Shown here: positions 1 to 64,000 of the stretch, piece after piece
How the letters are laid out: every line of letters begins with the position of its first letter
How positions within the stretch are numbered: position 1 is the stretch's first letter
Source of the DNA: Guillardia theta CCMP2712
Taxonomy: Eukaryota; Protista; Cryptophyta
DNA length: 64,000 nucleotides
Assembly (NCBI RefSeq): GCF_000315625.1
Contig: NW_005434634.1
Coordinates: 458,531 to 522,530, forward strand
Direction of reading: 5' to 3'
Position numbers and translations under genes: made by a program
The notes under the pieces: model-generated
Told to the model about the DNA's origin: nothing
Seen by the model: the letters and a program-made list of their open reading frames with translations, nothing else
The model's database searches: none

Positions 1-3000
1 CTTGTTTTGGACTGTCTTTCATTTCGTCTACCATCCTGTCNNNNNNNNNNNNNNNNNNNNNNNNNNNNNNNNNNNNNNNNNNNNNNNNNNNNNNNNNNNN
101 NNNNNNNNNNNNNNNNNNNNNNNNNNNNNNNNNNNNNNNNNNNNNNNNNNNNNTGGAAAGTATTCAACCGTCCTCGGTTGATGTCGGAGGTCAACTGGTC
201 ACGCTAGTCGGCAAGGGCTTTAGTCGTGACAGGGAGTACGAGTGCGACTTTGGTAAAGAAGAACGAGTTGGTTGCCAAGGAATCTCGTTAACGGCGGTTG
301 AGTGCAGAGCACCAGCTCACAGGCCTGGGAACGTGAGTCTCAGGCTATGGCACGGGAACGGTCAGTTCTTAGTCTTGTCCCCGCTGCTTTCGTACCATTC
401 ACCGATTCGAGTGGACAGTATCACTCCGAGTTTTGGACCGAGCCGGGGTGGAAGTCGAGTGACAGTCACAGGGTACGGATTTCACTTGGAATCTCACCTT
501 GTATGTTGCCAAGGTCTTGATTGTCTCCCGGCTGAAATCATTGATTCATCGCACATTCTTTGTGTTCCTGCAATACTCAGCCCTCAACGTTCTTTTGAAA
601 TTTTCACATGGGCATGTTGTGGGAAGATTTGAGTTCTGTTTATGCGAGACGAGGAGTTTCAATTTGATTAGAACGTCCATGATTGAGAATCTATCCTACA
701 GCTTCTCCGTCCAAGGAGAATGTTTTGATGCAGGGTTACAGTGCCATTATTTATTTGATGATGGCCAGGAAAGCCTTAGGCAAATAGAGCTGATTTCATC
801 CACCTTGCTTTCCTGTTCCTTGCCGGTTGTTTTTCAAGGAATACGAGGAATTGAAGTGATTGATTCCAGTATGCGACCTGTTGGAGCTTTATTTGAGCCA
901 AATCTATCACAGATTCACTCAATCTTGCCTTCTCTTTCAAGTACAATGAGTGGCCTAAGAGTTACTGTAATTGGATATTTCCCAGCCACCAGACTTAATT
1001 GTCATCTTGGATCTCATCCAGGCCATGCTCTTTGGTACTCAAGTAGTGTTGTGTACTGTAATCTTCCAGCAGTCCAGAGGCCAGGGTCATACATGATCAG
1101 GGTTAGCACTTCCGATTCCGTTTCTGAGCTGAGCTCGAAACAAATTGTTTTCTATGAAAGTGTTTCCTTCACTGGTTTTCACATTGATGATTTAAGGTCA
1201 GAAATCCTCATATTTGGTCAGAATTTCAAATCAAATGGAAATGCCATTTGCAATGTTTCAGGACAATTGATCGAGTCAGAAAGAATATCTTCTAGATCCT
1301 TAAAATGTCTACTCCACATGAAACAAAGTGAGATAACATATGTTTCAGTCTTGGTTGACGATTCTCACTATGTTGTCGAACCACTCTCTGTCACCGAGTT
1401 GACTTTGCTATTCGTCCGTCCATCGATGGCACCAATGTCCGGAGGAATGATAATTACAGTAGTGGGGAAAGGTTTTGACGTTTCAAGGTTTATGACTATC
1501 GGAGGTATCAAAACTCCCTTTGAAATAATAACGAGTTCCTTGATACTGCTGTTGGTTCCAAGCATTCAACGTGAAGTATCCCCACGTATTTGTTTAACGC
1601 ATGCCATGACTTCCATTGGAGCTTGTCTTGAGAAGGCGTACTCCTACGTTCGTAATCCACATTTGATTGAAATACTTCCTTCAAGCTTTGACCAGGAATA
1701 TCACGTGATGATCACTGCAATAGGGGAACACTTTGATGATGCATTGAATTTACGATGCAAACTCAGTTTGATGTCTACAGATACAGTATTTCTCAGCTCT
1801 TCGAGGGTTTTATGCAGATTTGATCGTATTGACAGTCAGGCTAATTTATCATTTTCAATCCTCTGTGGAAATTTTTCCTGTGGCGATAAGAGTTTGTTGT
1901 TTTCATTCCCAAGTATTTATTTTCGAGTTGCACCAACAACAGTGATTTACGACCAAACGACTCTTTTGCGAATACAATTTTCACAAAGGCACAATCAAAG
2001 TTTGTACTGTTGTATAGGTGCGGAGCGTTTTCCATTTATAGCAAGCTCACGGTTGATGTCAAGTTGTGCTGTGCATGTTCGCAAGACTGCTGATGTATCA
2101 ATTCGGTTATGCAATGGCATGGGATTAACTGTTTCAAATTCGCATAAGCTTTGGGTCTCTGCCAGCCCACAATTGTTTCAAGTTTCACCGTCCATAATTT
2201 CAGCTAGAGGAGGGCAGCGGATTGTTGTGACCTTGGAAAGAGGCGATGCAGACGGCAAAATATTTTGTGCTTTCGGCCCAAGGAAGATTCTTTCTTTTGA
2301 CATCACGCAGAGCCTAATAGCATGCACAACGCCCAAAATTTTGGACAAAGTGCTTCCATTCCATTTGGTTTTTGAAAGCTCTCGAGTTGTAAGCAACTCT
2401 GTTGAGCTTCGTTCCAAAGTAGACTCTAATATAGTTTCTATCTATCCCACGAGTGCAAAGTATGCAACAGGAACCAGGATCAGGTTTGAATTGGATAATG
2501 CTCAATTGTTTACGTATTGCCATATCGGAGGAATCCAAAGTGTTCTAACCACCATTTCGGATTGGCTGTTTGAATGTGAGATACCATATGGGATACAGGG
2601 TGAGCAGAAGATTGCTTTGTGCATTGTAAAAGACTATTGTCTTTATTACGCTCAATCAATCTATGTTGAACCAGCTCATGTGTCAACCTTCAATCCCTCA
2701 ATCGGACCGACGAAAAGTGCTTTATTGGTCACTTTTTCCATTGATGCATCTGTATCATTGTCTCAAGCATATTACTGCCGTTTCAAAGATAAGACAACAC
2801 TTGTAACAATTTTAGATCATAGCGTCAGCTGTCATACTCCCTTGATGTCCAAGGAGCAGAGCGTTGCAGTAAGCCTTCTAGATCAAGAAGGAAGATCGAT
2901 TAAAGACTTTTCCAGAAGATTCTTTTTCGTCCATGACATGGAAATATGGTCCTTCTATCCCTCGAAAGGTCCTACGGAAGGATTTTATCTTACAATTCAT

Positions 3001-6000
3001 GGATTCAACCTAGATAAGGTTGATACTTTTGTGATCAAGAGTCAAGAAAAACCGATATTGCTGGAAATTTTGTCATCGAGCATGGTCAGAACAAAACTTT
3101 CTTCACAGCCTTGTGGTTACGTGCATCTAGAGGTGTATTCATGGGGTCGTTTGACTTCTGGACGGCATATCAACGTCAGCATAATACCGTCACCGAGGCT
3201 CAACAATTTGTCAGTATCATCTCAGAATTGCAGTCGGCAGATACTTGTACATGGAGAAAATCTTTTATATTTTGATAACATCAGAATTGTTATGAATCAC
3301 CTCGATCGCACCTTCGATTGCAGATTTTACAACGATTCATTATCGATATGTGACTTGGAATATTTTTCTCCTCGAGGAAATATCTCAATCGAAGTGGAAC
3401 CCTCTCCAACTTACTATCATCATGACGTTCTTCGTGAAATCATAAATTTTCCTTCACAACACCTTGTCACTCGCGTAGATCCCACCGTCATTGGATTAAG
3501 AACAAGTTCAGTCATTACGATTTTTGGGAGTAGCTTTCCAAAGACGGAGGAAGTATATTGTATATTACAAAATACTACCTCCGCTGGCAAAGCACTTTCG
3601 TCTTCGATGTTAACGTGTCAATGCCCCCCGATTCCTCGTATTTCAACGCTTCTTTTAGAAATTGTGATAGAAGGATGCAGATTGCAAACTACACATTTGA
3701 TTCACTTTACCTCTGCACTTCTTGTATCAAAGCTATATCCAACAATATCACTGGCTTCTTCCAAATTGACGTTGACGATATGGGGCAGGCACTTCATGCC
3801 GTCAATGAATTTGATCTGTGAGATTGGAGGTTCACAATTCCCAGCATATTTTACATCTTCGAAACAAATTTCTTGTCAAGCAAAGGATATGAATGCGGGG
3901 TTGAATTCTTTTGCCCTCACCTGGAATAGGTATGTGATATACTATGATCAGGTTTTGATAATGTCACCTCCAAGAATTACAAGTTTGTACCCTTCAAGTG
4001 GGCCAGCCGAAGGAGGCAATATGGTCACAATTCATGGAAATGCATTTCTTCTGTATCGAGATCTCAGAGTCTATTTAGATTCAAGGCTCTGTTCCATACA
4101 CTCAAAAACACATGAGATCGTAGTTTGTCGTGTACCGGCAAATTCTGATAATCGTACCGTAGCGTTATCAATGCTCGTTGAAAAGCATTCCTTTCCTGCT
4201 CAAAAAGGATATGTGTATGAGAAATATGGTCAAGTATATACATTAGAACGAAGCATTGGACCGGCCTCTGGTGCATCACTTGTATTCCATCATCTGCACC
4301 ATATCCCCGTTGTAAAACGTTGCCGTGTTGGGAACATTACAATACAAGCTAGAGTTTTATCTGAGACGTCAGTAAAATGTGAAACTTCGGAAGTTCAAGT
4401 GGGGCTTGCAAATGGAATTTTGCTGGGAGAGGACAATGCAGTGATATCGGAGTTCCGATATCTTTTTTATTCTGCCTCTTCAGTTCGCAAATGCATGCCT
4501 TCGGTGGCATTCTTGAATGGAGGATCTCATGTCAAATTGCAAGTAGACTTTTTAGCTGACACGGAGCTCATTTTTTGTTGTTTCAACAATTTTTCTACAC
4601 GTGGCACCGTGTTAGCAAAGAAATTGGTTCAATGTGGAGTGCCTGCCAAAGAAAAACAGGGTTTTGTGAAAGTCAAAATTTCATATTCAGATGACTGCTT
4701 GAATGATTCTGTGAACTCCACTTTTGACTTCAAATATCTGGATCTTTTGGTGGTACAATCTGCATATCAAGATTGGGACAATGGAATGAATCGAGTGATA
4801 ATCCAAGGATTCAACTTTGTTCCCTTGGATGATTTATATTGCAAAGTGGGGATGGAAAAGGTAGCTGCAAGATGTTTGTCCACAACAAAAATAGTCTGTG
4901 TGCTGTCTCAAGTCATTCAAGGAAACCATACAATCTCTTTGTATCAAAATAATTTTCCTGCTTCCAAAGCAAATATTCAAATAGAATTGCATCATTTCCC
5001 AGTCATTCACCATGCAAGCAACACAGATCACGTTGTGAATCTTATCGGGGCTGGATTTTCTACTCAGGCTTCATGTTTGTTTGATGCAAAAATATTTTCT
5101 AAAATATCTTGGGAAAGTTCAACAAGGATCTGCTGTTCGGAGGCAAGTCATACTAGTCATGATTCAATCCAAATCGTTCAAAAAGGCAGCGCTTCCAACT
5201 TGTACATTCTTGCTGAATACCCTATGGCATGCCCTCGTGTAATTTCAATGAGCTTTAGTATTGGCAGTACGAACGGAGGACGTGTTCTGCAGATTGCGGG
5301 CGCTGATTTTCTCAGACCAGCACACTGCCGATTTGGTGAAAAAATTGTTGAAGCATTGGATCAGTTTTCAACTTCTACACTGCTGCGTTGTATAATACCT
5401 CCGCATCAGCATGCGGTTGTAGAGTTTCAAATTGGCAATTCTGTTCAGCTAGATCATTGTCCTTCGGCAAATAGCTTTACATTCGTAGAGCACCCGACGA
5501 TTTTAGATTTACAATTTTTTCAAAATAACGATTCAAGATTTCATGAAATCAAAGTGATAGGAAGCAATCTTCCTCAAGAGCCAACATCATGTCTGATGAA
5601 TAACATTATCTATTTGAGTGTGAAAAATATCAGTGAAAGTCAAATAGTTTGCCAGTGGCCAAAGAATCTGAACATTGATTGCAAAAAATTATGTATAGAA
5701 AGCAAGGGATTCCACACAGAATGTTTCAATTGCAAATCACTTGTGACAGGCAGCATTCCTACTCTGAGAGTCTCACCTTCCCAAGGCCCCATTGATGGTG
5801 GTCAGGAGGTGACCATCACGGGAGACAACATTTCTGCTGGTAAAGTGTACTTCGGACTTCTCAAAGCTGTGAATATCACGCTGATTAGTAATTCTGTTCT
5901 GTTGTGCAGAACACCTGCTTCTGTCACAGACACGGCTGTACAAATATCATTGGTTGGAAGTGGACTTCATGGTTCCCAAACTACCTACGGTACAGCCTTT

Positions 6001-9000
6001 TTTTCATATTTCAACCCAATCAGTGTGATCTCAGTGAAATCAAAGGTTGGATCAGATGGAATTGAAGTTGTGATCCGTGGACGAAATTTCAGACATCCGA
6101 TGTCTTGCTCATTTCTCTTGAACACAACTACAGAATGTCGTGTTGCAAGCAGGAAGGCTAGTCTCCATACGAGCACTGAATTATCATGCCATCTGCCATA
6201 TTTGAGCTTTCGGTATGATTCGATAGCTTTGATTAGAACCGATACGGATGAGCGAACTGGTTGGCACAAGCTCTCATTTGATGCTGAACCGAAGATAGCG
6301 CTTCTTTCTCAAAGTACTTCAGCAGGATGTACAGAGTTTCGCTTGCACATCAAAAATGGTATCCCAGAACAAAGACATTTTTGCATTCTGGCCGCAAGGC
6401 ACAAGTCTATTTTATCGCTTGTGGTGACGTATTGGAACATGCATGTTTTGTTTGAATTTGCATGGGAACTACAGTCTTGCAATTGCTGAAGGAAGTACTG
6501 GCCTTTCGAATAGGATAATGACAAGCATTCTTGCATTCCCAGAATTTTTTGAGGTTGCTCCAAAGTCGATTCTCAAATTGGTGGCACCTTGACTGTGTTT
6601 GGTGCAAACTTGGACACCTTCCAACCTTACAAATGTTTTCTCGGCAATGTTGAAACCGTATCTATCTTGAAGAGCACTAACCAATTAGAATGTCAATTTC
6701 CCGAGGTTACTGTTGGCATCCATCAGTTTTCTGTTCGGTCTCGTCTAGACTATGTAATGAATAGTCAGTTTCAGTCAGAAATCAAAGTCATTAAAGCTTT
6801 CGCGATTGAATCCATCTTTCCTTCATTTGGATATGACTTTGGAGGGGCAACAATAACGCTTCGCGGGAGAGGATATGTCGATGAATCATTCGGTTGTTGT
6901 TTGAATACAACACGCTTGCCATTGATTCGTGCAAAGAATTTGCTCACTTGCAAGATTCTGCCATCTTTACCAGGCAAATTTATTGTTGCTGTGTCACATA
7001 ATTGCTCTACAAACAGAGATCCTCTTCTTTCATTGCAATCGATGTTCAAGGTCCTCCCAAAGCCCCAGATTGGCTCAATTGATCCTTTGCATGTTTTTCC
7101 TTGCAGAAATTCATCATTCTTCTTTTCAGGTACAGACTTGCACATTTTTTCCTCATGGAAAATCAAACTGGGTAATCATACTTGCGACATCACAATGGTC
7201 AATGAAACACTATTGAGATGCTCGGTTGAAATAACTACCATTGGTCTGTTACCTGTACATTTGCTATTGACAGAGTTTGATTTTCATGAGACTTTGAATT
7301 TTGTCGTAACATCCCGAAAACAGCCTAGCTTACTCTGCACTCAAGAACATCTAAGTCGTGAGCAATCATCTTTGGCCTTCATAAGCCATGATGATCTGCG
7401 GAATTTAAGATTTTCTTGCAAAACCACATTTGGCAAATTTGAGGGGCAGCTAATCTCTCAATCCACACTAGATTGTAACCTTCCCAATCTAAGGAATTCG
7501 CACGAGAATTCTGTGTTTGTGACTTTGCAAGCTGATCACTGTAGCTTACCCTTATTTTCCAAAGATTTTTCGATTTTGGAAGATTTGTCTGTGACGTCAT
7601 TCGTACCATCTACAAGTAGTTACATAGGAGATACCGTTATCACAGTGTATGGCAAAGGCTTTTCTCCAAACTTTACAAGAATTTCTCAGGATGATGGCCA
7701 AATTCTCTCAAGTTACACCATATCTTCCTCTAAAGTTTTGGTCAATGTTCCACCACGCAAGGCGGAAGGAAAGGTAAGATTATACATCTTTACAGATATG
7801 ATCCACAGAATGTTCTTGGGTATTTTCCGCTATTCTAATCCCCCAAGAATCGACCAAATGATTCCATCAGTCACAAATGCGAAAAATATTCTTTTGACCA
7901 TAGTTGGCAAAGGATTTGAGGAAAATTCAAAGTTCAAATTAGGTCAACGAATAATCTGCAAAAATGTTATGCATTTGGCAGAGATATTCATTGTAAAATG
8001 CTCCAATCTGCATCAAGGGAATTATTCTGTTTCCTACAGCAGCAATGGAATCAACTTTTTCAAGTCAAGCTTTACACTTGCAGTCATGTTCTCTCTGAAG
8101 ATGATCCTTCAACCAAGTGGAGGTTTTGTTATGAAGGGTTCTCTCATATCAATCCAAAGCTCTTCTCAGAATGTGGATTTTTGCAGGATAGGAGGAATTA
8201 CAATCAATGCTATACCTTCAAAGAACAATGCATATACATGTCAAATACCCAAGCAACTACGCTGCAACGATACTTCATGCGTCTATCCATTTGCTGTTCA
8301 TGGTCCTAATGTCCTTTTTCATACTCTTTACAACATTCATGGACTTGAGATATATTCAATACAGCCTACATTCATGATACAACAAGCGGAAAGTGTTGTC
8401 TCTATCCTTGGGAAACATTTTCATGGCAATGAAGGACTTCTTTGTGAAATTGCAACTTTTCGGAAGCCGGTCATGATGGTCCGATCGGATCTGGTTCTAT
8501 GTGATATATCTCGAATAAAACTAGATGTGGGAATTTCTCAATTAAAGTTGCTGCTAAGCAATGGAGGGTATCACAAGGAATTCATGGTCGATATTCGCCG
8601 TGGATTTGAAATTTGGTACATCTTCCCGCAGAGAGTCGATTATTCAGATTCGATGGCTGATAAGACCGTATGCTTGTATGGTGGCCCCTTCCCAACCGGA
8701 CTATCCTACACCTGCCGGGTTGGGTCAACCGCAGTGAGAGCTGAAAGAGTTGACGATGAAAAGGTTTGTATTACTATCCCGCTTTTATCAAACGGTAATT
8801 ATACAATCAATCTGCTTGTCGATCAGGTTGATCGCTCACATTCGAATCAACAACTTGAAGTAATACGAACTGAATCCTTTGACTACATTACCCCAACAAG
8901 GGCCTCTACAATGGGGGGAGGCATACTCACAATACACGGTCTCTTCTATTATTCGCAGGTTTTGCACTTGAATTGTCAATTTTGCAGTCATTCTGTGAAC

Positions 9001-12000
9001 GTCACTTTGTTCAATCGAACAACGTTACTTTGCGAGATTCCAGAAGGAATCACTGGAAGATCAACAGTGGATATGATCGACCGAGGGAATGCAAAGGTCC
9101 TGGCAAGGTTTTCATTTCTGTACGAGCCATCATTAGTTCCTGTCGTGTTATCTTTGCATCCTAGCAAAATCATAATCCGAAATTCAAATATCATCTTGAT
9201 ATTAGGGGCAAATTTTTCATCTGACATGTCGTGCAATTTTGGGAATCTTATCTCACGATTGTACAGCTTTGAGAATTCCTATGAAGTGTTTTGTAAATCT
9301 CCATATGTTTCTGAACCTAAAGAAATAGACTTCTTCCTTTCAAACGAATTTGGAGGTGCAAGTAATAATTTATCCTTTAGCTTTCAAAATTTGATGATCA
9401 CTCAGTTTGATCCTCCTGTCATAATTCATGGTGTCACAAAATCGATCCGGATGGAATTCAACTCAATCACTTTACCTTCTCGACTCTTTTGTAGACTTGG
9501 GGACGTTGTCGTGCCTGGCATTATGGAAAACAATCGACTTGACTGTTTTTTGAGTAATCATCCTTGGATTTCGGGATCATATTTCTTGGAAGTAATGTAC
9601 GACAACTCAGAATTTTGTCAATTTCAAGGAACTGTAGAAATTTTTGAAATTCCTGAACTTTGGAAGATCAGTCCTTTGTACTTGGCTCGAAGTCAGGAAA
9701 TAACCCTATTTGGAAAGCATTTCAGAATTGGGAAGGTTGAATATTTCTGTAATTTTGGTTATCAAGGTGTCACAAGGGTCTTGGTAATGTCGTCGACGAG
9801 TGTCCGATGTGTTATTTCTGCGCGGCAGAGTAGAGGCAATAGCGTTAGCATCATAATCAAGGAAAGGCAATCCCAGTCAGAATACATTTCTTCGAATGTC
9901 CTTTGGATCAAGCATGAATTTAGACTTTCTCTCTTGAAGGTTCAACACTCAACAGATTCGATAGGGAGACTCCTTGTGGCCACGTCGGGTGCCCCAATCT
10001 TGAACTTAGCATTTTGCATGATCAACGGACAAGTACAGTCAAGTCCTGCAGAAACAATTTCCTCTACTTTGCTGTTGTGTTCAAGGACTTGTACATTCCA
10101 TGAAACAAATGTTCTACAAGTGATGTATAATCATGGTCTGCGTTCCAACGAATTGAATTTCTCATCACCTTCAACAATTCATTTGACTGCAGCTGTCCCA
10201 TGGAAGGTGAATCCTGGAATAAATGGCGAAATAACTATAAGGGGCGCTTGTTTTTTGCGGTTTCAGACATTTACCTGCTACTTCGGAAATAAACTTTCAG
10301 GAACTGCTAAATGGAAAAGCAACACAGAAGTAATTTGCTCTTTGCGCCATGTCCCTTCAGGCAATTTCTCTTTAGCTTTGAAAAGTGAGTCAGCGATGTC
10401 TAACCAGATAATGATATCGGTTGGCATTGTGAATGAAGAGATCTTGATACTGCCCAGCTTTGGTCCATCCAATGGCGGACATTTTATGATCCCTGCATTT
10501 GATCAGATTTTCCTCAATCGTTTGACTTGTATCATGTTCAGCTCAGAAGAATGGTTTGCGCTTGAACGTTTCAACAATCGCTATGTAATTCCAAGAGCCA
10601 AACCAGGGAGCTGGAGATTGAACTTTGTAGGCGACAAATTCAGCATCATTCGAAATTACAGTCTGTATGAGGAAGAATTTCTTCTTTCTACTATTCCGCG
10701 CGTTGGACCTTACCAAACTACATTTGGAATTACAATCTATGGAAGGAACTTTCTGCCGGGTATTGCTGTACTATTTTCAGGTAAAGATGTATCGACAACA
10801 TTCATGTCGAGTACAGAAATTGTTTGCTTATCCCCCAGGCAAGAACCGAGAGAAAGAAATCCTTGTATCATCTCGGTGTCAAACAATGGGGTTGACTTCT
10901 CTCCTTCGACTCTCAAATTTGTATACACTGCCCAGCCAAAGTTCATCGGCATTTCTCCGGATGTAGTTTTGTGTGAAGAGAGAATACAGGCAGTGACGGT
11001 GATTGGGGAAGACTTCGAGAAGCAGGCACTGTTTCGATGTAGCTTCGGAGGACGCGACAGCACTCTAGCAGAATACATTAGTTCATCTAAAATTATTTGT
11101 GCTGATACCTTGAGCTTTCAGGGAAATTTCTCGCTACAAATTGCGTCGACAATGGACACCGGACATTGGTCCACAAAATTGAAATGCAAAGGCGTCCGGA
11201 AGTCTATCATTTTAGATCCATCATTTGGACCAGCAAGTGGAGGATACATCATAACAGTTGAGGTACAACAGAATGAGGATGACTCGAAAATTGGAGATCC
11301 GGTTTCTTGTATTGTCAATGGCAAGCATATCCCATACGAATTCGTCAGAGGATCGTTGATATACTGCATGCTGCCATCTATGGATCCAGGTATCATACCA
11401 ATCGGAATTCGGTTACATTGGGGAAGTAATGTTGCAACGGACATTCTGACGAATTTCCGTTGTCTAAGAGACTTTTGGATCAATTTGATACGACCATCAT
11501 TTGGGCCATCGTCTGGCTCGACAACAGTTTCGTTAGTTGGAGGATACTTTATGAAATATTCTGAATATTCATGCATTTTTGGATTAGGTGAGGGGAGAGG
11601 CCTTGTCGTGACCTCCACAGTGCTTGCATGTGAAGTGCCTGCCAGAAAGGCGGCTGAAATTGAATGTGTAAATCTTGCTGTGGATGGTTGGATGCTTCCA
11701 GAAAATGATTGTGCACATAAATTTATATTCCTGGACTGCAATCTTTCCTTAGCATTCGATCGACTGCAAGGGGCGCGTGCTACAATCAGAGGTTTCAGAA
11801 CATGCTTCCCAATACATTTCACCTATCAGTTGGTCAAATGAAGTCTTCGTGCACACAGGATTGTACGTCGAAACATCTTGTTTGTGATTTTCCATTCAGT
11901 ATGCCAGGAAATTTCACATGGAGCATCTTGATTGATGATAGCTTGGTATGTCAAAACAATCAAACATTGATCTTACACACTTCCCGTTCTGACATCGACA

Positions 12001-15000
12001 TGAGATTTCCAGTAATTTTCGAGAGCGCATCCCAAATTCTTTTCAAGGGCGAAAACCTTCTGCAAAACGATTCGATCACATGCCTTTATGATTCAATCAA
12101 TCATGAAACTGGAACAGTTTTGAGTTCAACTGTATTGATGTGCCCTTTACCACCTAACTTTGACTCGGACACTAGTTTGCAGCTCAGCAGAAATAATCGA
12201 AACGTAGGGCTTGTGGAGAAACTTGGGATGATAACTCCGTTTCAAATTACGCTAGAGCCCAGTTTTGGGACAAGTTCTGGAGGTACCAAAGTTATATTTC
12301 GAATGAACCAGAAGGTCAATTTTGTCCAAGTCCACTTCGGAACCGCTCCGGGAAAGATTTTGCGTCACGATGAACTTATTGTGATCATAGCAACTCCTTC
12401 GAGCTGTGTAGGAATGGTTGATATTCATTTCTTCCTATCTCAAGAAATCAATTTGGTTCTAGGAAAGTTTGAATTCATTCCTCCCTCCGTGGTTTCTTTT
12501 TTACGCCCATCTATTGTATCTACTCTAGGTTCAAGAGTTGCAATAGTCGGTACTGATTTCAGTCCATCATCAAGGTATTGTCTGATCGGAAAGAATGTGG
12601 TATTAGAGATCAACAGCATCAATTATGTTTCTTCAACACAGCTTTCTACTACCATTGGATATGGAATTCATGACAAATATCTGGAACTTGACTTCTACGA
12701 AAACGATCGTTTGATTTTGTCCCAAATAGTGATTAATACGGCGCGTGAATTTAGAGTTTTCAAGATCATTCCTACTGAGGTCGTAGAAAACAGAGAATTG
12801 CAAATCACAATTACTGGATCAGGTTTCACAGATGATGTCAGGATCTTTCTAGGGAAATTCGAAGCAAACACAACACTGCACTCAGAATCACGAATAGTAT
12901 GCAACAATATGATTATGAGGAATCCACACTCTTCGATACATCTCGTAACCCCTTGGGGCGTGAATAAGTCAGTTGAAGTTGAATTGATAAGGTTTCCAAA
13001 CATTTCTTTCGTACATCCCTCCTTTGGATATAGTCTCCAGAGTATTGCTTTTCGAATTGTCGGATTCAATTTTTCGCATAAATTTGTCAATTGTATTGTT
13101 GGAGAACACATTTACAAACTATCTTACGTGTCAAAGGACGAAATGATTTGTTTTATGCATTGTTACAAGCAACAGGGAAGGCTGAAAATTTCTATTAGCA
13201 CAAGCTCAGACCAACGCGTTCCTGTATCTTCGTTGCAAATCCTAAAATCGCCTGTTATCAAGGACGTAAGCATGGAATCAATACAACATGATTCGCTCCT
13301 GCAAATTTCGTTGAGCGGTGAGAATTTTCCTACAGCAGAAAATGTGGGTTGTCGACTAGGTTCAGTCATGCACACTGCATATCAATTGATTTCTTCAACT
13401 AAGTTAGATTGCTTCTTCACATCTTTGAGACTCGAATACAATTTGTCAGTATCAGTCGATATTGCTTCATACAGTTTCCAAAGCTTGAGATCACTTCGTT
13501 TGGAACCAAATGAAATTACCAATTTGAGCATCTACCCCAGAGTATGGAAAAGTAAAGGTTCTATCCCGGTGCAAATAACTGTTTACGGTTCAAAGTTTGC
13601 TCCAACTATGAACTTGTCTTGTAGCCTGAATGACAAGTGGCAGAATATAATATTATTGAATGCATCTCTACTGCTGTGCAATGTTAATTCATCGCTAAAC
13701 ATAGGTGTTTATAACATATCTATTTGGAAGGGTAATGATAAGATGTTGAGAGACAAGTTTCACTACTATCCTGCTTGGGATGTTTCAGATTTTTTTCCAA
13801 GAGTGCTTCTCAGCCATTCGAGATCGAAGGTTTACTTTAAAGTCACTGACGATACATCCCATAATGATCTAAGAGTGTTGATAAATGATTCATTTATTTC
13901 TCAAGCTGAAGTTGGTGAAAGCAACTTACTATATGCGTCGATTCCACCGCTTGTCGCTGGTCCTGTGGATGTTGCACTATGCATAAACATTGAGCAGACA
14001 AGTAATAAGTCGAATTGTCAGAACATTTGGAGTTCAGTCATCCTCGTAGTAGATCGTTTGAAACTGTCGGCTGTGGAACCATCTCTGGTATCCTCAAAGG
14101 GTACAACGTTGCTGACAATACATGGATCCAACTTTCATAATAGTTCTCAATTGATGTGCCGAATCGACTTTCAAATGAAATCTCCAGCAACATGGTTGTC
14201 GTCAACGAAAATTTTGTGTTCGCTCCCATGTCTCTTGTCATCCAATTCTATGTTGCAAGTGAGCAATAATGATTGGGAATATGATGGATCTCTTCTCCTC
14301 AGAAAACGCCCATTTTTTAAATCTTTGATTTTATGTCCGTCTTTTGGGTTTGCAGGTATGAGCTTATCCATCACGATTGTTGGCAGCCCACCTCTGAATG
14401 CTCTGAAGTATTCTGTAATATTCAACAACTCTGAAATGCTGGAGTCTGCTAGGATCAATCAAACAGCCATAATAGCAAAACTACCAATCGTATCAGTGGT
14501 AGGCAATTTTTCAATATCTTGCTTTGGACAGAATTCAATATTCCAAATTACAGATCCACCATACTTCCTTATGATCAAACCAAGCATAGGATCTTTACAC
14601 AGAAGATCTCTCATCACAGTATTTGGCTCAAATATACCAAGACATAGTTTTAGATTGTTTTTTGATGACTTACTGATTGATTCTGAAGTGATCTCGTCAA
14701 CATTGATCGAATGCTTTATACCTCATACTACAATACCCAAGGTTGTAAAGTTCACATTATCCATGCTATGCTTTGGTTTTGAACTTATGCTTCCTCCATT
14801 TGAATACGCTCAAGAGCCGTTGATTCATTCTCTGATTCCTTCATATGCATTGGAAGGGCAAAAGGCAGTGATTACACTACAAGGCAGTTTTTTGAGTTCG
14901 GATCTGGTTTTGAATATTGGTCATGATAGAGTACTTCATTTCCAATTTTTAAGATCAACTGCACTATCATTTGCCTTTCCCACCTTTCTTCAACCAGCTA

Positions 15001-18000
15001 ATTATTCGGTCTCTCTGCACCATTCAAACGGAACGATTCAATCTAGTGGAATAATTTTTCTGCTCCTGCCAAAGATCCATCTAAATTCCGTCACTCCATC
15101 GATGTCTCCGATCTCTGGTGGTGTAGAAATAGTCATCTCCTTTCAATACCCGATTAGAAATATGACCATACGATGTATGTTTGAACGATTTGAATCAGAT
15201 TGTATGTTGGATCATCGAAACCAATCTGAATGCAATTGCATGACTCCCGAAGTTCAACATGCAAAAACATTGTCCTTCGATCTGTCTGTAGGTGGAATCC
15301 CAACTGGAAATAATGTTACATTCATATTTTATGACGCGATAGATGTATACACTCTAACTCCCACAATTGGCATAGATTCCTTGTCACATCAAATTTCAAT
15401 ACTCGGTTCAAATTTTGTTGATATACCACATCTTGGATGTGGATTCGTTAGAAATGATCAGTTATTTGACAGAAAGGCTGATTTGATATCTTCCAGCATT
15501 ATATTGTGTTCTACGATTGATCTTGAAGCTGGTGAATACCAGTTGAAACTTGAAGGGTATCAATCAATTGTACATCTGAGAACTCTTACTTTTCAGAAAG
15601 CTTCTTTTCTTATCTTGGATGTTTCTCCACGAGCAATACTTGCTCGTCACTTGCATTCGTTGCAAATCAAAGGCATATTTTCAGTGGAAATTTTGCAATC
15701 TAGCATTTGGTGTACTTCTTGGAAATTCAAGAGCAGAGCTAAGATTGCAAATTCCAAAGAACTCCTCTGCAAAGTCTACCATAGCTATGCGGGGACGATA
15801 ACCGTTGAAATCCATACAAGTTTGCTCCCTGAATTCAGAGCAACTTTTGCTGTACAATCGCTTGAGCCATCATCCTTGACATCCAGAAATTTTCAGTTTC
15901 ACAATCGAAAGAATGAATCTGAAATTCGATTTGTGTCGTCAACTCAATTAGAGGGATCCGAATTTTATTGCGTTTTTGGAAATATGGCTGTTTCTGGATT
16001 TGTTTTGCAAAGAAAGGAAATTTCTTGTCAAGTCCCCTCAAAGAATACGTCGATGGTGTCACTAGTTGCTGGATCTGATGCACAGCTGGTAGATCTTTGG
16101 AAAATAAGACTTTTAGGTTTTCACAGGAACTTGTCCGTCCAGAACATCTCTCCTTCAATTGGAGTAGGACCAGGTCAAACTTTGATATCTATCATGGGAC
16201 TGTTCGAAGCCGTTGATGTAATTCATTGCAAATTTGACAGTGAACCACCTCATAGAGCAAACTTCCATACATCCACTTTGATAAGTTGTATGACTCCTCC
16301 ATCGAAAAATAGTGAAACTGTTCTTGTAATCATTCATGAAAACCAGCCTTTAAGATCTTTTCGAATCTTGATGTCCACGCTTCAAGTCAAGAATATACAT
16401 CCTACACAAGTTCAATTAGGTGGATCTGTGATTACTATTGTAGGTGAGCATTTTCAGCACTCTACAGGTTTGCAGTGTCAAGTAGGGAAATTGTTTTACA
16501 CATCTGCAGAATTTGTGTCATCTTCCTTGTTAGAATGTCACCTTGTTTCAAGGAAAATTGGAAATTACACTTTTGCACTTGTTGATGACAACCGCGTAAT
16601 TTGGAAAGAGTCCCGCTTCATGATACAAATGTTATCAATGCAAAGCTTTGGTCCATCATCTGGACCGATTGCTGGCGGAACTGTTCTTAAATTTTCGTTA
16701 AGTGGTGATATATCTATCTCAGAGTACCCTTTGATTTGCAAATTCGATGACAGAGATTATGTAGATGCTATAGTGAGCGGTGACTGCATAGAGTGCATTT
16801 CCCCCTCTTCGGAATTGGAAATAACAAGTAGCTCATCTGTCTATTTGCAAACAAATTCAATCACTCTGTTGCAAATTGAGTTTCTCTATTTCCGGGAACC
16901 AAATTTGTACGCTATAACACCATCGAGAGGTCCATATGAAGTCATATGTCTCGTTACTGTTTTTGGAGAAGATTTTTCATGTTTCACCGAGGTATGGTTT
17001 GGGCCTCTCCGTCACGTACCTTCTACTGTCCTTTCAAGTACCATGCTTCTATGCATTACCCCAAGGAGGTTCCAGAAAGAAGAAAACTCTTCAGTCATCA
17101 TGGTGTCAAACAATGGGGTTGACTTCTCTCCTTCGACTCTCAAATTTGTATACACTGCCCAGCCAAAGTTCATCGGCATTTCTCCGGATGTAGTTTTGTG
17201 TGAAGAGAGAATACAGGCAGTGACGGTGATTGGGGAAGACTTCGAGAAGCAGGCATTGTTTCGATGTAGCTTCGGAGGACGCGACAGCACTCTAGCAGAA
17301 TTTGTGACTTCATCCAAGCTTATTTGCCTCATAGAGATGAGATTAGACCATCCTAATGTTTCGTTTATCGTTGAGCATCTGGAATCTCAGAACTTCTATG
17401 TATTTCATCCGAGCACAAGTTGCCTGCAAATCAACTCGCTATCCCCTTCTGCAGGGCCTGTTTCTGCATCACTAACAGTGCGGTTGCGCTTTGCACATTC
17501 TGAACAAGAGTTGCAATTTTGCGTTTGGCAAAATGACAGTTCTCCGATTCTGGCGAGAAATCAAACAGAAGCACAATGCAGAATTCCAAGTACTGCAAAG
17601 CCTGGATGGTGTACAGTTTACCTTGCAGATGGGCAAAAACAACGCCGATCAAATAGAATCCAATTTTTATTTTTGGCGCATTATGAAATTTCCCAGCTTA
17701 CTCCTTCCATGGTGCAGAGACGCACTGCTTGTTACATCACGATACATGGAAATGAATTCACCCAGCCGATTCAAAGATCATGCATCATATCCAATTCCAG
17801 CATGTTTCAACTAGAACTGCCTTCAAGATTCGTTTCATCTCAAATAATCTTATGCTATATCGGGCTCGAACTGGAAATAGGGGTTTACTCTCTAGCCTTG
17901 ACTGAGAATCGATTCATAAATTCAAACTTTGCATCTATCGAAGTTTTGCCTGGAGTTTTGATACAAGATGCAATCATATCAAGTGGATCAGCAGGAAACG

Positions 18001-21000
18001 AATTTATTGTCAGTATCTATGGGCTTTACTTTCAGAAAGATGTTCATCGTTGCATTTTTGGATGGAGCAATCCCACTGAAAGTGTTGTATTTTCATCTTC
18101 CCATATACAGTGCTCTGCATTAAAGTTGAATAATTCCAACGTTTCAGTATCTCTTGAAGTTTTTGGAGGAGGCATGCCTATACCTTATCGGAAACTTGTT
18201 TATTTTCACAACCATCCAAGAATTTTGTATATTTTGCCTTCCCAGATCTTCGAGGACAGTCGCACATTAGTTTTCGTAGGTGTGAGGAACTTGCTGATGA
18301 GTGACAAATTGGTGTGTCGTTTTAACCATACTCAAACGTTTGGGACTTTGGTTTATTTGAACCAGATAAAGTGTTTGAGTCCTCGAGATTCTAATCATAA
18401 GATTTTACCTTTTACATTAGAAGTGTGTCGCCAGAACTCATCACTGATAGCGGTTGGCAAGTTTTACATTGAGATTGTCAAACCTCCTATGATTGAAAAA
18501 ATCATTCCTTCAAACGGGCCTCTGCACGGCGGCACAAGAATTCGAGTAATAGGTAGTCATTTCAGTGCAACGTCCAATTTAAAATGTTGTTTCGACCATC
18601 AGGAGACCTATCTTCAAACAATTTCATCCAATCTGGCTATTTGCCTGTCTCCTCAAGTGGCATCTCGTCAACGTTGTAATTTTAGGTTGTCTTTAGGATG
18701 TAAGGATGAAAATGAAAGACTTGGATCAGGCAATTTAAGTTTCGAATTCTTCAGTGAATTTGAAATGTTTTCTGTTTTGCCATCACGATTTTTCAATCAT
18801 CAATTTGATCAGTTAACTGTTTTTGGAAATGCATTTTCCAATCCGTTAAAGTTGAGATGTGCTTACAGCAATGGTATATATAGCGAATTAAACACTGTAT
18901 ATGTCTTGAGTTCAACGAAATTGCTGTGTAATACTCCGACAAGATTTCAAAATGGGAAGGTGCAGCTGGAAATTACTAGCAGATTAATAGTTTCAAGATC
19001 TCTAGGAATAGAATTGATTATTGAACAAGCAACGAAATTGACCGGGAACAGTGCTCAAGTCGTGAATATGTCTCTGTTCTCAAACGATTACAAAGTCGTT
19101 TTTACTCCTACATATCTATTTCTCAACAGGATATCAATCATAACTGTCCATGGTAGCAATTTCATGAAAGATTTTTCGTGTAAGATTGAAGGAGCAGGAT
19201 TTGTAAAGTCTGTTCTCTTGAGCAGCATGGATATTCTGTGCCGTGTATGGAAAACAGGATTCGGAAAGTCGAAACTTTGGCTAACCAGGGGTGATGATGA
19301 AATCATTGCAATGTCAAGTGTACACACCATTCATGCTCCCAGGATACGCACCGTTACTCCCACAATAGTAAAAGAAAATGAGCAAGCATTGATAACGATC
19401 CTAGGAAATGATTTTCCATACGTAGAAACATCTTGTCAAAACAAGTATGGAATCATGAATGCAATTCAAATCAATATTACCACCATGATATGCCCCGTAT
19501 TGTTTGGAGTGGCTGGAAATGACTACTTGACTATAATGTTTCCATCCTTGGGCCTCAAATTCAACTACACAACCCTCACTATTGCAGTTCCTGAATTCCA
19601 TTCATTGATTCCTTCTATCAGTACATCTCATACACAGCGTTTGACTCTTGTTGGGAATCATTTTCCAAATTTGGAAATTGACTGTCATTTTGGAGCTTTG
19701 AAAACAAAAGCGACATTCTCGTCTTCCTCGACCATTATTTGCGATTCTCCAAAGACGAAAAGCCACATGCCCATTTCAGTTAGTTTTATGGTCTCAGGAG
19801 AGATAACTCAGTTTAGGAGCAAGCTAAGATATTTGTACTTCGATTCAGACCATATCTTGAAGCTGAAACCAAAATCCTTTGACTGTCTTGTGGAGCAAAT
19901 CGTAACAATGATCGGCAACAATTTCCCGAACAATAAGTTGAAGGTAAAGTTTTCGAACGGAGACATAAGATATCCAAAATTTATGTCAAGCACAATGCTT
20001 CTAATGAATTCTCCCAGGTCCTCCTTTAAGAAATTGCGTGTATTTATCTCACTAGATGATGTAAATTGGATGATTGTCAACTCGACATTATTTTGTGCTC
20101 TGCCTCCGTTCATTTCTACCATTCTTCCAACATTCGTGACTTGGAATGTGAAATCTTTGACCTTAATTGGAAACAATTTTGACAAATCGTTTCCATCATT
20201 TTTCAATTTGGGTGCAAGGAAGGGTGTGGGAATATTCGTATCAACAAGCATGATGATTGCACCGATTTCTCATTTGGCAAGCGGCAATTACACAGTGCAG
20301 GTGAAATCAGATTTATCTGTTGGAAGTTTTCAACGTGATATCAAACTCATCGTTCAAAGAGAGCATTACCCCATGATGATTAAACCGTCTTGTGGAAGTT
20401 CAGATCAGGGTCATAGTTTGATAAATTTATATTTTAAAGATGGAGCCCAGAATATGTCAGCCGTCACAGGCATTTATGTTGCAAATCAAAAACTTGAGTA
20501 TCAAACTCACCGTGATTACATTCAGATCGTTTTGAAAGCTCGTGATGTAATTGAAGAAAAAGGTGATGTCTTACGTCTAAATGTCCTTTGTAATGATCAT
20601 AGCTTTTACCTTGAGTACAAGCATGTTCCAATCACGAGGGCATTCATTGCTCCCTCTGTCGGACCTACACAAGGAATGACAGCAATTCGAATTCTTTCGC
20701 CGCAAATCCGGAATTCTTCAAAATTCCATTGCATCTTTGACCAGAATTCATATGGTAGGCTTATTCAGTATGCTGATAACAGAGTCTATTGCATTTCTCC
20801 CTCATTCGTCGAGAAAAAGGTCAAACTTCGGATTGTATCTTTGTCCAATTGTGAATCCTTTGAAACCGAGTTCCGCTTCCTGCCTGCTCCTGAAATACAA
20901 TCAGTGAGATCTCAGGATGCAAATAGAGTCTATATTCGTCTGAATCACTCTTTTGATGAAGAAAACATATCCTGGACGGCAAGCATCGGAGGTAAAATTC

Positions 21001-24000
21001 AAGTTGCCCTCAGGCATTGGGATAAGCAAACTCTGATCGCTTCTATCCCCAAATTGTATCCTGGAAATCATTCTATTCGAATCAGTTACAACGATCAGCA
21101 ATATAGCATGGAAGCGGTGTCATTTTACGTTCCTGAATCAATCTTCTTGTTGAAAGTGAATCCATCGGCTGCAACTTTTTTGTCAAAAGTGCGTGTATAT
21201 TACAAGATGAAGCATAAATCTGAAAGTCTATTTTGTCATTTTGGACAATCCAAGCTGTACAGATCTCCTTTGTTGGTTGAATTTGGATTGTCTGGAGAGA
21301 AATACTTTTGCAAAGTTCCCATCTTGCACCTCAGACAAAATGTTTTGTTCCTCTGTGATTTGAATTGTCAGAAACAAAGCAATCATGTGAAATTTGAGTT
21401 CATAACAAAGCAAACTGACACGCAGCAATTGCTCATAATTCCTACCCTTGTCCATCTATTCAAAAGGACAGCTGTAACAATCCGGGGATCAAACTTCAAG
21501 AATGTCGAAAGTCATCTGATTGGCAGGCATGGAATTCATGGTCAACTGGAAACAAACTTGCTATCCATCAGCGAAGCTATCTGCTACTTGACACCGACGG
21601 AAAGGAACATGAGCATTGAAATAGTAGTTAACCATGCATACACTGCGCAACTACCTTTGTTCATTTCAAGAATACCGATCTTCATGGACCTGGAAATTTG
21701 GAATGATCACGAGAATCATACCTTCAAATGGTTGACAGTAAATGGCAAGTATCTAGAAACATTCATTCGAGGACGATGCATCTTTGCAACCGTTTACAAA
21801 ACAAGAATAACTTCCATTGCGAGCAATGGTAGCAGGCTTTCATGCCCGTTACCAACAGTCAGGTACCCTGCAAATTTGACCCTCAAAATTGAAACCGAAA
21901 CCCAGGAAGCAATTGAAACAGGGCTTGTACTCAGTACAGAACCAGTACAAATCATGCTGATTACGCCTTCTGCAGGCCCTATTCATGGACGTACTCTTTG
22001 TCGTATTCAAGTGTCAACAATGCTCTCGGCCAAGCAGTCTTTCCGCTGCTCCTTTGGAGTGAGTAAAGCTGAAGCCTCATTGTATGATAGAACAAGTGTT
22101 GTTTGTTACACTCCACGGGGTAGTGAAGGTCTGTACGATGTTCGGGTACTTAGTATCTTCGATACGGTGGTCGGCTTTTCTCGTCATGCCTATCGCTACT
22201 ATGAATCACCAGTCTTGTTAGCATTGCAACCCAGTGCTGGCTCGAGCATCTCTAAGTTTGTTCTGACCCTGGTTGGAAAGACGTTTCTGAGTCAGTCCAT
22301 CCTTCGGTTTTCTGGTTCGCGCGCAGTGCTCCGATCAACTGTTCTGTCTTCATCCCTCATGCTGGTTTTTGCGGAGCGATGTCATGAAACAGACACTAGG
22401 ATCGAAATTGCAGGTAACGGACAAGACTTTGAAACAATGTCGAGCACATTCTTGTGTGCACCGCCAATCCGCGTACAACATATACAACCGACTTTGGTTT
22501 CAAGAAATCCTCGCAGAATTTCCATTGTAGGAGAGCATTTTCCTACTAGGAGTGATCTAAGATGTCAGTTCGGTCTTCAACGAGCAACTCTGAGCTGGAT
22601 TTCATCTACGCTCATGATTTGCCTAGTCCCGAGTGAAATGTATGGAAATCTTTCGATGAGTGTGTACGACAGCAGAAGTGTTCGTATGACGAGGTATTTT
22701 CTTTTACTGGTGCAAAACCCTCCGTCAGTATTGTCCATCATTCCTTCCTTTGCGTCCTCGGCAAGGCCGTTAATGGTTGAAGTCCTTGGAATGAATATTC
22801 TCCCACATTCGTACTGCATCTTTGCAGCAGAGGAATATGGTACGATAAGTACCGAATCGAAGTTCGTCACAAGCTCACTTGTGCGTTGCTCGTCTCCAGA
22901 GGGGACAGAAGGAACTTTCAGCGTATGCTTACATAGCAAAGATCTTCCTATTGCCGTGTCGTCGAGCACATGTATGCCTTTTGTCAGCCATCGTCTGTAT
23001 GATCCGGAAATCGTTTCAATCTACCCAACCTCTTCACCAATATCTGGAGGCCGCATATTGACTGTTTCTGGAAACAATTTCTACCCTACGCAGTCAGTTT
23101 GCATGATTGATGATCAGATGGTCCATTCCAAAGTTTTGTCCATCTCAAAGATGGAGTGTGTTGTTCCTCCTCATGAACCGGGCCCTGTGAATCTGCTCGT
23201 CACATCTGGAGATCAAGATGGTACAACGAGTGAGCAAATCGTTTTCAACTATGAATTCGACCCAACTATAACGAGTGTCATCCCCATCACATCTTCTGGG
23301 GAATCTGGGGTAGTTTTGACAATCAAAGGATCCCACTTTGCTAACACCATCGAAGCAAGCTGCAGCTTAGGAGGCGTCCCGATGAAGAGTACATGGCTGT
23401 CAAGCTCACACGTCCAATGCTCCGTGGATTTTAGCATAGGAGCCGGTGTTTTCTCAGTCGAATACACGAATGATGGTCAAGCATTCACAAGTTTACAATC
23501 ATTGTATATTGGAACGAGGATCAAGATGACATCCATTGAACCATCAATGTCAACGACACGAGGTGGATACTCTGTGAAGGTTCGGGGGACCGGCTTGCTT
23601 CAAACTGTCGACATGAAGTGCATGTTCCAGGAAAATATTGGTTCAGTGGTGATGGAGGTACAGGAAAATGAGTTTGTATGTTATACACCTCCTTCAGAGA
23701 TCCCTGGGACTGTGAGACTTTCCTTGCTTTCAGATTCTGGTAAGAGAATTCAGAGCGATCTCCTATTCGAGTATATACCTGATCTCTTGGCTCATTCCCT
23801 CTTTCCATCGTCTGGGCCATCAACAAGCAGCAGTGAAGTAGCTGTCCGAGGGGAGTACCTGCCACTCAATGGATCTGTCAAGTGTGTCTTCGGTGGTCAA
23901 GATACCACGGGGCTGGTTATGACATCATCATATATGAGATGTATCACGCCAGTATCTAGACAGGTAGGAACCATACCTTTCTCCTTGAGGATAGGCAAGA

Positions 24001-27000
24001 TAGCCGTTGGGACTCCCCTAAAATATGAGTTTGTAGAGGCTCCACAGGTCTTTGGGATGATTCCCTCGCAGGGCCCAGCGGAAGGGGGCACCAGGGTACT
24101 GCTTTATGGGGCAGGCTTTGATGTGGGACAAGGAATACGCTGCAAGTTTGGGTTGGAAGACGAAAGCGAGTCAATGGCACAAATAAGCTCTTCAACGGCT
24201 CTTCATTGCATCTCGAGACCAGGAAAAGCACAGAACCTAACCATTGGGATTGGCAATAGCGTCATTGGCTTCACATTCACCAAAACTCCTTTCGAATTAC
24301 TTGAGGTGATGAGAATCTTTCGAGTGTATCCTACAAAGGTGCCTGTGAACAGAGATACACAGATCACCATCGAAGGTACTGGCTTTGGGCAATATGCTGC
24401 TTCATGGTGTTGTATTGAACATGGTCAAATGTTACAAGTGGCAATCATTTCGAGCATCAGATTGCTTTGCAATATTTCCTACAGAAAATCGGGTCACAAA
24501 TCACTATATCTTGTTGAGAGAGCCGGTATGAATTTCATTTGATTCACTTTACTCGTTTTGATTGAATGTACAGGTTGGAAGCTTCAAGAAGAATATGGCG
24601 ATGTTTCGAGTCCCTTATCATGGACTGAGGTAGGTGACTTTGATCTAAAGTTCTTACGTCGATTCGTTACCAAAATAGAATTTTCCGAGCGGTCGAACGT
24701 TGCACAAAATTGTTCAAGCGTGCATTGCAAGTTACCTGCAAATTTGCATCGGGTGGCTTATGACCTCAAAGATACAAAGAACTGCGAGAAAGGGTGTTTT
24801 CTTGACTCAAGGAACACATCGTATCTGATTGACATATTTCCGAATACAATCTTCTCTGGAACCTCGAATACAATACGTGCTTTTGGTCAATTCTCAGAAT
24901 CGGATTCATATCGATGTGAAATTTCACATCAGTCGATGATCGCCACAAAGATTTCCAAGGGAGAGATAGTATGTGAGATCTTACCCCTTGGGATGGGATT
25001 ACATGAATTCAAATTGATATCAGATACAAATGACATCCTCACAGCACAGATCAACTGTGTCCCTATGAACTTAGACATTACACCTTCACTTGGTCCTATA
25101 CTAGGAGGGACTCTCGTGAGAATAAGTAACCCGCTGGGCTTGAATATCTCTGATTTTAACGTAGCAGTGAAAGAATCAATGGTAAACTTCACCTCCAAGT
25201 CTGCATCTGAGCTATATTTCAAGATGCCTCCCAGCCTTGCTGGCAGCCTCAAAATATCTGTCAAATGGAAATTGGAAGAATTTTTAAAGATAAAATTCCT
25301 GGTTACCGAAATTCCAAAAATTACTGCCATCCTTCCTTCAGTTGCACAGGTCTCGAAAACACTAAAAATTTCATTAAAAGGACGAGGCTTCATTGCCAAT
25401 TCCACTTACGTCAAATTTGGAGTCGATTTGGCGGAGGAAGTTTCTGTGCTTTCCTCGTCGCTCCTGATGTGCAAATGTCCGCAGTCCCAACTCGAAGGTA
25501 AAGTATTACTGTCAATCAGTACGAATGACCTGGATTACTTCTCTTATGATGTATCATTTACATTCATGCCTATGCCAAGAATATTCTCGGTGTTTCCTAC
25601 GTGTATACCGCCTTCAGGAGGAGTCGAAATATCAATATACGGAACGAATTTCTACGCACATGGGTTAGATTTAAGTGTGTTGATCGGAAGACAAGAAAGT
25701 TTTGCAAATCTGATTACTAGTACCATGCTTACGAGCGTTTGCCCAGTTTTGAATGAGTTTGCAAACCTCTCAGTCACATTGAGTGTTGGAGACGCCATGA
25801 TCGAAGGAGAAAGGGAGCCGTTACATGTCTGTAATGAGTTGAGCTTGTTGCGGGTTGTGCCAACGATCAGCTACGTGGGCAATCAGGTGCTTCTCACACT
25901 CTATGGCACAGGCTTCCGCGCGAAAATGCTCATACTTGCTGGGAAACGAAGACTGGATTGCGCAGTGAATGATCCTCAATCTGCAGATTGCCGAATCGAC
26001 GCTCTTCCAGTAGGCAACATATCTCTCCATATTTTGGGATCAGGCACAGAGCCAATTCAGTATAGAATTCTTGAGCGACCAACGGTGTACGCTGTTCATC
26101 CTACGGGGGTCTCGAGCACAGAATCCAGAGCGATTACTATATTTGGTCAAGGTTTTACTGAGCATATACGGGAGATTGGACTTCCTGGATGCAAAATGTC
26201 AGAGACTGATGCACTTTTGTTTTCTCTCTACAGCTCAACAATGCTTACATGTCAGTCAATATCATTTTCAAACTTTTTTGCGTGTATATTAGATCTGCCT
26301 TACGCAGATCGTATGCATCAATCGGGTACTTATGCTGTTCATTTCATAGCACCAACAATAGCATTTCCTCACAGTCATATCCTTATCCACGTGGGTACAA
26401 GAAATCCGGATCGTGCCATTGGAAATTGTCGATTTGGTTTGAAGCACTCAGTGTCTATTATTTACAAGAATTCTTCACTGTTGCTCTGCAAAGTTCCAGA
26501 TATAATTCCTGGGAATTACACATTGTCGATCCAGTTACAATCATCACTTTTCGAGTGGCAATATTCCTTTCATTTATATATAACAAAGGAGCCAAATATA
26601 TTTTCCATAATGCCATCCATATCAAGCACTTGTGGCGAAAGGACAATATCGATTTTAGGTTCTGCTTTCAATCAGCACATCCCCTTTTACTGCATGCTCC
26701 ATTCTCCCCACAAAGTGAGTATTGAGAGCCATTGGTTGTCTTCTTCAATTTTGACGTGCCTACTTCCAAGTGGTAGTGAGGGAAGGTTAAAGCTACAGAT
26801 CGTATCAGCTCAGTTACAAAAATCTTATAAAACGCTGACACATACCTGTATTCAATGCCGTGTTGAACATATTCTGATTCAGTCTCCGACCAAAATGATT
26901 GTTCAAGGTCACTTTCCTGCTGGATTTGAATACCATTGTGAGATGAATGAAATCCAAGTGAGAACTTATTGCAACGAAAGAGAGCTAATCTGCATGATAC

Positions 27001-30000
27001 CATCTCAATTCAACAAAAAAGGCGTCACTATTCTGAAAGTGAAAATCGGAAAAAATACTATTTGTTATGAAAACCAAACACAATTTCACACAGCGAGATT
27101 GATTCAAAGCAATCTGCAAGGATCCATTAAGAAATTTTCAAAAGCAACTCAACACTTCATATTGGAAAACGAAATTCTCGAAATCCTTCCCTCTACAGGC
27201 CCTATTCATGGACGTACTCTTTGTCGTATTCAAGTGTCAACAATGCTCTCGGCCAAGCAGTCTTTCCGCTGCTCCTTTGGAGTGAGTAAAGCTGAAGCCT
27301 CATTGTATGATAGAACAAGTGTTGTTTGTTACACTCCACGGGGTAGTGAAGGTCTGTACGATGTTCGGGTACTTAGTATCTTCGATACGGTGGTCGGCTT
27401 TTCTCGTCATGCCTATCGCTACTATGAATCNNNNNNNNNNNNNNNNNNNNNNNNNNNNNNNNNNNNNNNNNNNNNNNNNNNNNNNNNNNNNNNNNNNNNN
27501 NNNNNNNNNNNNNNNNNNNNNNNNNNNNNNNNNNNNNNNNNNNNNNNNNNNNNNNNNNNNNNNNNNNNNNNNNNNNNNNNNNNNNNNNNNNNNNNNNNNN
27601 NNNNNNNNNNNNNNNNNNNNNNNNNNNNNNNNNNNNNNNNNNNNNNNNNNNNNNNNNNNNNNNNNNNNNNNNNNNNNNNNNNNNNNNNNNNNNNNNNNNN
27701 NNNNNNNNNNNNNNNNNNNNNNNNNNNNNNNNNNNNNNNNNNNNNNNNNNNNNNNNNNNNNNNNNNNNNNNNNNNNNNNNNNNNNNNNNNNNNNNNNNNN
27801 NNNNNNNNNNNNNNNNNNNNNNNNNNNNNNNNNNNNNNNNNNNNNNNNNNNNNNNNNNNNNNNNNNNNNNNNNNNNNNNNNNNNNNNNNNNNNNNNNNNN
27901 NNNNNNNNNNNNNNNNNNNNNNNNNNNNNNNNNNNNNNNNNNNNNNNNNNNNNNNNNNNNNNNNNNNNNNNNNNNNNNNNNNNNNNNNNNNNNNNNNNNN
28001 NNNNNNNNNNNNNNNNNNNNNNNNNNNNNNNNNNNNNNNNNNNNNNNNNNNNNNNNNNNNNNNNNNNNNNNNNNNNNNNNNNNNNNNNNNNNNNNNNNNN
28101 NNNNNNNNNNNNNNNNNNNNNNNNNNNNNNNNNNNNNNNNNNNNNNNNNNNNNNNNNNNNNNNNNNNNNNNNNNNNNNNNNNNNNNNNNNNNNNNNNNNN
28201 NNNNNNNNNNNNNNNNNNNNNNNNNNNNNNNNNNNNNNNNNNNNNNNNNNNNNNNNNNNNNNNNNNNNNNNNNNNNNNNNNNNNNNNNNNNNNNNNNNNN
28301 NNNNNNNNNCCTGTTTCCAGTTCTATTCTGGGGAATTCATAATCAACAAAACAATTTGCGTTGATGCTTTTGAAATACCATATTTGTTTTATCTATCTCC
28401 TAGCATTGGTTCCACCCTGGGGGGTTTCCCTGTTTCAGTCTTTGGGCGTCACTTACAAGAGCACAGCGATTGTTTTGTTGGAGATCAGAAGGCTTCCCAT
28501 GCAATGGATCTCTTCGCAAAATGTGGTTTGCTTTGTTCACTCTTCAACAGCAATTGGTGTCATTCCTTTCAGAATCTTCCCGAGAAATCTTCATGCGGAA
28601 TCGAACAAGCTGCCATTCGAATTCTATGATTCATCATACGTCTCTGCCATCACACCATCTCTAGTTACGACAGAATATCTTGGTACGATAACCCTTTTTG
28701 GTACAAAATTTGTCAGTAATCACGATTTCATGATAAATTTCGGGAACACTTCGCAAGTCAGAGGAACTCTGCAAACATCAACCATTGTGACATGCGTCAT
28801 GCCCAGATCCTTGCTTGCATCCAAATATTTGTTATACATCTCAATTGATGAAAGAATGGCCTCTAATCATAAAGTCTTCACAGTGAAAAACATTTTGCAA
28901 ATACAGGGTATATCACCTACAATCGGTTTCTCAAATGGGGGCACCATTGTTCGAGTGTTTGGGCACGGTTTTAGTAATAATGGCGTACTATCCTGCAAAT
29001 TCGGGAATTTTACAACAGTGTTGAATGTGCTTTCTGACAGTGCAGCAGAATGTGCAAGTCCTACGCACAAGAAAGCAGTTGTGATTTTTGTAGTGGTTGC
29101 AAGTCAACATCAAATTTCGAATATGCTTCATTTTCAATATGTAGATCCCTTTGTTCTCATCGATGTCCTTCCCATGAACACAATACCTCTGAAACAATAT
29201 CAATTCACGATGCTTGGAGAAAATTTTTTGAATGCTGAATTGTATTGCAGTTTTAAATTTAGTCAAAGGGTTCGAGCAAAAGTTGTTTCATCGAGTATGT
29301 TAATGTGTAATGCAATCGGGCCTATTGAATCATCAGAGGTGACTGTGTTCTTGAACGCGAATGATCGTTCCAATTCAAAGGAGCTTCGTTCAGTACACAA
29401 TCCAATCATGTCCAGTCTGAAACCTGCATCATATTCAAAACTTCCTTTGACAGTAACAATATCTGGAAAATTTTTCCATCAACATTGTCCTTTTGCAGCT
29501 CGCATTCAGTCCCGGCATCATTTTCTTGCTTCCACACTACACTCTTCATCCAAGTGTACGGTTCTGATTCCTCCAAGTTTTGATCGGAATGTCAACGTCA
29601 GCATTGTGATTGTTTGTGAAAATATTGAAGTCTCACAGAACTCTCTGATTCTGACCAGTCTTCGCGCATCTAAATTCAACCTCGTGCCAACGATTGGACT
29701 TGTGACTGGTGGTGAGATCGTTTCGTTTGTCAATACTCAATTGCATGTAAATGCCAACGAAGTACAATGTAGATTCGGAAATATTATGACTTCTGTCAGT
29801 TTGAGTCTGAATGGAACTCTGACCTGTATTACTCCCTCTCATCCTCCAGGTTTTTCCTCCGTCGCATTGCGCTTCGCTGATTTTGATGATTTTACTTTTC
29901 AGTCATCATTTTATTTCCACAAGTTGATCGAAGTCGATTTTCTGAGACCCTGCTTTGGTTTGATTGGTCTTCCGTTCACCCTCACTATACATGGAAGGTC

Positions 30001-33000
30001 ATTCTTATTCATCTCTGGATATCGCTGTAAAGTCGGTAATCACTCAGTTCATGGAATTGTGTTGTCTGGAAGTCAAATCCGATGTGCGTTGCCACCCCTC
30101 AAATATGGCAAACATACAGTCCAATTGGCACTGAAAGCTACCATGAATATCCTTTGTAGTCAAGATTTGTTAGTGATAAGAAGGCCACACATTGTTTCAT
30201 TAAATCCAAGTTTGATCATGCCTACGACGAAAGCAATCACAGTTATGGGCTTAAATTTCGAGTCATCTCTTGAGGGGCATTGCCTTCTAAATGATTTACG
30301 ATCAGAATTAATGCATACTGAGAGCTCAACTGTAGTGCTTTGCATAATAAGATCATTCATGGACAAGACGAGTAGTATCCGAATCTCTTTGGGTGGTTTT
30401 GAATCAAATTTTGTTGAATTGGTGTATCTGTATCCTGAGTTGCTTTCTGTTCTCCCAAGAACGGAAATACATGGTGGTGAATTGATAAGCATTATCGGGT
30501 CAAGATTCTGGAACTCTTCAAGGATCGAGGCAAGGTTCGAAAACTTGAGTCAACCTGGAACATTTTACAGTTCAACTTTGATCCTTGCAAACTCGCCCTT
30601 TATGAAGGAAGCTACAGCTTTTGAACTGCAAATATCTTGTGAAGATATGCCTGTATCGAATAAGATTTCCATGATATACTTGGACGACATGTTTCCTACA
30701 ATTCATTACATCATTCCGACTTCTGGTCCAGTGAGAGGAGGCAACTTAATCACTATCTTTGGTTTGAACATGAATAACACACAAATGCAGGTGCATTTCG
30801 GCAACATATCGATCACTCCAATCGAGCAGTGCTTTGCATATGTAGTGTGTGTCGTTCCCCCTAATTTAGCAGGAAGTATCTTTCTACGTCTAGTAACCCG
30901 TAATCAAGCCCTTTCGAGAGCAGCTTCATTTGTTTACTGCTCAGATCCCCACGTAATGTATATTCGGCAAAGTTCTCACATGACTGGCAGTGCGCAGAGT
31001 TTACGTATTACTGTTATTGGACGAAATTTCTCTCCTCTTTGTTCTCTGCGTTGTAAGGTGGGCAGCCAACAAGCAACTGAAGGGACCATTCTGAGCTCCA
31101 GTCTTGTGCTTTGCTCAGTGCTAGAACCAACAAGGGGAAATTCAACTTTGTTCTTGTCTCAAAGTGATCACGTTTACTTTCAAACTTCTTTTCAGGTCCA
31201 GTTGCGCGATATTTTCAGATTTATAAAACCAACTAGAATTCCAGCTGCTGGTGGTGTATTGATTACAATTGGCTTAGAAATGAGTTTTCTTGAACAGAAC
31301 AAAGATATTCGATTGAAAATTAACCATGAAGAACTAACATGCGAATGGACAAAAGACACGACATTTTGCATAACCCCTCCATCAGCAACAGGACTTGCAT
31401 ACCTTGAAATGAACATACATCGAGATGGAACAAAGGAAGTTTCTGTTTCAAGACCTCTTCTTGTAATGGAAGTTGACATCCCAATTGTAATTCATTGGAA
31501 TCCCAAAGTTTTGTCAACAGAAGGAATGAGTCAGGTTCAGTTTCAAGGTAGTGGATTCAAAGCAGACTTTGTATACCACTGTCAATTTGATGAAATTGTA
31601 GTTGCCGCTGCCGTTTACAGCTCCACTGCAATTGGATGTGATTCCCCTTCCCACGAACCCGGAATTGCACAGCTAAATTTATGGTTTGGAGCTTTACATC
31701 TTCTTGCAGATGAAATTCGATATGTCAAGCGACCAACAATATTGAAGACATCTTTTCAATCAAGACGTGAACTTCTCGTCTATTCTCACGACTTCTCAAG
31801 CAGTGCAGATTGGGCCTGTAGATTTAGAGGGGACATGCTGTTGTCCGCTTCAAGGACAGGAGAGACGACAATAAAATGTCTGGTTCCGATCACTCTGATA
31901 GGAAATACAACAATCGAAATATCTATGGATGAGACAATATTTAGCGAGCCAGCATCCATTTTACTCGGGCCAGTGCAAAACGAAGGTAGAATATCTCCAC
32001 CAAAGGGGTCCATACATGGGGGATATGATGTTAAGGTGTATCTCCAAGATCGATCACATATCGTAAAGAACGTATTTTTCAATCGAAATATCCAACCTAT
32101 CGTTAAAGTGGAAAGAGATTACGTTGTCTGCAGAGTACAACCCACCAGAATGCTTGGAGTGGTGCAGATCGAAATTGAATATTCCGAAAGGGTCACTTAC
32201 GAGAGCGATCTCCTATTCGAGTATATACCTGATCTCTTGGCTCATTCCCTCTTTCCATCGTCTGGGCCATCAACAAGCAGCAGTGAAGTAGCTGTCCGAG
32301 GGGAGTACCTGCCACTCAATGGATCTGTCAAGTGTGTCTTCGGTGGTCAAGATACCACGGGGCTGGTTATGACATCATCATATATGAGATGTATCACGCC
32401 AGTATCTAGACAGGTAGGAACCATACCTTTCTCCTTGAGGATAGGCAAGATAGCCGTTGGGACTCCCCTAAAATATGAGTTTGTAGAGGCTCCACAGGTC
32501 TTTGGGATGATTCCCTCGCAGGGCCCAGCGGAAGGGGGCACCAGGGTACTGCTTTATGGGGCAGGCTTTGATGTGGGACAAGGAATACGCTGCAAGTTTT
32601 TTGAAGATGTAGGAATGTCTACCTATCATTCGTCAACTCTCATTCAATGTAGAACCCCCCACTCTATCACTGGAAATTCTACATTGAGACTTTGCTTTGG
32701 CAAGAAACCTTGTTTTGAAACGAAGTTTGTATTTTGGTTTGAACGAAAGCAAAGCATGAATAAGTCAAACGAAAACCTGAAATTGCCATCATCGAATGAA
32801 TTGGAGTCAGCAAAATATGAAAGCAACAATTCAAAGGGTTTCCGAAGAATTTCTGTGCTGGCTGTCTCCCCAACAATCGCAATCTGGGGCAGTACAAAAA
32901 GTGTCAAAGTTGAATTGACGGAATCATGGACACCTGGCAGAGCGTTGTGCATTTTTGGAAATTTTTCAGTTTTAGGTAATGCAGTGACAGAACGCCTTAT

Positions 33001-36000
33001 CGATTGTCCACTTCCAACAATGTTTTTCTACAGTTTAAGTTTCTTTGTGGTCTTTGAAAACAAGATTTTGCAACCAGTTATTCAATTAAAGCAAGGTCTT
33101 CCACCAAGATTAAAACAGGTATTTCCATCTTTTGGTGACAAGAATGAAAAGTTATTGGTATCTGTCTGGGGTACGCACTTCGAATTATACTCTACGTACG
33201 TCAAATTTGGAGTCGATTTGGCGGAGGAAGTTTCTGTGCTTTCCTCGTCGCTCCTGATGTGCAAATGTCCGCAGTCCCAACTCGAAGGTAAAGTATTACT
33301 GTCAATCAGTACGAATGACCTGGATTACTTCTCTTATGATGTATCATTTACATTCATGCCTATGCCAAGAATATTCTCGGTGTTTCCTACGTGTATACCG
33401 CCTTCAGGAGGAGTCGAAATATCAATATACGGAACGAATTTCTACGCACATGGGTTAGATTTAAGTGTGTTGATCGGAAGACAAGAAAGTTTTGCAAATC
33501 TGATTACTAGTACCATGCTTACGAGCGTTTGCCCAGTTTTGAATGAGTTTGCAAACCTCTCAGTCACATTGAGTGTTGGAGACGCCATGATCGAAGGAGA
33601 AAGGGAGCCGTTACATGTCTGTAATGAGTTGAGCTTGTTGCGGGTTGTGCCAACGATCAGCTACGTGGGCAATCAGGTGCTTCTCACACTCTATGGCACA
33701 GGCTTCCGCGCGAAAATGCTCATACTTGCTGGGAAACGAAGACTGGATTGCGCAGTGAATGATCCTCAATCTGCAGATTGCCGAATCGACGCTCTTCCAG
33801 TAGGCAACATATCTCTCCATATTTTGGGATCAGGCACAGAGCCAATTCAGTATAGAATTCTTGAGCGACCAACGGTGTACGCTGTTCATCCTACGGGGGT
33901 CTCGAGCACAGAATCCAGAGCGATTACTATATTTGGTCAAGGTTTTACTGAGCACATACAGGAGATTGGACTTCCTGGATGCAAAATGTCAGAGATTGAT
34001 GAACTTGATTTCGTTCTACTCAGTTCAACCATGCTTTTGTGCCATGTTTCACGTTCTCAGATAGGACAAGTGGAACTCGGAAAGATGCTGACTAACCTTC
34101 AGCAATCTTGTCTTTCTCTAGATGGATTTCCTGTAACGCCAGCAATCACGCAGGTAACAGCAATCACCATTGCGTCCCGCACCACAATCACACTCCGTGG
34201 TAATCAGTTTTCCACCTATGACTCCTACTCATGCAGATTGGGAACGAAATCATATGTTTTCGGGGAACTCATTTCTTCTTCAAAGATAAGATGCGAGTTT
34301 CAAAATTTGAGACCTATGAATTACACTTTGGAGCTAGGTAGTAACGGGAGTTTCGTTTCTCTAGATCAATTTCCGTTCGTTTTGAGCAATCAAAATGTGT
34401 ATTTGCTTCCATCGTGTGGAGTTTGCAGTCCAAAGATGACCATTTCCATCATTGGACCAACTTGGGACAAGCTGTATTATTCAGCCAAATTCGGAAGAAG
34501 AGAATCACTGTGCCAAAGGAGGAGCAATGAGATTCTTTTGTGCAATGTGTCATGTTTATTTGAGGACTCAGTTGCAAGATTAGGTGTTACTATTTGGGAT
34601 GGAGAGATTCAAAAAGTAACGAATGCAATGGAATTTCTCAATGTTCTTCATAGACAATCCTTGGAAATCAAACGTTGGAACATAGCGAACAAAAGGCTTT
34701 TAAATTTGATGGGATCTTTCACGGTCCCCTCTGAAAGCCTGAGATGTTCATTCAATGATGAATTGAGCCTTCCGTCACTGGTTTCATCTTCCTCTATCAT
34801 ATGTAAGATTCCTTCCATCCTATTACATGTGATACCACTTGATTTTCAAATAGTCGATATCAACTGTAAACTGAGCAGTAACAAGGTGACCATCATGACC
34901 CATAGGTCACAGCCTGCAGTAAAGCTATTCCCTACGAGACTTTCAAAATCTCATAGTTCAGTCACAATTGTTGGTACAGATTTTAAAAAGAGTGACGGAC
35001 TACACTGCATTTTAGGCGAGAAGTACATGGTGATGACTTTGCAAGCATCAACACTGATCGTGTGCAAATCTATGCCACACCGAAATGGAAATATTACCTT
35101 TCGGTTCATGCAAGAGAATGAGGTCCTAATAGCTAGCAGTATACTTGTAGAGGGCAATTCAAATATTACCATCGATGCAATAATACCATCAAACCCTTGT
35201 TCAGCTGCAGAAGCAATAACAATCAAAGGGACCTGGTTTCAACCACAACAACCACTAAAATGCAGTTTTGGTCAGAAGACATTCGATTCAGAATTTATTT
35301 CTAGTACTGAGTTGTTATGCAATCTGCCTGTGAATCCTTGGAGTTGGATGACTGAATTTAACATCAAGAGCTTTCAAAATATTTCATCTAATATCGACTT
35401 GAAATTTGAGTGTAAAGTAGATCGATCTGATCTGAGCATTTTTCCTTTGTATGGATTACTTGGAAGTGATACACTGATTAATGTAATGTCAAGAGCAAGC
35501 CTAGAGTCAGTCACAGGCTGCAGGTTAGGATCTAGTATCCTTCATGCGACACAGATTTCGTCTTCACACGTTCAATGTGTGCTCCCTTCTTGGTCGGACA
35601 TAAAGATCTATGAATTATTCTTACGACTACAGTCAGAAACCTTTGTGCCAACCGCAACACAGTTTCACATATTCGAGATCTCAAGGATTGAACCGTCATA
35701 TTCTCCAGTGGGAAGTGAATCACTGGTGACAGTCTTTGGATCAGGTTTTCCAAATAGGTATGACTTGACTTTCAAACTAGACTCGACTGTACTTCGTCCA
35801 TTATCGATTGACTCGAATTCGATAAGATGCTTGTTCCAAAATACATTGTCTGAAGGCATGTACAACATCGAGTTCAATCTATCGAATAAGGGATGGCAGA
35901 ATACTGGATTAAGATTTCGTTCGATGTCGATGGTAATGCTCAGCATTGACCCAAAGAGAGTAATATCAGGAATTGATCAAACCATTACTATATATGGCTT

Positions 36001-39000
36001 TACTTTCTCCCTAGAAATGAATATGTCTTGTATTTTCGACCAAAACTTTTACTCCGTCAGTATATTGACTAGTAGTGCAATCGTTTGTCGCACACCAAAG
36101 GATATGGCTGTGTCGACTCTCCTCACTTTGAGGTCCAATACTTATCCAAATTTGGTATCAAATGGTCTTCTTCTCGATGCTTCAATGAAGCTAATATTTT
36201 GGAAAATCTCCCCCACTTTTGGAATCATTAGGAAAGAGAGCATTGTTCAAATCTTGGGAGAAAATTTTCCTTTAGACCTTGCGCAATCTTCCTGTAAGCT
36301 TCGTCAGGCCAAGGGATTTGTACAACATTTATCTTCCAGTGAGCTTCAATGTCGAATTACTCCATTGAGCGCATCGTCAACATCATTCCAAGTTTGGTTT
36401 GCAGGTCACTCTGTCTTTAATGAAACATTCATGATTTCCGAAAGTGTTACGATTCGGAGTGTTTGGCCTACTTTTGGATATCTCGACCATGTAATTACGG
36501 TCACAATTTCAGGTGGAAATTTTCCAGAGGGTAGAGGTTTGACGGTCACGATCGGGAATTTTCCCGAGATTCGTGCGGAAAATGTTTTTCCAGAGACTTC
36601 AAATTTGATTGTCACGACGTTAAAATGTAGCGTGAAAGGTCTGTACGACTTGGCAATTTACAAACAAAACGTATTGCTTGATAACTTTGAATCTGCCTTT
36701 ACATGTTTACCTATCTCTGCTGTCAATCTTATCAATCCCAGTTTTGGACCACAAAATGGTGAACAAATCGTATCAGTTTACCTGGAAGAGTCTGTATCTT
36801 TGCAAGAGATGCCGCTTTGTAAATTTGGTGATATAAGCTCCGTTGCCGCTGTTGATATCTCTGATTCCAAAAAGATAACTTGTAGGTCACCTCCTCAGTC
36901 TAAAGGTGTAGTGAATTTTACAATCCAAATATCTTCGATTGTACTCGAATCGAGTTTGAAATTCTTGTACGGAGGTTCGCACATATGTAATGTATCCGAT
37001 TTATCTCCAACTGTTGTGCTTTCACATGGGTCAAACGTTCTGATCTTTGGAAAATTCATAAGTGACAATGTAAAGGTTGAGTTCAATTCGTCTTCTGCAG
37101 TGTCTGTGAATCACATCACCTCATCTCAAATTTCAGCTCAATCTCCATACCTTTCTGTAGGGTTGGTAAAGGTACGCTTCTACTGCAAGGAGATTCTTCA
37201 TGAAATTCTAGACATATTCAGTATTGAACCCATTCAATTGGAAGAAATATTCCCTCTCCAGGCAACTGAAATCGGCGGAGCCCTGATTCATGTCTACTTG
37301 AGGAACGTATCCTCAGACTTGAACGGTTTGCTAGAATGTTGCTTTGGGAATCGAATTACTCCCATCACATTTGCTGCGAGAAATTTGGTTACTTGCTTCT
37401 CACCACCACACAATCCTGGTATAGTTGAGTTTTTTGTCTCGGTTGGTGGAAATCAGGTTTCTCTGACAAAGCTAAAATTCGAATTCATGCCCTTGGAACA
37501 GATTCAACTAAACTCTAGCACAATTGCTTGGGCAGGGGGCGGAACAAACTTCAGTTTTGTTTTCCAAACTCATGATTCTTGGGTTTGTTCCTTTGGGGAA
37601 ATTCTCGTTAGTCCATCATTTATTTCTACCACCGAATTCGTGTGTTTATCGCCTCCTCACGCTCAGGGCTGGGGTGTTTTGTCCGTCATTTTCAAGGGAT
37701 TACCAGTTGTATCTTACCAAATCTTGTATGTTTTACAATTTAAAGTCGAAAAGATTAACCCTCAAGCAATTCAGGATTCATCTTCGATTTCTGTCCTCGG
37801 TTCTGGTTTCCAAGATCTGAAAGATATCGTTTATTTCTGTCAATATTCAAGCAGGAAGGTAGATCAATATGAAACACCTGTTGCGAATCTCAATTCCAGC
37901 AAAATCTCAATGCTTGCTACTGTAGTTCATTCTAGCTTGCTTCTTTGTCCTGTACCAATTTTCTCGTCAAAGCTACCATATTTAATAATTACGTCGAATC
38001 TGCCATCAGAATTCAATTCTGAATTCGCTTTTGAACTGCAACGATCAAGTATCATAAATGTCATTCCATCAGTTGCTCCTGTAAATGGCGGTGTACGAGT
38101 TGTAATTGTTGCTGATTTGGTTGCTAAAGAGATTCCGTCATGGTGCAAGTTTTTGAATATCAGAAGAAAAGCTCTTCTTGTTTCAAGCTCCAAAATTTCC
38201 TGTGTCTGTCCTAAATATTTTGCTGGAACTGTTCCTCTTTCACTCGAGACTGAATCTGGCTTAGAGTCGAAAAGCATACCGTTCTCCTACTTTTCCTACC
38301 CAATACTTCGTTCTATCACTCCGAACTGTGGCCAAACAACAGGAAATCAGTGGATAACCGTTTCGGGACAAAGTCTTTCGCCTTCTTTGAATGTGACATG
38401 CAAATTTGGTTTGACGTCCAGCCCTGGAACGATCAAATCGAGTTCTCAATTTTTGTGCAGAAGTCCCCCTTCCAGTGCTGGCAACGTATCACTCTCTGTG
38501 TATATTCATGATTTATATTTCTACACTTCTGTCCAATATCAGTATCAAAACTTCTTGACAATTCGATCCATCGATCCAAGTAAGGGTCCTGCTTCAAAAG
38601 AATTCCTTGTGACATTGTTGAACGATAAGTTTCACAATTGCTCATCGCTCAAGTGCCGATTTGGTTCATCCTTGAGGGATCCTGTGCGAGTATACGATTC
38701 AATCGTTGTGTGCCAGAAACCACCAACGTACCCTGGTGCCACTGCCGTCCAAATCGTTTCTGAAATTGGCATCAATTCCACGACAGTCATCTTCGAGGGA
38801 GAAATCGATACTGTTATCACCGGAATTTTCCCACAAGCTGGTCCGACACAAGGCAATACCATTCTATCAGTATTTGGTGAGGGTCTCAATTTGGCAAAGT
38901 ACTGCACCTTTGCGACAAATTTGCAAAGTGATCAAGGATCAACAGGCGAAATCAATACGAAAGCATCGGTGATTTCATCTACAATTGCTACTTGCATGAC

Positions 39001-42000
39001 TCCTGCACAACCTCCTGGAACATGGACTATTTCCGTTTCGATTTCAAACTCATTTTTTGCGGATCGACGTATCAATTACACCTATTATGTAAATCCTGTG
39101 GTCAGTCACATTGTACCGAGCAAAGTCTACAGGAACCAAATACTAACAATCACGCTTCTCGGGAGAGGATTCCTCCTTGGATTTGATCCGATTTGTATGG
39201 TGGGAGGGATTCAGTCAAGAGCCCAAATATTTTCGAGTGAAACAGCGCTGTGCACAGTCCAAGGATTATCTCTCGGGATCTTTACAGTAGAATTCTCGAA
39301 TAACTTCCAAGACTTTACAAGCGACCGTCAAACACTTACTGTAACAGAATGCTTTGGCGAGTGTGCGAAGCTTCAAAATTCCGATGATTCTTGCAGGAGA
39401 CACAGGGGAGCTGCAAGAGACGGTGGATTTTCCTGGATAAGATTATCACCATCAGCCTCATTGATAGATGAATGGTATTCGGGGATGACCTTGCACATTC
39501 TGTCCAATCAGGGAGCTGGCCAGTTTGTTCGAATTTCATCGTATGATGGAAGGGAGCAAATAGCAAGATTCAGTCCCCTAAATATTAAATGTGGCTGCTC
39601 CCTGCCATTATCTGCATTTGGGGCAAGGAACCGCTCCAATGACATTCCTTGGGAAGGCACTTCACAGTTGTACTGGTTACCCGACGGCTCATCAGTCCCC
39701 GGCCATTCACTCGATCCGATTTGCAGCGAATACTTGATTTCATTTGAAGACTGTTATTCGCATCTTGACTTTCGATTTAATTTGGATTTCATGTCTCCAG
39801 GATTCCTTGTAGAGCAATCATCTTTTTTTTACGATAATAAGTCTATCTTCTATCAAAATGTCAGTACACTTTACAATTTTCCTCCAAGAAGCTTTGGAAA
39901 AGCTGTTGGGAGTGTTTCCTACGGAGCTAGAACTATCTTGAAATCAAAGCCTTTGTATTATTCAACGGTTGCAGATGAACCTGACCATAAATCTCTCAAA
40001 TGCTTGGTACAAGACGAGAATGTTTGGATAGACTCTTCAATCATCAGATTTGTATGTCAAGTCAGAGATCAACATGGAAGATCTCAAATCAAATCTCAGG
40101 AATTTTTCTGGAAACTCACGGTTGGAACACAAAACAAGACTGGAATATGTACCTTCAGTCCTAAAACAGGTCTGACCATTGGATGCAATATTATTATTGA
40201 AAAACAATGGTTCGGATTACAAAATATCACCACAGCATACATCACTGGAACGCTGAATGGCAATGATGTTTCTGTTGGCTCTGTGCACTTACAGTCTGTC
40301 GGGTCCATTGAAGAATCATCAACCTGGAAAGCATTCTTGAAAATTCAATCTGATGATATTGTTTTTGGAGCTAATTCATCTCTAGAATTGTACTTTGCGC
40401 GACCTTGGCATTCTTATCCACTGATGAGTGGTGTTGTGTTCGTCCTTTTTGACTCTCAAGTCGTCAACTGTAATCTTGAAGCTGTAGAATGGGATAATTT
40501 CTATCATGATCTCTCTACTGCAGTGCTTGCGAGGGACGGAGTATTACAGGTGTACTTCGCAAAGAATGTTGACGTTTCTCAAAGTCTGCCGTCAGAAAAC
40601 GGATCTCCGAATGTTGAAAGGATTGCGAAATTTTACTGCACGTTCAAGTGCAATTCTAGCACACGTATAAATGGATATGTTGAAAGTGCAATCGACACCA
40701 AAAACAACCTTATCATAGGTGGCAAAAGGGGAGAATTACCCTTGATCATTCAAAACCGATTCGAGTCCACCAAAAATAGTATTGAACAGTCAAAGTCATT
40801 GCAAAATGGTCTGTTGGTCAGTATTTCAGGTGAGGACCAGATGAGAGGAATATTTGCCGTCGCCGACTCAAGCATCCTCTTTAACATTCCGGCACTCGCT
40901 GGACCGAACTATATGCAAGTGGCATACGTGCGAATTTTTTTGGTGTACTCGAGAAAGATTGTCGAGCTCAATCCTCCTTCGAAAGATGATAGGTTGAAAT
41001 GTGAGTCCACAGATCCATCAGTAGCTTCAACCATATCAGAGAAAAGTTGTGATTTGATATTGACTGGAAATGAGTATGCTGGATCAAAAGATCTTAAGCT
41101 TTTGGTCACATTCACGCATGAATTGTTTGGGGTGTTCACAACAACTGTGCCTTTTGTTGTTTGGTTCCCAGTCGCTTTGAATGTTCTATCTCCAGTAGGA
41201 AAAGGTGGGGGACTTGAAAATAGAATACAAATTCGGTCGATAAAGGGTTTTACGAATGACTGTGAAAATGACGAGTTGAAGTCTTCGTATGAAACTGCAA
41301 AGGTGAGATCGCAAGTGACCTTCTCAACGGGAGTGGATCTAGGGGTGGATGTTGGATCAAGGTTAATTTTCTTCCTTGATGATGAATGGGTAACGTATAG
41401 CACGAATCAGAGCCAGACGACTGTATCTGTGAACAACGGCATTCTATACATCTCTGATCGTTACCCCAATTTTGGAAATCCTCTTGCATTTCTCGTCATT
41501 CCAAAGACATTTTCTCTGGGAGTTAAAATCACACCTTTGGAAGTTGAGGTTCTACAGGCCAGCCAATCATCAATCGTTGACTTGATTCTGTTTGCTCCAA
41601 ATAGGATCAACATATATTTCTCAGATAACACCACTTTCTTTAATACTTCGGAACAGATCATATTGACTGGTCAAGTACAGCAAACTGTGTTCTCAGTTTC
41701 TGCGCAACAATATTCAATATTTGGAGTTGCAATTTTAGACGATGGTATGACCTTTGATGTCGGACCAAATAACGGCCTCATAATTCACGAGAATGGACCA
41801 TTTGGGAACCTCAAAATAGTCCCAGATAGCAATGTCTTTTCAGTTTCAATGTCGTCTAATCAATCTGGAACCTATTCGATATCTGCATACATTGAAAAGT
41901 GTGGAAAACAGTTGGTTTCGTCTGCATTCTTGATCACGTTCGATCCATCGACAGTAAAAAGTATACAAATAATATTCGAAGGACCGTTGAGCACAGCTGA

Positions 42001-45000
42001 TATTTATACATTAGTCGTTGATCCTTTTGATCCATTAGTTATTGCAGAACCTCCTGTTTGCAGTAGCCTGCAAATAAGAAAGTATTTTATAGAATGGGAA
42101 GATTTATCATCCCTGTGGCTGAATCGAGATGATACTCGAATCAGTCTTTTCATACAAAACAACGATACGATTTTGGATGAAGGAAACTTTACTTTCAGAT
42201 GTAAAGCAGAGGGAAGTGCTTCAATTTGCGCAATCCTTGCTTTCATGGGAAGGACCAAACAAACTTGTGTGAAAGTCCTATGCATTTCATCCTTGTACGT
42301 CGAAATTCTTACTGTTCCTTGGCCATCTCTCTCTGATAACTCAATTTTTAAGAGAACCCTGAAGCCGATTGGAATAAGTAAAGTTGCTCATGAGAAGTTT
42401 TTGGAGTCGCTGCAAATCAACGCAAGTTTAACTTCGAGTTCATTAACACGTCATTGGATTTCTCACTTAGTTTCTCAGAAAGAAATTTGTGATGTCCGTG
42501 AATGTAGACTTGTGCGAATCTCTTTTGAAATTTTGGATCCTCTCAATCTAACTTTTGTCAGTTCCTTAGAGGGAGATAATCAAAGCTTATTTATGCATAA
42601 AACTGTTGTCAACATAGAATCCAGAACGGTAAAACTTGTTGGGAAATTGTTAGTGCTGTCAGCTGGTGCTTCAGTCGAATATCTGGTCTCACCAGCGTGG
42701 GAAATTCAAGTCTTATCATCTCCTGCTTCCGTAATTGGTCTTGATCTTCAATTTCCAGAATTATTTACAGGAATCAAAGGATCCCAACGTCACATTCTTT
42801 GCATAGTAGAGATCGAGGATGAATGTGAATTTGTCAACAATAGTCCACAATACAACATTTCAGGCCGAATCACTGGGATAGTAACAAATCGAACTGTTTG
42901 TTTGAACAGGCTTCAAATGCCTACAAATCTTGTCTCTGCTCACCTGAATTTCTCTGCATCGAATCCGGACAGAATTATGGTATATGAAGACGGTATGGCA
43001 ACACTTCTAGAATCTCATTTTGATAGGGTATTGATCAAAGGATACATGATGAACAACATACAGGATGAAATTGGAGTATGGGTTAATCTCAAGGCAAACC
43101 AAGGAGATTTTGATATCGGGAATATGTATGGACCACCATTTTTATCCCTCTCTTCAAAAGACTTCGTTGAGGTGCCAGTATACTTTCGAACAGACACTAT
43201 GAAGAGATTCGGAGCAATCCTTATCGATGTAGTGTTTGACACACAACAATTGAAATTTGAGAGCTGGAACGTGGGAGCCTCGGTAAAAAAGAGTCAGATT
43301 TGGACAAATCCGTACTACATGGATGAAAGTTCAGTCCCTGTATGCAGAATTTTAGCAATATTGAATGATTTCAAAGAAGACAACGAAGGATATGTACATG
43401 TAGTTGATTTAAAGATGATACCTTCGGTCGGTTACAAAGGATCTTCAATACAAGTCATCGTTCAAGAAGCGGTCTATCGAAATCAGTTGACAGCTTTTGA
43501 ATCCCCTCAGAGTGACATGTACTTGACTAGAACTTTGTCAATCGCTGGAAATGTATCTATTCCGGCATACAGAGAAGGAATCAGTGTACTTCGTATAGCA
43601 CACATGAGTGATTCTTGCGCAAACTTTCCTTCAAATCCAATGATCGTTTGTGGAATTATCATAGATGGAACTGGAGTCTGTTGGAATGGAAGCACAACGA
43701 TTTCTTTGCGAGGCGCAGATGGGTTTTTAGTACCAGATGATTACCATTGGATTCACATAACTGTTGGAATACAGCAAGTCTGTGGAATTACAGTCATGAA
43801 ACAGTTAATCTGTTGGAATTTTGTCACAAACACCATCGAGACTCGTGCAGGTGGTTGGAAGTACCTCTCAAAAGAAAATGAGAATTTCTGTGCAATTGCC
43901 AACCAGGGAATAGTAGAATGTTGGAATTCTTCGTTATCAGATTGGAACGTGGTAACTTACACCAGTTCATGGGAGATTCTTGCTGTTTCTAATGCTTTCC
44001 AGTGTGGCATTGACAACAAACGATTTTTGTCTTGTATTTCGGATACGTCGATGCAAATCGACTATGAAGGAGAATACTTTGATCTTATCAATGACGAAAA
44101 TTATCTTTGCGCCATCAACAATCAGGCTATGATTGTTTGTTGGGTAAACCATGATATTCAAAAATCGTTACTTCTAGACATGTCAGACTGCTTGCATTTA
44201 TCTTCGGCAAGTCCATCGAGGTTCACTGCAATTTTGAGAAACGGATCTGCATTTCTTTTCCATTTTGATTCTCTTTCCAGAACATTTTCTGCGACACCTG
44301 TTGTTTCTCTTGAGTTGCGCTGGGGCAGTATCTCAATAGGGGACCCGCTTTCGTGCGGAATTTTGACTAATGCATCGGCCATTTGTTGGAATACTTGTGG
44401 CGAGACACTTCTTAACGAGGCATTGCATGGAAAATTGTTTTCAACTGCATTTGTGGATATTGACCTGCAGTTCCCTTTGGTTGCGAATCTTCCTCCATCC
44501 AATCAATCAAATTGTTCATGGGTCAGACGTGTGCGAGGAAATGTCAACGCTGATTGCAAAATTACTGCACTAGATCTTGAGTTCTTATTGTGGTTTATCC
44601 ATGGTGTTCTACCTAAATGCTCAAATGATATACCCTGTGTGGGCAACCCATCAGATTCTCTGTTAGAATGCAGCCCAACATACAGCGTCTGCACTGGTAG
44701 GGGGGGGACACATCTGATGGACATGGATATGGATGGATTCATCACGATAAGAGATTCTGAACTTCTTGCTTCGACTCTTATTGGGACTACCTACATAGTT
44801 CTGCAATTTTGGATGCAGGAGATTGCTGGAGCTCAACCCATGTTGAAATTCTGGGTAAGTCTTGTTGATGTAAATCTTGATTCTCCAACAAACAAAACTG
44901 CATCAGTTTGGATCGAGACTAAAAATCTATACAGCACTGCATCTCAGACAATGTTCGTTGGAATTCAGGAGTCACCAGGAACTTGGCTTACTACGATTCA

Positions 45001-48000
45001 ATATCAAGATGCAAGTCAGGATGTCGGACTCGTCCTTATAGTAGAGAAAGATAACCAAGGAGTGGTGAGACAGGACACCTACCAAGAAAGCGAAATTTTG
45101 AATGGAACAAGCTTTATTCCATTGGTGTCTGTCAATGAATCAATAACGAGTGCAATTCAGTCTCAATTGAGATACCATAGTGTATCGACAGCAGGAAACA
45201 TGCTCTCAATATTTCTCCAAGCAAAAGACAACTTTGGGACTCCGCGGATGGTTGGCGGAGATCTCATTCAACTGGAAATATCTGCACGGCACATCAATGA
45301 ATCTGTTTGTGTTTCAGCAAGCAATGATGAAATCAAGTTGGATCATTGCGATATGAATGGATGCTTGGTGCAACTGTCAAGGAATGACACTTGGACAACA
45401 GTATGCCCAATCAACTTTGACTCCTTCGAGCTGAATTTGATTTGCAAATCCCTCAGTCTCTCTTCGGCACATTTTTTTTCGCAAAACATTACATACAATC
45501 TATCACACGAATCTACATATCCGTTATCTTGTAATGGAACTGAATCTTACATTTCTGATTGCATTCGAGATTTATCCATGATTCAACCATGCATGATGAG
45601 TGCTAGGATTTTTGCATGTTGTCAACTGATGAATGAATTTAGCATCGAGAAGAACATACAACAGGAAGTGATTGATCACAAGAATGGTTCGTACTCAATT
45701 TATGCCTTCTTGACCCTGAGTGCATCTTACTCGATCATTCCATCGATTAATCATCAACACATGACTAAAGGTATACTTGTGAATGTACTTCCCGCCAAAG
45801 CGTGTGCAGAAAGAACGATAGTCTATGGAGCAGGACTAACTTTGAATTTCGCTGGAAGTTGCGGTTCCTTCTCAATATTGGGACGTGACTCATATGGAAA
45901 TCTAGTTGATTTCGAATTTGGCGACATTCGTATCGAGCTATCTTTGCAGGGAAATATAGTACAGTCTTTGACGAAACCAGACGCGGATAACTACAAGAAT
46001 TGTGACTGTGAACTATTGTATCCTTTAGGAAAGGGCCGCATCATGAGCAGATATTTTCTAACTATCTCAGGAGTCTATGGCATTGGAATTCATTTGAATC
46101 ACTCGTTTTTTACGCAATACGATTCAGTTCTGCAAATTAAAGCATCAAATGTATCACCTTTTCAGACATTTGTTGAAATACAGTCGTTCATTCTCGTGGG
46201 AGAAAGGCAGTTAGTATATATTCATTTACGAGACGCATTCGGAAATTTGATTAAACAGCAAATTGTGAATCACAGTTTGTCTGTAGAATTGTATGGTCCA
46301 TCATATATTGAAACAGAATACACTTCGTCTGACTTGGACAATGGGACGTCAACCTATCAATTTGTGGCTACTGTGACTGGCAGATATCAACTTATTGCAA
46401 CTCTTGATGACCAACCCATTTCTGGAAGTTGTGATCAACCATGTATTTTGATAGCTTCACCAAACCCTGTGGCAGATTTCAGTACAGTACGTGGAAACGG
46501 GTTATCAGTTGCAACAGCTGGACAAATGTCTAAATTTGATATCATAAGTAGAGATCAGTATCTCAATTTGCGAACATCTGGACAGGACCAATTTATTGTA
46601 GATATTTATCCGTTGAATCCACAGACAACAACGTCCTCTATGCTTCTGCGCAAGGTCACTTATTACACAGATGGTCAGTACGTCGCTCAATACTCTCTGA
46701 CAAAATCAGGCCAATACAAAATACGTGTTGCTTTGTATACTTCAAACGATTGTTCAAACTTGACTTGCCAAACTATTTTGCAAAACAAAACTCTGTCTGG
46801 GAGTCCTTTCGACCTTCAAGTCCATCCATCAGATATCACTTCTCCCGAATCCAGTTTCATACATGGGAAGGGCGCTAGCATGTACTTTGGAGCATCTGGA
46901 ATCGCAGGCGAATTCAATGAATTTCTCATTCAAGCCATCGACATATTTGGGAACATTCAGGAGAGAGGTGGTAGCGAATATTTCTTCCACTTGATGGAAT
47001 ATCCTTGTTGCCTTTCAACGAACTTTGATCTCATCCCAGCGTGCTGTGCAGGGAACATGGGACCCAAGATTTCAGACATACCACCACAATGCAGTAATCT
47101 TTCCATGTCTCTTTATGGAATTGAGACCTGTTTAGAAGGCTGCACAAATACTTCTTGTATGGACAATCTTCATTGGAAGAGTTGTCCAGTAGACAACTGC
47201 TCAATCATAAGCACCAATCGCTTCGGATTTGTATATGGAAGCTTCAGAGACTGGGGGACTGGAAGCTATACACTCTCCTACCTTGTTACCACTGCAGCAA
47301 AATACATCTTAAGGGTTTACATGAATGTATCTAAAGATGGAAAGATCACCGCACAAGAGGTAGGTACATACAATCAAATTTCTTCTTCAGCTGGAGGTCT
47401 AAACCAGCTAAATACTTCCACCATGTCGACAGAATACTCTACTGAATCACATTCAAGCCCTCTTGTCATATCAGTTGCACCTGCTGCAACAAATTTTCCA
47501 TCTTCAAGGGCTCGAGGCCAAGGCATATCTTTTGCGATTGCTGGTGTAAATACAAGTTTCTTTATAGATACACGAGACCGTTACGGAAATCTCAAAACTG
47601 ATACAAAAGATAAGTGCTGGGAAATCAAGATCAGAAATTTCCAAAATACGGATCCCATCATTGTGAGTGATATTAGTGGTACCAGCGGCGGTTCGTATTT
47701 GGTGACCTATTTGATCACTGTTGCTGGTCAATATATCTTGTCCGTAGGATGCTACGGTGTTCACATCATGCAAAGTCCATTCCAAATAGAAGTAAAATCT
47801 GGTCCCTCTGGAATCACTTCATATCCGTTTGGCACGTCTCTCAATCAATCTAGAGCTGGCGATGTTTTTGAATTTTTTATCCAAGCAAAAGACGACTTTG
47901 GCAATGCTAAGACAGTGGCTGGTGATGAATTTCGAGTTCTGCTTATTCTCACAACAAGGAAGGTTCGGATCTCATCGAACGTCACAGACTTGGGACTCAC

Positions 48001-51000
48001 AAATCTCAGTAGCTGGTCTACTTACGTAGGCTTGCAACCCGGAAAATACCTTGCAGAGGCGATGATAACAATATCTGGAATTTATGAAATGTGGATCTCT
48101 GTGCAGCCCAAAAGCTCTGAAGGAATATCTGCAAACTGTCTGGAAGACTGCTTGACACTTGACGGTCTCTCATGTTGCTTAAACATACAGAACAGTCCGT
48201 TTCCTCATGTAGTTCTGCCAGCATCCAGGTCGACTCAAGAAAGCATATTGATAACAAATGCATCAATATTTCTGCCTCCATCAGTTTGGACTGTTGGTTC
48301 AAATTTGACGATGCAAATTCAATCAAGAGACAGATTCGGAAACAATATAATAACGGAATCCATACTTGCCGACAATCGATTGGGAATAGTTTATTCATCC
48401 TTGAATTTTTCAGCCAAAGGGCCAGACAACAGCGCTCTTGTACCAAGAACCTACGTCGATCCTTGCAGAGAATATTATCAGGGTGTTTGCTCCCTGCGTG
48501 CTCCGACTGTGCGGCACGAGCCTTGGAACTTCTGGATCTCTGATCTCTGGGGGCCATATGATTTGGGCAACGGGCTGTCAGATATCATGATCTACGTGAC
48601 GGTAGCGGGAAACTATGAATTATATGTCATGGACACAAACGGTTTGATGTTACAGAATGTACCATATTCAATTTACATGCAACCTGCCATAATTGCATAT
48701 GAAAATTGCCTATTGATTTGTTCCGAATCATGTTCGGCTTGTACCGAAGATAACCTCAACAAGATCAGGTTTTGTGGCTCATCAGATTTGAAGAGTCCGA
48801 CAGCTGGCGACACTTTTTCGTTCAAAATACAGACGAAGGACTATTTTGGAAATGATCTTACCTCAGGGAGTGCCAACTTCGTTATTCTTCTCTCAACTGT
48901 TTACTCGAGTCCGCCAAAAATATCTCACGGCAAATTTGGAATGAACACAGGTTCAGATCGAGTATTTGGATTTGAGAATATGACTGAAGCGTATGCCGTA
49001 TCGAATTCAGATGGAACATATTCCGTATTTTCTTTTTCAGAAAAAAGTGGCGTTGCTTCTATGAGTATTAAAGGCTTCGACGGCGTTAGAGAGGTGTCCA
49101 TCCTGGGAAGTCCATTCCAACTCTTGATTGAACCGTCAACAAGTCAAGCAAATAATACACTTGCAGATGGGGAAGGATTAATACACTCAACAGCTGGGAT
49201 ACTAACCACGTTTGTTGTACAAGCAAGAGACAAGTTTGGAAACTTTCGAAATAGAGGAGGAGATCACGTCGAAGTTTACGCTATGACAAATGATTTTCAA
49301 TATAATGCTACGGTAATTGATTGCATGGACGGAAGTTACAACGTGTCGTACATCCTGACGAGAAGTACATCATACTCGATTCACGTCAAACTAAATGGTA
49401 AAGCCATTTGGAATCATCTGACAACAAGCTATGATCCATGGCAAGTCCAAATTTCTGCTGCACCAAGTTTTCCACCATATTGCTCACTTGTTGGAGAAGG
49501 AATTTATGGTGGAAGATTACTTGCGTTGATAACTTTTACTATTGTGACTCGTGATGAATTTTCGAATATCAGAACCAACGGTGGTTACGGAAGCATTGAC
49601 CAGTTCAATATATTCCTGGTGGGCGTGGGGGGAGCCGCTGAATCAATGAATACAACAATTTTTCCTAATATATTTGATCCTCACGATGGACAATACTTGG
49701 CTTCTTACAGGACAACTGTAAGCGGGACATATAAATTGTATGCATACCTTGATTATAACTGCCCTCCTGGGTTCCAGAGCCAAGCAGACTGTGGCAATCG
49801 TCTTCAAGTACAAGGAACACCCACATATGCTTATCTTCTTGCAGATAATATTTCAGCCTCACTCTGCTATGCATTTGGCACAGGATTTCATCGTGGTACA
49901 GCTGGAAATAAAGAGACATTCTACATTCAAGGGATAGATATCAGAGGCAACAAAAAGACTCAAGGAAGTGAAATTTTTGTTATTACCATGACTGCAACCT
50001 TCGATCAGAAACTTTCCAATAGATTCATATCAAGTTCCATCAACGATGGCACTTTTGCTGCTTCTTACAATTTCACTACTTCAGGGGATTTTTCGATAAT
50101 CATAACTTTAGCAGGAATCCACATCTCAAATTCCCCTTCAATTGTCAAGGTAGACCCAGCTGAGATCTTTCCACCGAATAGCAGAATGTTTGGAAATGGC
50201 CTGTCGTTAGCCACTGTGGGATTGGATTCAACCTTCTCACTTCTTTGCAAAGACAAATTCGGTAATTTGAACGATCTTTATGTGCAGTATCCTGATTCGG
50301 TATTGCAATGCAACACATCTTTTGAGGTTTTGGAATATCGGTATCCCAGATGGAAGATAATCAATTCATGCAATTACACCCTGCATGTTTCGGCAAAACC
50401 AAATCAACGTGGACTTTATCAAATGACTTTCATGTCCACCAGAAGCGGCGAATTTCTTCTTCAGATAACATTTCAGGGTGCTCATTTAAGTGGAAGTCCA
50501 TATTCACCAGTAAAGATCACCACACAAGCATTCGATGCGCAATATAGCACTGTTGTTGGCCTGGTGCCTGCCTATGCAGACGATTGGTATGCAGATGTCA
50601 GTGGGATCATGGTTGTAGTAAGACCCAGCTTTGTCGTGGTTCCTCAAGATGTATATGGCAATCATCGCCCATGTCCAAATCAATGTGTCATGAAAGTGGT
50701 TGTATATCAAAATTCAACGCAGGCTTTGATTCAAGACAACAGTGCTGTTTCTTTGGCGTCCAATCCATTGGACGTTTTTACAATCATGCTTCTTGCAACA
50801 ATTCAGGGGAACTATATTGTGTCTATCACCATAGATTTCAAGCATATTTTGGGAAGTCCCTTCAATATTTTCTTGAGTCCCGGTAGAGCATTTCCATTGA
50901 AAGTAACCACAGAGGGATCAGGATTATATTCGCCTCAAAACAATTTGATCGCCAGGGCTGATGACTTATATGCAATTTCCAAATTGACAGCATACGACAG

Positions 51001-54000
51001 ATATTCTAACCGCAAAACTGTAGGAGGTGAAACTTTCAATGTTGTGATAACGCACATATCGAATAGAAATTTGAGACTACCCTCAAAATTAGTAGACCAT
51101 GCTGATGGCACGTACTCATTGTTTTATAATTGTACAAGAGCTGGAAATTATACAATATGGATAATGATGGACATATTTCATGTTGCTAACAGCCCTTTTC
51201 TTCCGACAGTTTATCCTGGTGTAACCAATACCAGAATGACTATCGCATTGGGAAGATCATTACAAGCTGCGGAGGTAGATTCTCTCACAACGTTCGTGAT
51301 TCAAGCCCGAGATCAATTTGCCAATGATCAAATAGGTTGTGGCGATTTGTTTGATATAGAGGTGTACGGTGGCCCACTATCACAACAACCCTCGTACATT
51401 TGCGATGGAAATGAAAATGGTCTGGCAGCGATGTCTATCTTTGATCCAACTGACCTCGGAAATGGTAAGTACCGAGTATCTTTCATAGCAAGTGAAATTC
51501 AAAGGTACAGTATTTGGATTATGCAAAACGGCATCCACATTCATGGAAGTCCTTTTTCTACACAGATGTTCGAAGCTTCTCGAATTCCTGAACCAAGTCA
51601 GTGCTTTGCTGCCGGTGACGGACTCACTGGAATCATTGCAGGAGTCACAGGAACGTTTACAATACAAGCAAGGAATATTTTTGGAATCGATCTCACTGCT
51701 GGCAATATCGATTTTAAGGTTTCAGTACAATCCTCTACCGGTGTGTACCTGATCGCGTCAAACGCAATAATTTCGTACATAGGAGCATGCAAAACTCCAC
51801 CAACTCAGCCTTGCGGACTTGGACTGTATGCGGGTCGCTTCAATGTAACTGTGAGTGGAATCTATCAGCTGTACGTCACATTGCAGTCGCAAAATGTGTT
51901 GAATAGTCCGTTTCAGATCAACGTCCTGTCAAATAGATCAAATGCAAACATGACATATGCTTCCGGAGATGGCTTGAATGCGGTCGAGGCCGGAAGGTTA
52001 GCTAATGTGTTTATCACTCTTATGGATTCTTTCAAGAACCTTCAGACAAACCCAGCGTTTTCAAACGATTTTGTGGGATGTGTCCTAAACCATCAAAGTT
52101 TAAATGTGAGCAAAACTTCCCTTGCTGTTTCCATCTGCCAATACTCAATTACAAAATCTGGTCAGTACAAATTGGAAATATATTTGAACCAAATCCCCAT
52201 AAAAATGAGTCCTATCAACATCATTATAGTTTCTTCTTGGCCATTTTCTGGAACCTCTTTGATACTCGTAAATTCTTCGTCAATAACGACTGTATCTGGA
52301 ACAACGAACAAGCTCGACGTTATTTTGGGTGATCAATATGGCAATACAATTCTCCGTGGAGGTTATCTCAAACCACAAAATATCACTATCAGGTTTAGCG
52401 ACGTATGTGCCATCCAATGGTTACCAGATGTCTGTCACCTTCATTCCGGGTACATTCAAGATGTTCTTGACTATCAGAATGGAACCTATAGTGTACTGTA
52501 CACAGCAACAGCCAGCGGACTTTACACCTTGTCTGTGAAAGTAGGGAATTTTGACATTTTGAAAAGTCCTGTATCATTATCAGTCAAGCCTGCTGCAATA
52601 AATCCTTCATCAAGCTATGCATATTGCTCGGGAAACTCGACAACTTGTGGACTGTATTTTGCAGTTGCAGGAACACCTACAAATTTTTTTGTGCAAGCAG
52701 TGGACAGGTATGGAAACAGGATCTCGATCGGTGGCGATGAAATTCGTGCCATAGTCAAGAGTTCCAGGTATTTTTTCGCAGGATTTCAAGACATGAAAAA
52801 TGGAAGTTATAATTTTTCCTACATGATTACGCAAAGTGCTCTTTTCATGATTGACATTGCTGTCATAAAAGTGCAAGGTGTTTTGCTTCCCTTGCCTTTA
52901 CCTGTCAAAAATAGCCCTGCACAAGTTCTTGCGTTTCCTGCAGAAATCCCTTCTGCAAGTCAATGTGTTGTATATGGCAATGGCTTATTAAATGGAACTG
53001 TGGGAACACAAAGTACCTTTATCATTGAAGCCAGAGATGTCTATGGAAATCGCAAGACAAAAGGGGGTGACTCGTTTTACGTGGTTTTGGCGTTGAACCC
53101 AAAACCTCTTGATAGCCCATACTACTTTGCAGACTTGATTGACCGTAGGGAGGGAACATACCGTGCAAGCTACACTCTCACTCGGTCGGGAAAATACTCC
53201 CTACAAATAGCGTATAGAAAAAGGGATTTTCCATTTGATTTGGATCCTTTGAATGGCAGCCCACTCAGTATCTGGATGGCTCCCACTTCAACTGATGCAA
53301 CCAATACATATCCTGCTGGAGACGCCCTTTCTGTTTGCACTGCAGGCATTTTTGGTGTATTCAAAATTGTTATGAAAGATAAATTTGGGAATATTCAGCT
53401 ATTTGGTAGTGATATTGCAAGCTTTGTCCTGAGCGGTCCAGCAATAATTGAAGGAAGCACCCAGAACAGCTCTTTAGGAAACGGGATGTTGCTGGGACAA
53501 TACTTTGCTACTGTCACAGGCAATTACGTTTTAGAGATCAAATTAAATGGAGATTTCATTCGGGGAGGAAGATTCAAGGTAAGGCTTCTTCCAGCAGAAA
53601 TATGTGCATTTCAATCTGAAGCCGATGGAAATGGCCTCGTCAGTGATATATATGTGGATGATCGTGTTTCATTTGAAATTTCTGCCCGAGATATTTACGC
53701 CAACGATCGAACCATAGGGGGAGATAGTGTTGTCGCGAAGGTTTACAAGTATATTGATGAATATGCAACTCCAATCTTGCTTGAATATGATTCGACATTT
53801 TTTGACAGCCAAAATGGAAAATACCTTGTCACATATTTCGTTACGCAAGGAGGACAATTTCGAATTTTTGTCATGGTTGGTGAAAACCATATTCGAAATA
53901 GTCCGTTTAATGTCACATTTCATCCAGGACAACCTTATCCACAAGCGTGTACAGTGAGTGGAGATGGCATCAAAGGAGGCTTGGTTCACGACGTTTTGAG

Positions 54001-57000
54001 CTTTTCCATCACAGAACGAGATCAATATTCGAACCAAAGGACTCTTGGTGGCAATGGTAATATCATTTCAATCTTCTTCAATGTAGAGAATCCATCAGAC
54101 ATCTTGCAAGGGGACATTCAAGATAACATGGATGGTACCTACCGGTTTCAATATACTGCAAATTCTATTGGAACAATCGGGATTTCAGTTTTGTATGCTA
54201 ATGTGCATGTATATCAGAGTCCTTTCAGGGTAATTATAAAAGAGAAAGCTGATCTGCCGGTAGCTTCAATGACAACAGCCAATGGACCAGGGCTGGGTGG
54301 AAGCATTGCAGGATGCCCAAGTCTGACTGCAACGACCTGTCCTATGTCAGCAGGTGAAATTTATGTAACCTTACGAGACAGGGATAATGTAAGGATAAAT
54401 TATCTTCTTGAAGGCCTGCTATTGATCGCATCCTGGACCTCGCCAAGTGGAACCATCACATCCACGTACTTTAGAGATGGCCAGTGGCTAGTAAGCTACA
54501 AAACTACAGTGGCAGGAACTTACAGTATTGCAATCAACTTGAATGGCAGCCAGATTTCAAACAGTCCATTTCAGATCTTCGTAAACGCAGCCGATGCCCT
54601 TCCTTCAATCACTCGAGCAAGGATTCCATATTCCAGTATCTGTACAGCAGGAGCTTTGGGATCGATGGTAGTTGAGGCTAAAGACTTATATGGAAACATC
54701 AAAGTATATGATCTGGTGAAACCTACAGATAGTGTATCTGGCACATTTTCAGGACCTGATGTTTTCCAGGCTACCACTTTTCTTGAGAAGTCATCTGGAC
54801 TATTTACCTTGCAATGGGTTGCTAAAACAAGCGGGACGTACAACCTGACAGTCAACCTCAACGGCAACGAAATATGGGGAAGTCCATATGTGGTTGTTGT
54901 GTTGCCCGGAGAGATGGTATCATTCAATACACAGACTTACGGCATCGGGAAAGACTTGGCAACTGCGGGTCTCCTTGCCTCATTTCTAATACAAATACGA
55001 GATCAATTCGACAATCCAACAGTACCTTCCGAACCATCAGATGTTGCAACTTTTTACGCATTCCTAGAAAGTCGGGGTCTGACCGAGAAATCTGCAGTTT
55101 TCCCCAGTTGTAGGGAAAATGTGACTTGTTTCGGTCACGGTCAATGCATACAACAGTCTGGTTCCAGTCAAGGGTGCCAATGTCAAGACGGGTTTGATGG
55201 CTCCAATTGTAACATATGTTCACCAAATTGGTATGGACCTGACTGTAAGACATTCGGCTGGCCATGCGATAATTGTGGTGGACGAGGATTCTGTTCGGAC
55301 GGTGGAACTACATGCAATTGCGGAAAGAATTTCATTGGAGCGAAGTGCGAGGGGTGCGCACCAGGATTCTATGGAACCGGTTGTGATAAGTTTTGTGATG
55401 ATTTTATAACTTGTGGAGGAAGGGGATATTGTAACAAGAACGGCGACTGTGTTCTACAAAAAATTCATGCTGTCCTCCGAAGATCTGAGTCCGAATCTCA
55501 ACTTATCGCCGAATACAATGCAACCATATCAGGCAGTTATGCTTTATTTGTGCTGTATGGGCAATGTTCCTTCGAAACTGAACTACCTGATCAATGCGTT
55601 GGAGCCATGCACGCAAAAGGAAGTCCTTACACAGTTACAGTAGTTCCAACAATCTTCAGCGCAGAAAATTCAGAGGTAATTGGTGATGGTTTGAGCATTT
55701 CCACCTCTGGTGTCCTCGCTACTTTTATAGTGAGGTCGCGCGATACCTTTGGAAACCTTCGATCCAAGGGAGGTGAGTCGTTAAGAATTTTGCTAATAGG
55801 AACACAGACTTTGAAAATCTCCTATACTGATAATTTGGATGGACAGTATAATGCCTCCTACGTCCCTATATTAGCTGGTGATTACTTGATTTATATCAGA
55901 TACGGAAACCTCTTAGTGGGTCGTCAATCAAATTCTGGAGGTCAGATCATACCAGATTACCAAGTGCATGTATTTGCTGGAAACATTTCAGGCTTGAATT
56001 GTACTGCAAGAAGCCTTACCATAATCAAAGTTGGAAATCCTATAATTGTGTCAATTCAGGCCCGCGATTTTTACGGATCTGCACGTGAAGTTGGTGGAGA
56101 TAGGTTTATTGTGCACATGTTTTTTGATACTTCAAATAGGACATCCACTGCTGTCGACGATGGGAGTGGAAAGTATTCTGACAGCTTTTACCCACTTGAT
56201 ACAGGAAGATTTGAAATACAAATATTTTTCGTGACCACTGAGGATAATCTTATCCAAGTTTCGGGAAGTCCCATCCTAGGTAACGTAATAGCTGGAGATC
56301 CTGATATAAACATGTCTTTTGTTTCTTTGTCTGGCGCAACAGAAGGATCTTGTTTGGCATCAAAAGTTTGGGACATCAATGTTGGGCAATCGTTCAGTAT
56401 GTATGTGATCTATGTCGATCAAGGTCAAAATTTGATCAAAATAATGCCCGATTTTGTGCCTCCAACAATTTCTTTCAAGCAGACTCTCTGTTCATTTTGC
56501 AACTGCAATTCAACGGTGCCAAATGCTTCCCTGTCTAAAGCGTTTACAAGGGCTCCATCTTCAAAATATATCATTTTTGATTGGAAATTTACTCGTTCAG
56601 GCATATATCATGTTGATATTACGATTCATTCTGCGCATATATTCCAAAATGTAGAAGGGAAAGCTTGTAACAGTACAAAAGTAATAAGTCAAAATATTCC
56701 TGGAAGTCTTACTACATGTGACTTGATGAGAAGTCCTTTCACATTTCGAGTCCAGGCTTCGCGAATCCAAGCAGATCACTCTACAGCAAACGGCGGCGGT
56801 CTAGCAGACTATATATTAGGGGACACTGCACAAGAGCGAGCATTCTATATCTATCCACGCGATGCTTATGGCAATCAACCAGATCAACAGCAGATGGAAG
56901 ACCAGCTCAACAGCGTCGAGGTGTCGTTGATATGGCCTAGTTCTATTAGCATGTGTTCTCTTTCTGTACAGAGTACAGAATACACATGTACGTACGTGAC

Positions 57001-60000
57001 AACGACTGCTGGCAGTTACATGGTTCGTGTACTGGTAAGCTCTGTTGAGATATCTGACAGCCCTTTTCATTTTTTGGTCGAACCTGGCGAACCTTTTCAA
57101 AACACCACATCAATCGACCTGCAGGAGGGCCAAGGATATCTCCTTGGGACAGCGGTTACCATTCTCATCACGATCCGAGACAAGTATTGGAATCTCAGGT
57201 CTACGAACTTTGATTCGGTTCGTCGACTAGAGAATAATGCATATGGAGACGATAAAATGATAGTTTTTCAGAACTACTTCACAACTGTTTGCAATGGATC
57301 GTCATGTATGAGAGTTTCTGGTACAGACTTTGTCTTCATGGACATGGACTCTCGCGGAACTAAGTACACTGTGTCCAAAGTGTCCTCGAGTGGGGAATAC
57401 TCATTATCATTCAGACCTAGTGGGGCCAATAGAAGTACTTTCAATCTTCTAATTTGCGATCGTCTATGTTGTGAAAATGAAACGAAATGCCCTGTTCTTG
57501 ATGTTTGTAAACAGAAAGGCGATTGTGAACAAGCATTTTGCTTTGTGGCTACAAGTCTTCAAAGTCGGATCCACCATCCCTGCAAGGGAATGAAAGACTC
57601 AAAAAATAATTACAGTCCATTTACCCTCTTCCCATTCACCACCTATGGGGGAACGAGAGCAGCAACTTCGATAGCCTTGGGAAGTGATATCATAAGTACG
57701 GGATCAACGCCATACATAATGCACACCGCAGGAAATCCAGTCACATTTACTATCAGAGCTATGGATGAATTTGGAGTCCAGGCAAGTTCAGGTGGTGATA
57801 AGTGGCTCATTACAATCGTTAGATATGATACAACTAGTGGAGATGCGATCTCAACCAACATTCTTTCCACCATTACTGACAATGGTAATGGACTGTATGA
57901 TTGCAAATATGTCATGACACTCTCTGGTCCATACTTTTTGGAAATCAAACATGCAGATATTGACAATCGAACTGGAATTGTAAGAGCTCCCATGCAAATC
58001 AAAAATAGTCCGTTCTTTAATCTGGTATCTCTTCCGAATTCCACGCAAGCTGATAAAAGTACATTGCAAATAGTTACCTTGTTCACATGTGGGATTTCAT
58101 CAACATTTCTCCTACAGACCTACGACACGTTTGACAACAAGCAGTTGTATGCTTCCACTTCTCTCCCACAAAGTATAAATAAATACAAAGATTACATCTC
58201 CGCTAGATTTGTTTTGGGCGAGGTGTTTGTGACAGCCTCAATCAAAAATTATCCGGTATGTGCTCCCAACCCCATTTTGAGCGCTGATATTCTTTGTACG
58301 CCATTTGTTTTGGAGGGATTAATCACAGTATCTGGAAATTATAAACTGATCATCGAGGTGAATATGCAAGTTATCTCTAAGATCGACTTTTCAATCCAAG
58401 TATCACCAGGATTACCAAACCCCCAATCCTTCTTGCTCAGCGGCACGGGCATACAGCAATCTGTAGCTGGTGTGATTTCTACATTTTCGCTGAGATTGTT
58501 AGATTCGTTTTCCAATCGTGTATTCATATCGGTGGCTGTAGCTTCAGCAAAAATTGTTGGATCCATCAATGGTGGGTCCTACTCTTGCTACCGGGCAGAT
58601 GACAGTCTCTGCGTAGACCCAACTCCAATCTCCACGTCACTGAGCATTTCTCCCTCACAGCCTGCAAACTTTCTGGAAACTGAGACAAAGTATAGTGATT
58701 GGATACTGACGTACAATTGTACTAGGGCAGGTAACCATTCGTTGCAAATGTGGTACGATAATGCAGGAATTTCTAATTCTCCATTTACACTAGAGGTGTT
58801 AAATAACGTAGTGGATTCGAAAATTTCATCAGTTATGCGATTTGAAACATCTGACATTCAGAGTGGATCTAATCAACATTTCTATGTGTACACCCGAGAT
58901 TTGTATGGAAATCTTGTAACAAACTTCTACGGCACATTCAGTGTTTTATTGTTTGGTCCATCTTCCATGACAGGGACCTTGTCATCCACTGCTGAATTTG
59001 GCATTTTTGGGTGTTCACTCACGCCAACTGTGAGTGGATCTTACCGTCTTACTGTGAAGCTGATTGATTCTCACATAAGCGGTAGTCCAATGAATTTGAC
59101 TGTGATTGCAGGAATGGCGAGTGCGCCTCGTTGTTCTATCGTAACCTCCCCAGGTGTTGGAACAGTGGGTATTGCATCCTCAATATATTTTCAGGCACAT
59201 GATTCCTACAACAATAAAATTTTGACGGGTGGAGACATATTTTTGGCTGAAATCACGGATCCTAAATTTGCACGTACGATCGTTGTGCCAGCCGATTTGA
59301 ACGATGGTATGTACAGACTGACCTTTGCCTCAAGTGTAACAGGACGACACAATGTTACCATCACTCTAGGAGGCTCGCATATATTTGGAAGTCCCTTAAG
59401 CATGCTGATCGACTCAGGAGCACTTGATTTGGGTCAAACGTTGATAGTATTTCGATCGACAACCGAAGCTGGAACTCCTCTTCGAATATCAGTCCTTCCA
59501 AGGGATGCTTATGCAAACGAGAAGTCTCAAGCAGATCTGATGCTTTACTTGCTTACACTTGTGACTTCGATTCAATTAGAATTCAATTCCAACGCAGTCT
59601 TCTATGAATATCCTGACAGCAAGTACTCGTACGACGGCTATGTCACATATACCCGCTCAGGACAGTATACCGTCCAATTAAAAGCACTTCAAGTCAATTC
59701 TGCCGGTATTTCAGAGATGCAGGAGTTGTCGAGTTCCCCGATTCTCATCACATGCAACCCATCTCTTCCAAATGAAACAAAATCGTTTGCTTTTGGGCAA
59801 GGAACCTCAAGGTACTGCATGCCAACTGTACCTGATGTTCTCTGACTTTTTTCCCAGGTTAATAGCAGGTCGAAATGGATCATTTACAATTGTTGCAAAA
59901 GATGAATACTCAAACAATCTTACACGAGGAGGTGACCCTTTCATTTTCTGGTTGATTTACACGAATCCAGTAATCCGAATGAATCAGACTGTCCATGACT

Positions 60001-63000
60001 TACAGAATGGGTTATATCAATCCTACTTTGTATTGACAGCAGCCGGAATCTACAATGTTGAAATTCGACTTGCAGGAAGTCATATTTCTGGGTCTCCATT
60101 CACTGTTCTTGTCGACCCAGCTTCAGTTGATCCATGGAAGACAATTCTCTATGGATCGGGTGTATATGGCGTATCCCTGGGGAAGGAATCCTACTTTGAT
60201 GTTCAATTGTCTGATGGATATGGAAATGCCGTCAAAGGCTCGAAAGGCGACGTAGAGACACTACTGGATGATTCAAAATCCATTTCCCTTCCCTCGTCTT
60301 CAGTTCAACCTAATGGCATGATTCGGTGTACATTCTCCGGCCTGATATTAGGCAACTATAGACTTTACATATATGTGTACAACATCAGTATCCCATCAAA
60401 TCCAATCTCAGGTCTGGTGGTCCTTGGTCCAGGAAATCCGAGCCCGGCTAATAGTATATTTACAGCTGGACAAACTTTCACGTTCACAGCAGGAATAGAA
60501 AAAATGTTCATTTTGGAACTGAGGGATTCCTTGGGCATCAAGATAGACAATGGAAATTACATATCTTCCATCTCGTTGGAGTTTGATGTATCTCCAGGAT
60601 ATTCTCTTCCACAACTGATCAAAGAGCCATTACCCAACGAAGATGGAACTTATAATATTTGGATTCCGTCTTCTTTGACTCGAGCAGGGGATTACCGACT
60701 GCGGGTATATATTTCAAACGGTGAGATGAATAGAAGCCCATTCAATTTGACCGTACTATCAACAGCAGCAGACGCACAAGCCTGTAGAGTGCGTCCTATG
60801 GCTCTTGGGGGTGTATACACCTTGTCCACAGCCGGGGTTACCGGTCAATTCCTGCTTGACATATTCGACAGTTTTGGGAACACAGTTCGCTACGATCCTA
60901 CGATAGATATAGGTCTGAAAGCCAAGATGATCGGTCCTGCACAAACCTTAATCAAAACGATCAACTTTTATTCAGGACTTTGGGAAATCGATTATGTCGG
61001 GACACGTAGCGGAGAGTATCAGATGGAAATAACGATTGCCGACTTGCATGTACGACAATCACCCTTCGTCATCACTGTGCAGCATGCGGAGATTAATCCA
61101 TCCAGTTCTTTGGTCAACCTGACTCAACTTCTCACAGCTGGGACGATGCATGTGTTCTCAATTCAAAGCAAGGACGCGTATGATAATGAGGTCGATACCA
61201 ATGGTGCACCCATTCTTGCTGTTTCTATAGCTGATCCGCAGTTCTTTTCTGTATCAGATATCTCTCGCATTCAGCCAACCAGCGCAACGGTCAAATATCG
61301 TGCACGGGGTCTTTATCAAGGAACGCTTACCATGACGAAAAGTGGTAGTTTCCTGTTCAATATTCAGTACAATTCAATACATTTACAAGGAAGCCCTTTT
61401 GGAATTACCGTGAACCCTTCACATATTGAAGGTGGTATGTGTGTTTCTATTGGCAGCGGGATACAAGCAGCAATCAGCGGCGAAATAGCCACCTTCACAA
61501 TACTTGCTTACGACCGCTTTAGCAACAAGTTCATCGCAGGAGGAGAGAAGTTTGAAAGCACTCTACGGCCATCCAATTGCATAGACCAGGGTTGTAATGT
61601 ATTAGATACTGTGAAAGTCTATGACCAAAATGATGGCTCTTACTTGGGTTTCTATCAGGCTGGGAACCCAGGTGAATATCTAATGACAATTCAAGTCAAC
61701 ATGAAGGGACTAAAGGGATCCCCCTACCGCATCCAGATTGGAAGCCCGTACCCACCAATTCCATCGGTATCATGGATGTCAGGAACAGGAGGGGAAATCG
61801 AGGTTGAATTTGACATTGCAACTGACATGGGGGGAATTTCTGGCTCTGTCACATGTGACTTTTTCTTTCAAAAAATTACCTCAGACAAGTTTGGGACAGA
61901 CTGTACTTCATTTTGGTCAACACCAAGAACTTTGATGGTGCGCCTGGGGGCAGGTGCCACGATCCTTCCGGGAAATGACTTGAATCTTGCATCGGACCGA
62001 ATCAGAAATAAAAGACAAACTTCATATTTTACCAGTGGCAGTGTGAGATTACAGGCGCCATTGCAGCCGTTGACACCCATACTAATCATTGATGGGCCCT
62101 CGTTTATTAGCTCATGTGATATTCTTGTACTCGACGCGAGGATGTCTCAGGGGGGGGGGGGGAGAAATCTGAATTTTCAATGGGGAATCATTCCAGGTGG
62201 AGATATTGAACAATTGTTAATGGCATCTATACAGGAGCAGAACATAAACGTCCTATGCCCTGATTGGGTCGATCCGTTGTCTAAGAGCATCTGTCAAGCA
62301 CCTATCCTACAACTTGATCCGAAAATAATGGCTGACGGTGGTGAATATACCTTTTTGCTTACTGCCACAAATTTTTTCGATCAAATATCAACAGTACAGC
62401 ACAGAGTCACCAAGGTGCCCAATGATGGAATGCCAATACTTTCGATCCAAGGTGAATCCACCCTCAGTGTAAACCCAGACGAAGACAATACAATCCGTTT
62501 ATCTGTACAGTCATCAAGCTGCGGCAGCAATAATCTATCCTTTGCATGGACTCTTGTTTCTGCTTCAGGTATAGTTCTGCTCAAGAATATAGATCTGAAT
62601 CAAAGGAGACTTTTCATCCCCAAGAATTCTCTTCAAGGAGGATCACAGTACACATTTATGGCGGAACTGAGCAGTCACCAATTCAATGAAACTATGACTA
62701 CAAATACAACAATTCTGATAATCACGTCCGAGATATCTGCGATTGCTGCCATTTCTGGTGGAAGTCGTACATCATCTGTTGCAGATTTGAGCACTTTTTC
62801 TCTACAACTATTTGGAAACATAGCCTACGAATCAGTTTCAAGAATTGAATGGTATTGCGAGCCATCACCGTGCTTCTTAGATGTCTACAACAGTATTTCT
62901 GTAGATGGACGAACATTTGCAATAGCACCCTTTTCGATTCTACCAGGCTTGTACAGACTGATTGCAGCCGTGACAATGCAGCAGGGAAGTATCTCGGTGC

Positions 63001-64000
63001 GTTTCTCCGCTGCTGCTAATGTCTTTGTGATCCCTTCAAGTCTGTCTGCCGTTTCCATATTCTCATCGGCCATGAAATTCAACTCCAAGCAAACCGTGAA
63101 TCTGATTGGCTCCCCTCAGAGCTACATTGACAAGACATTAAATTACGAATGGTTTCAGTCTCGTGGAGGACAGAATTTGCTTAGTGACAAAATCACAAGT
63201 ATTTCAAGCAGATTTTCGGATACACTTGGTTTTGCCAAAAATGCCTTGATGGAGGGTATGCAATATCGATACCGGCTCGAAGTTTGGAATCAAAATGGAT
63301 TTGGATTTGCTGAGATCGACATTGCTGTAAGCAAGGCGCCCTCAGGAGGAACTTTTGAAGTGAATCCATCGAAAGGGTTTGCTGTTGATACTAATTTTGA
63401 ATTAAGTGTGTCGCGTTGGACAGACTCTCCAGAGAATCTGCCGTTGTCATATCTTTTCAGCTATGTGTTAGATGTTGAAGATAGCACAAGTACAGCCGTC
63501 CCTTTCATCTACACCGACAAACCTTTTCAAAATGTGAGGATTCCGAATACAAACAAAGCAGTGCGCAATTCTTCCTTGATAGTACAGATTTTTAATATGG
63601 CTCATAGCGGAACAACTATCAACAGAACAGTCGAACTGAAAACGCCTCTAGATCCTTTTAGTTCAGCTGCAACCCTCCGCTCCCTGATTGAAATTTCTTC
63701 ATTGGCTCAAGATTTTGATAGCTTGATCATTCTGTCTTCGTGCTTAAGCAGTTTGCTAGAGACTTCATTAAGTCCTACGAGAAGAGACCAATCTACATTT
63801 TTCTGTCCAAACGATGGGACAAGTTGTGATAATGACGAGATCAGGAGCTTTCTCTTCCAGAAGGTGAAATCTTCATTGCAATACATCAAACCTGTTGCAG
63901 ACGAAATATCTATGCTTGCCAATTCGATTCAGAAAACGACCACTGCTCGGATGAATCGTACAAGTCAGATGCTGAGTTTATTGCTAACACAACAAGTCAT
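1..64000 (+). CDS. Giant extracellular multidomain protein, partial at both ends (>21,000 aa): IPT/TIG array - TMEM132-like/cohesin - RCC1-like propeller - dockerin - filamin-type Ig array - REJ (polycystin-1/REJ-like surface protein)
   Basis: Coding sequence is continuous on the + strand with no intergenic space. At every ORF junction the repeat motif carries on in register across a canonical short intron, an N gap or a 1-nt frame break. No credible start or terminal stop in the window. Paired Cys and N-x-S/T sequons are abundant throughout. Confidence 0.85.
3..585 (+). CDS. Coding segment 1 (IPT/TIG repeats; 5'-partial, crosses N gap 41-153)
   Basis: Positions 3-40 translate as CFGLSFISSTIL. 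The same frame after the gap (from 156) gives ESIQPSSVDVGGQLVTLVGKGFSRDREYECDFG...VECRAPAHRPGNVSL...ITPSFGPSRGGSRVTVTGYGF, which are typical IPT repeats. The frame switches to that of ORF 499 near 585 (approximate). Confidence 0.8.
41..153. other. Assembly gap (113 N)
   Basis: Run of N. Confidence 1.
586..6430 (+). CDS. Coding segment 2 (IPT/TIG repeats; bulk of ORF 499..6489)
   Basis: Recurring ~85-90 aa units PSxGPxxGG..(V/I)T(I/V)xGxxF...CxFG...SSxxxxCxxP, e.g. PSSGPAEGGNMVTIHGNAF and PSQGPIDGGQEVTITGDN. Both ends are approximate frame-break positions. Confidence 0.85.
6428..6570 (+). CDS. Short bridging coding segment in a shifted frame (IPT repeat end and start)
   Basis: The frame starting at 6428 reads RIGTCMFCLNLHGNYSLAIAEGSTGLSNRIMTSILAFPEFFEVAPKSI. 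It contains the GNYSL motif of the other repeats and joins SQIGGTLTVFGAN at 6571. Confidence 0.7.
6571..11793 (+). CDS. Coding segment 3 (IPT/TIG repeats; ORF 6589..11841)
   Basis: IPT motifs throughout (PSFGYDFGGATITLRGRGY, PSFGPSSGSTTVSLVGGYF, SVSNNGVDFS). Ends ...GARATIRG, then continues FQNMLPNTF in the frame of ORF 11802. Confidence 0.85.
10875..11074 (+). repeat. Direct repeat A, copy 1 (200 bp; copy 2 at 17102-17301)
   Basis: Sequences match from GGTGTCAAACAATGGG to CTAGCAGAAT. I saw one difference, synonymous (CTG/TTG Leu). Confidence 0.95.
11793..24525 (+). CDS. Coding segment 4 (IPT/TIG repeats; ORF 11802..24542 up to the splice donor)
   Basis: About 4,240 open codons of IPT repeats (PSNGPLHGGTRIRVIGSHF, PSQGPAEGGTRVLLYGAGF). 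The ORF stop at 24540-24542 lies inside the predicted intron. Confidence 0.9.
17102..17301 (+). repeat. Direct repeat A, copy 2
   Basis: Matches 10875-11074; both encode VSNNGVDFSPSTLKFVYTAQPKF...GGRDSTLAE. Confidence 0.95.
21973..22207 (+). repeat. Direct repeat B, copy 1 (at least 235 bp; copy 2 at 27196-27430 is cut by the gap)
   Basis: Matches from CAGGCCCTATTCATGGACG to CTACTATGAATC; encodes GPIHGRTLCRIQVST...HAYRYYE. Confidence 0.95.
23752..24149 (+). repeat. Direct repeat C, copy 1 (398 bp; copy 2 at 32202-32599)
   Basis: Matches from AGAGCGATCTCC to CTGCAAGTTT at offset 8450; encodes SDLLFEYIPD...GQGIRCKF. Confidence 0.95.
24526..24573 (+). other. Spliceosomal intron, 48 nt, GT-AG, phase 1
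   Basis: G|GTATGA donor, AT/T-rich body, TGTACAG|G acceptor. It contains the in-frame TGA. Removal joins the two ORFs in frame as ...VERAG-WKLQEE. Confidence 0.85.
24574..27430 (+). CDS. Coding segment 5 (linker plus IPT/TIG repeats, runs into the N gap)
   Basis: Open frame of ORF 24558 with IPT motifs (PSLGPILGGTLVRI, PPSGGVEISIYGTNF, PSTGPIHGRTL) up to the gap. Confidence 0.85.
25407..26211 (+). repeat. Direct repeat D, copy 1 (805 bp; copy 2 at 33197-34001)
   Basis: Matches from TACGTCAAATTTGGAGTC at offset 7790. The only differences I saw are three substitutions in the last ~50 bp. Confidence 0.95.
27196..27430 (+). repeat. Direct repeat B, copy 2 (runs into the N gap)
   Basis: Matches 21973-22207 up to the first N. 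Confidence 0.95.
27431..28309. other. Assembly gap (879 N), next to repeat B copy 2
   Basis: Run of N that starts inside a near-identical duplication. Confidence 1.
28312..28491 (+). CDS. Coding segment 6 (IPT repeat right after the gap)
   Basis: Reads ...EIPYLFYLSPSIGSTLGGFPVSVFGRHLQEHSDCFVGDQK. After one extra G (28492) it continues as LPMQWISSQNVVC in the frame of ORF 28361. Confidence 0.8.
28493..59811 (+). CDS. Coding segment 7: 31.3-kb uninterrupted reading frame (IPT repeats, central mosaic, filamin-type repeats)
   Basis: ORF 28361..59845 of the track, trimmed to the in-register start and to the splice donor at 59812; about 10,440 codons without a stop. Confidence 0.92.
32202..32599 (+). 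repeat. Direct repeat C, copy 2
   Basis: Matches 23752-24149; no differences seen by eye. Confidence 0.95.
33197..34001 (+). repeat. Direct repeat D, copy 2
   Basis: Matches 25407-26211; encodes YVKFGVDLAEEV...LPGCKMSE. Confidence 0.95.
40000..43100 (+). other. TMEM132-like ectodomain (N-terminal conserved region, cohesin-like domain, tandem BIG/Ig domains)
   Basis: Ordered motifs GCNIIIEKQWF; LFNIPALAG; LKCESTDPSV; SCDLILTGNEYAGSKDLKLLVTF; VPFVVWFP; IRSIKGF; YETAKVR. They parallel TMEM132 motifs as I recall them (LPxxWF; LNTAxLTG; CxSxDEDV; CDYxFVxGKE; TVWxP; LxQIKGW; YQxAxVR). Confidence 0.7.
43103..43565 (+). other. Cohesin-like domain
   Basis: KDFVEVPVYF...FGAILIDVVFDTQQLKFES...HVVDLKMI fits the cohesin pattern GxxVxVPV...xxxxxxYDxxxLxF. 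Confidence 0.6.
43640..44395 (+). repeat. Seven RCC1/BLIP-II-like (crinkly-type) repeats; predicted 7-bladed beta-propeller
   Basis: Seven ~37-aa units: VCGIIIDGTGVCWN, VCGITVMKQLICWN, FCAIANQGIVECWN, QCGIDNKRFLSCIS, LCAINNQAMIVCWV, FTAILRNGSAFLF, SCGILTNASAICWN. Confidence 0.8.
44534..44785 (+). other. Dockerin-like domain (two EF-hand-like Ca-binding loops)
   Basis: RGNVNADCKITALDLEFLLWFIHG and MDMDMDGFITIRDSELLASTLIG match the duplicated dockerin pattern GDxNxDGxIxxxDxxxLxxxxxG, with a Cys-rich spacer between them. Confidence 0.7.
45326..45622 (+). other. SRCR (scavenger receptor Cys-rich)-like domain
   Basis: IKL...CLVQLSRNDTWTTVCPINFD....LICKSL...LSCNGTESYISDC...C....FAC follows the SRCR consensus VEV...WGTVCDDxF...VxCRxLG...CxGxExxLxxC. 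Confidence 0.75.
55109..55450 (+). other. EGF/laminin-EGF-like repeats (two full, one partial)
   Basis: CFGHGQC...CQCQDGFDGSNCNICSPNWYGPDC; CGGRGFC...CNCGKNFIGAKCEGCAPGFYGTGC; CGGRGYCNKNGDC. Confidence 0.9.
59812..59857 (+). other. Spliceosomal intron, 46 nt, GT-AG, phase 2
   Basis: AG|GTACTG donor, branch-like CTGAC at 59842-59846, polypyrimidine TTTTTTCCCAG|G acceptor. Splicing restores a complete filamin repeat: AFGQGTSR-LIAGRNGSFTIVAKDEYSN. Confidence 0.93.
59858..64000 (+). CDS. Exon missed by the ORF track (open to window end): 6 filamin-type repeats, pre-REJ domain, REJ module, helical region
   Basis: I translated the frame from 59859 by hand and found no stop up to 64000 (~1,380 codons). 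It includes HISGSPFTVLV, EIEVEFDIATD, LVLDARMSQGGGGRNLNFQW and KAPSGGTFEVNPSKGFAVDTNFELSVSRWTDSPENLPLSYLFSY. Confidence 0.9.
62060..63640 (+). other. REJ (receptor for egg jelly / polycystin-1 family) module
   Basis: LVLDARMS..GRNLNFQW; LFIPKNSLQGGSQYTF; LNYEWFQ...KNALMEGMQYRYRLEV; and the hallmark PSGGTFEVNPSKGFAVDTNFELSVSRWTDSPENLPLSYLFSY (~63335-63465). Confidence 0.85.
62150..62162 (+). repeat. G13 homopolymer inside coding sequence (CAG GGG GGG GGG GGG AGA = QGGGGR)
   Basis: 13 consecutive G; the reading frame is preserved. Confidence 0.9.

Follow-up and report, generated by a model that had tools for sequence, protein, structure and literature searches.

Polycystin-1 (PC1), the PKD1-like proteins, and the sea urchin REJ receptors share the order of REJ domain, GAIN domain with a GPS motif, and TM1, and polycystin-1 also carries a large Ig-like ectodomain and a long, disordered TM3–TM4 loop. 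Fibrocystin (PKHD1) and PKHD1L1 are surface proteins in which ~12–14 TIG domains form long tandem IPT/TIG arrays, accompanied by G8 and PbH1 modules, with a single C-terminal TM helix as the membrane anchor. Among the adhesion GPCRs (latrophilin, BAI, and CELSR), the GAIN domain is located directly ahead of TM1. A protist surface filament of Ig-like domains with a polycystin-type membrane tie is known from Chlamydomonas, whose mastigonemes contain the Ig-like-domain protein MST1 and are anchored via a protein whose membrane domain is PKD2-like; the complex comprises MST1/MST3, PKD2, and SIP, with PKD2 separately encoded and MST3 combining an incomplete PKD2-like channel domain (S2–S6) with proline-rich helices (PMC11015965, PMC7265326). 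Single genes for products of more than 3 MDa encode the intracellular titin and the PKZILLA enzymes, PKZILLA-1 with 45,212 aa and 4.7 MDa and PKZILLA-2 with 3.2 MDa; the PKZILLAs had earlier remained undetected owing to their challenging genomic structure (10.1101/2024.01.29.577497).

The locus described here probably represents a single nuclear gene of ~94.5 kb with few short introns, which would encode a type-I-like membrane-anchored surface protein. We analyzed a window of 64,000 nucleotides from Guillardia theta CCMP2712 (contig NW_005434634.1, 458,531–522,530) together with 30 kb of flank on each side; negative positions lie upstream of the window, and positions written with a plus sign lie downstream of it. 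The gene forms one plus-strand frame system, of which the window covers the middle two thirds. A sequence-only reading of the window had proposed one titin-scale REJ/polycystin-type membrane protein of more than ~21,000 aa, with a frame open at both window edges and a signal peptide to be expected upstream. The REJ domain, the GAIN fold, and the PC1-like TM1–TM5 that we found bear out this proposal, and the frame indeed continues on both sides, beginning with an ATG and signal peptide at −27885, i.e., 27.9 kb upstream of the window (MSRIIALLLILCLWDAQS), and ending with the last coding base at +66578 and a stop at +66579, 2.6 kb downstream of the window. The giant size thus stands, but the figure was an underestimate, as the coding length is 31,419 codons as assembled and the gap-corrected product would have ~31,800 residues and a mass of ~3.5 MDa. 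From the N terminus, the predicted order is a cleavable signal peptide, ~260 IPT/TIG domains, a non-repeat module, an SRCR domain, and ~45–48 filamin-type Ig repeats; REJ and a GPS-bearing GAIN domain come next, ahead of five TM helices. The locus is bounded by a divergent RING-finger gene upstream and a minus-strand Rce1-like gene downstream.

All six long open frames in the window lie on the plus strand, and the longest minus-strand frame in the window is 340 aa:

463–6486, plus strand: open frame in frame 1
6553–11838, plus strand: open frame in frame 1
11721–24539, plus strand: open frame in frame 3
24543–28361, plus strand: open frame in frame 3
28343–59842, plus strand: open frame in frame 2, 10,500 codons without a stop
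59682 onward, plus strand: open frame in frame 3

These frames contain the following features, and the IPT/TIG period of ~258 nt is maintained through all junctions:

1–40, plus strand: TIG coding, frame 3; the frame (−1422 to 629) and the TIG hits run through the window edge, following 27.9 kb of upstream gene
41–153: gap 1, 113 N, within one TIG domain
154–606, plus strand: TIG coding, frame 3, ending at a 1-nt frameshift site
598–606, plus strand: 1-nt frameshift site in a TTTT/AAA run, with SFEI in frame 3 and then SHGHVVG in frame 1
607–6313, plus strand: TIG array, frame 1 (Pfam TIG E 4.8e-83; HMM hits)
6314–6565, plus strand: segment with two readings, a 252-nt GT-AG intron or a TIG domain with three 1-nt homopolymer undercalls
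6566–11791, plus strand: TIG array, frame 1 (Pfam TIG E 4.3e-74)
11792–11829, plus strand: junction from frame 1 to frame 3, a 1-nt indel or a 38-nt GT-AG intron
11830–24525, plus strand: TIG array, frame 3 (Pfam TIG E 3.9e-158)
24526–24573, plus strand: 48-nt GT-AG intron (CCG/GTATGA...GTACAG/GTT) at a domain boundary, keeping frame 3 and removing the stop at 24540
24574–27430, plus strand: TIG array, frame 3
27431–28309: gap 2, 879 N, with a real content of ~2,288 nt, in frame
28310–28496, plus strand: TIG coding, frame 1, ending at an extra C
28497–39355, plus strand: last part of the TIG array, frame 2 (Pfam TIG E 6e-173; final TIG hit 39092–39355)
39356–45175, plus strand: central non-repeat module of ~1,940–1,970 aa, an open frame with no stop
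45176–59811, plus strand: filamin-type Ig repeats, frame 2 (Pfam Filamin E 8.8e-77 and 2.5e-165; overlaps with Ig_GEX2_N and Invasin_D3)
45368–45622, plus strand: SRCR domain (Pfam PF00530, E 5e-6, 27.2 bits against a cut-off of 26.1)
59812–59857, plus strand: 46-nt GT-AG intron (CAAG/GTACTG...TTCCCAG/GTT)
59858–61727, plus strand: final six filamin-type repeats, opening the last exon (exon end +66578)
62616–63647, plus strand: REJ domain (Pfam PF02010, E 8.6e-22, 77.8 bits against a cut-off of 25)
63654–64000, plus strand: first part of the GAIN domain, helical subdomain A; the domain continues to +64688 with the GPS motif HM/T

Within the window, 128 TIG domains were detected in addition to ~22 TIG-sized holes, and the whole gene holds 221 detected domains and ~34 such holes. 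Together with the 45 filamin-type hits between 45176 and 61727, the window counts fit the ~190 Ig-like folds that had been claimed for this stretch, and the whole product would contain ~310 Ig-like domains. Compared with fibrocystin and PKHD1L1, the array is far longer, no G8 or PbH1 match is present, and the C terminus has a REJ–GAIN–5TM base with five TM helices instead of one.

The interruptions of the coding frame are most likely assembly features and short introns, i.e., GT-AG introns, mis-sized gaps in near-identical repeats, and homopolymer indel errors. All four assembly gaps in the gene fall within internal repeats that are 99–100% identical. At gap 1, both flanks are open in one common frame, the step from the domain start at −107 to that at 154 corresponds to a period of 258–261 nt, and the sister copy at −2573 to −1888 (99–100% identical) continues with 60 more bases in frame (CIIPAQTLEGLLQVWVSNT). 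Gap 2 appears to hold a second copy of 22208–24386 plus 109 nt, a length that preserves the phase (2288 − 2 is divisible by 3). On its left side, the last 242 nt before the edge at 27430 are a 99.2% copy of 21966–22207, and a contig from the resequencing run X1 leads into the gap as 27196–27430, 1292 further letters, and 23500–23781; on the right side, another X1 contig leaves the gap as 24357–24386, 109 letters, and the sequence from 28310 onward. This path was derived from 30-letter overlaps of de Bruijn contigs in a repeat that is present ~4 times, and the read depth over 23500–24386 is 2.5–4 fold. Loose ends from an unrelated metagenome, X2, continue in frame at both edges of gap 2. A near-identical duplication of 5.9 kb lies upstream of the window and could in part be an assembly duplication.

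The gaps also bear on whether the locus could comprise more than one gene, such as one for a secreted TIG-only protein and, next to it, one for a TIG–filamin–REJ membrane protein, with the boundary at a junction or gap. The sequence hidden in the gaps would leave room for such a boundary, but both edges of both window gaps read in frame as TIG, each junction sits inside a TIG domain or at its margin, the frames being 0–250 nt apart with no intergenic space, and the gene has a single signal peptide and a single TM region. Such a division is therefore highly improbable, and a single gene remains the preferred reading.

Four GT-AG introns of 46–58 nt, all at domain boundaries, can be assigned with confidence in the gene, including the two in the window. 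Splicing of 59812–59857 yields GQGTSR/LIAGRNGSF, which carries on the filamin repeat. Of the frame breaks, the one at 28492–28496 consists of one extra C in a CCC run (base 28496), which is absent both from the resequencing run X1 (depth 66.8) and from X2 (depth 6.09). With the extra C missing from both of these independent read sets, the frameshift there was introduced by the assembly. The breaks at ~600, 6390–6570, and ~11,800 in the window and at −17,600 and −1,335 upstream were interpreted from the sequence itself. Near 585–606, the change from frame 3 to frame 1 fits one extra base in the T4/A3 run, and there is no room for an intron because the domain period is kept across the change. 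At 11792–11829, a 1-nt indel is favoured over a 38-nt GT-AG intron, as the 1-nt shift gives a domain period of 260 nt, whereas the intron would leave a domain 12 aa short and a period of 222 nt.

The segment at 6314–6565 is more complex. The earlier account of the junctions as canonical introns, gaps, and 1-nt breaks fits the two window introns and the read-tested break at 28496, but 6430–6570 does not fit a simple canonical intron. The interval 6380–6600 contains no GT-AG or GC-AG pair that joins the two flanking open frames in frame 1, and a canonical intron within it was rejected on this ground. One reading of the wider segment is a 252-nt intron, which would be unusually long and have a weak acceptor; the other is a TIG domain with three indels, following the path from frame 1 through frames 3 and 2 back to frame 1, with TIG-like peptide in all three frames. 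Against a TIG profile derived from 97 of the gene's own domains, the two models scored nearly alike, the intron model at 37.7 bits and the three-indel model at 38.3 bits.

The relative represented in X2 allowed a comparison over the region 11830–24525. Among 35 listed differences, 23 are synonymous and 12 are non-synonymous, and 23 of the 35 fall at third codon positions, a pattern that points to purifying selection on the locus in a related organism. The gene of this organism also has a 36-nt deletion, which is in frame. Other relatives of the TIG part were searched for at the protein and contig levels. A 1,937-aa query returned only matches of 20–22% identity, a 300-aa query returned none at E ≤ 1e-20, JGI metagenome contigs contained none, and neither Hanusia nor another close relative appeared for the TIG part in these searches. 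Likewise, the protein database searches returned no protein of this organism for the locus.

Among the sequencing runs found to carry the locus, none was an RNA run, and the holders were DNA or genomic-454-like. Four runs from 2011 (X3–X6) are probably genomic 454 shotgun rather than cDNA; data of this type show a loose end that we take to be 454 Titanium adapter B, and their word shares of 0.14–0.20 equal the Poisson chance of at least 2-fold coverage at 0.6–0.8× of an 87-Mb genome. Because these shares match random genomic coverage, X3–X6 are uninformative on expression.

If at least one of the frameshifts at ~600, 6390–6570, ~11,800, or −1,335 were real, the locus would be a decayed pseudogene or give truncated products. 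Such decay would be in keeping with the number of frame breaks, five to seven over 94 kb, with three frame changes within 170 nt at 6390–6570, which lie 6 kb from the nearest gap and are odd for sequencing error, and with the lack of an RNA run among the listed holders. We nevertheless consider it improbable. The sole break checked by reads proved to be an assembly error, and the other breaks fall at homopolymers such as 454 sequencing miscalls, and 454 runs exist for this organism. Past each break, moreover, the new frame continues over thousands of codons without a stop and its TIG domains are intact, and the relative shows the signature of purifying selection.

Between the TIG array and the filamin-type repeats, the central module has a repeated, propeller-like C-W motif and dockerin-like DxDxDG motifs, and no Pfam domain was found in 39263–45175. 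Its protein language-model neighbours are TMEM132-like (0.92, with low recognition (1586)) and cohesin/dockerin/RCC1 (0.78), which serve as leads only; a relative (P0012) has Ig_TMEM132_4th above the cut-off. The filamin/ABP280 repeats that follow are clearly present in tandem (PF00630, E 2.5e-165; PF23616, E 3.9e-54). Because no actin-binding CH domain was found in the gene, kinship with the filamin and GEX2 proteins is limited to the repeat type.

The C-terminal base begins with the REJ domain, and the region behind it adopts a GAIN fold in the AF2 model (pLDDT 78), with a helical subdomain followed by a beta-sandwich. In a Foldseek search with this model, the 10 best matches were all GAIN domains, led by BAI3 (4dlo, E 1.8e-8), and further structural matches included BAI2, CELSR1, and latrophilin. 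The Pfam GPS match is at the right place but below threshold (13.7 bits against a cut-off of 22.5), and two of the four cysteines of the motif are lost, whereas aligned relatives exceed the cut-off and the family consensus at the predicted site is C.YWD..WS..GC..C.C.HLTDFA. Because of the sub-threshold score and the two lost cysteines, self-cleavage of the GAIN domain is uncertain. As in the adhesion GPCRs, the GAIN domain stands directly ahead of TM1, and the sequence TDFSSVLL after the GPS site resembles a tethered peptide. However, the membrane part has five helices and is PC1-like, with no seven-TM secretin-like receptor domain after GAIN.

All five helices follow the GPS motif outside the window, and the protein ends 17 residues past the last one. 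The loop between TM1 and TM2 has ~85 aa and is predicted to be helical, and a disordered cytoplasmic loop of ~350 aa separates TM3 from TM4. When the five-TM module was aligned to PC1 residues 3066–3610 (8z6b_A; VIA-align), 190 residues matched with Z 19.0, an rmsd of 3.3 Å, and 20% identity, whereas the next-best chain reached Z 7.4 and GPCR chains reached Z 6–7. With the same module, rows 1–11 of the Foldseek search were all PC1 chains. On the basis of these models, we are fairly confident that the module is homologous to TM1–TM5 of polycystin-1. The downstream expectations of the sequence-only reading were accordingly realized in part, with the GPS motif and TM helices found but PLAT and the PKD-channel half absent from the gene: PLAT gave no Pfam match even at E ≤ 10, the Pfam scans of the gene returned no PF08016 PKD_channel, G8, or PbH1, and an eleven-TM layout with a channel-like TM6–TM11 half is not present. 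Relative to polycystin-1, the protein thus lacks PLAT in the TM1–TM2 loop, the TM6–TM11 half, and PKD (PF00801), LRR, and C-lectin domains, and its ectodomain is ~10 times longer and made of IPT/TIG and filamin repeats. This C-terminal part is conserved outside the species. A transcript-derived protein of Hanusia phi (P0001) is 80% identical to the C-terminal 2,025 residues, aligning from residue 216 of the last exon to its end and sharing the same stop, and a 921-residue REJ–GAIN–TM1–3 query matched 894 proteins at E ≤ 0.001 in a library of 1.84 billion, most of them over a part only, e.g., REJ.

We infer the function from the architecture only. The ~310 Ig-like folds could form a flexible tether or filament of more than 1 micrometre, projecting from the plasma or flagellar membrane. 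If the GAIN domain self-cleaves, the giant ectodomain would stay attached non-covalently to the 5-TM stump, and a pull or ligand binding on the filament might be relayed through the GAIN domain and stalk into the membrane module of polycystin-1 type. From there, if the PC1/PC2 pair is a guide, the signal might reach a separately encoded PKD2-type channel. The protein would then be one part of a split polycystin, in which a micrometre-long tether on a channel-less REJ–GAIN–TM1–5 module docks onto a separate PKD2-type channel, perhaps one encoded 2.4 kb downstream. This proposal is tentative, and we regard it as rather unlikely as it stands. If true, it would provide a unicellular alga with a long-range mechano- or contact sensor, e.g., for escape, ejectosome discharge, or flagellar control, and would mean that the halves of animal polycystin-1 can be separate genes.

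A multi-exon PKD_channel gene does lie 2.4 kb downstream on the same strand. The genome contains ~65 PKD_channel loci and ~40 REJ loci, and the pair at this locus is the sole one within 10 kb. Because ~0.6 such pairs are expected by chance, adjacency alone is no evidence of a functional link.

It is also possible, with somewhat less than even chances, that the role is mainly structural, the product being an adhesin or else a fibre, whether shed or anchored, of the cell coat, the periplast surface, or flagellar hairs, with the polycystin-type base acting solely as anchor and release site and having no sensor role. The monotonous Ig-like chain accounts for about 97% of the mass, GAIN cleavage would permit shedding, and the cohesin/dockerin-like leads in the central module suggest protein–protein assembly. 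The Chlamydomonas mastigonemes, built of MST1 with a PKD2-like anchor, offer a precedent (PMC11015965, PMC7265326). In contrast to the mastigoneme complex, filament and anchor would be parts of one predicted polypeptide here, and the base consists of PC1-type TM1–5, REJ, and GAIN instead of the MST3 combination. REJ–GAIN–PC1-type modules, on the other hand, are known from signalling receptors, and structural and sensor roles are not mutually exclusive.

If made as predicted, the protein would be among the largest predicted in any organism, above PKZILLA-2 and below only titin and PKZILLA-1, and we know of no longer extracellular protein. Unlike intracellular titin and the enzymatic PKZILLAs, it is predicted to be an extracellular membrane-anchored Ig-like chain. 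Outside animals, the REJ–GAIN–TM1–5 half of polycystin-1 occurs as a self-standing membrane module that can bear ectodomains of almost any size, which bears on the origin of polycystin-1 and on the role of its N-terminal membrane domain. The locus also illustrates how gaps, homopolymer errors, and near-identical repeats can hide giant genes. The same genome contains further TIG frames that run without interruption for as many as 16,482 codons, so the giant size class is normal for this organism, and these frames form a family that standard annotation and protein databases have seemingly missed.

Across the window, together with 70 kb of upstream and 30 kb of downstream flank, a single predicted giant gene with TIG, filamin and REJ domains could be traced, covering the whole window and both of its edges. 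Long open frames occur in the window on the plus strand alone, the longest minus-strand frame being 340 aa. Past every break between the frames, the new frame is open for thousands of codons with its domains intact.

Open frames (f1-f3, plus-strand reading frames), introns and Pfam domains in the window
463-6486, plus strand, open frame f1
6553-11838, plus strand, open frame f1
11721-24539, plus strand, open frame f3
24543-28361, plus strand, open frame f3
28343-59842, plus strand, open frame f2, 10,500 codons with zero stops
59682 to window end, plus strand, open frame f3
24526-24573, plus strand, canonical GT-AG intron of 48 nt, frame kept, at a domain boundary
59812-59857, plus strand, canonical GT-AG intron of 46 nt, frame kept, at a domain boundary
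463 to ~39,300, plus strand, IPT/TIG domains throughout
45,368-45,622, plus strand, single SRCR domain
~45.2-61.7 kb, plus strand, filamin/ABP280 repeats, overlapping Ig_GEX2_N and Invasin_D3
62,616-63,647, plus strand, REJ domain

The sequence-only reading had resolved all frame junctions into two canonical introns, gaps or 1-nt breaks. Both introns hold, and two further introns upstream of the window (58 and 54 nt) are likewise canonical GT-AG, frame-keeping and placed at domain boundaries. An assembly error accounts for the f1-to-f2 break, because base 28496, a surplus C in a CCC run, is absent from both the resequencing run X1 (depth 66.8) and the freshwater metagenome run X2 (depth 6.09). 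At ~598-606, the domain period is preserved without space for an intron, and the break would fit one surplus base in a run of TTTT or AAA. Near 11,800, the sequence formally allows a 38-nt GT-AG intron, but the domain would then lose 12 aa and its period would fall to 222 nt; with a 1-nt indel the period stays at 260 nt. The claim does not extend to 6390-6570, since no GT/GC-AG pair within 6380-6600 joins the two f1 frames. Splicing out 6314-6565, 252 nt with a weak AAG acceptor, would be one option and would give PKIALLSQ|IDSQIGGT; the other would be an ordinary 82-aa TIG domain read f1-f3-f2-f1 through three homopolymer undercalls (GG, TTT, and AAA). TIG profile scoring favors neither.

The gene contains four assembly gaps, all within internal repeats that are 99-100% identical; the two N runs in the window lie at 41-153 and 27431-28309. 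The frames flanking gap 41-153 are identical and open, and the interrupted TIG domain begins at -107, with the next at 154 and a period of 258-261 nt. A sister copy at -2573 to -1888 continues in frame for a further 60 bases as CIIPAQTLEGLLQVWVSNT, which is how a TIG domain would be expected to proceed. At gap 27431-28309, continuity and frame were observed at both edges. The preceding 242 nt are a 99.2% copy of 21966-22207, with an offset (5,223) divisible by 3. One X1 contig joins 27196-27430 through 1,292 letters to 23500-23781, and a second joins 24357-24386 through 109 letters to 28310 onward, while across 23500-24386 the depth rises to 2.5-4 times that of single-copy sequence. The loose ends in X2 continue in frame at both edges, one of them matching 22208-22237 with one mismatch. 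On the simplest path the gap repeats 22208-24386 and then adds 109 nt, so that it would measure 2,288 nt rather than 879; because this path crosses a repeat of ~4 copies, the length is inferred. A filling of 2,288 nt joins f3 before the gap exactly to f1 after it. The upstream gap -4634 to -3948 interrupts copy two of a 5.9-kb repeat; copy one has 593 nt there, and the 94-nt difference accounts for the apparent f3-to-f1 shift.

Internal segmental duplications of 0.2-3.8 kb, 98-100% identical, were seen from -21,507 to 34,036, mostly at an offset of ~5.2-6.2 kb (~23 TIG domains). For 44 TIG domains the best partner is 23 domains away. Only 54 of the 221 detected TIG domains have a partner at least 90% identical, and the median best-partner identity is 34%; the majority are old.

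The sequence-only reading had the frame open at both window edges, expected a signal peptide upstream, and put the product above 21,000 aa, and each of these points was borne out. Frames of the same kind reach -27,885, where an ATG, with an in-frame stop 32 codons ahead of it, begins MSRIIALLLILCLWDAQS, a typical signal peptide directly followed by the first TIG domain. The last exon terminates with the stop codon at +66,579. Over its C-terminal 1,400 residues, the product is 80% identical (100% coverage) to a transcriptome protein of Hanusia phi (EukProt), which aligns to last-exon residues 216-2240, through the final residue. The match points to a cryptophyte near Hanusia, most likely Guillardia theta. 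This alignment identifies the stop as the true C terminus and indicates that the C-terminal part is transcribed in the sister genus. From ATG to stop, the gene spans 94,464 nt; subtracting the four confident introns leaves 94,258 nt or 31,419 codons (N at nominal length). The deduced gap sizes change this by +1,409, -94, and -36 nt, giving a predicted product of ~31,850 residues (~31,700 if the optional introns are real) and ~3.5 MDa.

Neighboring genes
-29,955 to -28,807 (upstream flank L007:45-1193), minus strand, C3HC4 RING-finger gene, divergent from the start of the giant gene
Downstream flank L002:2738-4072, minus strand, Rce1-like CAAX prenyl protease gene (PF02517, E 9.4e-18), separating the giant gene from the PKD2-like gene
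~+68,950 to +71,400 (L002:4950-7400), plus strand, complete multi-exon PKD2-like cation channel gene (Pfam PKD_channel, E 1.9e-19)

The RING-finger gene forms the 5' boundary of the locus. The G + C content of the giant gene is ~40% all along, compared with 46-57% in the flanking genes.

The polycystin-type order that had been anticipated, REJ followed by GAIN/GPS and transmembrane (TM) regions, was recovered at the membrane end. An AF2 model of the region C-terminal of REJ (36 aligned relatives, pLDDT 78) comprises a helical subdomain and a beta-sandwich, and all 10 of its best PDB matches are GAIN domains (BAI3, 4dlo, E 1.8e-8). The GPS site reads CRYWDAQGQVYSRTGT...ACQVYHM|TDFSSV. It is sub-threshold in Pfam (13.7 bits); relatives pass the cut-off at the same alignment columns, and across the family the consensus shows the textbook motif. 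At ~+64,580 to +64,700, conserved cysteines 2 and 4 of four are lost together (GC to GT and CxC to CxV), while the His and Thr of the cleavage site (HM|T) are kept, a pattern suggesting that one disulfide is gone while cleavage may persist. Next come five TM helices, of which TM3 and TM4 are joined by a disordered ~350-aa loop. The model of this module (helix pLDDT 90-98) matches residues 3066-3610 of polycystin-1 (PC1; TM1-TM5) with Z = 19.0 (RMSD = 3.3 Å over 190 residues, 20% identity), compared with 7.4 for the runner-up chain, and Foldseek rows 1-11 are PC1 chains only. The expectation of PLAT and PKD-channel domains farther along the same protein failed, as Pfam found no PLAT domain and the TM6-11 channel half is absent.

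The PKD2-like channel gene lies 2.4 kb beyond the stop of the giant gene and has exons resembling S1 and the TOP domain upstream of its 399-aa exon. Polycystin-type parts are greatly expanded in this genome, with ~65 PKD_channel and ~40 REJ loci, so that a single close pair is roughly at the chance level (~0.6 expected).

The gene appears in X2 as a relative 93-97% identical over 23,500-29,499, which places a close relative of Guillardia theta in fresh water. Among 35 usable differences listed, 23 fall at codon position 3, and 23 are synonymous versus 12 nonsynonymous; the relative also carries a 36-nt in-frame deletion (24,790-24,825). This bias and the in-frame deletion indicate purifying selection on the predicted frame. 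No RNA from G. theta was found among the sequencing runs searched; runs X3-X6, from 2011, have the appearance of genomic 454 shotgun data, given an adapter at a loose end and a word share fitting 0.6-0.8x coverage.

A 921-residue query (REJ-GAIN-TM1-3) retrieved 894 proteins at E ≤ 0.001 from a library of 1.84 billion. The closest are 35-41% identical across the whole query, and most other matches are partial. TM4-5 also align in many of the matches listed, with greatly varying loop lengths. The closest relatives have filamin repeats and REJ, and no TIG array was seen among those scanned.

The predicted product comprises a signal peptide, ~260 TIG domains, a central module without Pfam matches, SRCR, ~45-48 filamin repeats, REJ, GAIN/GPS, and a PC1-type 5-TM module. 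An Ig-like fold is ~4 nm long, so the ectodomain could reach 1.2-1.4 μm; the long filament of the sequence-only reading is retained, and its length, put at most of a micrometer, would become larger for the whole ectodomain. If the GAIN domain behaves as in PC1 and adhesion GPCRs, it may cleave itself and may transmit tension in the filament to the membrane module and to a PKD2-type channel. Equally, the role may be mainly structural, as a fiber, hair, coat, or adhesin. The nearest functional parallel is the mastigoneme of Chlamydomonas, a filament anchored through a polycystin-type membrane domain (PMC11015965, PMC7265326).

Within the central region, 43,600-44,800 gave zero Pfam matches. A motif xCGI...G.xxCW, resembling an RCC1-type propeller, is repeated there in at least six copies, followed by two dockerin-like or EF-hand-like motifs (DxDxDG/DVNxDxxI); language-model neighbors are cohesin/dockerin and RCC1 proteins (0.76-0.78), a lead only. 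The neighbors of 39,974-43,102 are TMEM132 Ig domains (0.92, recognition low), and the distant relative P0012 has Ig_TMEM132_4th above the Pfam cut-off.

The literature searched contained no such proteins in cryptophytes; by size, the relatives are titin and the PKZILLAs. Of interest are the size, the free-standing PC1 N-terminal module, and the annotation blind spot. A genome-wide TIG scan revealed further uninterrupted frames on other contigs.

Other uninterrupted TIG frames
C67, 16,482 codons
C2, 11,314 codons
C25, two frames, 10,988 and 10,646 codons
C56, 8,821 codons
C134, 8,567 codons

The giant gene is the largest noted in this family of giant TIG genes and is set apart within it by its polycystin-1-type base.

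Follow-up and report, generated by a model that had tools for sequence, protein, structure and literature searches.

TMEM132 proteins and their extracellular core

The animal TMEM132 proteins are single-pass proteins of ~1,000 amino acids in which a signal peptide and TMEM132_N precede the ectodomain and a membrane span, TMEM132_C, and a cytoplasmic PP1/WIRS tail come after it. In Pfam terms, TMEM132A-E carry the domains PF23481, PF23039, PF16070, PF23486, and PF23487 (Sanchez-Pulido & Ponting 2018, PMC6030884), and the published view places the origin of the five-domain architecture in early holozoans (PMC6030884). The same five-domain cassette is known inside the giant cadherins of choanoflagellates and sponges (lefftyrins, coherins, and hedglings), and its occurrence as an internal block of giant proteins is partly published already (PMC6030884).

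The present analysis finds a very divergent but complete version of this architecture in a cryptophyte, a eukaryote only remotely related to animals, with closer kin in bacteria. Positions 39971-41914 of the window (the whole stretch of 64,000 nucleotides that was analyzed) are best explained as encoding a strongly diverged homologue of the TMEM132 ectodomain core with a probable role in protein binding or adhesion, a reading to which we give a probability of roughly 0.8. Because the closest relatives of the cryptophyte copy are high-GC bacterial giants, the cassette extends beyond animals and the unicellular lineages nearest to them; its occurrence in both a cryptophyte and bacteria therefore indicates a history that is older or more mobile than has been described. 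An extension past Holozoa may already show in automatic domain annotations, such as the haptophyte-labelled PF16070 clusters of the ESM Atlas.

An internal cassette within a giant exon

The first-pass annotation, made from the DNA alone, had taken the host to be something other than an animal, and this proved correct: Guillardia theta is a cryptophyte alga, whose 87-Mb genome yields 24 light-harvesting-protein (LHC) and 23 cryptophyte phycoerythrin-alpha matches in a genome search. The window, whose GC content is ~40%, holds a single open frame of 10,494 codons (28361..59845, + strand), which the list of open frames, the Pfam scans, and the junction sequence identify as a single giant exon belonging to a larger gene. 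The junction sequence contains a likely GT..AG intron at 59812-59857, which would end the exon at ~59811. Its domain order is a TIG/IPT array, the TMEM132-like cassette, a cohesin-like domain, a propeller, a dockerin-like module, an SRCR domain (45371..45623, + strand; Pfam PF00530, 27.8 bits versus a cut-off of 26.1), and a filamin/GEX2-type array. The cassette is internal, with ~3,800 codons upstream and ~5,500 downstream in the same frame, and the Pfam scans bear out the proposal that it lies between two different Ig arrays, TIG/IPT on one side and filamin/GEX2-type on the other. The translation of 39998-43102 (+ strand) runs for 1035 codons with no stop, and cadherin families are absent from all Pfam scans of the open frames of the window. 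The cassette thus sits midway along a very long exon of a gene that probably encodes a cell-surface giant of roughly 20,000 codons, with TIG arrays before it and the remaining modules, from the cohesin-like domain to the filamin arrays, after it. The TMEM132-like module is single-copy in its own genome, and few RNA reads fall on it (5, in ~6% of one RNA run).

The TMEM132-like core lies at ~39971-41914. A span of 40000-43100 had been proposed for it; an end at 43100 takes in ~400 amino acids that are not TMEM132-specific. Ahead of the core is a conserved-module lead-in (39638..39970, + strand) that is common to the protist proteins P0001 and P0002 and to the bacterial P0006 family (alignment A1; hhalign coverage from column 35); it has low pLDDT, and no TMEM132_N match to it was seen. 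The core opens with an Ig-like beta sandwich (39971..40300, + strand), equivalent to the second Ig domain of TMEM132 and containing a conserved cysteine pair (40148 and 40184). Next come a cohesin-fold domain (40316..40834, + strand), equivalent to the third (cohesin-like) domain, and a BIG-type Ig domain (40841..41194, + strand), equivalent to Ig_TMEM132_4th (BIG1). The latter assignment is based on hhalign of profile A2 against moth TMEM132E (P0018), on PF16070 matches at the aligned place in P0001 and P0006, and on the cysteine columns: the BIG1 pair at 41000 and 41048 aligns with both cysteines of the moth protein. The equivalent of Ig_TMEM132_5th (BIG2; 41210..41569, + strand) was placed by hhalign, with PF23486 at E 2e-4 at the aligned place in bacterial intermediates. 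That of Ig_TMEM132_6th (BIG3; 41570..41914, + strand) was placed by hhalign of profile A1 against P0018, in which the alignment extends to P0018 residue 777, within the PF23487 span of 676-790, and there are weak PF23487 matches in the bacterial intermediates. The published architecture has four conserved cysteines, two within BIG1 and two that pair between BIG2 and BIG3. A cysteine in BIG2 (41261) and another in BIG3 (41900) are kept in the protist and bacterial rows, the moth row being offset by at least 3 columns.

Seven motifs had been listed as an ordered series, and the translation of the + strand contains each of them once in the frame of 10,494 amino acids, in the order claimed, within 40184-41308. 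CNIIIEKQWF (40184) lies in the second-Ig equivalent; LFNIPALAG (40877), CESTDPSV (41000), SCDLILTGNEYAG (41045), and VVWFP (41156) lie in BIG1; and IRSIKGF (41231) and YETAKVR (41288) lie in BIG2. In the profile alignment, LFNIPALAG corresponds to moth VLNTAVLTG, CESTDPSV to CHSEDESV, SC..LTGNEYAG to SC..VDGSEIRG, VVWFP to TVWMP, IRSIKGF to LSQIKGW, and YETAKV to YQQSNV, while CNIIIEKQWF aligns, in the second Ig domain, with a strand that reads 'L-T-V-P-A-A-W-W' in the moth protein. Because six of the seven land on matching conserved positions of moth TMEM132E, the motifs stand above chance.

The stretch at 41915-43100 (+ strand) is an extension of extra BIG-type Ig domains that is not present in animal TMEM132 (alignments A1 and A4; model residues 685-800). 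It includes at least one further beta sandwich (~41942-42289) and a conserved P-W-P..K-T-L motif (~42317-42364) in common with the bacterial family, and its last ~250 amino acids are shared only with the protist proteins P0001 and P0005. As a lead only, the language-model features of the extension are nearest to those of NUP210/Big_2 Ig domains.

Evidence for homology to TMEM132

None of the TMEM132 Pfam models (PF16070, PF23486, PF23487, PF23481, and PF23039) matches the translation of 39998-43102 by hmmscan, even at E <= 10; neither TMEM132_N nor TMEM132_C is found there at that threshold, and a six-frame PF16070 search of the alga's own genome gives no match in the window. Pairwise BLASTP against moth TMEM132E, the only animal sequence compared, yields E 0.05 over 35 residues. 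Given that its own sequence fails every Pfam TMEM132 model, the cassette is a distant relative of the family rather than a member in the curated sense.

When profiles are compared, a relationship is found. By hhalign, profile A2, which consists of protist-only relatives, matches moth TMEM132E at 93.4% (E 2.4e-7) over 161 columns in the fourth and fifth domains, and hmmsearch gives 34.6 bits for this pair. Profile A1, composed of nine sequences that include bacterial intermediates and no TMEM132, reaches 97.7% (E 2.3e-12) over 543 columns (residues 121-777), a result that leans on the bacterial intermediates. The A1 match is collinear: in the moth protein it begins at the second Ig domain and continues through the cohesin-like domain to the fourth, fifth, and sixth Pfam domains. 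Both profiles were built from shallow alignments of 6-9 sequences (Neff 2-3). As controls, A2 was aligned with the giant's own filamin and TIG arrays, yielding 0.4% and 0.8%, respectively.

The AF2 model of the cassette (pLDDT 71.9) is a string of beta-sandwich domains with an overall shape like that of the TMEM132 models. Its nearest shapes in the ESM Atlas are TMEM132C/D/A clusters (TM 0.46, 479 residues aligned), whole-model TM scores staying under 0.5; a haptophyte-labelled PF16070 cluster gives TM 0.66 by target, and generic Big_2 arrays give TM 0.21-0.28 in the same shape search. The language-model features are also nearest to TMEM132 clusters (0.91, with 213 of 256 features in common), at a low recognition score of 1590. 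In the PDB, by contrast, all Foldseek matches are to generic Ig arrays, among them NUP210, S-layer proteins, and contactins. The domain that precedes BIG1 adopts a cohesin fold in the model, and its top structural matches include cohesins crystallized with dockerins. Taken together, the profile matches and the Atlas shape search uphold the proposed homology with the ectodomain core of TMEM132, including its domain order.

Relatives and origin of the cassette

When 1.84 billion representatives were searched exhaustively with HMMER, only 6 relatives of the module emerged at E <= 1e-3. In four of these six, Ig_TMEM132_4th is found at the aligned position: at 32-33 bits in P0001 and 51-52 bits in P0006, above the cut-off of 27, and at 23 bits in P0002 and 16 bits in P0003, below it. 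Collinear homology with P0001 and the P0006 group extends from the lead-in to past the sixth domain; phmmer against P0001 gives E 8e-38 for query residues 4-1011, and hhalign of A2 against A3 gives E 1.5e-31 over 775 columns. Relatives of protist type share the domain order of the giant, with TIG repeats upstream in one fragment and filamin and REJ downstream in another, and in P0001 the TMEM132-like cassette is joined to filamin, EGF, and REJ. In the bacterial intermediates, weak Pfam matches succeed one another as the domains do in TMEM132 (second Ig, cohesin, fourth, fifth, and sixth). The contigs of the bacterial carriers are compact and of 58-73% GC, three copies of the cassette are present in one 8.2-Mb MAG, and PF16070 is above cut-off in 8 of 61 related bacterial genomes. 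As judged by sequence comparison, the module is much closer to the high-GC bacterial giants than to animal TMEM132. The family is sparsely populated, its nearest members being a few protist-type proteins and these bacterial giants, with animal TMEM132 more distant. These relatives fit the suggestion of an older cassette that has been reused in other giants.

It is also possible, although we do not favor it, that the cassette was originally a bacterial adhesin block that moved among bacteria and cryptophyte-type protists, haptophytes, and holozoans, with no vertical descent from an early eukaryotic TMEM132 precursor. Such an origin concerns the evolutionary reading only and leaves the TMEM132 identification intact. 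The protist profile is far better matched to one bacterial sequence, P0006 alone (E 5.7e-27, 773 columns), than to one animal sequence (E 2.4e-7, 161 columns). Furthermore, the bacterial and cryptophyte forms share both the extension past the sixth domain and a nearby downstream cohesin or cohesin-like domain, neither of which is present in animal TMEM132; the eukaryotic occurrence is patchy, as the six representatives indicate, and the module is single-copy in the cryptophyte genome. However, the animal side of this comparison is a single sequence, and rapid divergence in animals could mimic a larger distance. The bacterial carriers found fall in one group, and only 8 of the 61 sampled relatives have the cassette, a distribution that transfer from a eukaryote to a bacterium would fit equally. 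In addition, neither the GC content of ~40% nor the codons, which are continuous with those of the TIG and filamin arrays on either side, bear any mark of recent acquisition.

Downstream neighbors and function

If the cassette is a diverged TMEM132 core, it would most likely act as an extracellular, disulphide-stabilized protein-binding or adhesion block. Stalks of Ig repeats would hold it out from the cell, and the likeliest binding surface would be the cohesin-fold domain.

The region at 43103..44809 (+ strand), whose translation was read directly, begins with another cohesin-like stretch, followed by a propeller of seven 'C.I...G...CW' repeats and a dockerin-like module; these are neighbors outside the TMEM132-like core. 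The dockerin-like module is a pair of D-x-D-x-D-G calcium loops (44507-44809, + strand) and matches Pfam Dockerin_1 only at E 0.22. To describe the cassette as "coupled to a dockerin" is loose, as the motif lies ~1,200 residues downstream, behind the second cohesin-like domain and the propeller. A more specific proposal is that the cassette serves as a hinge whose cohesin pairs with the dockerin-like module, either within one chain or between neighboring molecules, thereby revealing the class of ligand bound ancestrally by TMEM132. The true cohesin fold of the third domain, with dockerin-cocrystallized cohesins among its top matches, is consistent with this, as are the double D-x-D-x-D-G segment in the same exon and the canonical Pfam cohesin (43.5 bits) that follows the cassette in the bacterial relatives. 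Nevertheless, we consider it quite unlikely. Besides the poor Dockerin_1 score, the second cohesin-like domain at 43103 is much closer to that module and makes the likelier partner, a search of the bacterial relatives at E <= 0.01 finds no dockerin, and dockerins are not detectable in animals (PMC6030884). It is similarly improbable that the TMEM132-type cohesin is ancestrally one half of a calcium-dependent, cohesin-dockerin-style lock that persists in the cryptophyte and its bacterial relatives, with the cassette coming from bacteria, though such a lock, if real, would offer an initial indication of what kind of ligand animal TMEM132 proteins bind.

That the resemblance is generic to BIG/Ig arrays and the TMEM132 label a chance best match, as the lack of a direct Pfam match, the BLASTP E of 0.05, the generic PDB results, and the low recognition score might suggest, is largely refuted and most improbable given the collinear match over five domain types, one of them a cohesin fold, not an Ig fold, at the expected place, the homologues that exceed the Pfam TMEM132 cut-off at the aligned position, the controls below 1%, and the Atlas ranking of TMEM132 clusters above Big_2 arrays.

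Comparison with known systems

TIG/IPT arrays, which together with REJ-GPS characterize polycystin-1 and fibrocystin-type receptors, also build the cryptophyte host protein; to our knowledge, polycystin-1 and fibrocystin proteins carry no TMEM132-type cassette. Bacterial and archaeal cohesins of cellulosomes and of C. perfringens glycoside hydrolases (for example, PDB 2vo8 and 1ohz) are 9-15% identical to the cryptophyte cohesin-fold domain, whose own sequence gives no match to Pfam cohesin.

Animal TMEM132A-E share with the cryptophyte cassette the order Ig, cohesin-fold, BIG1, BIG2, BIG3, as well as the BIG1/BIG2 signature motifs and the BIG1 cysteine pair. In contrast to them, the cryptophyte cassette falls below all Pfam thresholds, lacks TMEM132_N, TMEM132_C, an adjacent membrane span, and a PP1/WIRS tail, and sits inside a giant of ~20,000 codons, where it is followed by extra BIG-type domains. 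Whereas the published range is holozoan (animals and choanoflagellates), the host here is a cryptophyte alga. The choanoflagellate and sponge cadherins, which do not belong to the TMEM132 family itself, likewise carry the cassette as an internal part of a very long surface protein with many domains; by their description, however, they differ from the cryptophyte giant, whose flanks are TIG/IPT and filamin/GEX2 with no cadherin repeats and whose host lies outside Holozoa.

The closest likeness is to the giants of high-GC bacterial MAGs (P0006, P0016, and P0017; loci L006-L016), which share ~775 collinear columns with the cryptophyte module (E 1.5e-31). As in the cryptophyte, a lead-in is followed by five TMEM132-type domains, an extension past the sixth, and then a cohesin, which in the bacteria is canonical (PF00963, 43.5 bits). 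The bacterial giants differ in having Cys-rich Dicty_CTDC and MopE-type repeats of their own and in lacking TIG, filamin, SRCR, and REJ. Since expression of the bacterial versions is expected to be less difficult than that of the animal proteins, they could provide a route to a structure and to the partner of the TMEM132-type cohesin.

A TMEM132-type cassette in the giant protein

The first-pass annotation had proposed that a stretch of about 3 kb, at about 40000-43100 of the window, encodes a TMEM132-like ectodomain (the cassette, with its core at about 39971-41914) in the middle of a non-animal giant protein. The analysis supports this proposal as one of distant homology: the cassette is a remote TMEM132 homologue with its domains in the same order.

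Direct comparison with TMEM132 reveals little of this relationship. At thresholds as loose as E <= 10, the region matches none of Pfam's TMEM132 models and no sequence in the PDB. When PF16070 (Ig_TMEM132_4th) was run against all six frames of the host genome, nothing was returned at the cassette. A word-index protein search with a 1035-aa piece found no match among proteins of 570-1811 aa, the range covered, and BLASTP of the region against a real TMEM132 protein, moth TMEM132E, reached just E 0.05 over 35 residues. The cassette lies outside the curated TMEM132 family.

The evidence for homology comes from intermediates. Exhaustive searching of 1.84 billion representatives with HMMER recovered six relatives in all, and 4 of the 6 match Ig_TMEM132_4th exactly at the place aligned to the window. 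Against a cut-off of 27 bits, the bacterial relative P0006 (which also matches Ig_TMEM132_5th at E 2e-4) scores 51-52 bits and the protist-type relative P0001 scores 32-33 bits; the protist-type relatives P0002 and P0003 stay below it. Within P0006 and two further bacterial relatives, P0016 and P0017, weak Pfam matches run in the order second Ig, cohesin, fourth, fifth, sixth, which is the TMEM132 order. A profile of the P0006 family retrieves P0018, 'transmembrane protein 132E isoform X2' of the moth Pectinophora gossypiella (E 5e-15), a protein in which all seven Pfam TMEM132 domains are present.

The moth protein was then compared with two alignments, A2 (the window plus five protist-type relatives) and A1 (A2 plus three bacterial rows), both of them free of TMEM132, so that the comparisons are non-circular. 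A2 matches P0018 at 93.4% probability (E 2.4e-7) over 161 columns across the fourth and fifth domains, with 34.6 bits by hmmsearch, and A1 matches it at 97.7% (E 2.3e-12) over 543 columns, which correspond to P0018 residues 121-777, from the second to the sixth domain. As a control, A2 scored 0.4% against the giant's own filamin array and 0.8% against its own TIG array; generic Ig similarity therefore does not account for the TMEM132 match. A comparison by hhalign with a larger alignment, A4, is circular, since P0018 is one of its rows, and it served for the mapping of domain boundaries rather than as evidence. By language-model features, TMEM132 clusters ranked first (0.91, with 213 of 256 features shared), a lead only.

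The seven motifs from which the proposal arose are each present once in the translation, in the order given, at 40184-41308. In the profile alignments they sit at conserved TMEM132 positions (for example, LFNIPALAG/VLNTAVLTG, VVWFP/TVWMP, and IRSIKGF/LSQIKGW), and both cysteines of the pair in the fourth domain, BIG1, are aligned with TMEM132.

Predicted structure

With a 9-row alignment, AlphaFold gave a model of 1161 aa whose pLDDT, 46, was too low for use. A4 was obtained by adding P0018 and the translations of ten bacterial loci; a second model, of 39890-42457 (856 aa, 20 rows), has a pLDDT of 71.9 and a pTM of 0.56. The nearest shapes in the ESM Atlas are clusters of TMEM132C, TMEM132D, and TMEM132A, the best with a TM of 0.46 by query and 479 residues aligned, and a haptophyte-labelled cluster with PF16070 has a TM of 0.66 by target; generic Big_2 arrays reach 0.21-0.28 in the same search. 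Foldseek against the PDB gave generic Ig arrays only (TM < 0.25), with no TMEM132 entry among the 50 matches listed.

The gene and its domain order

The host was correctly described as non-animal. In the assembly, which comprises 87.1 Mb in 669 contigs, light-harvesting proteins (LHC, PF00504) are matched 24 times and the phycoerythrin alpha subunit of cryptophytes (PF02972) 23 times; the host is therefore a cryptophyte alga and not, as the assembly size had suggested, a placozoan. The + strand of the window is coding over nearly its entire length. Open frames at 499-6489, 6589-11841, 11802-24542, and 24558-28364, all on the + strand, encode TIG/IPT arrays, and an N run (an assembly gap) lies at 40-150, just 5' of the first of them. 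The cassette region, 39998-43102, is free of stops on translation and forms part of an open frame of 10,494 codons at 28361-59845. These long frames are most likely exons of one gene, because probable GT..AG introns that keep the frame separate neighbouring long ORFs at 24526-24573 (48 nt) and 59812-59857 (46 nt). The 10,494-codon exon ends at about 59811, at the second probable intron, and the gene resumes at 59858. GC drops to 0.29-0.34 within 26001-30000, and overlapping ORFs occur there in other frames (27307-28629 is one), which makes it uncertain where the giant exon truly starts. The stretch is matched 100% by DNA contigs from one 2011 study. Five RNA reads, found in about 6% of one run, support neither silence nor meaningful expression, and the absence of joints among the reads over the stretch fits an uninterrupted exon.

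Within the big exon, Pfam detects TIG arrays on the + strand up to about 39000, then about 2,000 residues with no match, and then an SRCR domain (45371-45623). The cassette comprises the equivalent of the second Ig (39971-40300), a cohesin fold (40316-40834), and the fourth, fifth, and sixth domains, BIG1 (40841-41194), BIG2 (41210-41569), and BIG3 (41570-41914). It is followed by an extension at 41915-43100 with at least one further beta sandwich, which resembles NUP210/Big_2 Ig domains by language-model features (again a lead only). The translation itself shows a cohesin-like stretch from 43103, a propeller of seven 'C.I...G...CW' repeats within 43103-44809, and, at 44507-44809, a dockerin-like pair of D-x-D-x-D-G calcium-loop motifs, where Pfam Dockerin_1 scores only E 0.22. 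This pair lies about 1,200 residues from the cassette, with another cohesin-like domain and the seven-repeat propeller intervening. Filamin/GEX2-type repeats extend from about 46100 to the end of the exon.

Protist-type and bacterial relatives

The Guillardia theta genome contains one copy of the module. Its closest relative is P0001, a 3,985-aa protein encoded by a single open frame on an ENA metagenome scaffold of 43% GC (L005). The order in P0001 is TMEM132-like cassette, filamin, EGF, REJ, as it is in the window protein's downstream half, but P0001 lacks the cohesin-propeller-dockerin-SRCR insert. The fragment P0002 has TIG repeats 5' of the module, and P0001 and P0002 combined reproduce the order that flanks the cassette in the window protein. 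Another context for a TMEM132-like cassette is seen in P0003 (524 aa, JGI metagenome), where an EF-hand (residues 115-137) is joined directly to the fourth and fifth domains.

P0006 belongs to a bacterial family. The genes on its 40-kb contig are tightly packed on the same strand, and a word search with P0006 found its own bacterial family only. A copy of the cassette is present in a GTDB MAG (L006, contig CAZLMW010000008.1), in whose 8.2-Mb genome three frames, of 1,182-3,244 codons, are PF16070-positive; matches above the cut-off occur in 8 of 61 related genomes. The loci have a GC content of 63-73%, except for P0006's own contig at 58%. The L006 locus itself is 64% GC, and Cys-rich repeats, of MopE type and Dicty_CTDC, are present in its protein; the assignment to an 'uncultured Enterobacteriaceae bacterium' looks doubtful.

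Comparison with known TMEM132 proteins

By homology and position, the cassette most likely serves in protein binding or adhesion outside the cell, as a block on an Ig-repeat stalk, and its cohesin-fold domain is predicted to be the probable binding face. The hinge role put forward in the first-pass annotation is conjectural.

The architecture that Sanchez-Pulido and Ponting defined for TMEM132 consists of a conserved region followed by a cohesin and three BIG domains; they reported the same architecture in giant cadherins of choanoflagellates and sponges and dated it to early holozoans (PMC6030884). Open-access text yielded no paper that connects TMEM132 with cryptophytes or with haptophytes/protists. 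Relative to PMC6030884, what is new is a host outside Holozoa, a context that is a TIG/filamin/REJ giant and not a cadherin, and the presence of close bacterial relatives.

These bacterial relatives are also the nearer ones. A2 aligns with bacterial P0006 alone at E 5.7e-27 over 773 columns, versus E 2.4e-7 over 161 columns with moth P0018. Common to the bacterial and cryptophyte forms are the lead-in, an extension past BIG3, and a cohesin immediately 3'; the P0006 cohesin 3' of the cassette is a canonical PF00963 (43.5 bits), and its counterpart in the window is the cohesin-like stretch from 43103. Because these features occur in both, the cryptophyte cassette belongs to a 'long' type common to bacteria, and animal TMEM132, which is without the extension seen at 41915-43100, is a shorter, more distant form.

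Follow-up and report, generated by a model that had tools for sequence, protein, structure and literature searches.

Does a giant surface protein of the cryptophyte alga Guillardia theta CCMP2712 carry a cohesin and a dockerin in one chain, and could the two modules bind each other? Cohesin-dockerin pairings are among the strongest non-covalent pairings of proteins and a workhorse of synthetic biology, and to our knowledge only orphan cohesins, those of the coherins and of TMEM132, have been described so far in eukaryotes. An earlier note, made from the letters of the DNA alone, had proposed that a cohesin-like domain, a seven-bladed propeller and a dockerin-like pair of Ca-binding loops follow each other in a single protein. 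We have analyzed this cassette of three modules, the gene that contains it and the whole stretch of DNA around it, 64,000 nucleotides long and referred to here as the window.

The cassette lies in one exon of a giant gene

The three modules were all recovered at the coordinates given by the earlier note, in one reading frame and one exon of an uninterrupted ORF, and in the order cohesin-like domain, propeller, dockerin-like module (Table 1). The cohesin-like domain is linked to the propeller by ~8 residues and the propeller to the dockerin-like module by ~40 to 45 residues, and 320 residues of the same chain separate the cohesin-like from the dockerin-like module. The gene extends from ~499 to past 59858, comprises at least ~19,700 codons and specifies a giant surface protein that is rich in cysteine. 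Two short stretches in it, 24526-24573 and 59812-59857, are putative GT-AG introns. Pfam scans revealed many TIG/IPT domains upstream of the cassette and SRCR, Filamin and GEX2-Ig repeats downstream of it; the cassette is thus positioned within the ectodomain, where a long TIG/IPT array gives way to a long SRCR/Filamin/GEX2-Ig array. RNA support was barely detectable, with 2 reads in ~6% of one run.

Table 1. Features of the cassette and its host ORF (positions in the window)
Feature	Position	Strand	Remarks
Host ORF	28361-59845	+	10,494 codons, uninterrupted; from the ORF list
Cohesin-like beta-sandwich	43103-43565	+	profile-aligned core ~43148-43471; modelled strands to ~43564
Seven-bladed RCC1_2/CRINKLY-type beta-propeller	43586-44392	+	phmmer, AF2, Foldseek, motifs
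Propeller-dockerin linker	44393-44512	+	~40 residues; one short predicted helix (AF2 H455-462, low confidence)
Dockerin-like module	44513-44785	+	two loop-helix segments plus insert; six cysteines in total
Loop 1, NVNADCKITALD	44540-44575	+	helix 1 at 44576-44605
Loop 1 as quoted in the earlier note, GNVNADCKITALD	44537-44575	+	found exactly there
Insert with four cysteines	44606-44719	+	38 residues, between the repeats
Loop 2, DMDMDGFITIRD	44720-44755	+	helix 2 at 44756-44785

The upstream domain is a remote cohesin homologue

The best match of the upstream domain to any Pfam domain family was indeed Cohesin (PF00963), with an E value of 0.036 and 14.7 bits over profile positions 15 to 58 only, but this score is below the gathering threshold of 24.1 bits. 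A custom HMM built from 81 cohesin domains, each of them above the PF00963 cut-off (profile length, 140), matched the domain over profile positions 14 to 118 of 140 with 22.7 bits (E = 3.8e-9) and made it the top site across all ORFs in the window; the maximum among 5,000 shuffles was 9.5 bits. Moreover, BLASTP against one verified Myxococcota cohesin gave an E value of 6e-6, and of the 100 ESM-Atlas clusters closest in ESM features, 68 belonged to the Cohesin-family set. None of the TIG and filamin sandwiches, of which the same protein has dozens, matched Cohesin, and the whole genome gave no match either when searched with PF00963. A profile made from Chloroflexota cohesins only scored 5.6 bits, and the domain came third in the hhalign tile scan; the weak score was resolved when archaeal and Myxococcota cohesins were added to the profile. 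The best tile of that scan, which would have been a second cohesin at ~41858-41990, was rejected, as its ESM features pointed to a Big_2/NUP210-type Ig domain and the broad HMM gave 1.0 bit.

A cohesin is a flattened beta-sandwich of ~140 residues with 8 to 9 strands. The AF2 model of the domain has eight long strands (mean pLDDT, 72.6), but the alignment from which it was made consisted of cohesins, and the model is therefore not independent of the homology call. With this model, built as it was from cohesins, ranks 1 to 23 in Foldseek were all cohesins, and VIA gave Z scores of 12.1 to 2jh2 and 10.8 to the Archaeoglobus fulgidus cohesin, whereas other sandwiches reached ~10.5 and those of integrin calf/thigh and AgI/II were at most ~1.5 Z away from cohesins. 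Bacterial cohesin/dockerin proteins in the ESM-Atlas were matched as well. From the profile score, the shuffles and the ESM neighbours, we conclude that the domain is a true, though distant, member of the superfamily of cohesin beta-sandwiches, in line with the cohesin-like call of the earlier note.

The central module is a seven-bladed propeller

The seven RCC1/crinkly-type repeats of the original proposal correspond to six blades with a C-x9-C motif, starting at nt 43649, 43781, 43889, 44003, 44108 and 44354, and one degenerate blade, blade 6 (~44222-44263), which has no cysteine pair and was poorly modelled. The pair is followed by Trp in five blades and by Ile in the fourth. A phmmer search among 1.84 billion representatives yielded 2,175 matches (best E = 2.5e-32; 22% identity for the best relative), with bacterial RCC1_2/WD40_RLD proteins at the top. 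AF2 modelled most blades with a pLDDT of ~90, and Foldseek returned the CRINKLY ectodomain of ACR4 (7a0j) first, with an E value of 1.2e-10, followed by CR4, UVR8 and RCC1. The Pfam RCC1_2 model reported no match on the propeller sequence, but with these data the assignment to the closed seven-bladed propellers, with repeats of ~35 to 45 residues each, is solid.

Modelling of the entire cassette was less informative. In a first AF2 run the cohesin and dockerin parts stayed below a pLDDT of 50 because the alignment covered the propeller only, and strands that appeared in the dockerin region were spurious and came from misaligned propeller rows. A composite reference alignment of cohesin, propeller and dockerin was also discarded, since MAFFT spread its cohesin rows over the entire query.

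The downstream module is an enlarged dockerin-type module

Both loops quoted in the earlier note are present. Loop 1 reads N-V-N-A-D-C-K-I-T-A-L-D and is followed by LEFLLWFIHG; loop 2 reads D-M-D-M-D-G-F-I-T-I-R-D and is followed by SELLASTLIG. The Ca-ligand positions 1, 3, 5, 9 and 12 are intact in the two loops, and position 12 is occupied in both by Asp, not by the Glu of canonical EF-hands; at position 6 of loop 1, Cys replaces Gly. Dockerin_1 (PF00404) was the sole Pfam match of the module (E = 0.0037; 17.8 bits against a gathering threshold of 22.9 bits) and was split into two stretches by the 38-residue insert. Thus, the Pfam search that had been suggested as a check did name Cohesin and Dockerin_1 as the best matches, but neither reached its threshold. 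Assignment to EF-hands or carbohydrate-binding modules, which had been named as a refuting outcome, was not seen: at E values up to 10, neither the cohesin-like nor the dockerin-like region matched any of the EF-hand, CBM or Ig families of Pfam.

An HMM of 30 archaeal dockerins matched the module with 32.7 bits and in register, repeat 1 to repeat 1 and repeat 2 to repeat 2; the best shuffle gave 12.2 bits, and within the giant ORF there was no other real match. The calmodulin of the same genome reached 27.9 bits with this HMM, and the score alone therefore does not separate a dockerin from an EF-hand protein. In a further dockerin alignment (A3), the G/D columns are invariant at the loop positions, and of the 100 clusters closest in ESM features, 69 belonged to the Dockerin_1 set. 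Two independent methods, Pfam and ESM, name the same two cognate families, which supports both domain calls.

The loops start 60 residues apart, and the module is not the compact unit of ~60 to 70 residues with a short linker between its repeats; its size is non-canonical because the insert separates them. This insert is missing from all 12 aligned archaeal dockerins. It contains four cysteines and had not been mentioned before. Judged by its sequence, the module is of the dockerin type and consists of two predicted F-hands, each a 12-residue Ca loop with a helix, enlarged by the insert.

No second module of either kind was found in the genome

Custom profiles detected neither a second cohesin-like module nor a second two-repeat dockerin-like module in the 87-Mb genome, and with profile A3 the dockerin-like module was the sole match in the genome. 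Other weak Dockerin_1 matches were dismissed as calmodulin and the EF-hands of a channel. No paralogues were found in the genome, and a phmmer search for orthologues among the 1.84 billion representatives returned relatives of the propeller only. Searches for homologous proteins, with the giant query plus the region and with the cohesin part alone, found nothing; PDB sequence searches gave nothing meaningful, NCBIfam gave no matches, and a scan of metagenome contigs found no relative. A bacterial cassette of cohesin, propeller and dockerin as a source could not be identified either, since none of the best 150 bacterial propeller relatives has a cohesin or dockerin and fragments of three Myxococcota cohesin proteins have no propeller or dockerin nearby.

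A related strain in a freshwater metagenome is ~95 to 99% identical. Between 42500 and 45500, the 40 differences listed for this strain comprise 16 synonymous and 24 non-synonymous ones, and among them the Ca-ligand positions of both loops are unchanged.

Do the two modules bind each other?

The genome yielded no further module of either kind, and the two modules together flank the propeller; mutual binding is therefore plausible, and the cassette is a candidate for a self-pairing cohesin-dockerin set in a eukaryote. In propellers, the N- and C-terminal strands are normally close together. The reading that we prefer, tentatively, is that the three modules are what they were described to be and that the cohesin and the dockerin, for which no other partner was found in the genome, form a Ca-dependent clasp within the chain. 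The cohesin-like domain would bind the dockerin-like module in the presence of Ca, and with linkers of only ~8 and ~45 residues to the propeller it would most likely do so in cis, where the local concentration is high. The clasp would loop out the propeller, make the stalk stiffer or shorter at this hinge and be released when Ca is lost or tension becomes high. A complex prediction for cohesin, dockerin and two Ca gave ipSAE values of 0.25 and 0.27 (mark, 0.34), which count neither way. In the archaea sampled, a cohesin and a dockerin side by side in one ORF are recurrent, and specific binding has been reported for archaeal pairs (PMC9012536, in its citation of Haimovitz 2008). That the cassette is the first cognate cohesin-dockerin pair found in a eukaryote and that its Ca- and force-gated clasp at the hinge serves a putative mechanosensor as a mechanical fuse or as a switch of its length is a bolder version that we regard as rather doubtful.

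The two modules could also be real homologues that are no longer a binding pair, which we consider possible though fairly unlikely. The cohesin-like sandwich would then serve for spacing or adhesion alongside ~60 or more Ig-like domains, and the dockerin-like module would be a disulfide-braced Ca-binding hinge for local stabilization only. Ligands would be bound by the propeller, as they are in the receptor kinase ACR4. Indeed, a cohesin fold need not imply dockerin binding, because cohesins of eukaryotes, those of TMEM132 and the coherins, have no known dockerin partner, and the TMEM132 study explicitly leaves the partners of its cohesins open (PMC6030884). The dockerin, with its insert and the Cys at loop position 6, departs from the canonical form, both modules are very divergent from the Pfam models, and the preponderance of non-synonymous differences in the related strain points to relaxed constraint. 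However, it would be an odd coincidence if the only cohesin-like domain and the only two-repeat dockerin-like module of a genome lay 320 residues apart by accident.

If the modules are cognate, they might instead pair in trans, and neighbouring chains would be joined to head-to-tail dimers, longer chains or a surface lattice. Single copies in the genome fit pairing in trans and in cis alike, and the role proposed for prokaryotic proteins with both modules is the building of multi-protein assemblies (PMC9012536); the side-by-side arrangement in archaea and ESM-Atlas clusters that contain both families point in the same direction. A linker of ~45 residues and a closed propeller ring should, however, permit binding within the chain, which normally out-competes binding between chains, and we therefore regard pairing in trans as unlikely and as less likely than the clasp in cis. 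Finally, a generic resemblance, in which an ordinary Ig- or CBM-like sandwich happens to lie near a generic EF-hand pair and neither is a homologue, could draw on the sub-threshold Pfam scores, the score and tile rank obtained with the Chloroflexota profile, the cross-scoring calmodulin and the small VIA margin to integrin calf/thigh and AgI/II sandwiches, but it is very improbable in view of the 81-cohesin profile far above its shuffles, the BLASTP match, the lack of EF-hand, CBM and Ig matches, the failure of the TIG and filamin sandwiches to match Cohesin and the agreement of two independent methods on the two cognate families.

The cassette thus offers a concrete test of cohesin-dockerin pairing in eukaryotes and of an intrachain lock that would be sensitive to Ca or force. 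Should the modules not bind, it still shows the reuse of prokaryote-type adhesion modules in giant surface proteins of protists. The novelty stressed in the earlier note was overstated: archaea and bacteria commonly have a cohesin and a dockerin in one chain (PMC9012536), and cohesins of eukaryotes are known from coherins and TMEM132 (PMC6030884). What is new is, therefore, the arrangement of known modules.

Comparison with known systems

With the type I pair of the cellulosomes of Clostridium thermocellum and C. cellulolyticum, the cassette shares the fold family and the F-hand pattern, and Ala-Leu at positions 10 and 11 of loop 1 resembles the recognition pair of the C. cellulolyticum type. 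Unlike the cellulosomal pair, it has no context of enzymes, scaffoldin or cellulose, stays below the Pfam thresholds and has a larger dockerin module. The propeller resembles the CRINKLY ectodomain of ACR4 and CR4 in being extracellular and seven-bladed and in the conserved cysteine pair per blade, but identity is ~15%, blade 6 is degenerate and a TNFR-like domain and a kinase are lacking; its closest relatives by sequence are bacterial RCC1_2 proteins.

As in TMEM132 and the coherins of choanoflagellates and sponges, a cohesin homologue is part of a eukaryotic adhesion-type ectodomain (PMC6030884). In TMEM132, the cohesin lies after a conserved region and ahead of three BIG domains, and there is no known dockerin (PMC6030884). 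In contrast, the cohesin of the cassette comes after Ig-like domains and before a propeller, and the chain also contains a dockerin-like module. A weak, sub-threshold match to Ig_TMEM132_4th was seen at ~40850-41170 (E = 7e-4), ~2 kb upstream of the cohesin-like domain; none of the TMEM132 families reached its Pfam threshold, and the architecture is not that of TMEM132.

Non-cellulosomal cohesin and dockerin proteins of prokaryotes are known from A. fulgidus, ANME archaea, Thermoplasmatota, Myxococcota and the GH84 toxin complex of Clostridium perfringens. Like these, the cassette combines a cohesin and a type-I-like dockerin in one polypeptide and has no link to cellulose degradation. Its nearest cohesins by sequence come from Myxococcota, where they are located in very large ORFs, and the nearest solved structures in VIA are the non-cellulosomal cohesins of C. 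perfringens and A. fulgidus. Unlike the prokaryotic proteins, the cassette has a eukaryotic host, a propeller between the two modules and a four-cysteine insert in the dockerin, and it is embedded in a giant TIG/Filamin/SRCR surface protein.

Cohesin-like domain, propeller and dockerin-like module in one chain

The earlier note had placed a cohesin-like domain, seven RCC1/crinkly-type repeats and dockerin-like Ca-binding loops in a single chain. Profile searches, ESM features and structure comparisons confirmed this arrangement and gave its interpretation partial support, in that all three domain identities held. The Pfam Cohesin family matched the first domain below threshold (E 0.036, 14.7 bits) and gave zero matches in a search of the whole host genome. 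An HMM was built from 81 domains of sampled Chloroflexota, Thermoplasmatota and Myxococcota genomes, each above the PF00963 cut-off. This HMM matched the domain with 22.7 bits (E 3.8e-9, profile positions 14-118 of 140), the top site by a wide margin across the window's five large ORFs; 5,000 shuffles reached a maximum of 9.5 bits. A Chloroflexota-only profile, which is too narrow, gave 5.6 bits and put the region third in an hhalign tile scan, a weak score that stands as a warning of how divergent the domain is. Among the 100 nearest ESM-Atlas clusters, 68 belong to the Cohesin-family set (top score 0.92, 188 shared features). An AlphaFold2 model on the 81-cohesin alignment had eight long strands and a mean pLDDT of 72.6, and cohesins filled its Foldseek ranks 1 to 23. 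In VIA, the cohesin-like module 2jh2 of C. perfringens scored Z 12.1 and the non-cellulosomal cohesin of A. fulgidus Z 10.8, with unrelated sandwiches (integrin calf, AgI/II) at ~10.5, and an Atlas shape search with the model retrieved bacterial cohesin/dockerin proteins. Because the cohesin alignment drove the model, the fold is consistent with the homology call and not independent proof of it. The domain very likely belongs to the cohesin superfamily, as one of its remote members. The closest individual cohesins are from Myxococcota (BLASTP against locus L143, E 6e-6); these nearest loci, L125/L140 (G874:C183) and L133/L143 (G689:C12), are encoded in giant ORFs, which reach 11,115 and 4,615 residues.

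A phmmer search of 1.84 billion representatives with a 599-residue stretch gave 2,175 matches at E <= 0.001, every one via query residues 180-435 (best E 2.5e-32, 22% identity). The eight top matches scanned were RCC1_2/WD40_RLD proteins, one with an SLH domain and FG-GAP repeats as well, and among bacterial relatives of the propeller, the best 150 all lacked both cohesin and dockerin. AlphaFold2 on 33 of the phmmer propeller matches gave a pLDDT of ~90 for residues 200-370 and 430-450, and its best Foldseek match was the CRINKLY ectodomain of ACR4 (7a0j, E 1.2e-10), followed by Physcomitrella CR4, UVR8, HERC2 and RCC1. The count of seven repeats was correct: six blades carry a C-x9-C motif, and one, the sixth in order (FTAILRNGSAFLFH), is without cysteines and poorly modelled.

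Both Ca-loop sequences quoted earlier were found at their positions. In each 12-residue loop, positions 1, 3, 5, 9 and 12 hold oxygen ligands (N/N/D/T/D in loop 1, D/D/D/T/D in loop 2); the loop ends in Asp, where canonical EF-hands have Glu, and is followed by an amphipathic helix with a terminal Gly (LEFLLWFIHG and SELLASTLIG, respectively). Dockerin_1 was the sole Pfam family on the module (E 0.0037, two stretches, below cut-off), and EF-hand families gave no match at E values as high as 10. Of the 100 ESM clusters closest to the module, 69 are in the Dockerin_1 set. An HMM of 30 archaeal dockerins scored 32.7 bits, with each of the two repeats on its own counterpart in the profile; this was its single real match within the giant ORF, with a shuffle maximum of 12.2 bits and, as a caution, 27.9 bits for the host calmodulin. 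An end-to-end MAFFT alignment with 12 archaeal dockerins gave the module 20-29% identity and showed invariant G/D columns. A Cys replaces the usual Gly in loop 1, and a 38-residue insert with four of the module's six cysteines separates the repeats. We regard the module as dockerin-like, an enlarged variant that is probably braced by disulfides.

Host gene and genome

The cassette lies in frame within a giant ORF. Putative introns join ORFs, and therefore the gene would have ~19,700 codons or more, far exceeding the 10,494-codon ORF. Pfam found IPT/TIG domains by the dozen as far as ~40 kb of the window and, from ~45.4 kb on, SRCR, over 20 Filamin repeats and Ig domains of the GEX2 type; no Pfam family matched, at E up to 10, the ~195 residues that follow the dockerin-like module and precede the SRCR domain (44786-45370). 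Upstream of the cassette are a sub-threshold Ig_TMEM132_4th match at or near ~40850-41170 (E 7e-4, 19.9 bits versus a cut-off of 27) and a Big_2/NUP210-Ig-like stretch in ESM features, with listed sites at ~40850-41170 and 41738-42340. The domain orders of TMEM132 and the window protein are not alike. An N run (X in translation), with apparent GC down to 0.29, is an assembly gap inside the giant gene.

Features of the window, the host genome and sampled archaeal genomes
Feature	Location	Length	Remarks
Cohesin-like domain	43103-43565, +
Propeller	43586-44392, +
Dockerin-like module	44513-44785, +
ORF with cassette	28361..59845, +	10,494 codons
Four more long ORFs	499..28364, +		upstream
N run	~26000-28360		within ORF 24558..28364
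Putative GT-AG intron 1	24526-24573	48 nt	canonical; pyrimidine-rich 3' end; holds sole in-frame stop between two long ORFs
Putative GT-AG intron 2	59812-59857	46 nt	canonical; pyrimidine-rich 3' end; filamin-like frame resumes beyond
Single F-hand (L001)	G000:C4:141378-141458, minus		host genome
Adjoining cohesin/dockerin	G381:C130 1545-2096		sampled Thermoplasmatota; Pfam
Adjoining cohesin/dockerin	G444:C107 1437-2539		sampled Thermoplasmatota; Pfam
Adjoining cohesin/dockerin	G540:C103 3673-4767		sampled Thermoplasmatota; Pfam
Adjoining cohesin/dockerin	G405:C76 673-1634		sampled Thermoplasmatota; Pfam

The host is a microbial eukaryote of fresh water. Its genome (87 Mb, 669 contigs; window GC ~40%) also encodes calmodulin and voltage-gated channels. 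The remaining weak Dockerin_1 matches in this genome belonged to EF-hand proteins and, in a channel, to one lone F-hand. At locus L001, a single F-hand of dockerin type, DLNNDGVVNATDLLYV, exceeds the PF00404 cut-off with 26 bits; its long ORF runs on into voltage-gated cation-channel-like transmembrane repeats, and the F-hand may serve a channel as an extracellular Ca site. Freshwater and lake metagenomes contain DNA near-identical to the window; RNA support for the region is minimal (two reads).

Possible pairing of the two modules

Self-similarity searches and the custom cohesin and dockerin profiles turned up neither another cohesin-like domain nor another dockerin-like module with two repeats in the 87-Mb genome. 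The genome's only two such modules share one chain, 320 residues apart, and coincidence is hard to credit. Closure of a propeller ring brings its first and last strands together. With joining segments of ~8 residues to the cohesin and ~45 to the dockerin, in-chain contact should therefore be sterically easy and favoured by a high local concentration. We tentatively propose that the two modules are a cognate self-pair that would form a Ca-dependent intramolecular clasp.

Contigs of a freshwater metagenome are 95-100% identical to 42500-45500, with differences scattered along the stretch, a sign that a related strain or species occurs in the wild. Among 40 listed differences (16 synonymous, 24 non-synonymous), the Ca ligands are unaltered in this ~95-99% identical strain; overall, the listed differences show only mild constraint. 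That the modules do not bind each other is a somewhat unlikely reading. The same two modules could instead pair in trans, as in the lattice of neighbouring chains that the earlier note had offered beside the clasp, which we consider improbable. A chance resemblance to cohesin and dockerin is very unlikely.

Comparison with known systems

ANME archaea have proteins with one dockerin and several cohesins, and archaeal pairs were reported to bind (PMC9012536). In the sampled archaeal genomes, cohesin and dockerin are often adjacent within one ORF; in those of Thermoplasmatota, both above Pfam cut-offs, they directly adjoin, some in one ORF. Both families are also present in ESM-Atlas clusters of bacterial proteins. 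Thus, a cohesin and a dockerin sharing one chain is in itself not new. Known eukaryotic cohesin homologues are coherins and TMEM132, for which a dockerin partner is not known (PMC6030884). What appears to be new is the combination: a eukaryotic host for both modules, each a genomic singleton; a CRINKLY-type propeller inserted between them; an enlarged, cysteine-bearing dockerin-like module; and the position of such a cassette midway in a giant TIG/Filamin surface protein.

Follow-up and report, generated by a model that had tools for sequence, protein, structure and literature searches.

The Terminal Exon

The window, a 64,000-nt stretch of the Guillardia theta CCMP2712 genome, ends within a long open frame that is separated from an upstream 10,494-codon ORF by a short intron (Table 1). 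As read from the sequence, the donor GT lies at 59812-13 and the acceptor AG at 59856-57; left unspliced, the upstream frame meets a stop within these 46 nt. The terminal exon begins at 59858 with the third base of the split AGG codon, and its frame stays open from 59859 up to 64000, the remaining two frames being closed by a stop in at most 15 codons. The exon extends 2.58 kb beyond the window to a TAA stop at C40:525109-525111 (window-equivalent 66579-66581), for a total of 2,240 codons. Its frame is missing from the ORF track of the window because that track omits ORFs running off its edge.

An earlier note on this DNA had described the intron and the unlisted frame open to 64000, and both are borne out by the reading above and by a metagenomic homolog, P0003, which is uninterrupted and intron-less and stays collinear with the two exons where they join. 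Residues 1-510 of P0003 align to the end of the upstream exon, residue 511 corresponds to the split AGG codon, and the alignment to the downstream exon resumes with residue 514, opposite the third codon of that exon, with no residue gained or lost. Filamin repeat 1 straddles the intron and is completed from the upstream exon. A transcript-derived protein of Hanusia phi is 80% identical to the exon, and its C terminus ends at the same residue. A 33-nt intron candidate at L002:3040-3072 was rejected, since it is frame-preserving and the residues concerned are present in the Hanusia protein; short open frames just downstream of the exon gave no Pfam match. On the evidence of the sequence, this is the predicted last exon of a single giant gene, on the plus strand, which takes up the entire window and whose ~22,000 codons, the sum of its open frames, are a predicted length; all searches were run exon by exon.

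Table 1. Features of the terminal exon and its surroundings (window positions unless prefixed)
Feature	Position	Exon aa	Strand	Basis
Intron, 46 nt, GT-AG, between the 10,494-codon ORF and the terminal exon	59812-59857		+	Phase 2, codon split AG/G
Six filamin/ABP280-type Ig repeats	59858-61745	1-629	+	Pfam PF00630, E 3e-43, 5 stretches
Pre-REJ beta-sandwich, two conserved Cys	61746-62063	630-735	+	Homolog consensus, AF2 model
REJ module, ~five repeated beta-sandwich units	62064-63644	736-1262	+	Pfam PF02010; AF2 model a beta-sandwich chain
GAIN domain start, helical subdomain A	63642-64000, continuing off window		+	AF2, Foldseek, VIA
GPS, two-Cys	His-Met-Thr at C40:523201-523209 (window-equivalent 64671-64679)	Cys1574 to Cys1601	+	
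TM1-TM5		1640-1660, 1749-1770, 1779-1800, 2166-2190, 2200-2224	+	Hydropathy, positive-inside flanks
Stand-alone polycystin channel ORF	C40:528701-529924 (L002:6701-7924)		+	PKD_channel, E 2e-19

Filamin Repeats, Pre-REJ Domain, and REJ Module

The exon continues the filamin array of the giant with six more repeats, the number given in the earlier note. In addition to the Pfam match, SPF-type motifs mark six repeat ends, at exon residues 79, 181, 293, 401, 512, and 621, and the PDB matches of the repeats are gelation factor and filamin-A (E 1e-15 to 5e-14). Matches to PF23616 (66-71 bits) overlap these ordinary filamin repeats.

The block that follows the array is conserved in all seven homologs and is modeled by AF2 as a beta sandwich with pLDDT of 80-91, in agreement with the proposal that a pre-REJ domain precedes REJ; no Pfam family matches it. 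When the AF2 model of pre-REJ plus REJ, whose C-terminal third is of low confidence, was submitted to Foldseek, only generic Ig/FN3/cadherin-like chains were returned.

The Pfam search for REJ that had been called for gave a match to PF02010 at 78 bits, against a cut-off of 25 (E 7e-22), over profile positions 165-416. The matched part comprises exon residues 920-1264 (window 62616-63650), and the genome-wide scan places the match at C40:521599-522183. A phmmer search of exon residues 701-2240 against PDB sequences gave no match at E up to 1. The suggestion that REJ identifies the protein family is fair as far as it goes, but the family is a large one in this genome, with at least 35, and about 38, REJ loci.

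GAIN Domain and GPS Site

A GAIN domain lies directly after REJ. The Leu/Ser-rich, helical-looking segment remarked on at 63640-64000 proves to be the first helices of its subdomain A, which extends to about C40:522714; subdomain B occupies C40:522736-523233. The AF2 model of the region, built from an alignment of only 8 sequences, runs from seven helices through a beta sandwich into a TM helix. Its top nine Foldseek matches are all adhesion-GPCR GAIN domains, with E from 6e-9 (4dlo_A) to 1e-4, and VIA gives Z scores of 13.8-17.4 for eight GAIN structures, whereas unrelated helical designs reach at most 11. The whole-family profile (A1) returned from the PDB only filamin matches plus a weak ADGRF1 GPS match (E 0.09). 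Both a GAIN domain and a GPS had been predicted downstream, and both are there, the fold at a best Z of 17.4 and a GPS-type motif 670 nt beyond the end of the window.

The GPS is a degenerate two-Cys variant, with HMT in place of HLT. It keeps one of the two canonical disulfides; the second disulfide and the second Trp (Tyr there) are lost, the P-1 residue is Met instead of Leu, and the Pfam GPS score of the exon, 13-14 bits, falls below the cut-off of 22.5. The motif is nevertheless collinear with the GPS motifs of Pfam-positive paralogs, and in paralogs C8 (Pfam GPS E 4e-28), C58, and C37 the GPS-TM1-TM3 block is homologous to that of the exon. When the model is aligned to cleaved latrophilin (4dlq_A), the last of its residues to be aligned, 356 (Met1606), falls opposite residue 837 of the chain, the Leu immediately preceding the scissile bond (PMC3321182). 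The sequence H-[L/M]-T-[D/E]-F is present in all 10 relatives (31-83% identity), including Hanusia, Baffinella, and Hemiselmis; around the site His, Thr, and Phe are invariant and P-1 is only ever Leu or Met, while the neighboring positions vary. HMT occurs in the exon protein and in Hanusia, HLT in Baffinella, Hemiselmis, and two metagenomic relatives.

Whether this domain cleaves itself is a close question. We lean slightly toward the view that the exon encodes a GAIN domain that would cut itself between Met1606 and Thr1607. In the mechanism that we propose, the huge N-terminal fragment would remain noncovalently bound to a stalk-plus-five-TM fragment; a pull on the adhesive ectodomain could then release or shift it, and the membrane stub, with its proline-rich loop, would carry the signal. 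Several animal GAIN domains are noncleaving, and a second reading, which we rate as a serious contender at somewhat under an even chance, keeps the same architecture and takes the GAIN domain as a noncleaving structural stalk of a covalently continuous, membrane-anchored giant adhesin, with H-M-T-D-F conserved solely for folding of the last beta strand. The loss of one disulfide, the changes of Trp to Tyr and Leu to Met, and the subthreshold Pfam score are in line with such a stalk, as are the uncleaved-form BAI2 and BAI3 GAIN structures among the best structural matches and the low model confidence of the strand after the site (pLDDT below 50); moreover, Arac et al. list both GPS disulfides as part of what keeps the scissile turn in place (PMC3321182). 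On the other hand, the invariance of His, Thr, and Phe and the restriction of P-1 to Leu or Met in 10 of 10 relatives, amid variable neighbors, argue for cleavage; GPS motifs have been described with 2-4 cysteines (PMC9672506), and Met is a conservative substitute for the hydrophobic pocket residue. A natural two-Cys His-Met-Thr GPS offers a test case for the sequence requirements of GAIN autoproteolysis.

Membrane Anchor

Membrane segments had been expected within a few kb, and five TM helices are found, the first of which begins ~33 residues (~100 nt) after the GPS site. Of the two outcomes named beforehand as counting against the proposal, a missing REJ match and a frame closing soon after the window with neither GPS nor TM anchor, neither occurred. 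PLAT and a PKD channel domain had also been proposed as targets of the downstream search; the gene has neither and stops after TM5. The exon contains no match to PLAT/LH2 (PF01477) at E up to 10 and none to PKD_channel or Ion_trans in Pfam. Likewise, the Pfam scan of the whole exon detected no 7TM family, and the PDB profile searches gave no adhesion-GPCR TM match. Seven PLAT loci occur in the genome, and none of them adjoins a REJ locus.

TM1 and TM2 are joined by a conserved 85-aa loop that is helical-looking by eye, and TM3 and TM4 by an Arg/Pro/Ser-rich loop of ~360 aa with conserved poly-Pro motifs. Judged from hydropathy and from the charges on either side of the helices, the topology would be N-out, C-in; the 85-aa loop would then be cytoplasmic, at the place where polycystin-1 has PLAT, and the 360-aa Arg/Pro-rich loop would be cytoplasmic as well. 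When a profile of the cryptophyte TM1-TM3 region was run against 177,635 PDB sequences, the top three were polycystin-1 (6a70_B, 8z6f_A, and 8z6b_A; E 0.004), with the next match at E 0.47. This match to polycystin-1 is short (~80 residues) and maps to the FTRxQR pair of helices that comes next after PLAT; a TM4-TM5 profile yielded none. We propose with moderate confidence that TM2-TM3 of the giant and of polycystin-1 are homologous. Only the REJ-GAIN-TM1-3 core makes the protein polycystin-1-like.

The order of six filamin repeats, pre-REJ, REJ, GAIN with a two-Cys GPS, and five TM helices very probably represents the membrane-proximal ectodomain of the giant together with its anchor. The explanation as a whole, in which a REJ-GAIN-5TM terminal exon anchors the giant and the self-cleavage step is included, is in our judgment a probable one.

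The Neighboring Channel Gene

A stand-alone polycystin channel ORF lies 3.6 kb past the stop of the giant, on the same strand, with a convergent CAAX-protease gene between them that starts 160 nt downstream of the stop. Continuation of the giant gene into this ORF is ruled out by the stop itself, by the identical C terminus of the ortholog, and by the intervening gene. The two genes might instead be supposed to encode a functional pair that rebuilds a 5+6 TM sensor-channel complex of the polycystin-1/polycystin-2 type. The PKD_channel match, the shared strand, and the short distance would suit such a pair, the giant carries exactly the polycystin-1 part without the channel half, and polycystin-1-like and polycystin-2-like proteins are known to pair (PMC9672506). 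We nonetheless judge the pairing improbable, given the convergent gene that intervenes and the frequency of both kinds of locus: there are at least 60 PKD_channel loci in the genome, and only this one of the ~38 REJ loci has a channel gene within 10 kb, where our arithmetic gives ~0.4 such cases by chance. The proximity is as chance predicts. Moreover, on three metagenomic contigs no channel gene is present in the 2.5-3.5 kb downstream of the homologs, a short range.

The notion that the exon lies outside the giant gene, as a gene in its own right, a wrongly called splice, or a pseudogene in decay, is the least credible of all and already largely refuted: an internal Met start is conceivable, as in the truncated Hanusia model that begins at exon residue 216, but the exact collinearity of the junction with P0003, the filamin repeat that spans it, 2,240 codons open in DNA of ~42-45% G+C, the identity to an expressed Hanusia transcript, and the recurrence of the same giant-plus-REJ layout in a metagenomic relative all stand against it.

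Comparison with Known Receptors

The giant adds a new architecture to a known family of receptors, of which this genome has many members. PKD1/REJ family proteins combine REJ, GPS, and PLAT with 1-11 TM helices (Gunaratne 2007). The giant shares with polycystin-1 the succession of REJ, GAIN/GPS, and TM1, a TM2-TM3 hairpin with the FTRxxR signature, and a large modular ectodomain. In contrast to polycystin-1, it has a conserved 85-aa loop and no PLAT after TM1, five TM helices without the TOP domain or channel-like TM6-11, a 360-aa proline/arginine-rich TM3-TM4 loop, and a two-Cys HMT GPS; its ectodomain consists of filamin-type repeats rather than PKD repeats, lectin, or LRR domains and is ~5 times longer than that of human polycystin-1. 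Among the SpREJ proteins, 0 to 11 TM helices occur, and half lack PLAT (PMC1934368).

These comparisons show how the giant is attached to the cell, by a REJ-GAIN unit of the polycystin type, set on an anchor of five helices of which the second and third are polycystin-1-like. They thereby place the polycystin-1 receptor core far outside animals, without PLAT or channel, which bears on the assembly of the 11-TM polycystins and on what a REJ-GAIN unit does alone; the value of the case is tempered by the number of REJ-GAIN proteins in the genome. A bolder and rather doubtful reading holds that the N-terminal half of polycystin-1 (REJ, GAIN/GPS, and the first TM helices, including the FTRxxR hairpin) is a free-standing module in cryptophytes, lacking both PLAT and a channel half, and serves here as the cleavable anchor of a ~22,000-residue adhesin. 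If so, this would be by far the largest known ectodomain hung on a GAIN domain, and the module would be consistent with 11-TM polycystin-1 having arisen when such a receptor was fused to a channel of the polycystin-2 type. Polycystin-2-type channels are stand-alone genes in this genome, one of them the near neighbor of the giant.

Adhesion GPCRs (latrophilin, BAI, CELSR, and GPR126; 4DLQ, 4DLO, 8VY2, and 6V55) resemble the giant in having GAIN subdomains A and B (Z 17), a GPS ~30 residues before the first TM helix, and the logic of an adhesive N-terminal fragment with a tethered stalk. The giant differs from them in its five TM helices, with no 7-TM secretin-type bundle, and in the REJ that precedes its GAIN domain, which is the polycystin arrangement. 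Closer to hand, paralogs C8, C58, C37, and C1 likewise carry REJ, then a GPS ~0.8-0.9 kb on, and a homologous TM1-loop-TM2-TM3 block; their GPS is the canonical four-Cys HLT form, whereas the giant has the two-Cys form and five TM helices.

GEX2-type gamete surface proteins (the PF23616 family) share with the giant an extracellular array of filamin/GEX2-type Ig repeats; GEX2 itself crosses the membrane once and lacks both REJ and GAIN. Outside animals, REJ and GPS are also joined to several TM helices in Esi0130_0068 of the brown alga Ectocarpus, a male-gamete membrane protein of 1,427 aa with 6-7 TM helices and a reported polycystin channel match (PMC4700764); unlike the giant, it has no filamin array or giant ectodomain. 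As no more than a lead, the ESM Atlas yielded only clusters of haptophytes that bear a GPS (0.91).

A Single Open Frame Follows the 46-nt Intron

The earlier note had placed a frame, open as far as position 64000, behind a 46-nt intron of the giant plus-strand gene, and both elements hold. Without splicing, the 10,494-codon upstream ORF runs into a stop inside the intron; after splicing, a split AGG codon (AG before the intron, G after it) leads into a frame that continues from 59859 without a stop up to 64000, and the remaining two frames of the exon meet stops within 15 codons. The frame is missing from the ORF list because ORFs that leave the window are unlisted there. It is closed by a TAA at C40:525109-525111 (C40, the contig carrying the window at 458531-522530), 2.58 kb past the window end; the terminal exon therefore comprises 2,240 codons. 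For comparison with P0003, a metagenomic homologue of the exon protein that is uninterrupted at the junction, the upstream and terminal exons were aligned separately, as unjoined sequences. The end of the upstream exon matches residues 1-510 of P0003, the alignment of the terminal exon starts with its third codon opposite residue 514, and residue 511 corresponds to the split codon, leaving no gap. This collinearity lends independent support to the predicted splice. The whole window is a single plus-strand chain of huge open frames, which together with the terminal exon sum to ~22,000 codons.

Features of the giant gene and its downstream neighbors (unprefixed positions, window; aa, terminal-exon protein; G000:C40, Guillardia theta contig; L002, DNA reaching downstream of the window)
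Feature	Position	Strand	Remarks
Open frames of the giant gene	499-6489, 6589-11841, 11802-24542, 24558-28364, 28361-59845	+	junctions resemble short introns
Intron	59812-59857	+	46 nt, GT...AG, pyrimidine run 5' of AG
TM1-TM5	aa 1640-1660, 1749-1770, 1779-1800, 2166-2190, 2200-2224	+	hydropathy
CAAX-protease-family ORF	L002:3271-4617 = G000:C40:525271-526617 (window-equivalent 66741-68087)	-	449 codons, convergent; PF02517 E 9e-18
Polycystin-type channel ORF	L002:6701-7924 = G000:C40:528701-529924	+	408 codons; PKD_channel E 2e-19, Ion_trans E 3e-9

Domain Order and GAIN Fold of the Exon Protein

Pfam detects Filamin (E 3e-43) and, as anticipated, REJ (78 bits against a cut-off of 25, E 7e-22) in the terminal exon; GEX2-type Ig matches overlap the filamin repeats. 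Six filamin repeat ends, the number originally claimed, lie at exon aa 79-621, the first repeat being shared with the upstream exon. The pre-REJ domain is borne out by a block at aa 630-735 that is kept in all relatives and confidently modeled as a beta sandwich; it belongs to no Pfam family, and its structural neighbors are exclusively generic Ig/FN3-like folds. The REJ module proper (~aa 736-1262) is a chain of beta sandwiches, in agreement with the fibronectin-like folds published for REJ (PMC9672506, PMC1934368).

An AlphaFold2 model of aa 1251-1660 (8-sequence alignment, mean pLDDT 65.5, pTM 0.68) consists of seven helices, a beta sandwich, and a TM helix. Its nine best Foldseek matches in the PDB are all adhesion-GPCR GAIN domains, led by BAI3 (4dlo, E 6e-9) and followed by latrophilin, BAI2, CELSR1, GPR126, GPR110, and CD97, and VIA-align yields Z scores of 13.8-17.4 for eight GAIN structures vs. 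at most 11 for unrelated helical designs. These matches identify the segment at 63640-64000, described earlier as helical-looking, as the start of GAIN subdomain A.

The same model (m0274a500cece) also matches unnamed chains of human, bovine, Chlamydomonas, and Leishmania axonemal 96-nm repeat structures (8j07_k3, 9fqr_Hn, 8glv_AE, 9y6s_9K; Foldseek E 1e-4 to 1e-3, VIA Z 10.6-12.2).

GPS Motif and Possible Autoproteolysis

The GPS predicted to lie beyond the window is represented by a GPS-type motif at aa 1574-1609, comprising Cys, Tyr-Trp-Asp and, further on, Cys-x-Val-x-His-Met-Thr-Asp-Phe, with a weak Pfam GPS score (13-14 bits vs. 22.5). Paralogues with a Pfam-positive GPS, encoded elsewhere in this genome, are homologous to the exon protein over GPS, TM1, loop, TM2, and TM3 (contig C8, E 4e-28) and carry the canonical W..W..GC..CxCxHLTDF. 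Relative to that pattern, the exon protein lacks the second Trp and, together, the second and fourth Cys, retaining the first and third; the missing pair is exactly one (C820-C834) of the two disulfides defined in latrophilin (PMC3321182). On structural alignment to cleaved latrophilin (4dlq_A), Met1606, the last aligned model residue, stands opposite residue 837, the Leu preceding the scissile bond (PMC3321182). The catalytic-site residues are conserved, H-[L/M]-T-[D/E]-F being present in all 10 relatives examined (31-83% identity), including Hanusia phi, Baffinella frigidus, and a Hemiselmis transcript. The main rival explanation is a non-cleaving, structural GAIN domain; we give autoproteolysis at Met1606/Thr1607 an even chance or marginally better. 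After such a cut, non-covalent contacts would keep the giant N-terminal fragment on a stalk-plus-5TM fragment. Mechanical force or a ligand could then release or rearrange it, a mechanism put forward for polycystin-1 and adhesion GPCRs (PMC9672506), and produce an output via the proline-rich cytoplasmic TM3-TM4 loop.

Transmembrane Region and Gene End

Membrane segments were also expected beyond the window, and five are present. Net positive charge on alternate sides of them fits an N-out, C-in topology. The TM1-TM2 loop (85 aa) is strongly conserved and is not PLAT by Pfam scan. A TM1-TM3 profile, built from the exon protein, three paralogues, and two orthologues and run against 177,635 PDB sequences, ranked human polycystin-1 in the top three places (6a70_B, 8z6f_A, 8z6b_A; E 0.004; next, 0.47). 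The alignment sits on the TM2-TM3 pair with FTRxQR, located after PLAT in polycystin-1; a TM4-TM5 profile search gave no polycystin-1 match. The TM2-TM3 pair is common to both proteins; the PLAT domain and channel-like half of polycystin-1 are not in the exon protein. Of the downstream features listed for checking in the earlier note, the GAIN fold, GPS-type motif, and TM helices were found, and PLAT and PKD_channel are absent from the gene by Pfam.

The TM3-TM4 loop (360 aa; L005, the exon protein, aa 1800-2160; G000:C40:523786-524868) is Arg/Pro/Ser-rich, with conserved poly-Pro and basic motifs. Three blocks are strongly conserved among relatives of 31-83% identity: directly behind TM3, a basic run (His before an Arg-rich part); a poly-Pro stretch with Asn-Pro-Arg-Pro at its end; and, ahead of TM4, a Leu-rich helix. 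These blocks resemble sites at which SH3-, WW-, or profilin-type partners dock.

A Hanusia phi protein derived from a transcriptome shares 80% identity with the exon protein over 2,025 residues, and the two end in identical residues. The giant gene ends after TM5, as evidenced by its stop, this C-terminus, and the convergent gene whose stop lies ~160 nt away and which encodes a C-terminal Rce1-like/CPBP CAAX-protease domain.

Family Membership, Genomic Context, and Relatives

The exon protein has the REJ and GAIN/GPS features of the PKD1/REJ family; lacking a 7TM domain, it does not count as an adhesion GPCR. In sea urchins, REJ proteins have 0-11 TM helices, with PLAT present or absent (PMC1934368), REJ-GPS proteins are reported from brown algae (PMC4700764), and GAIN domains are known in ciliates and Dictyostelium (PMC3321182); the exon protein is therefore new in architecture, not in kind.

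The genome (87.1 Mb, 669 contigs) contains 50 REJ matches, spread over some 35-40 loci, along with 70 PKD_channel, 8 strong GPS, and 7 PLAT matches. Genome-wide, no REJ match has any of the 7 PLAT matches beside it, and no PKD_channel match falls inside a REJ locus; here, REJ-GAIN receptors and polycystin channels are without exception encoded by different genes, and the tie to PLAT found in animal PKD1 proteins is missing. The stand-alone channel ORF 3.6 kb downstream could suggest a "split polycystin-1," but we do not count this proximity as evidence, since an opposite-strand gene intervenes, this locus is alone among ~38 REJ loci in having a channel within 10 kb (vs. ~0.4 such cases expected by chance from the REJ and channel counts), and no channel occurs within the short downstream stretches available on homologue contigs.

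Close relatives of the exon protein turned up only in cryptophytes and on metagenomic contigs. Nothing in the sequences examined appeared human, viral, or toxin-like. One metagenomic relative matches the layout, with ORFs of 9,038, 639, and (REJ-bearing) 1,687 codons in succession. At the locus of P0004, another metagenomic homologue (L009:4875-12197), the genes called 5' of the REJ-bearing gene lack filamin matches, so this orthologue could measure only ~2,300 residues and the huge N-terminal extension could be lineage-specific. In P0004, TM4-TM5 is encoded by an exon of its own (L009:11505-12053).
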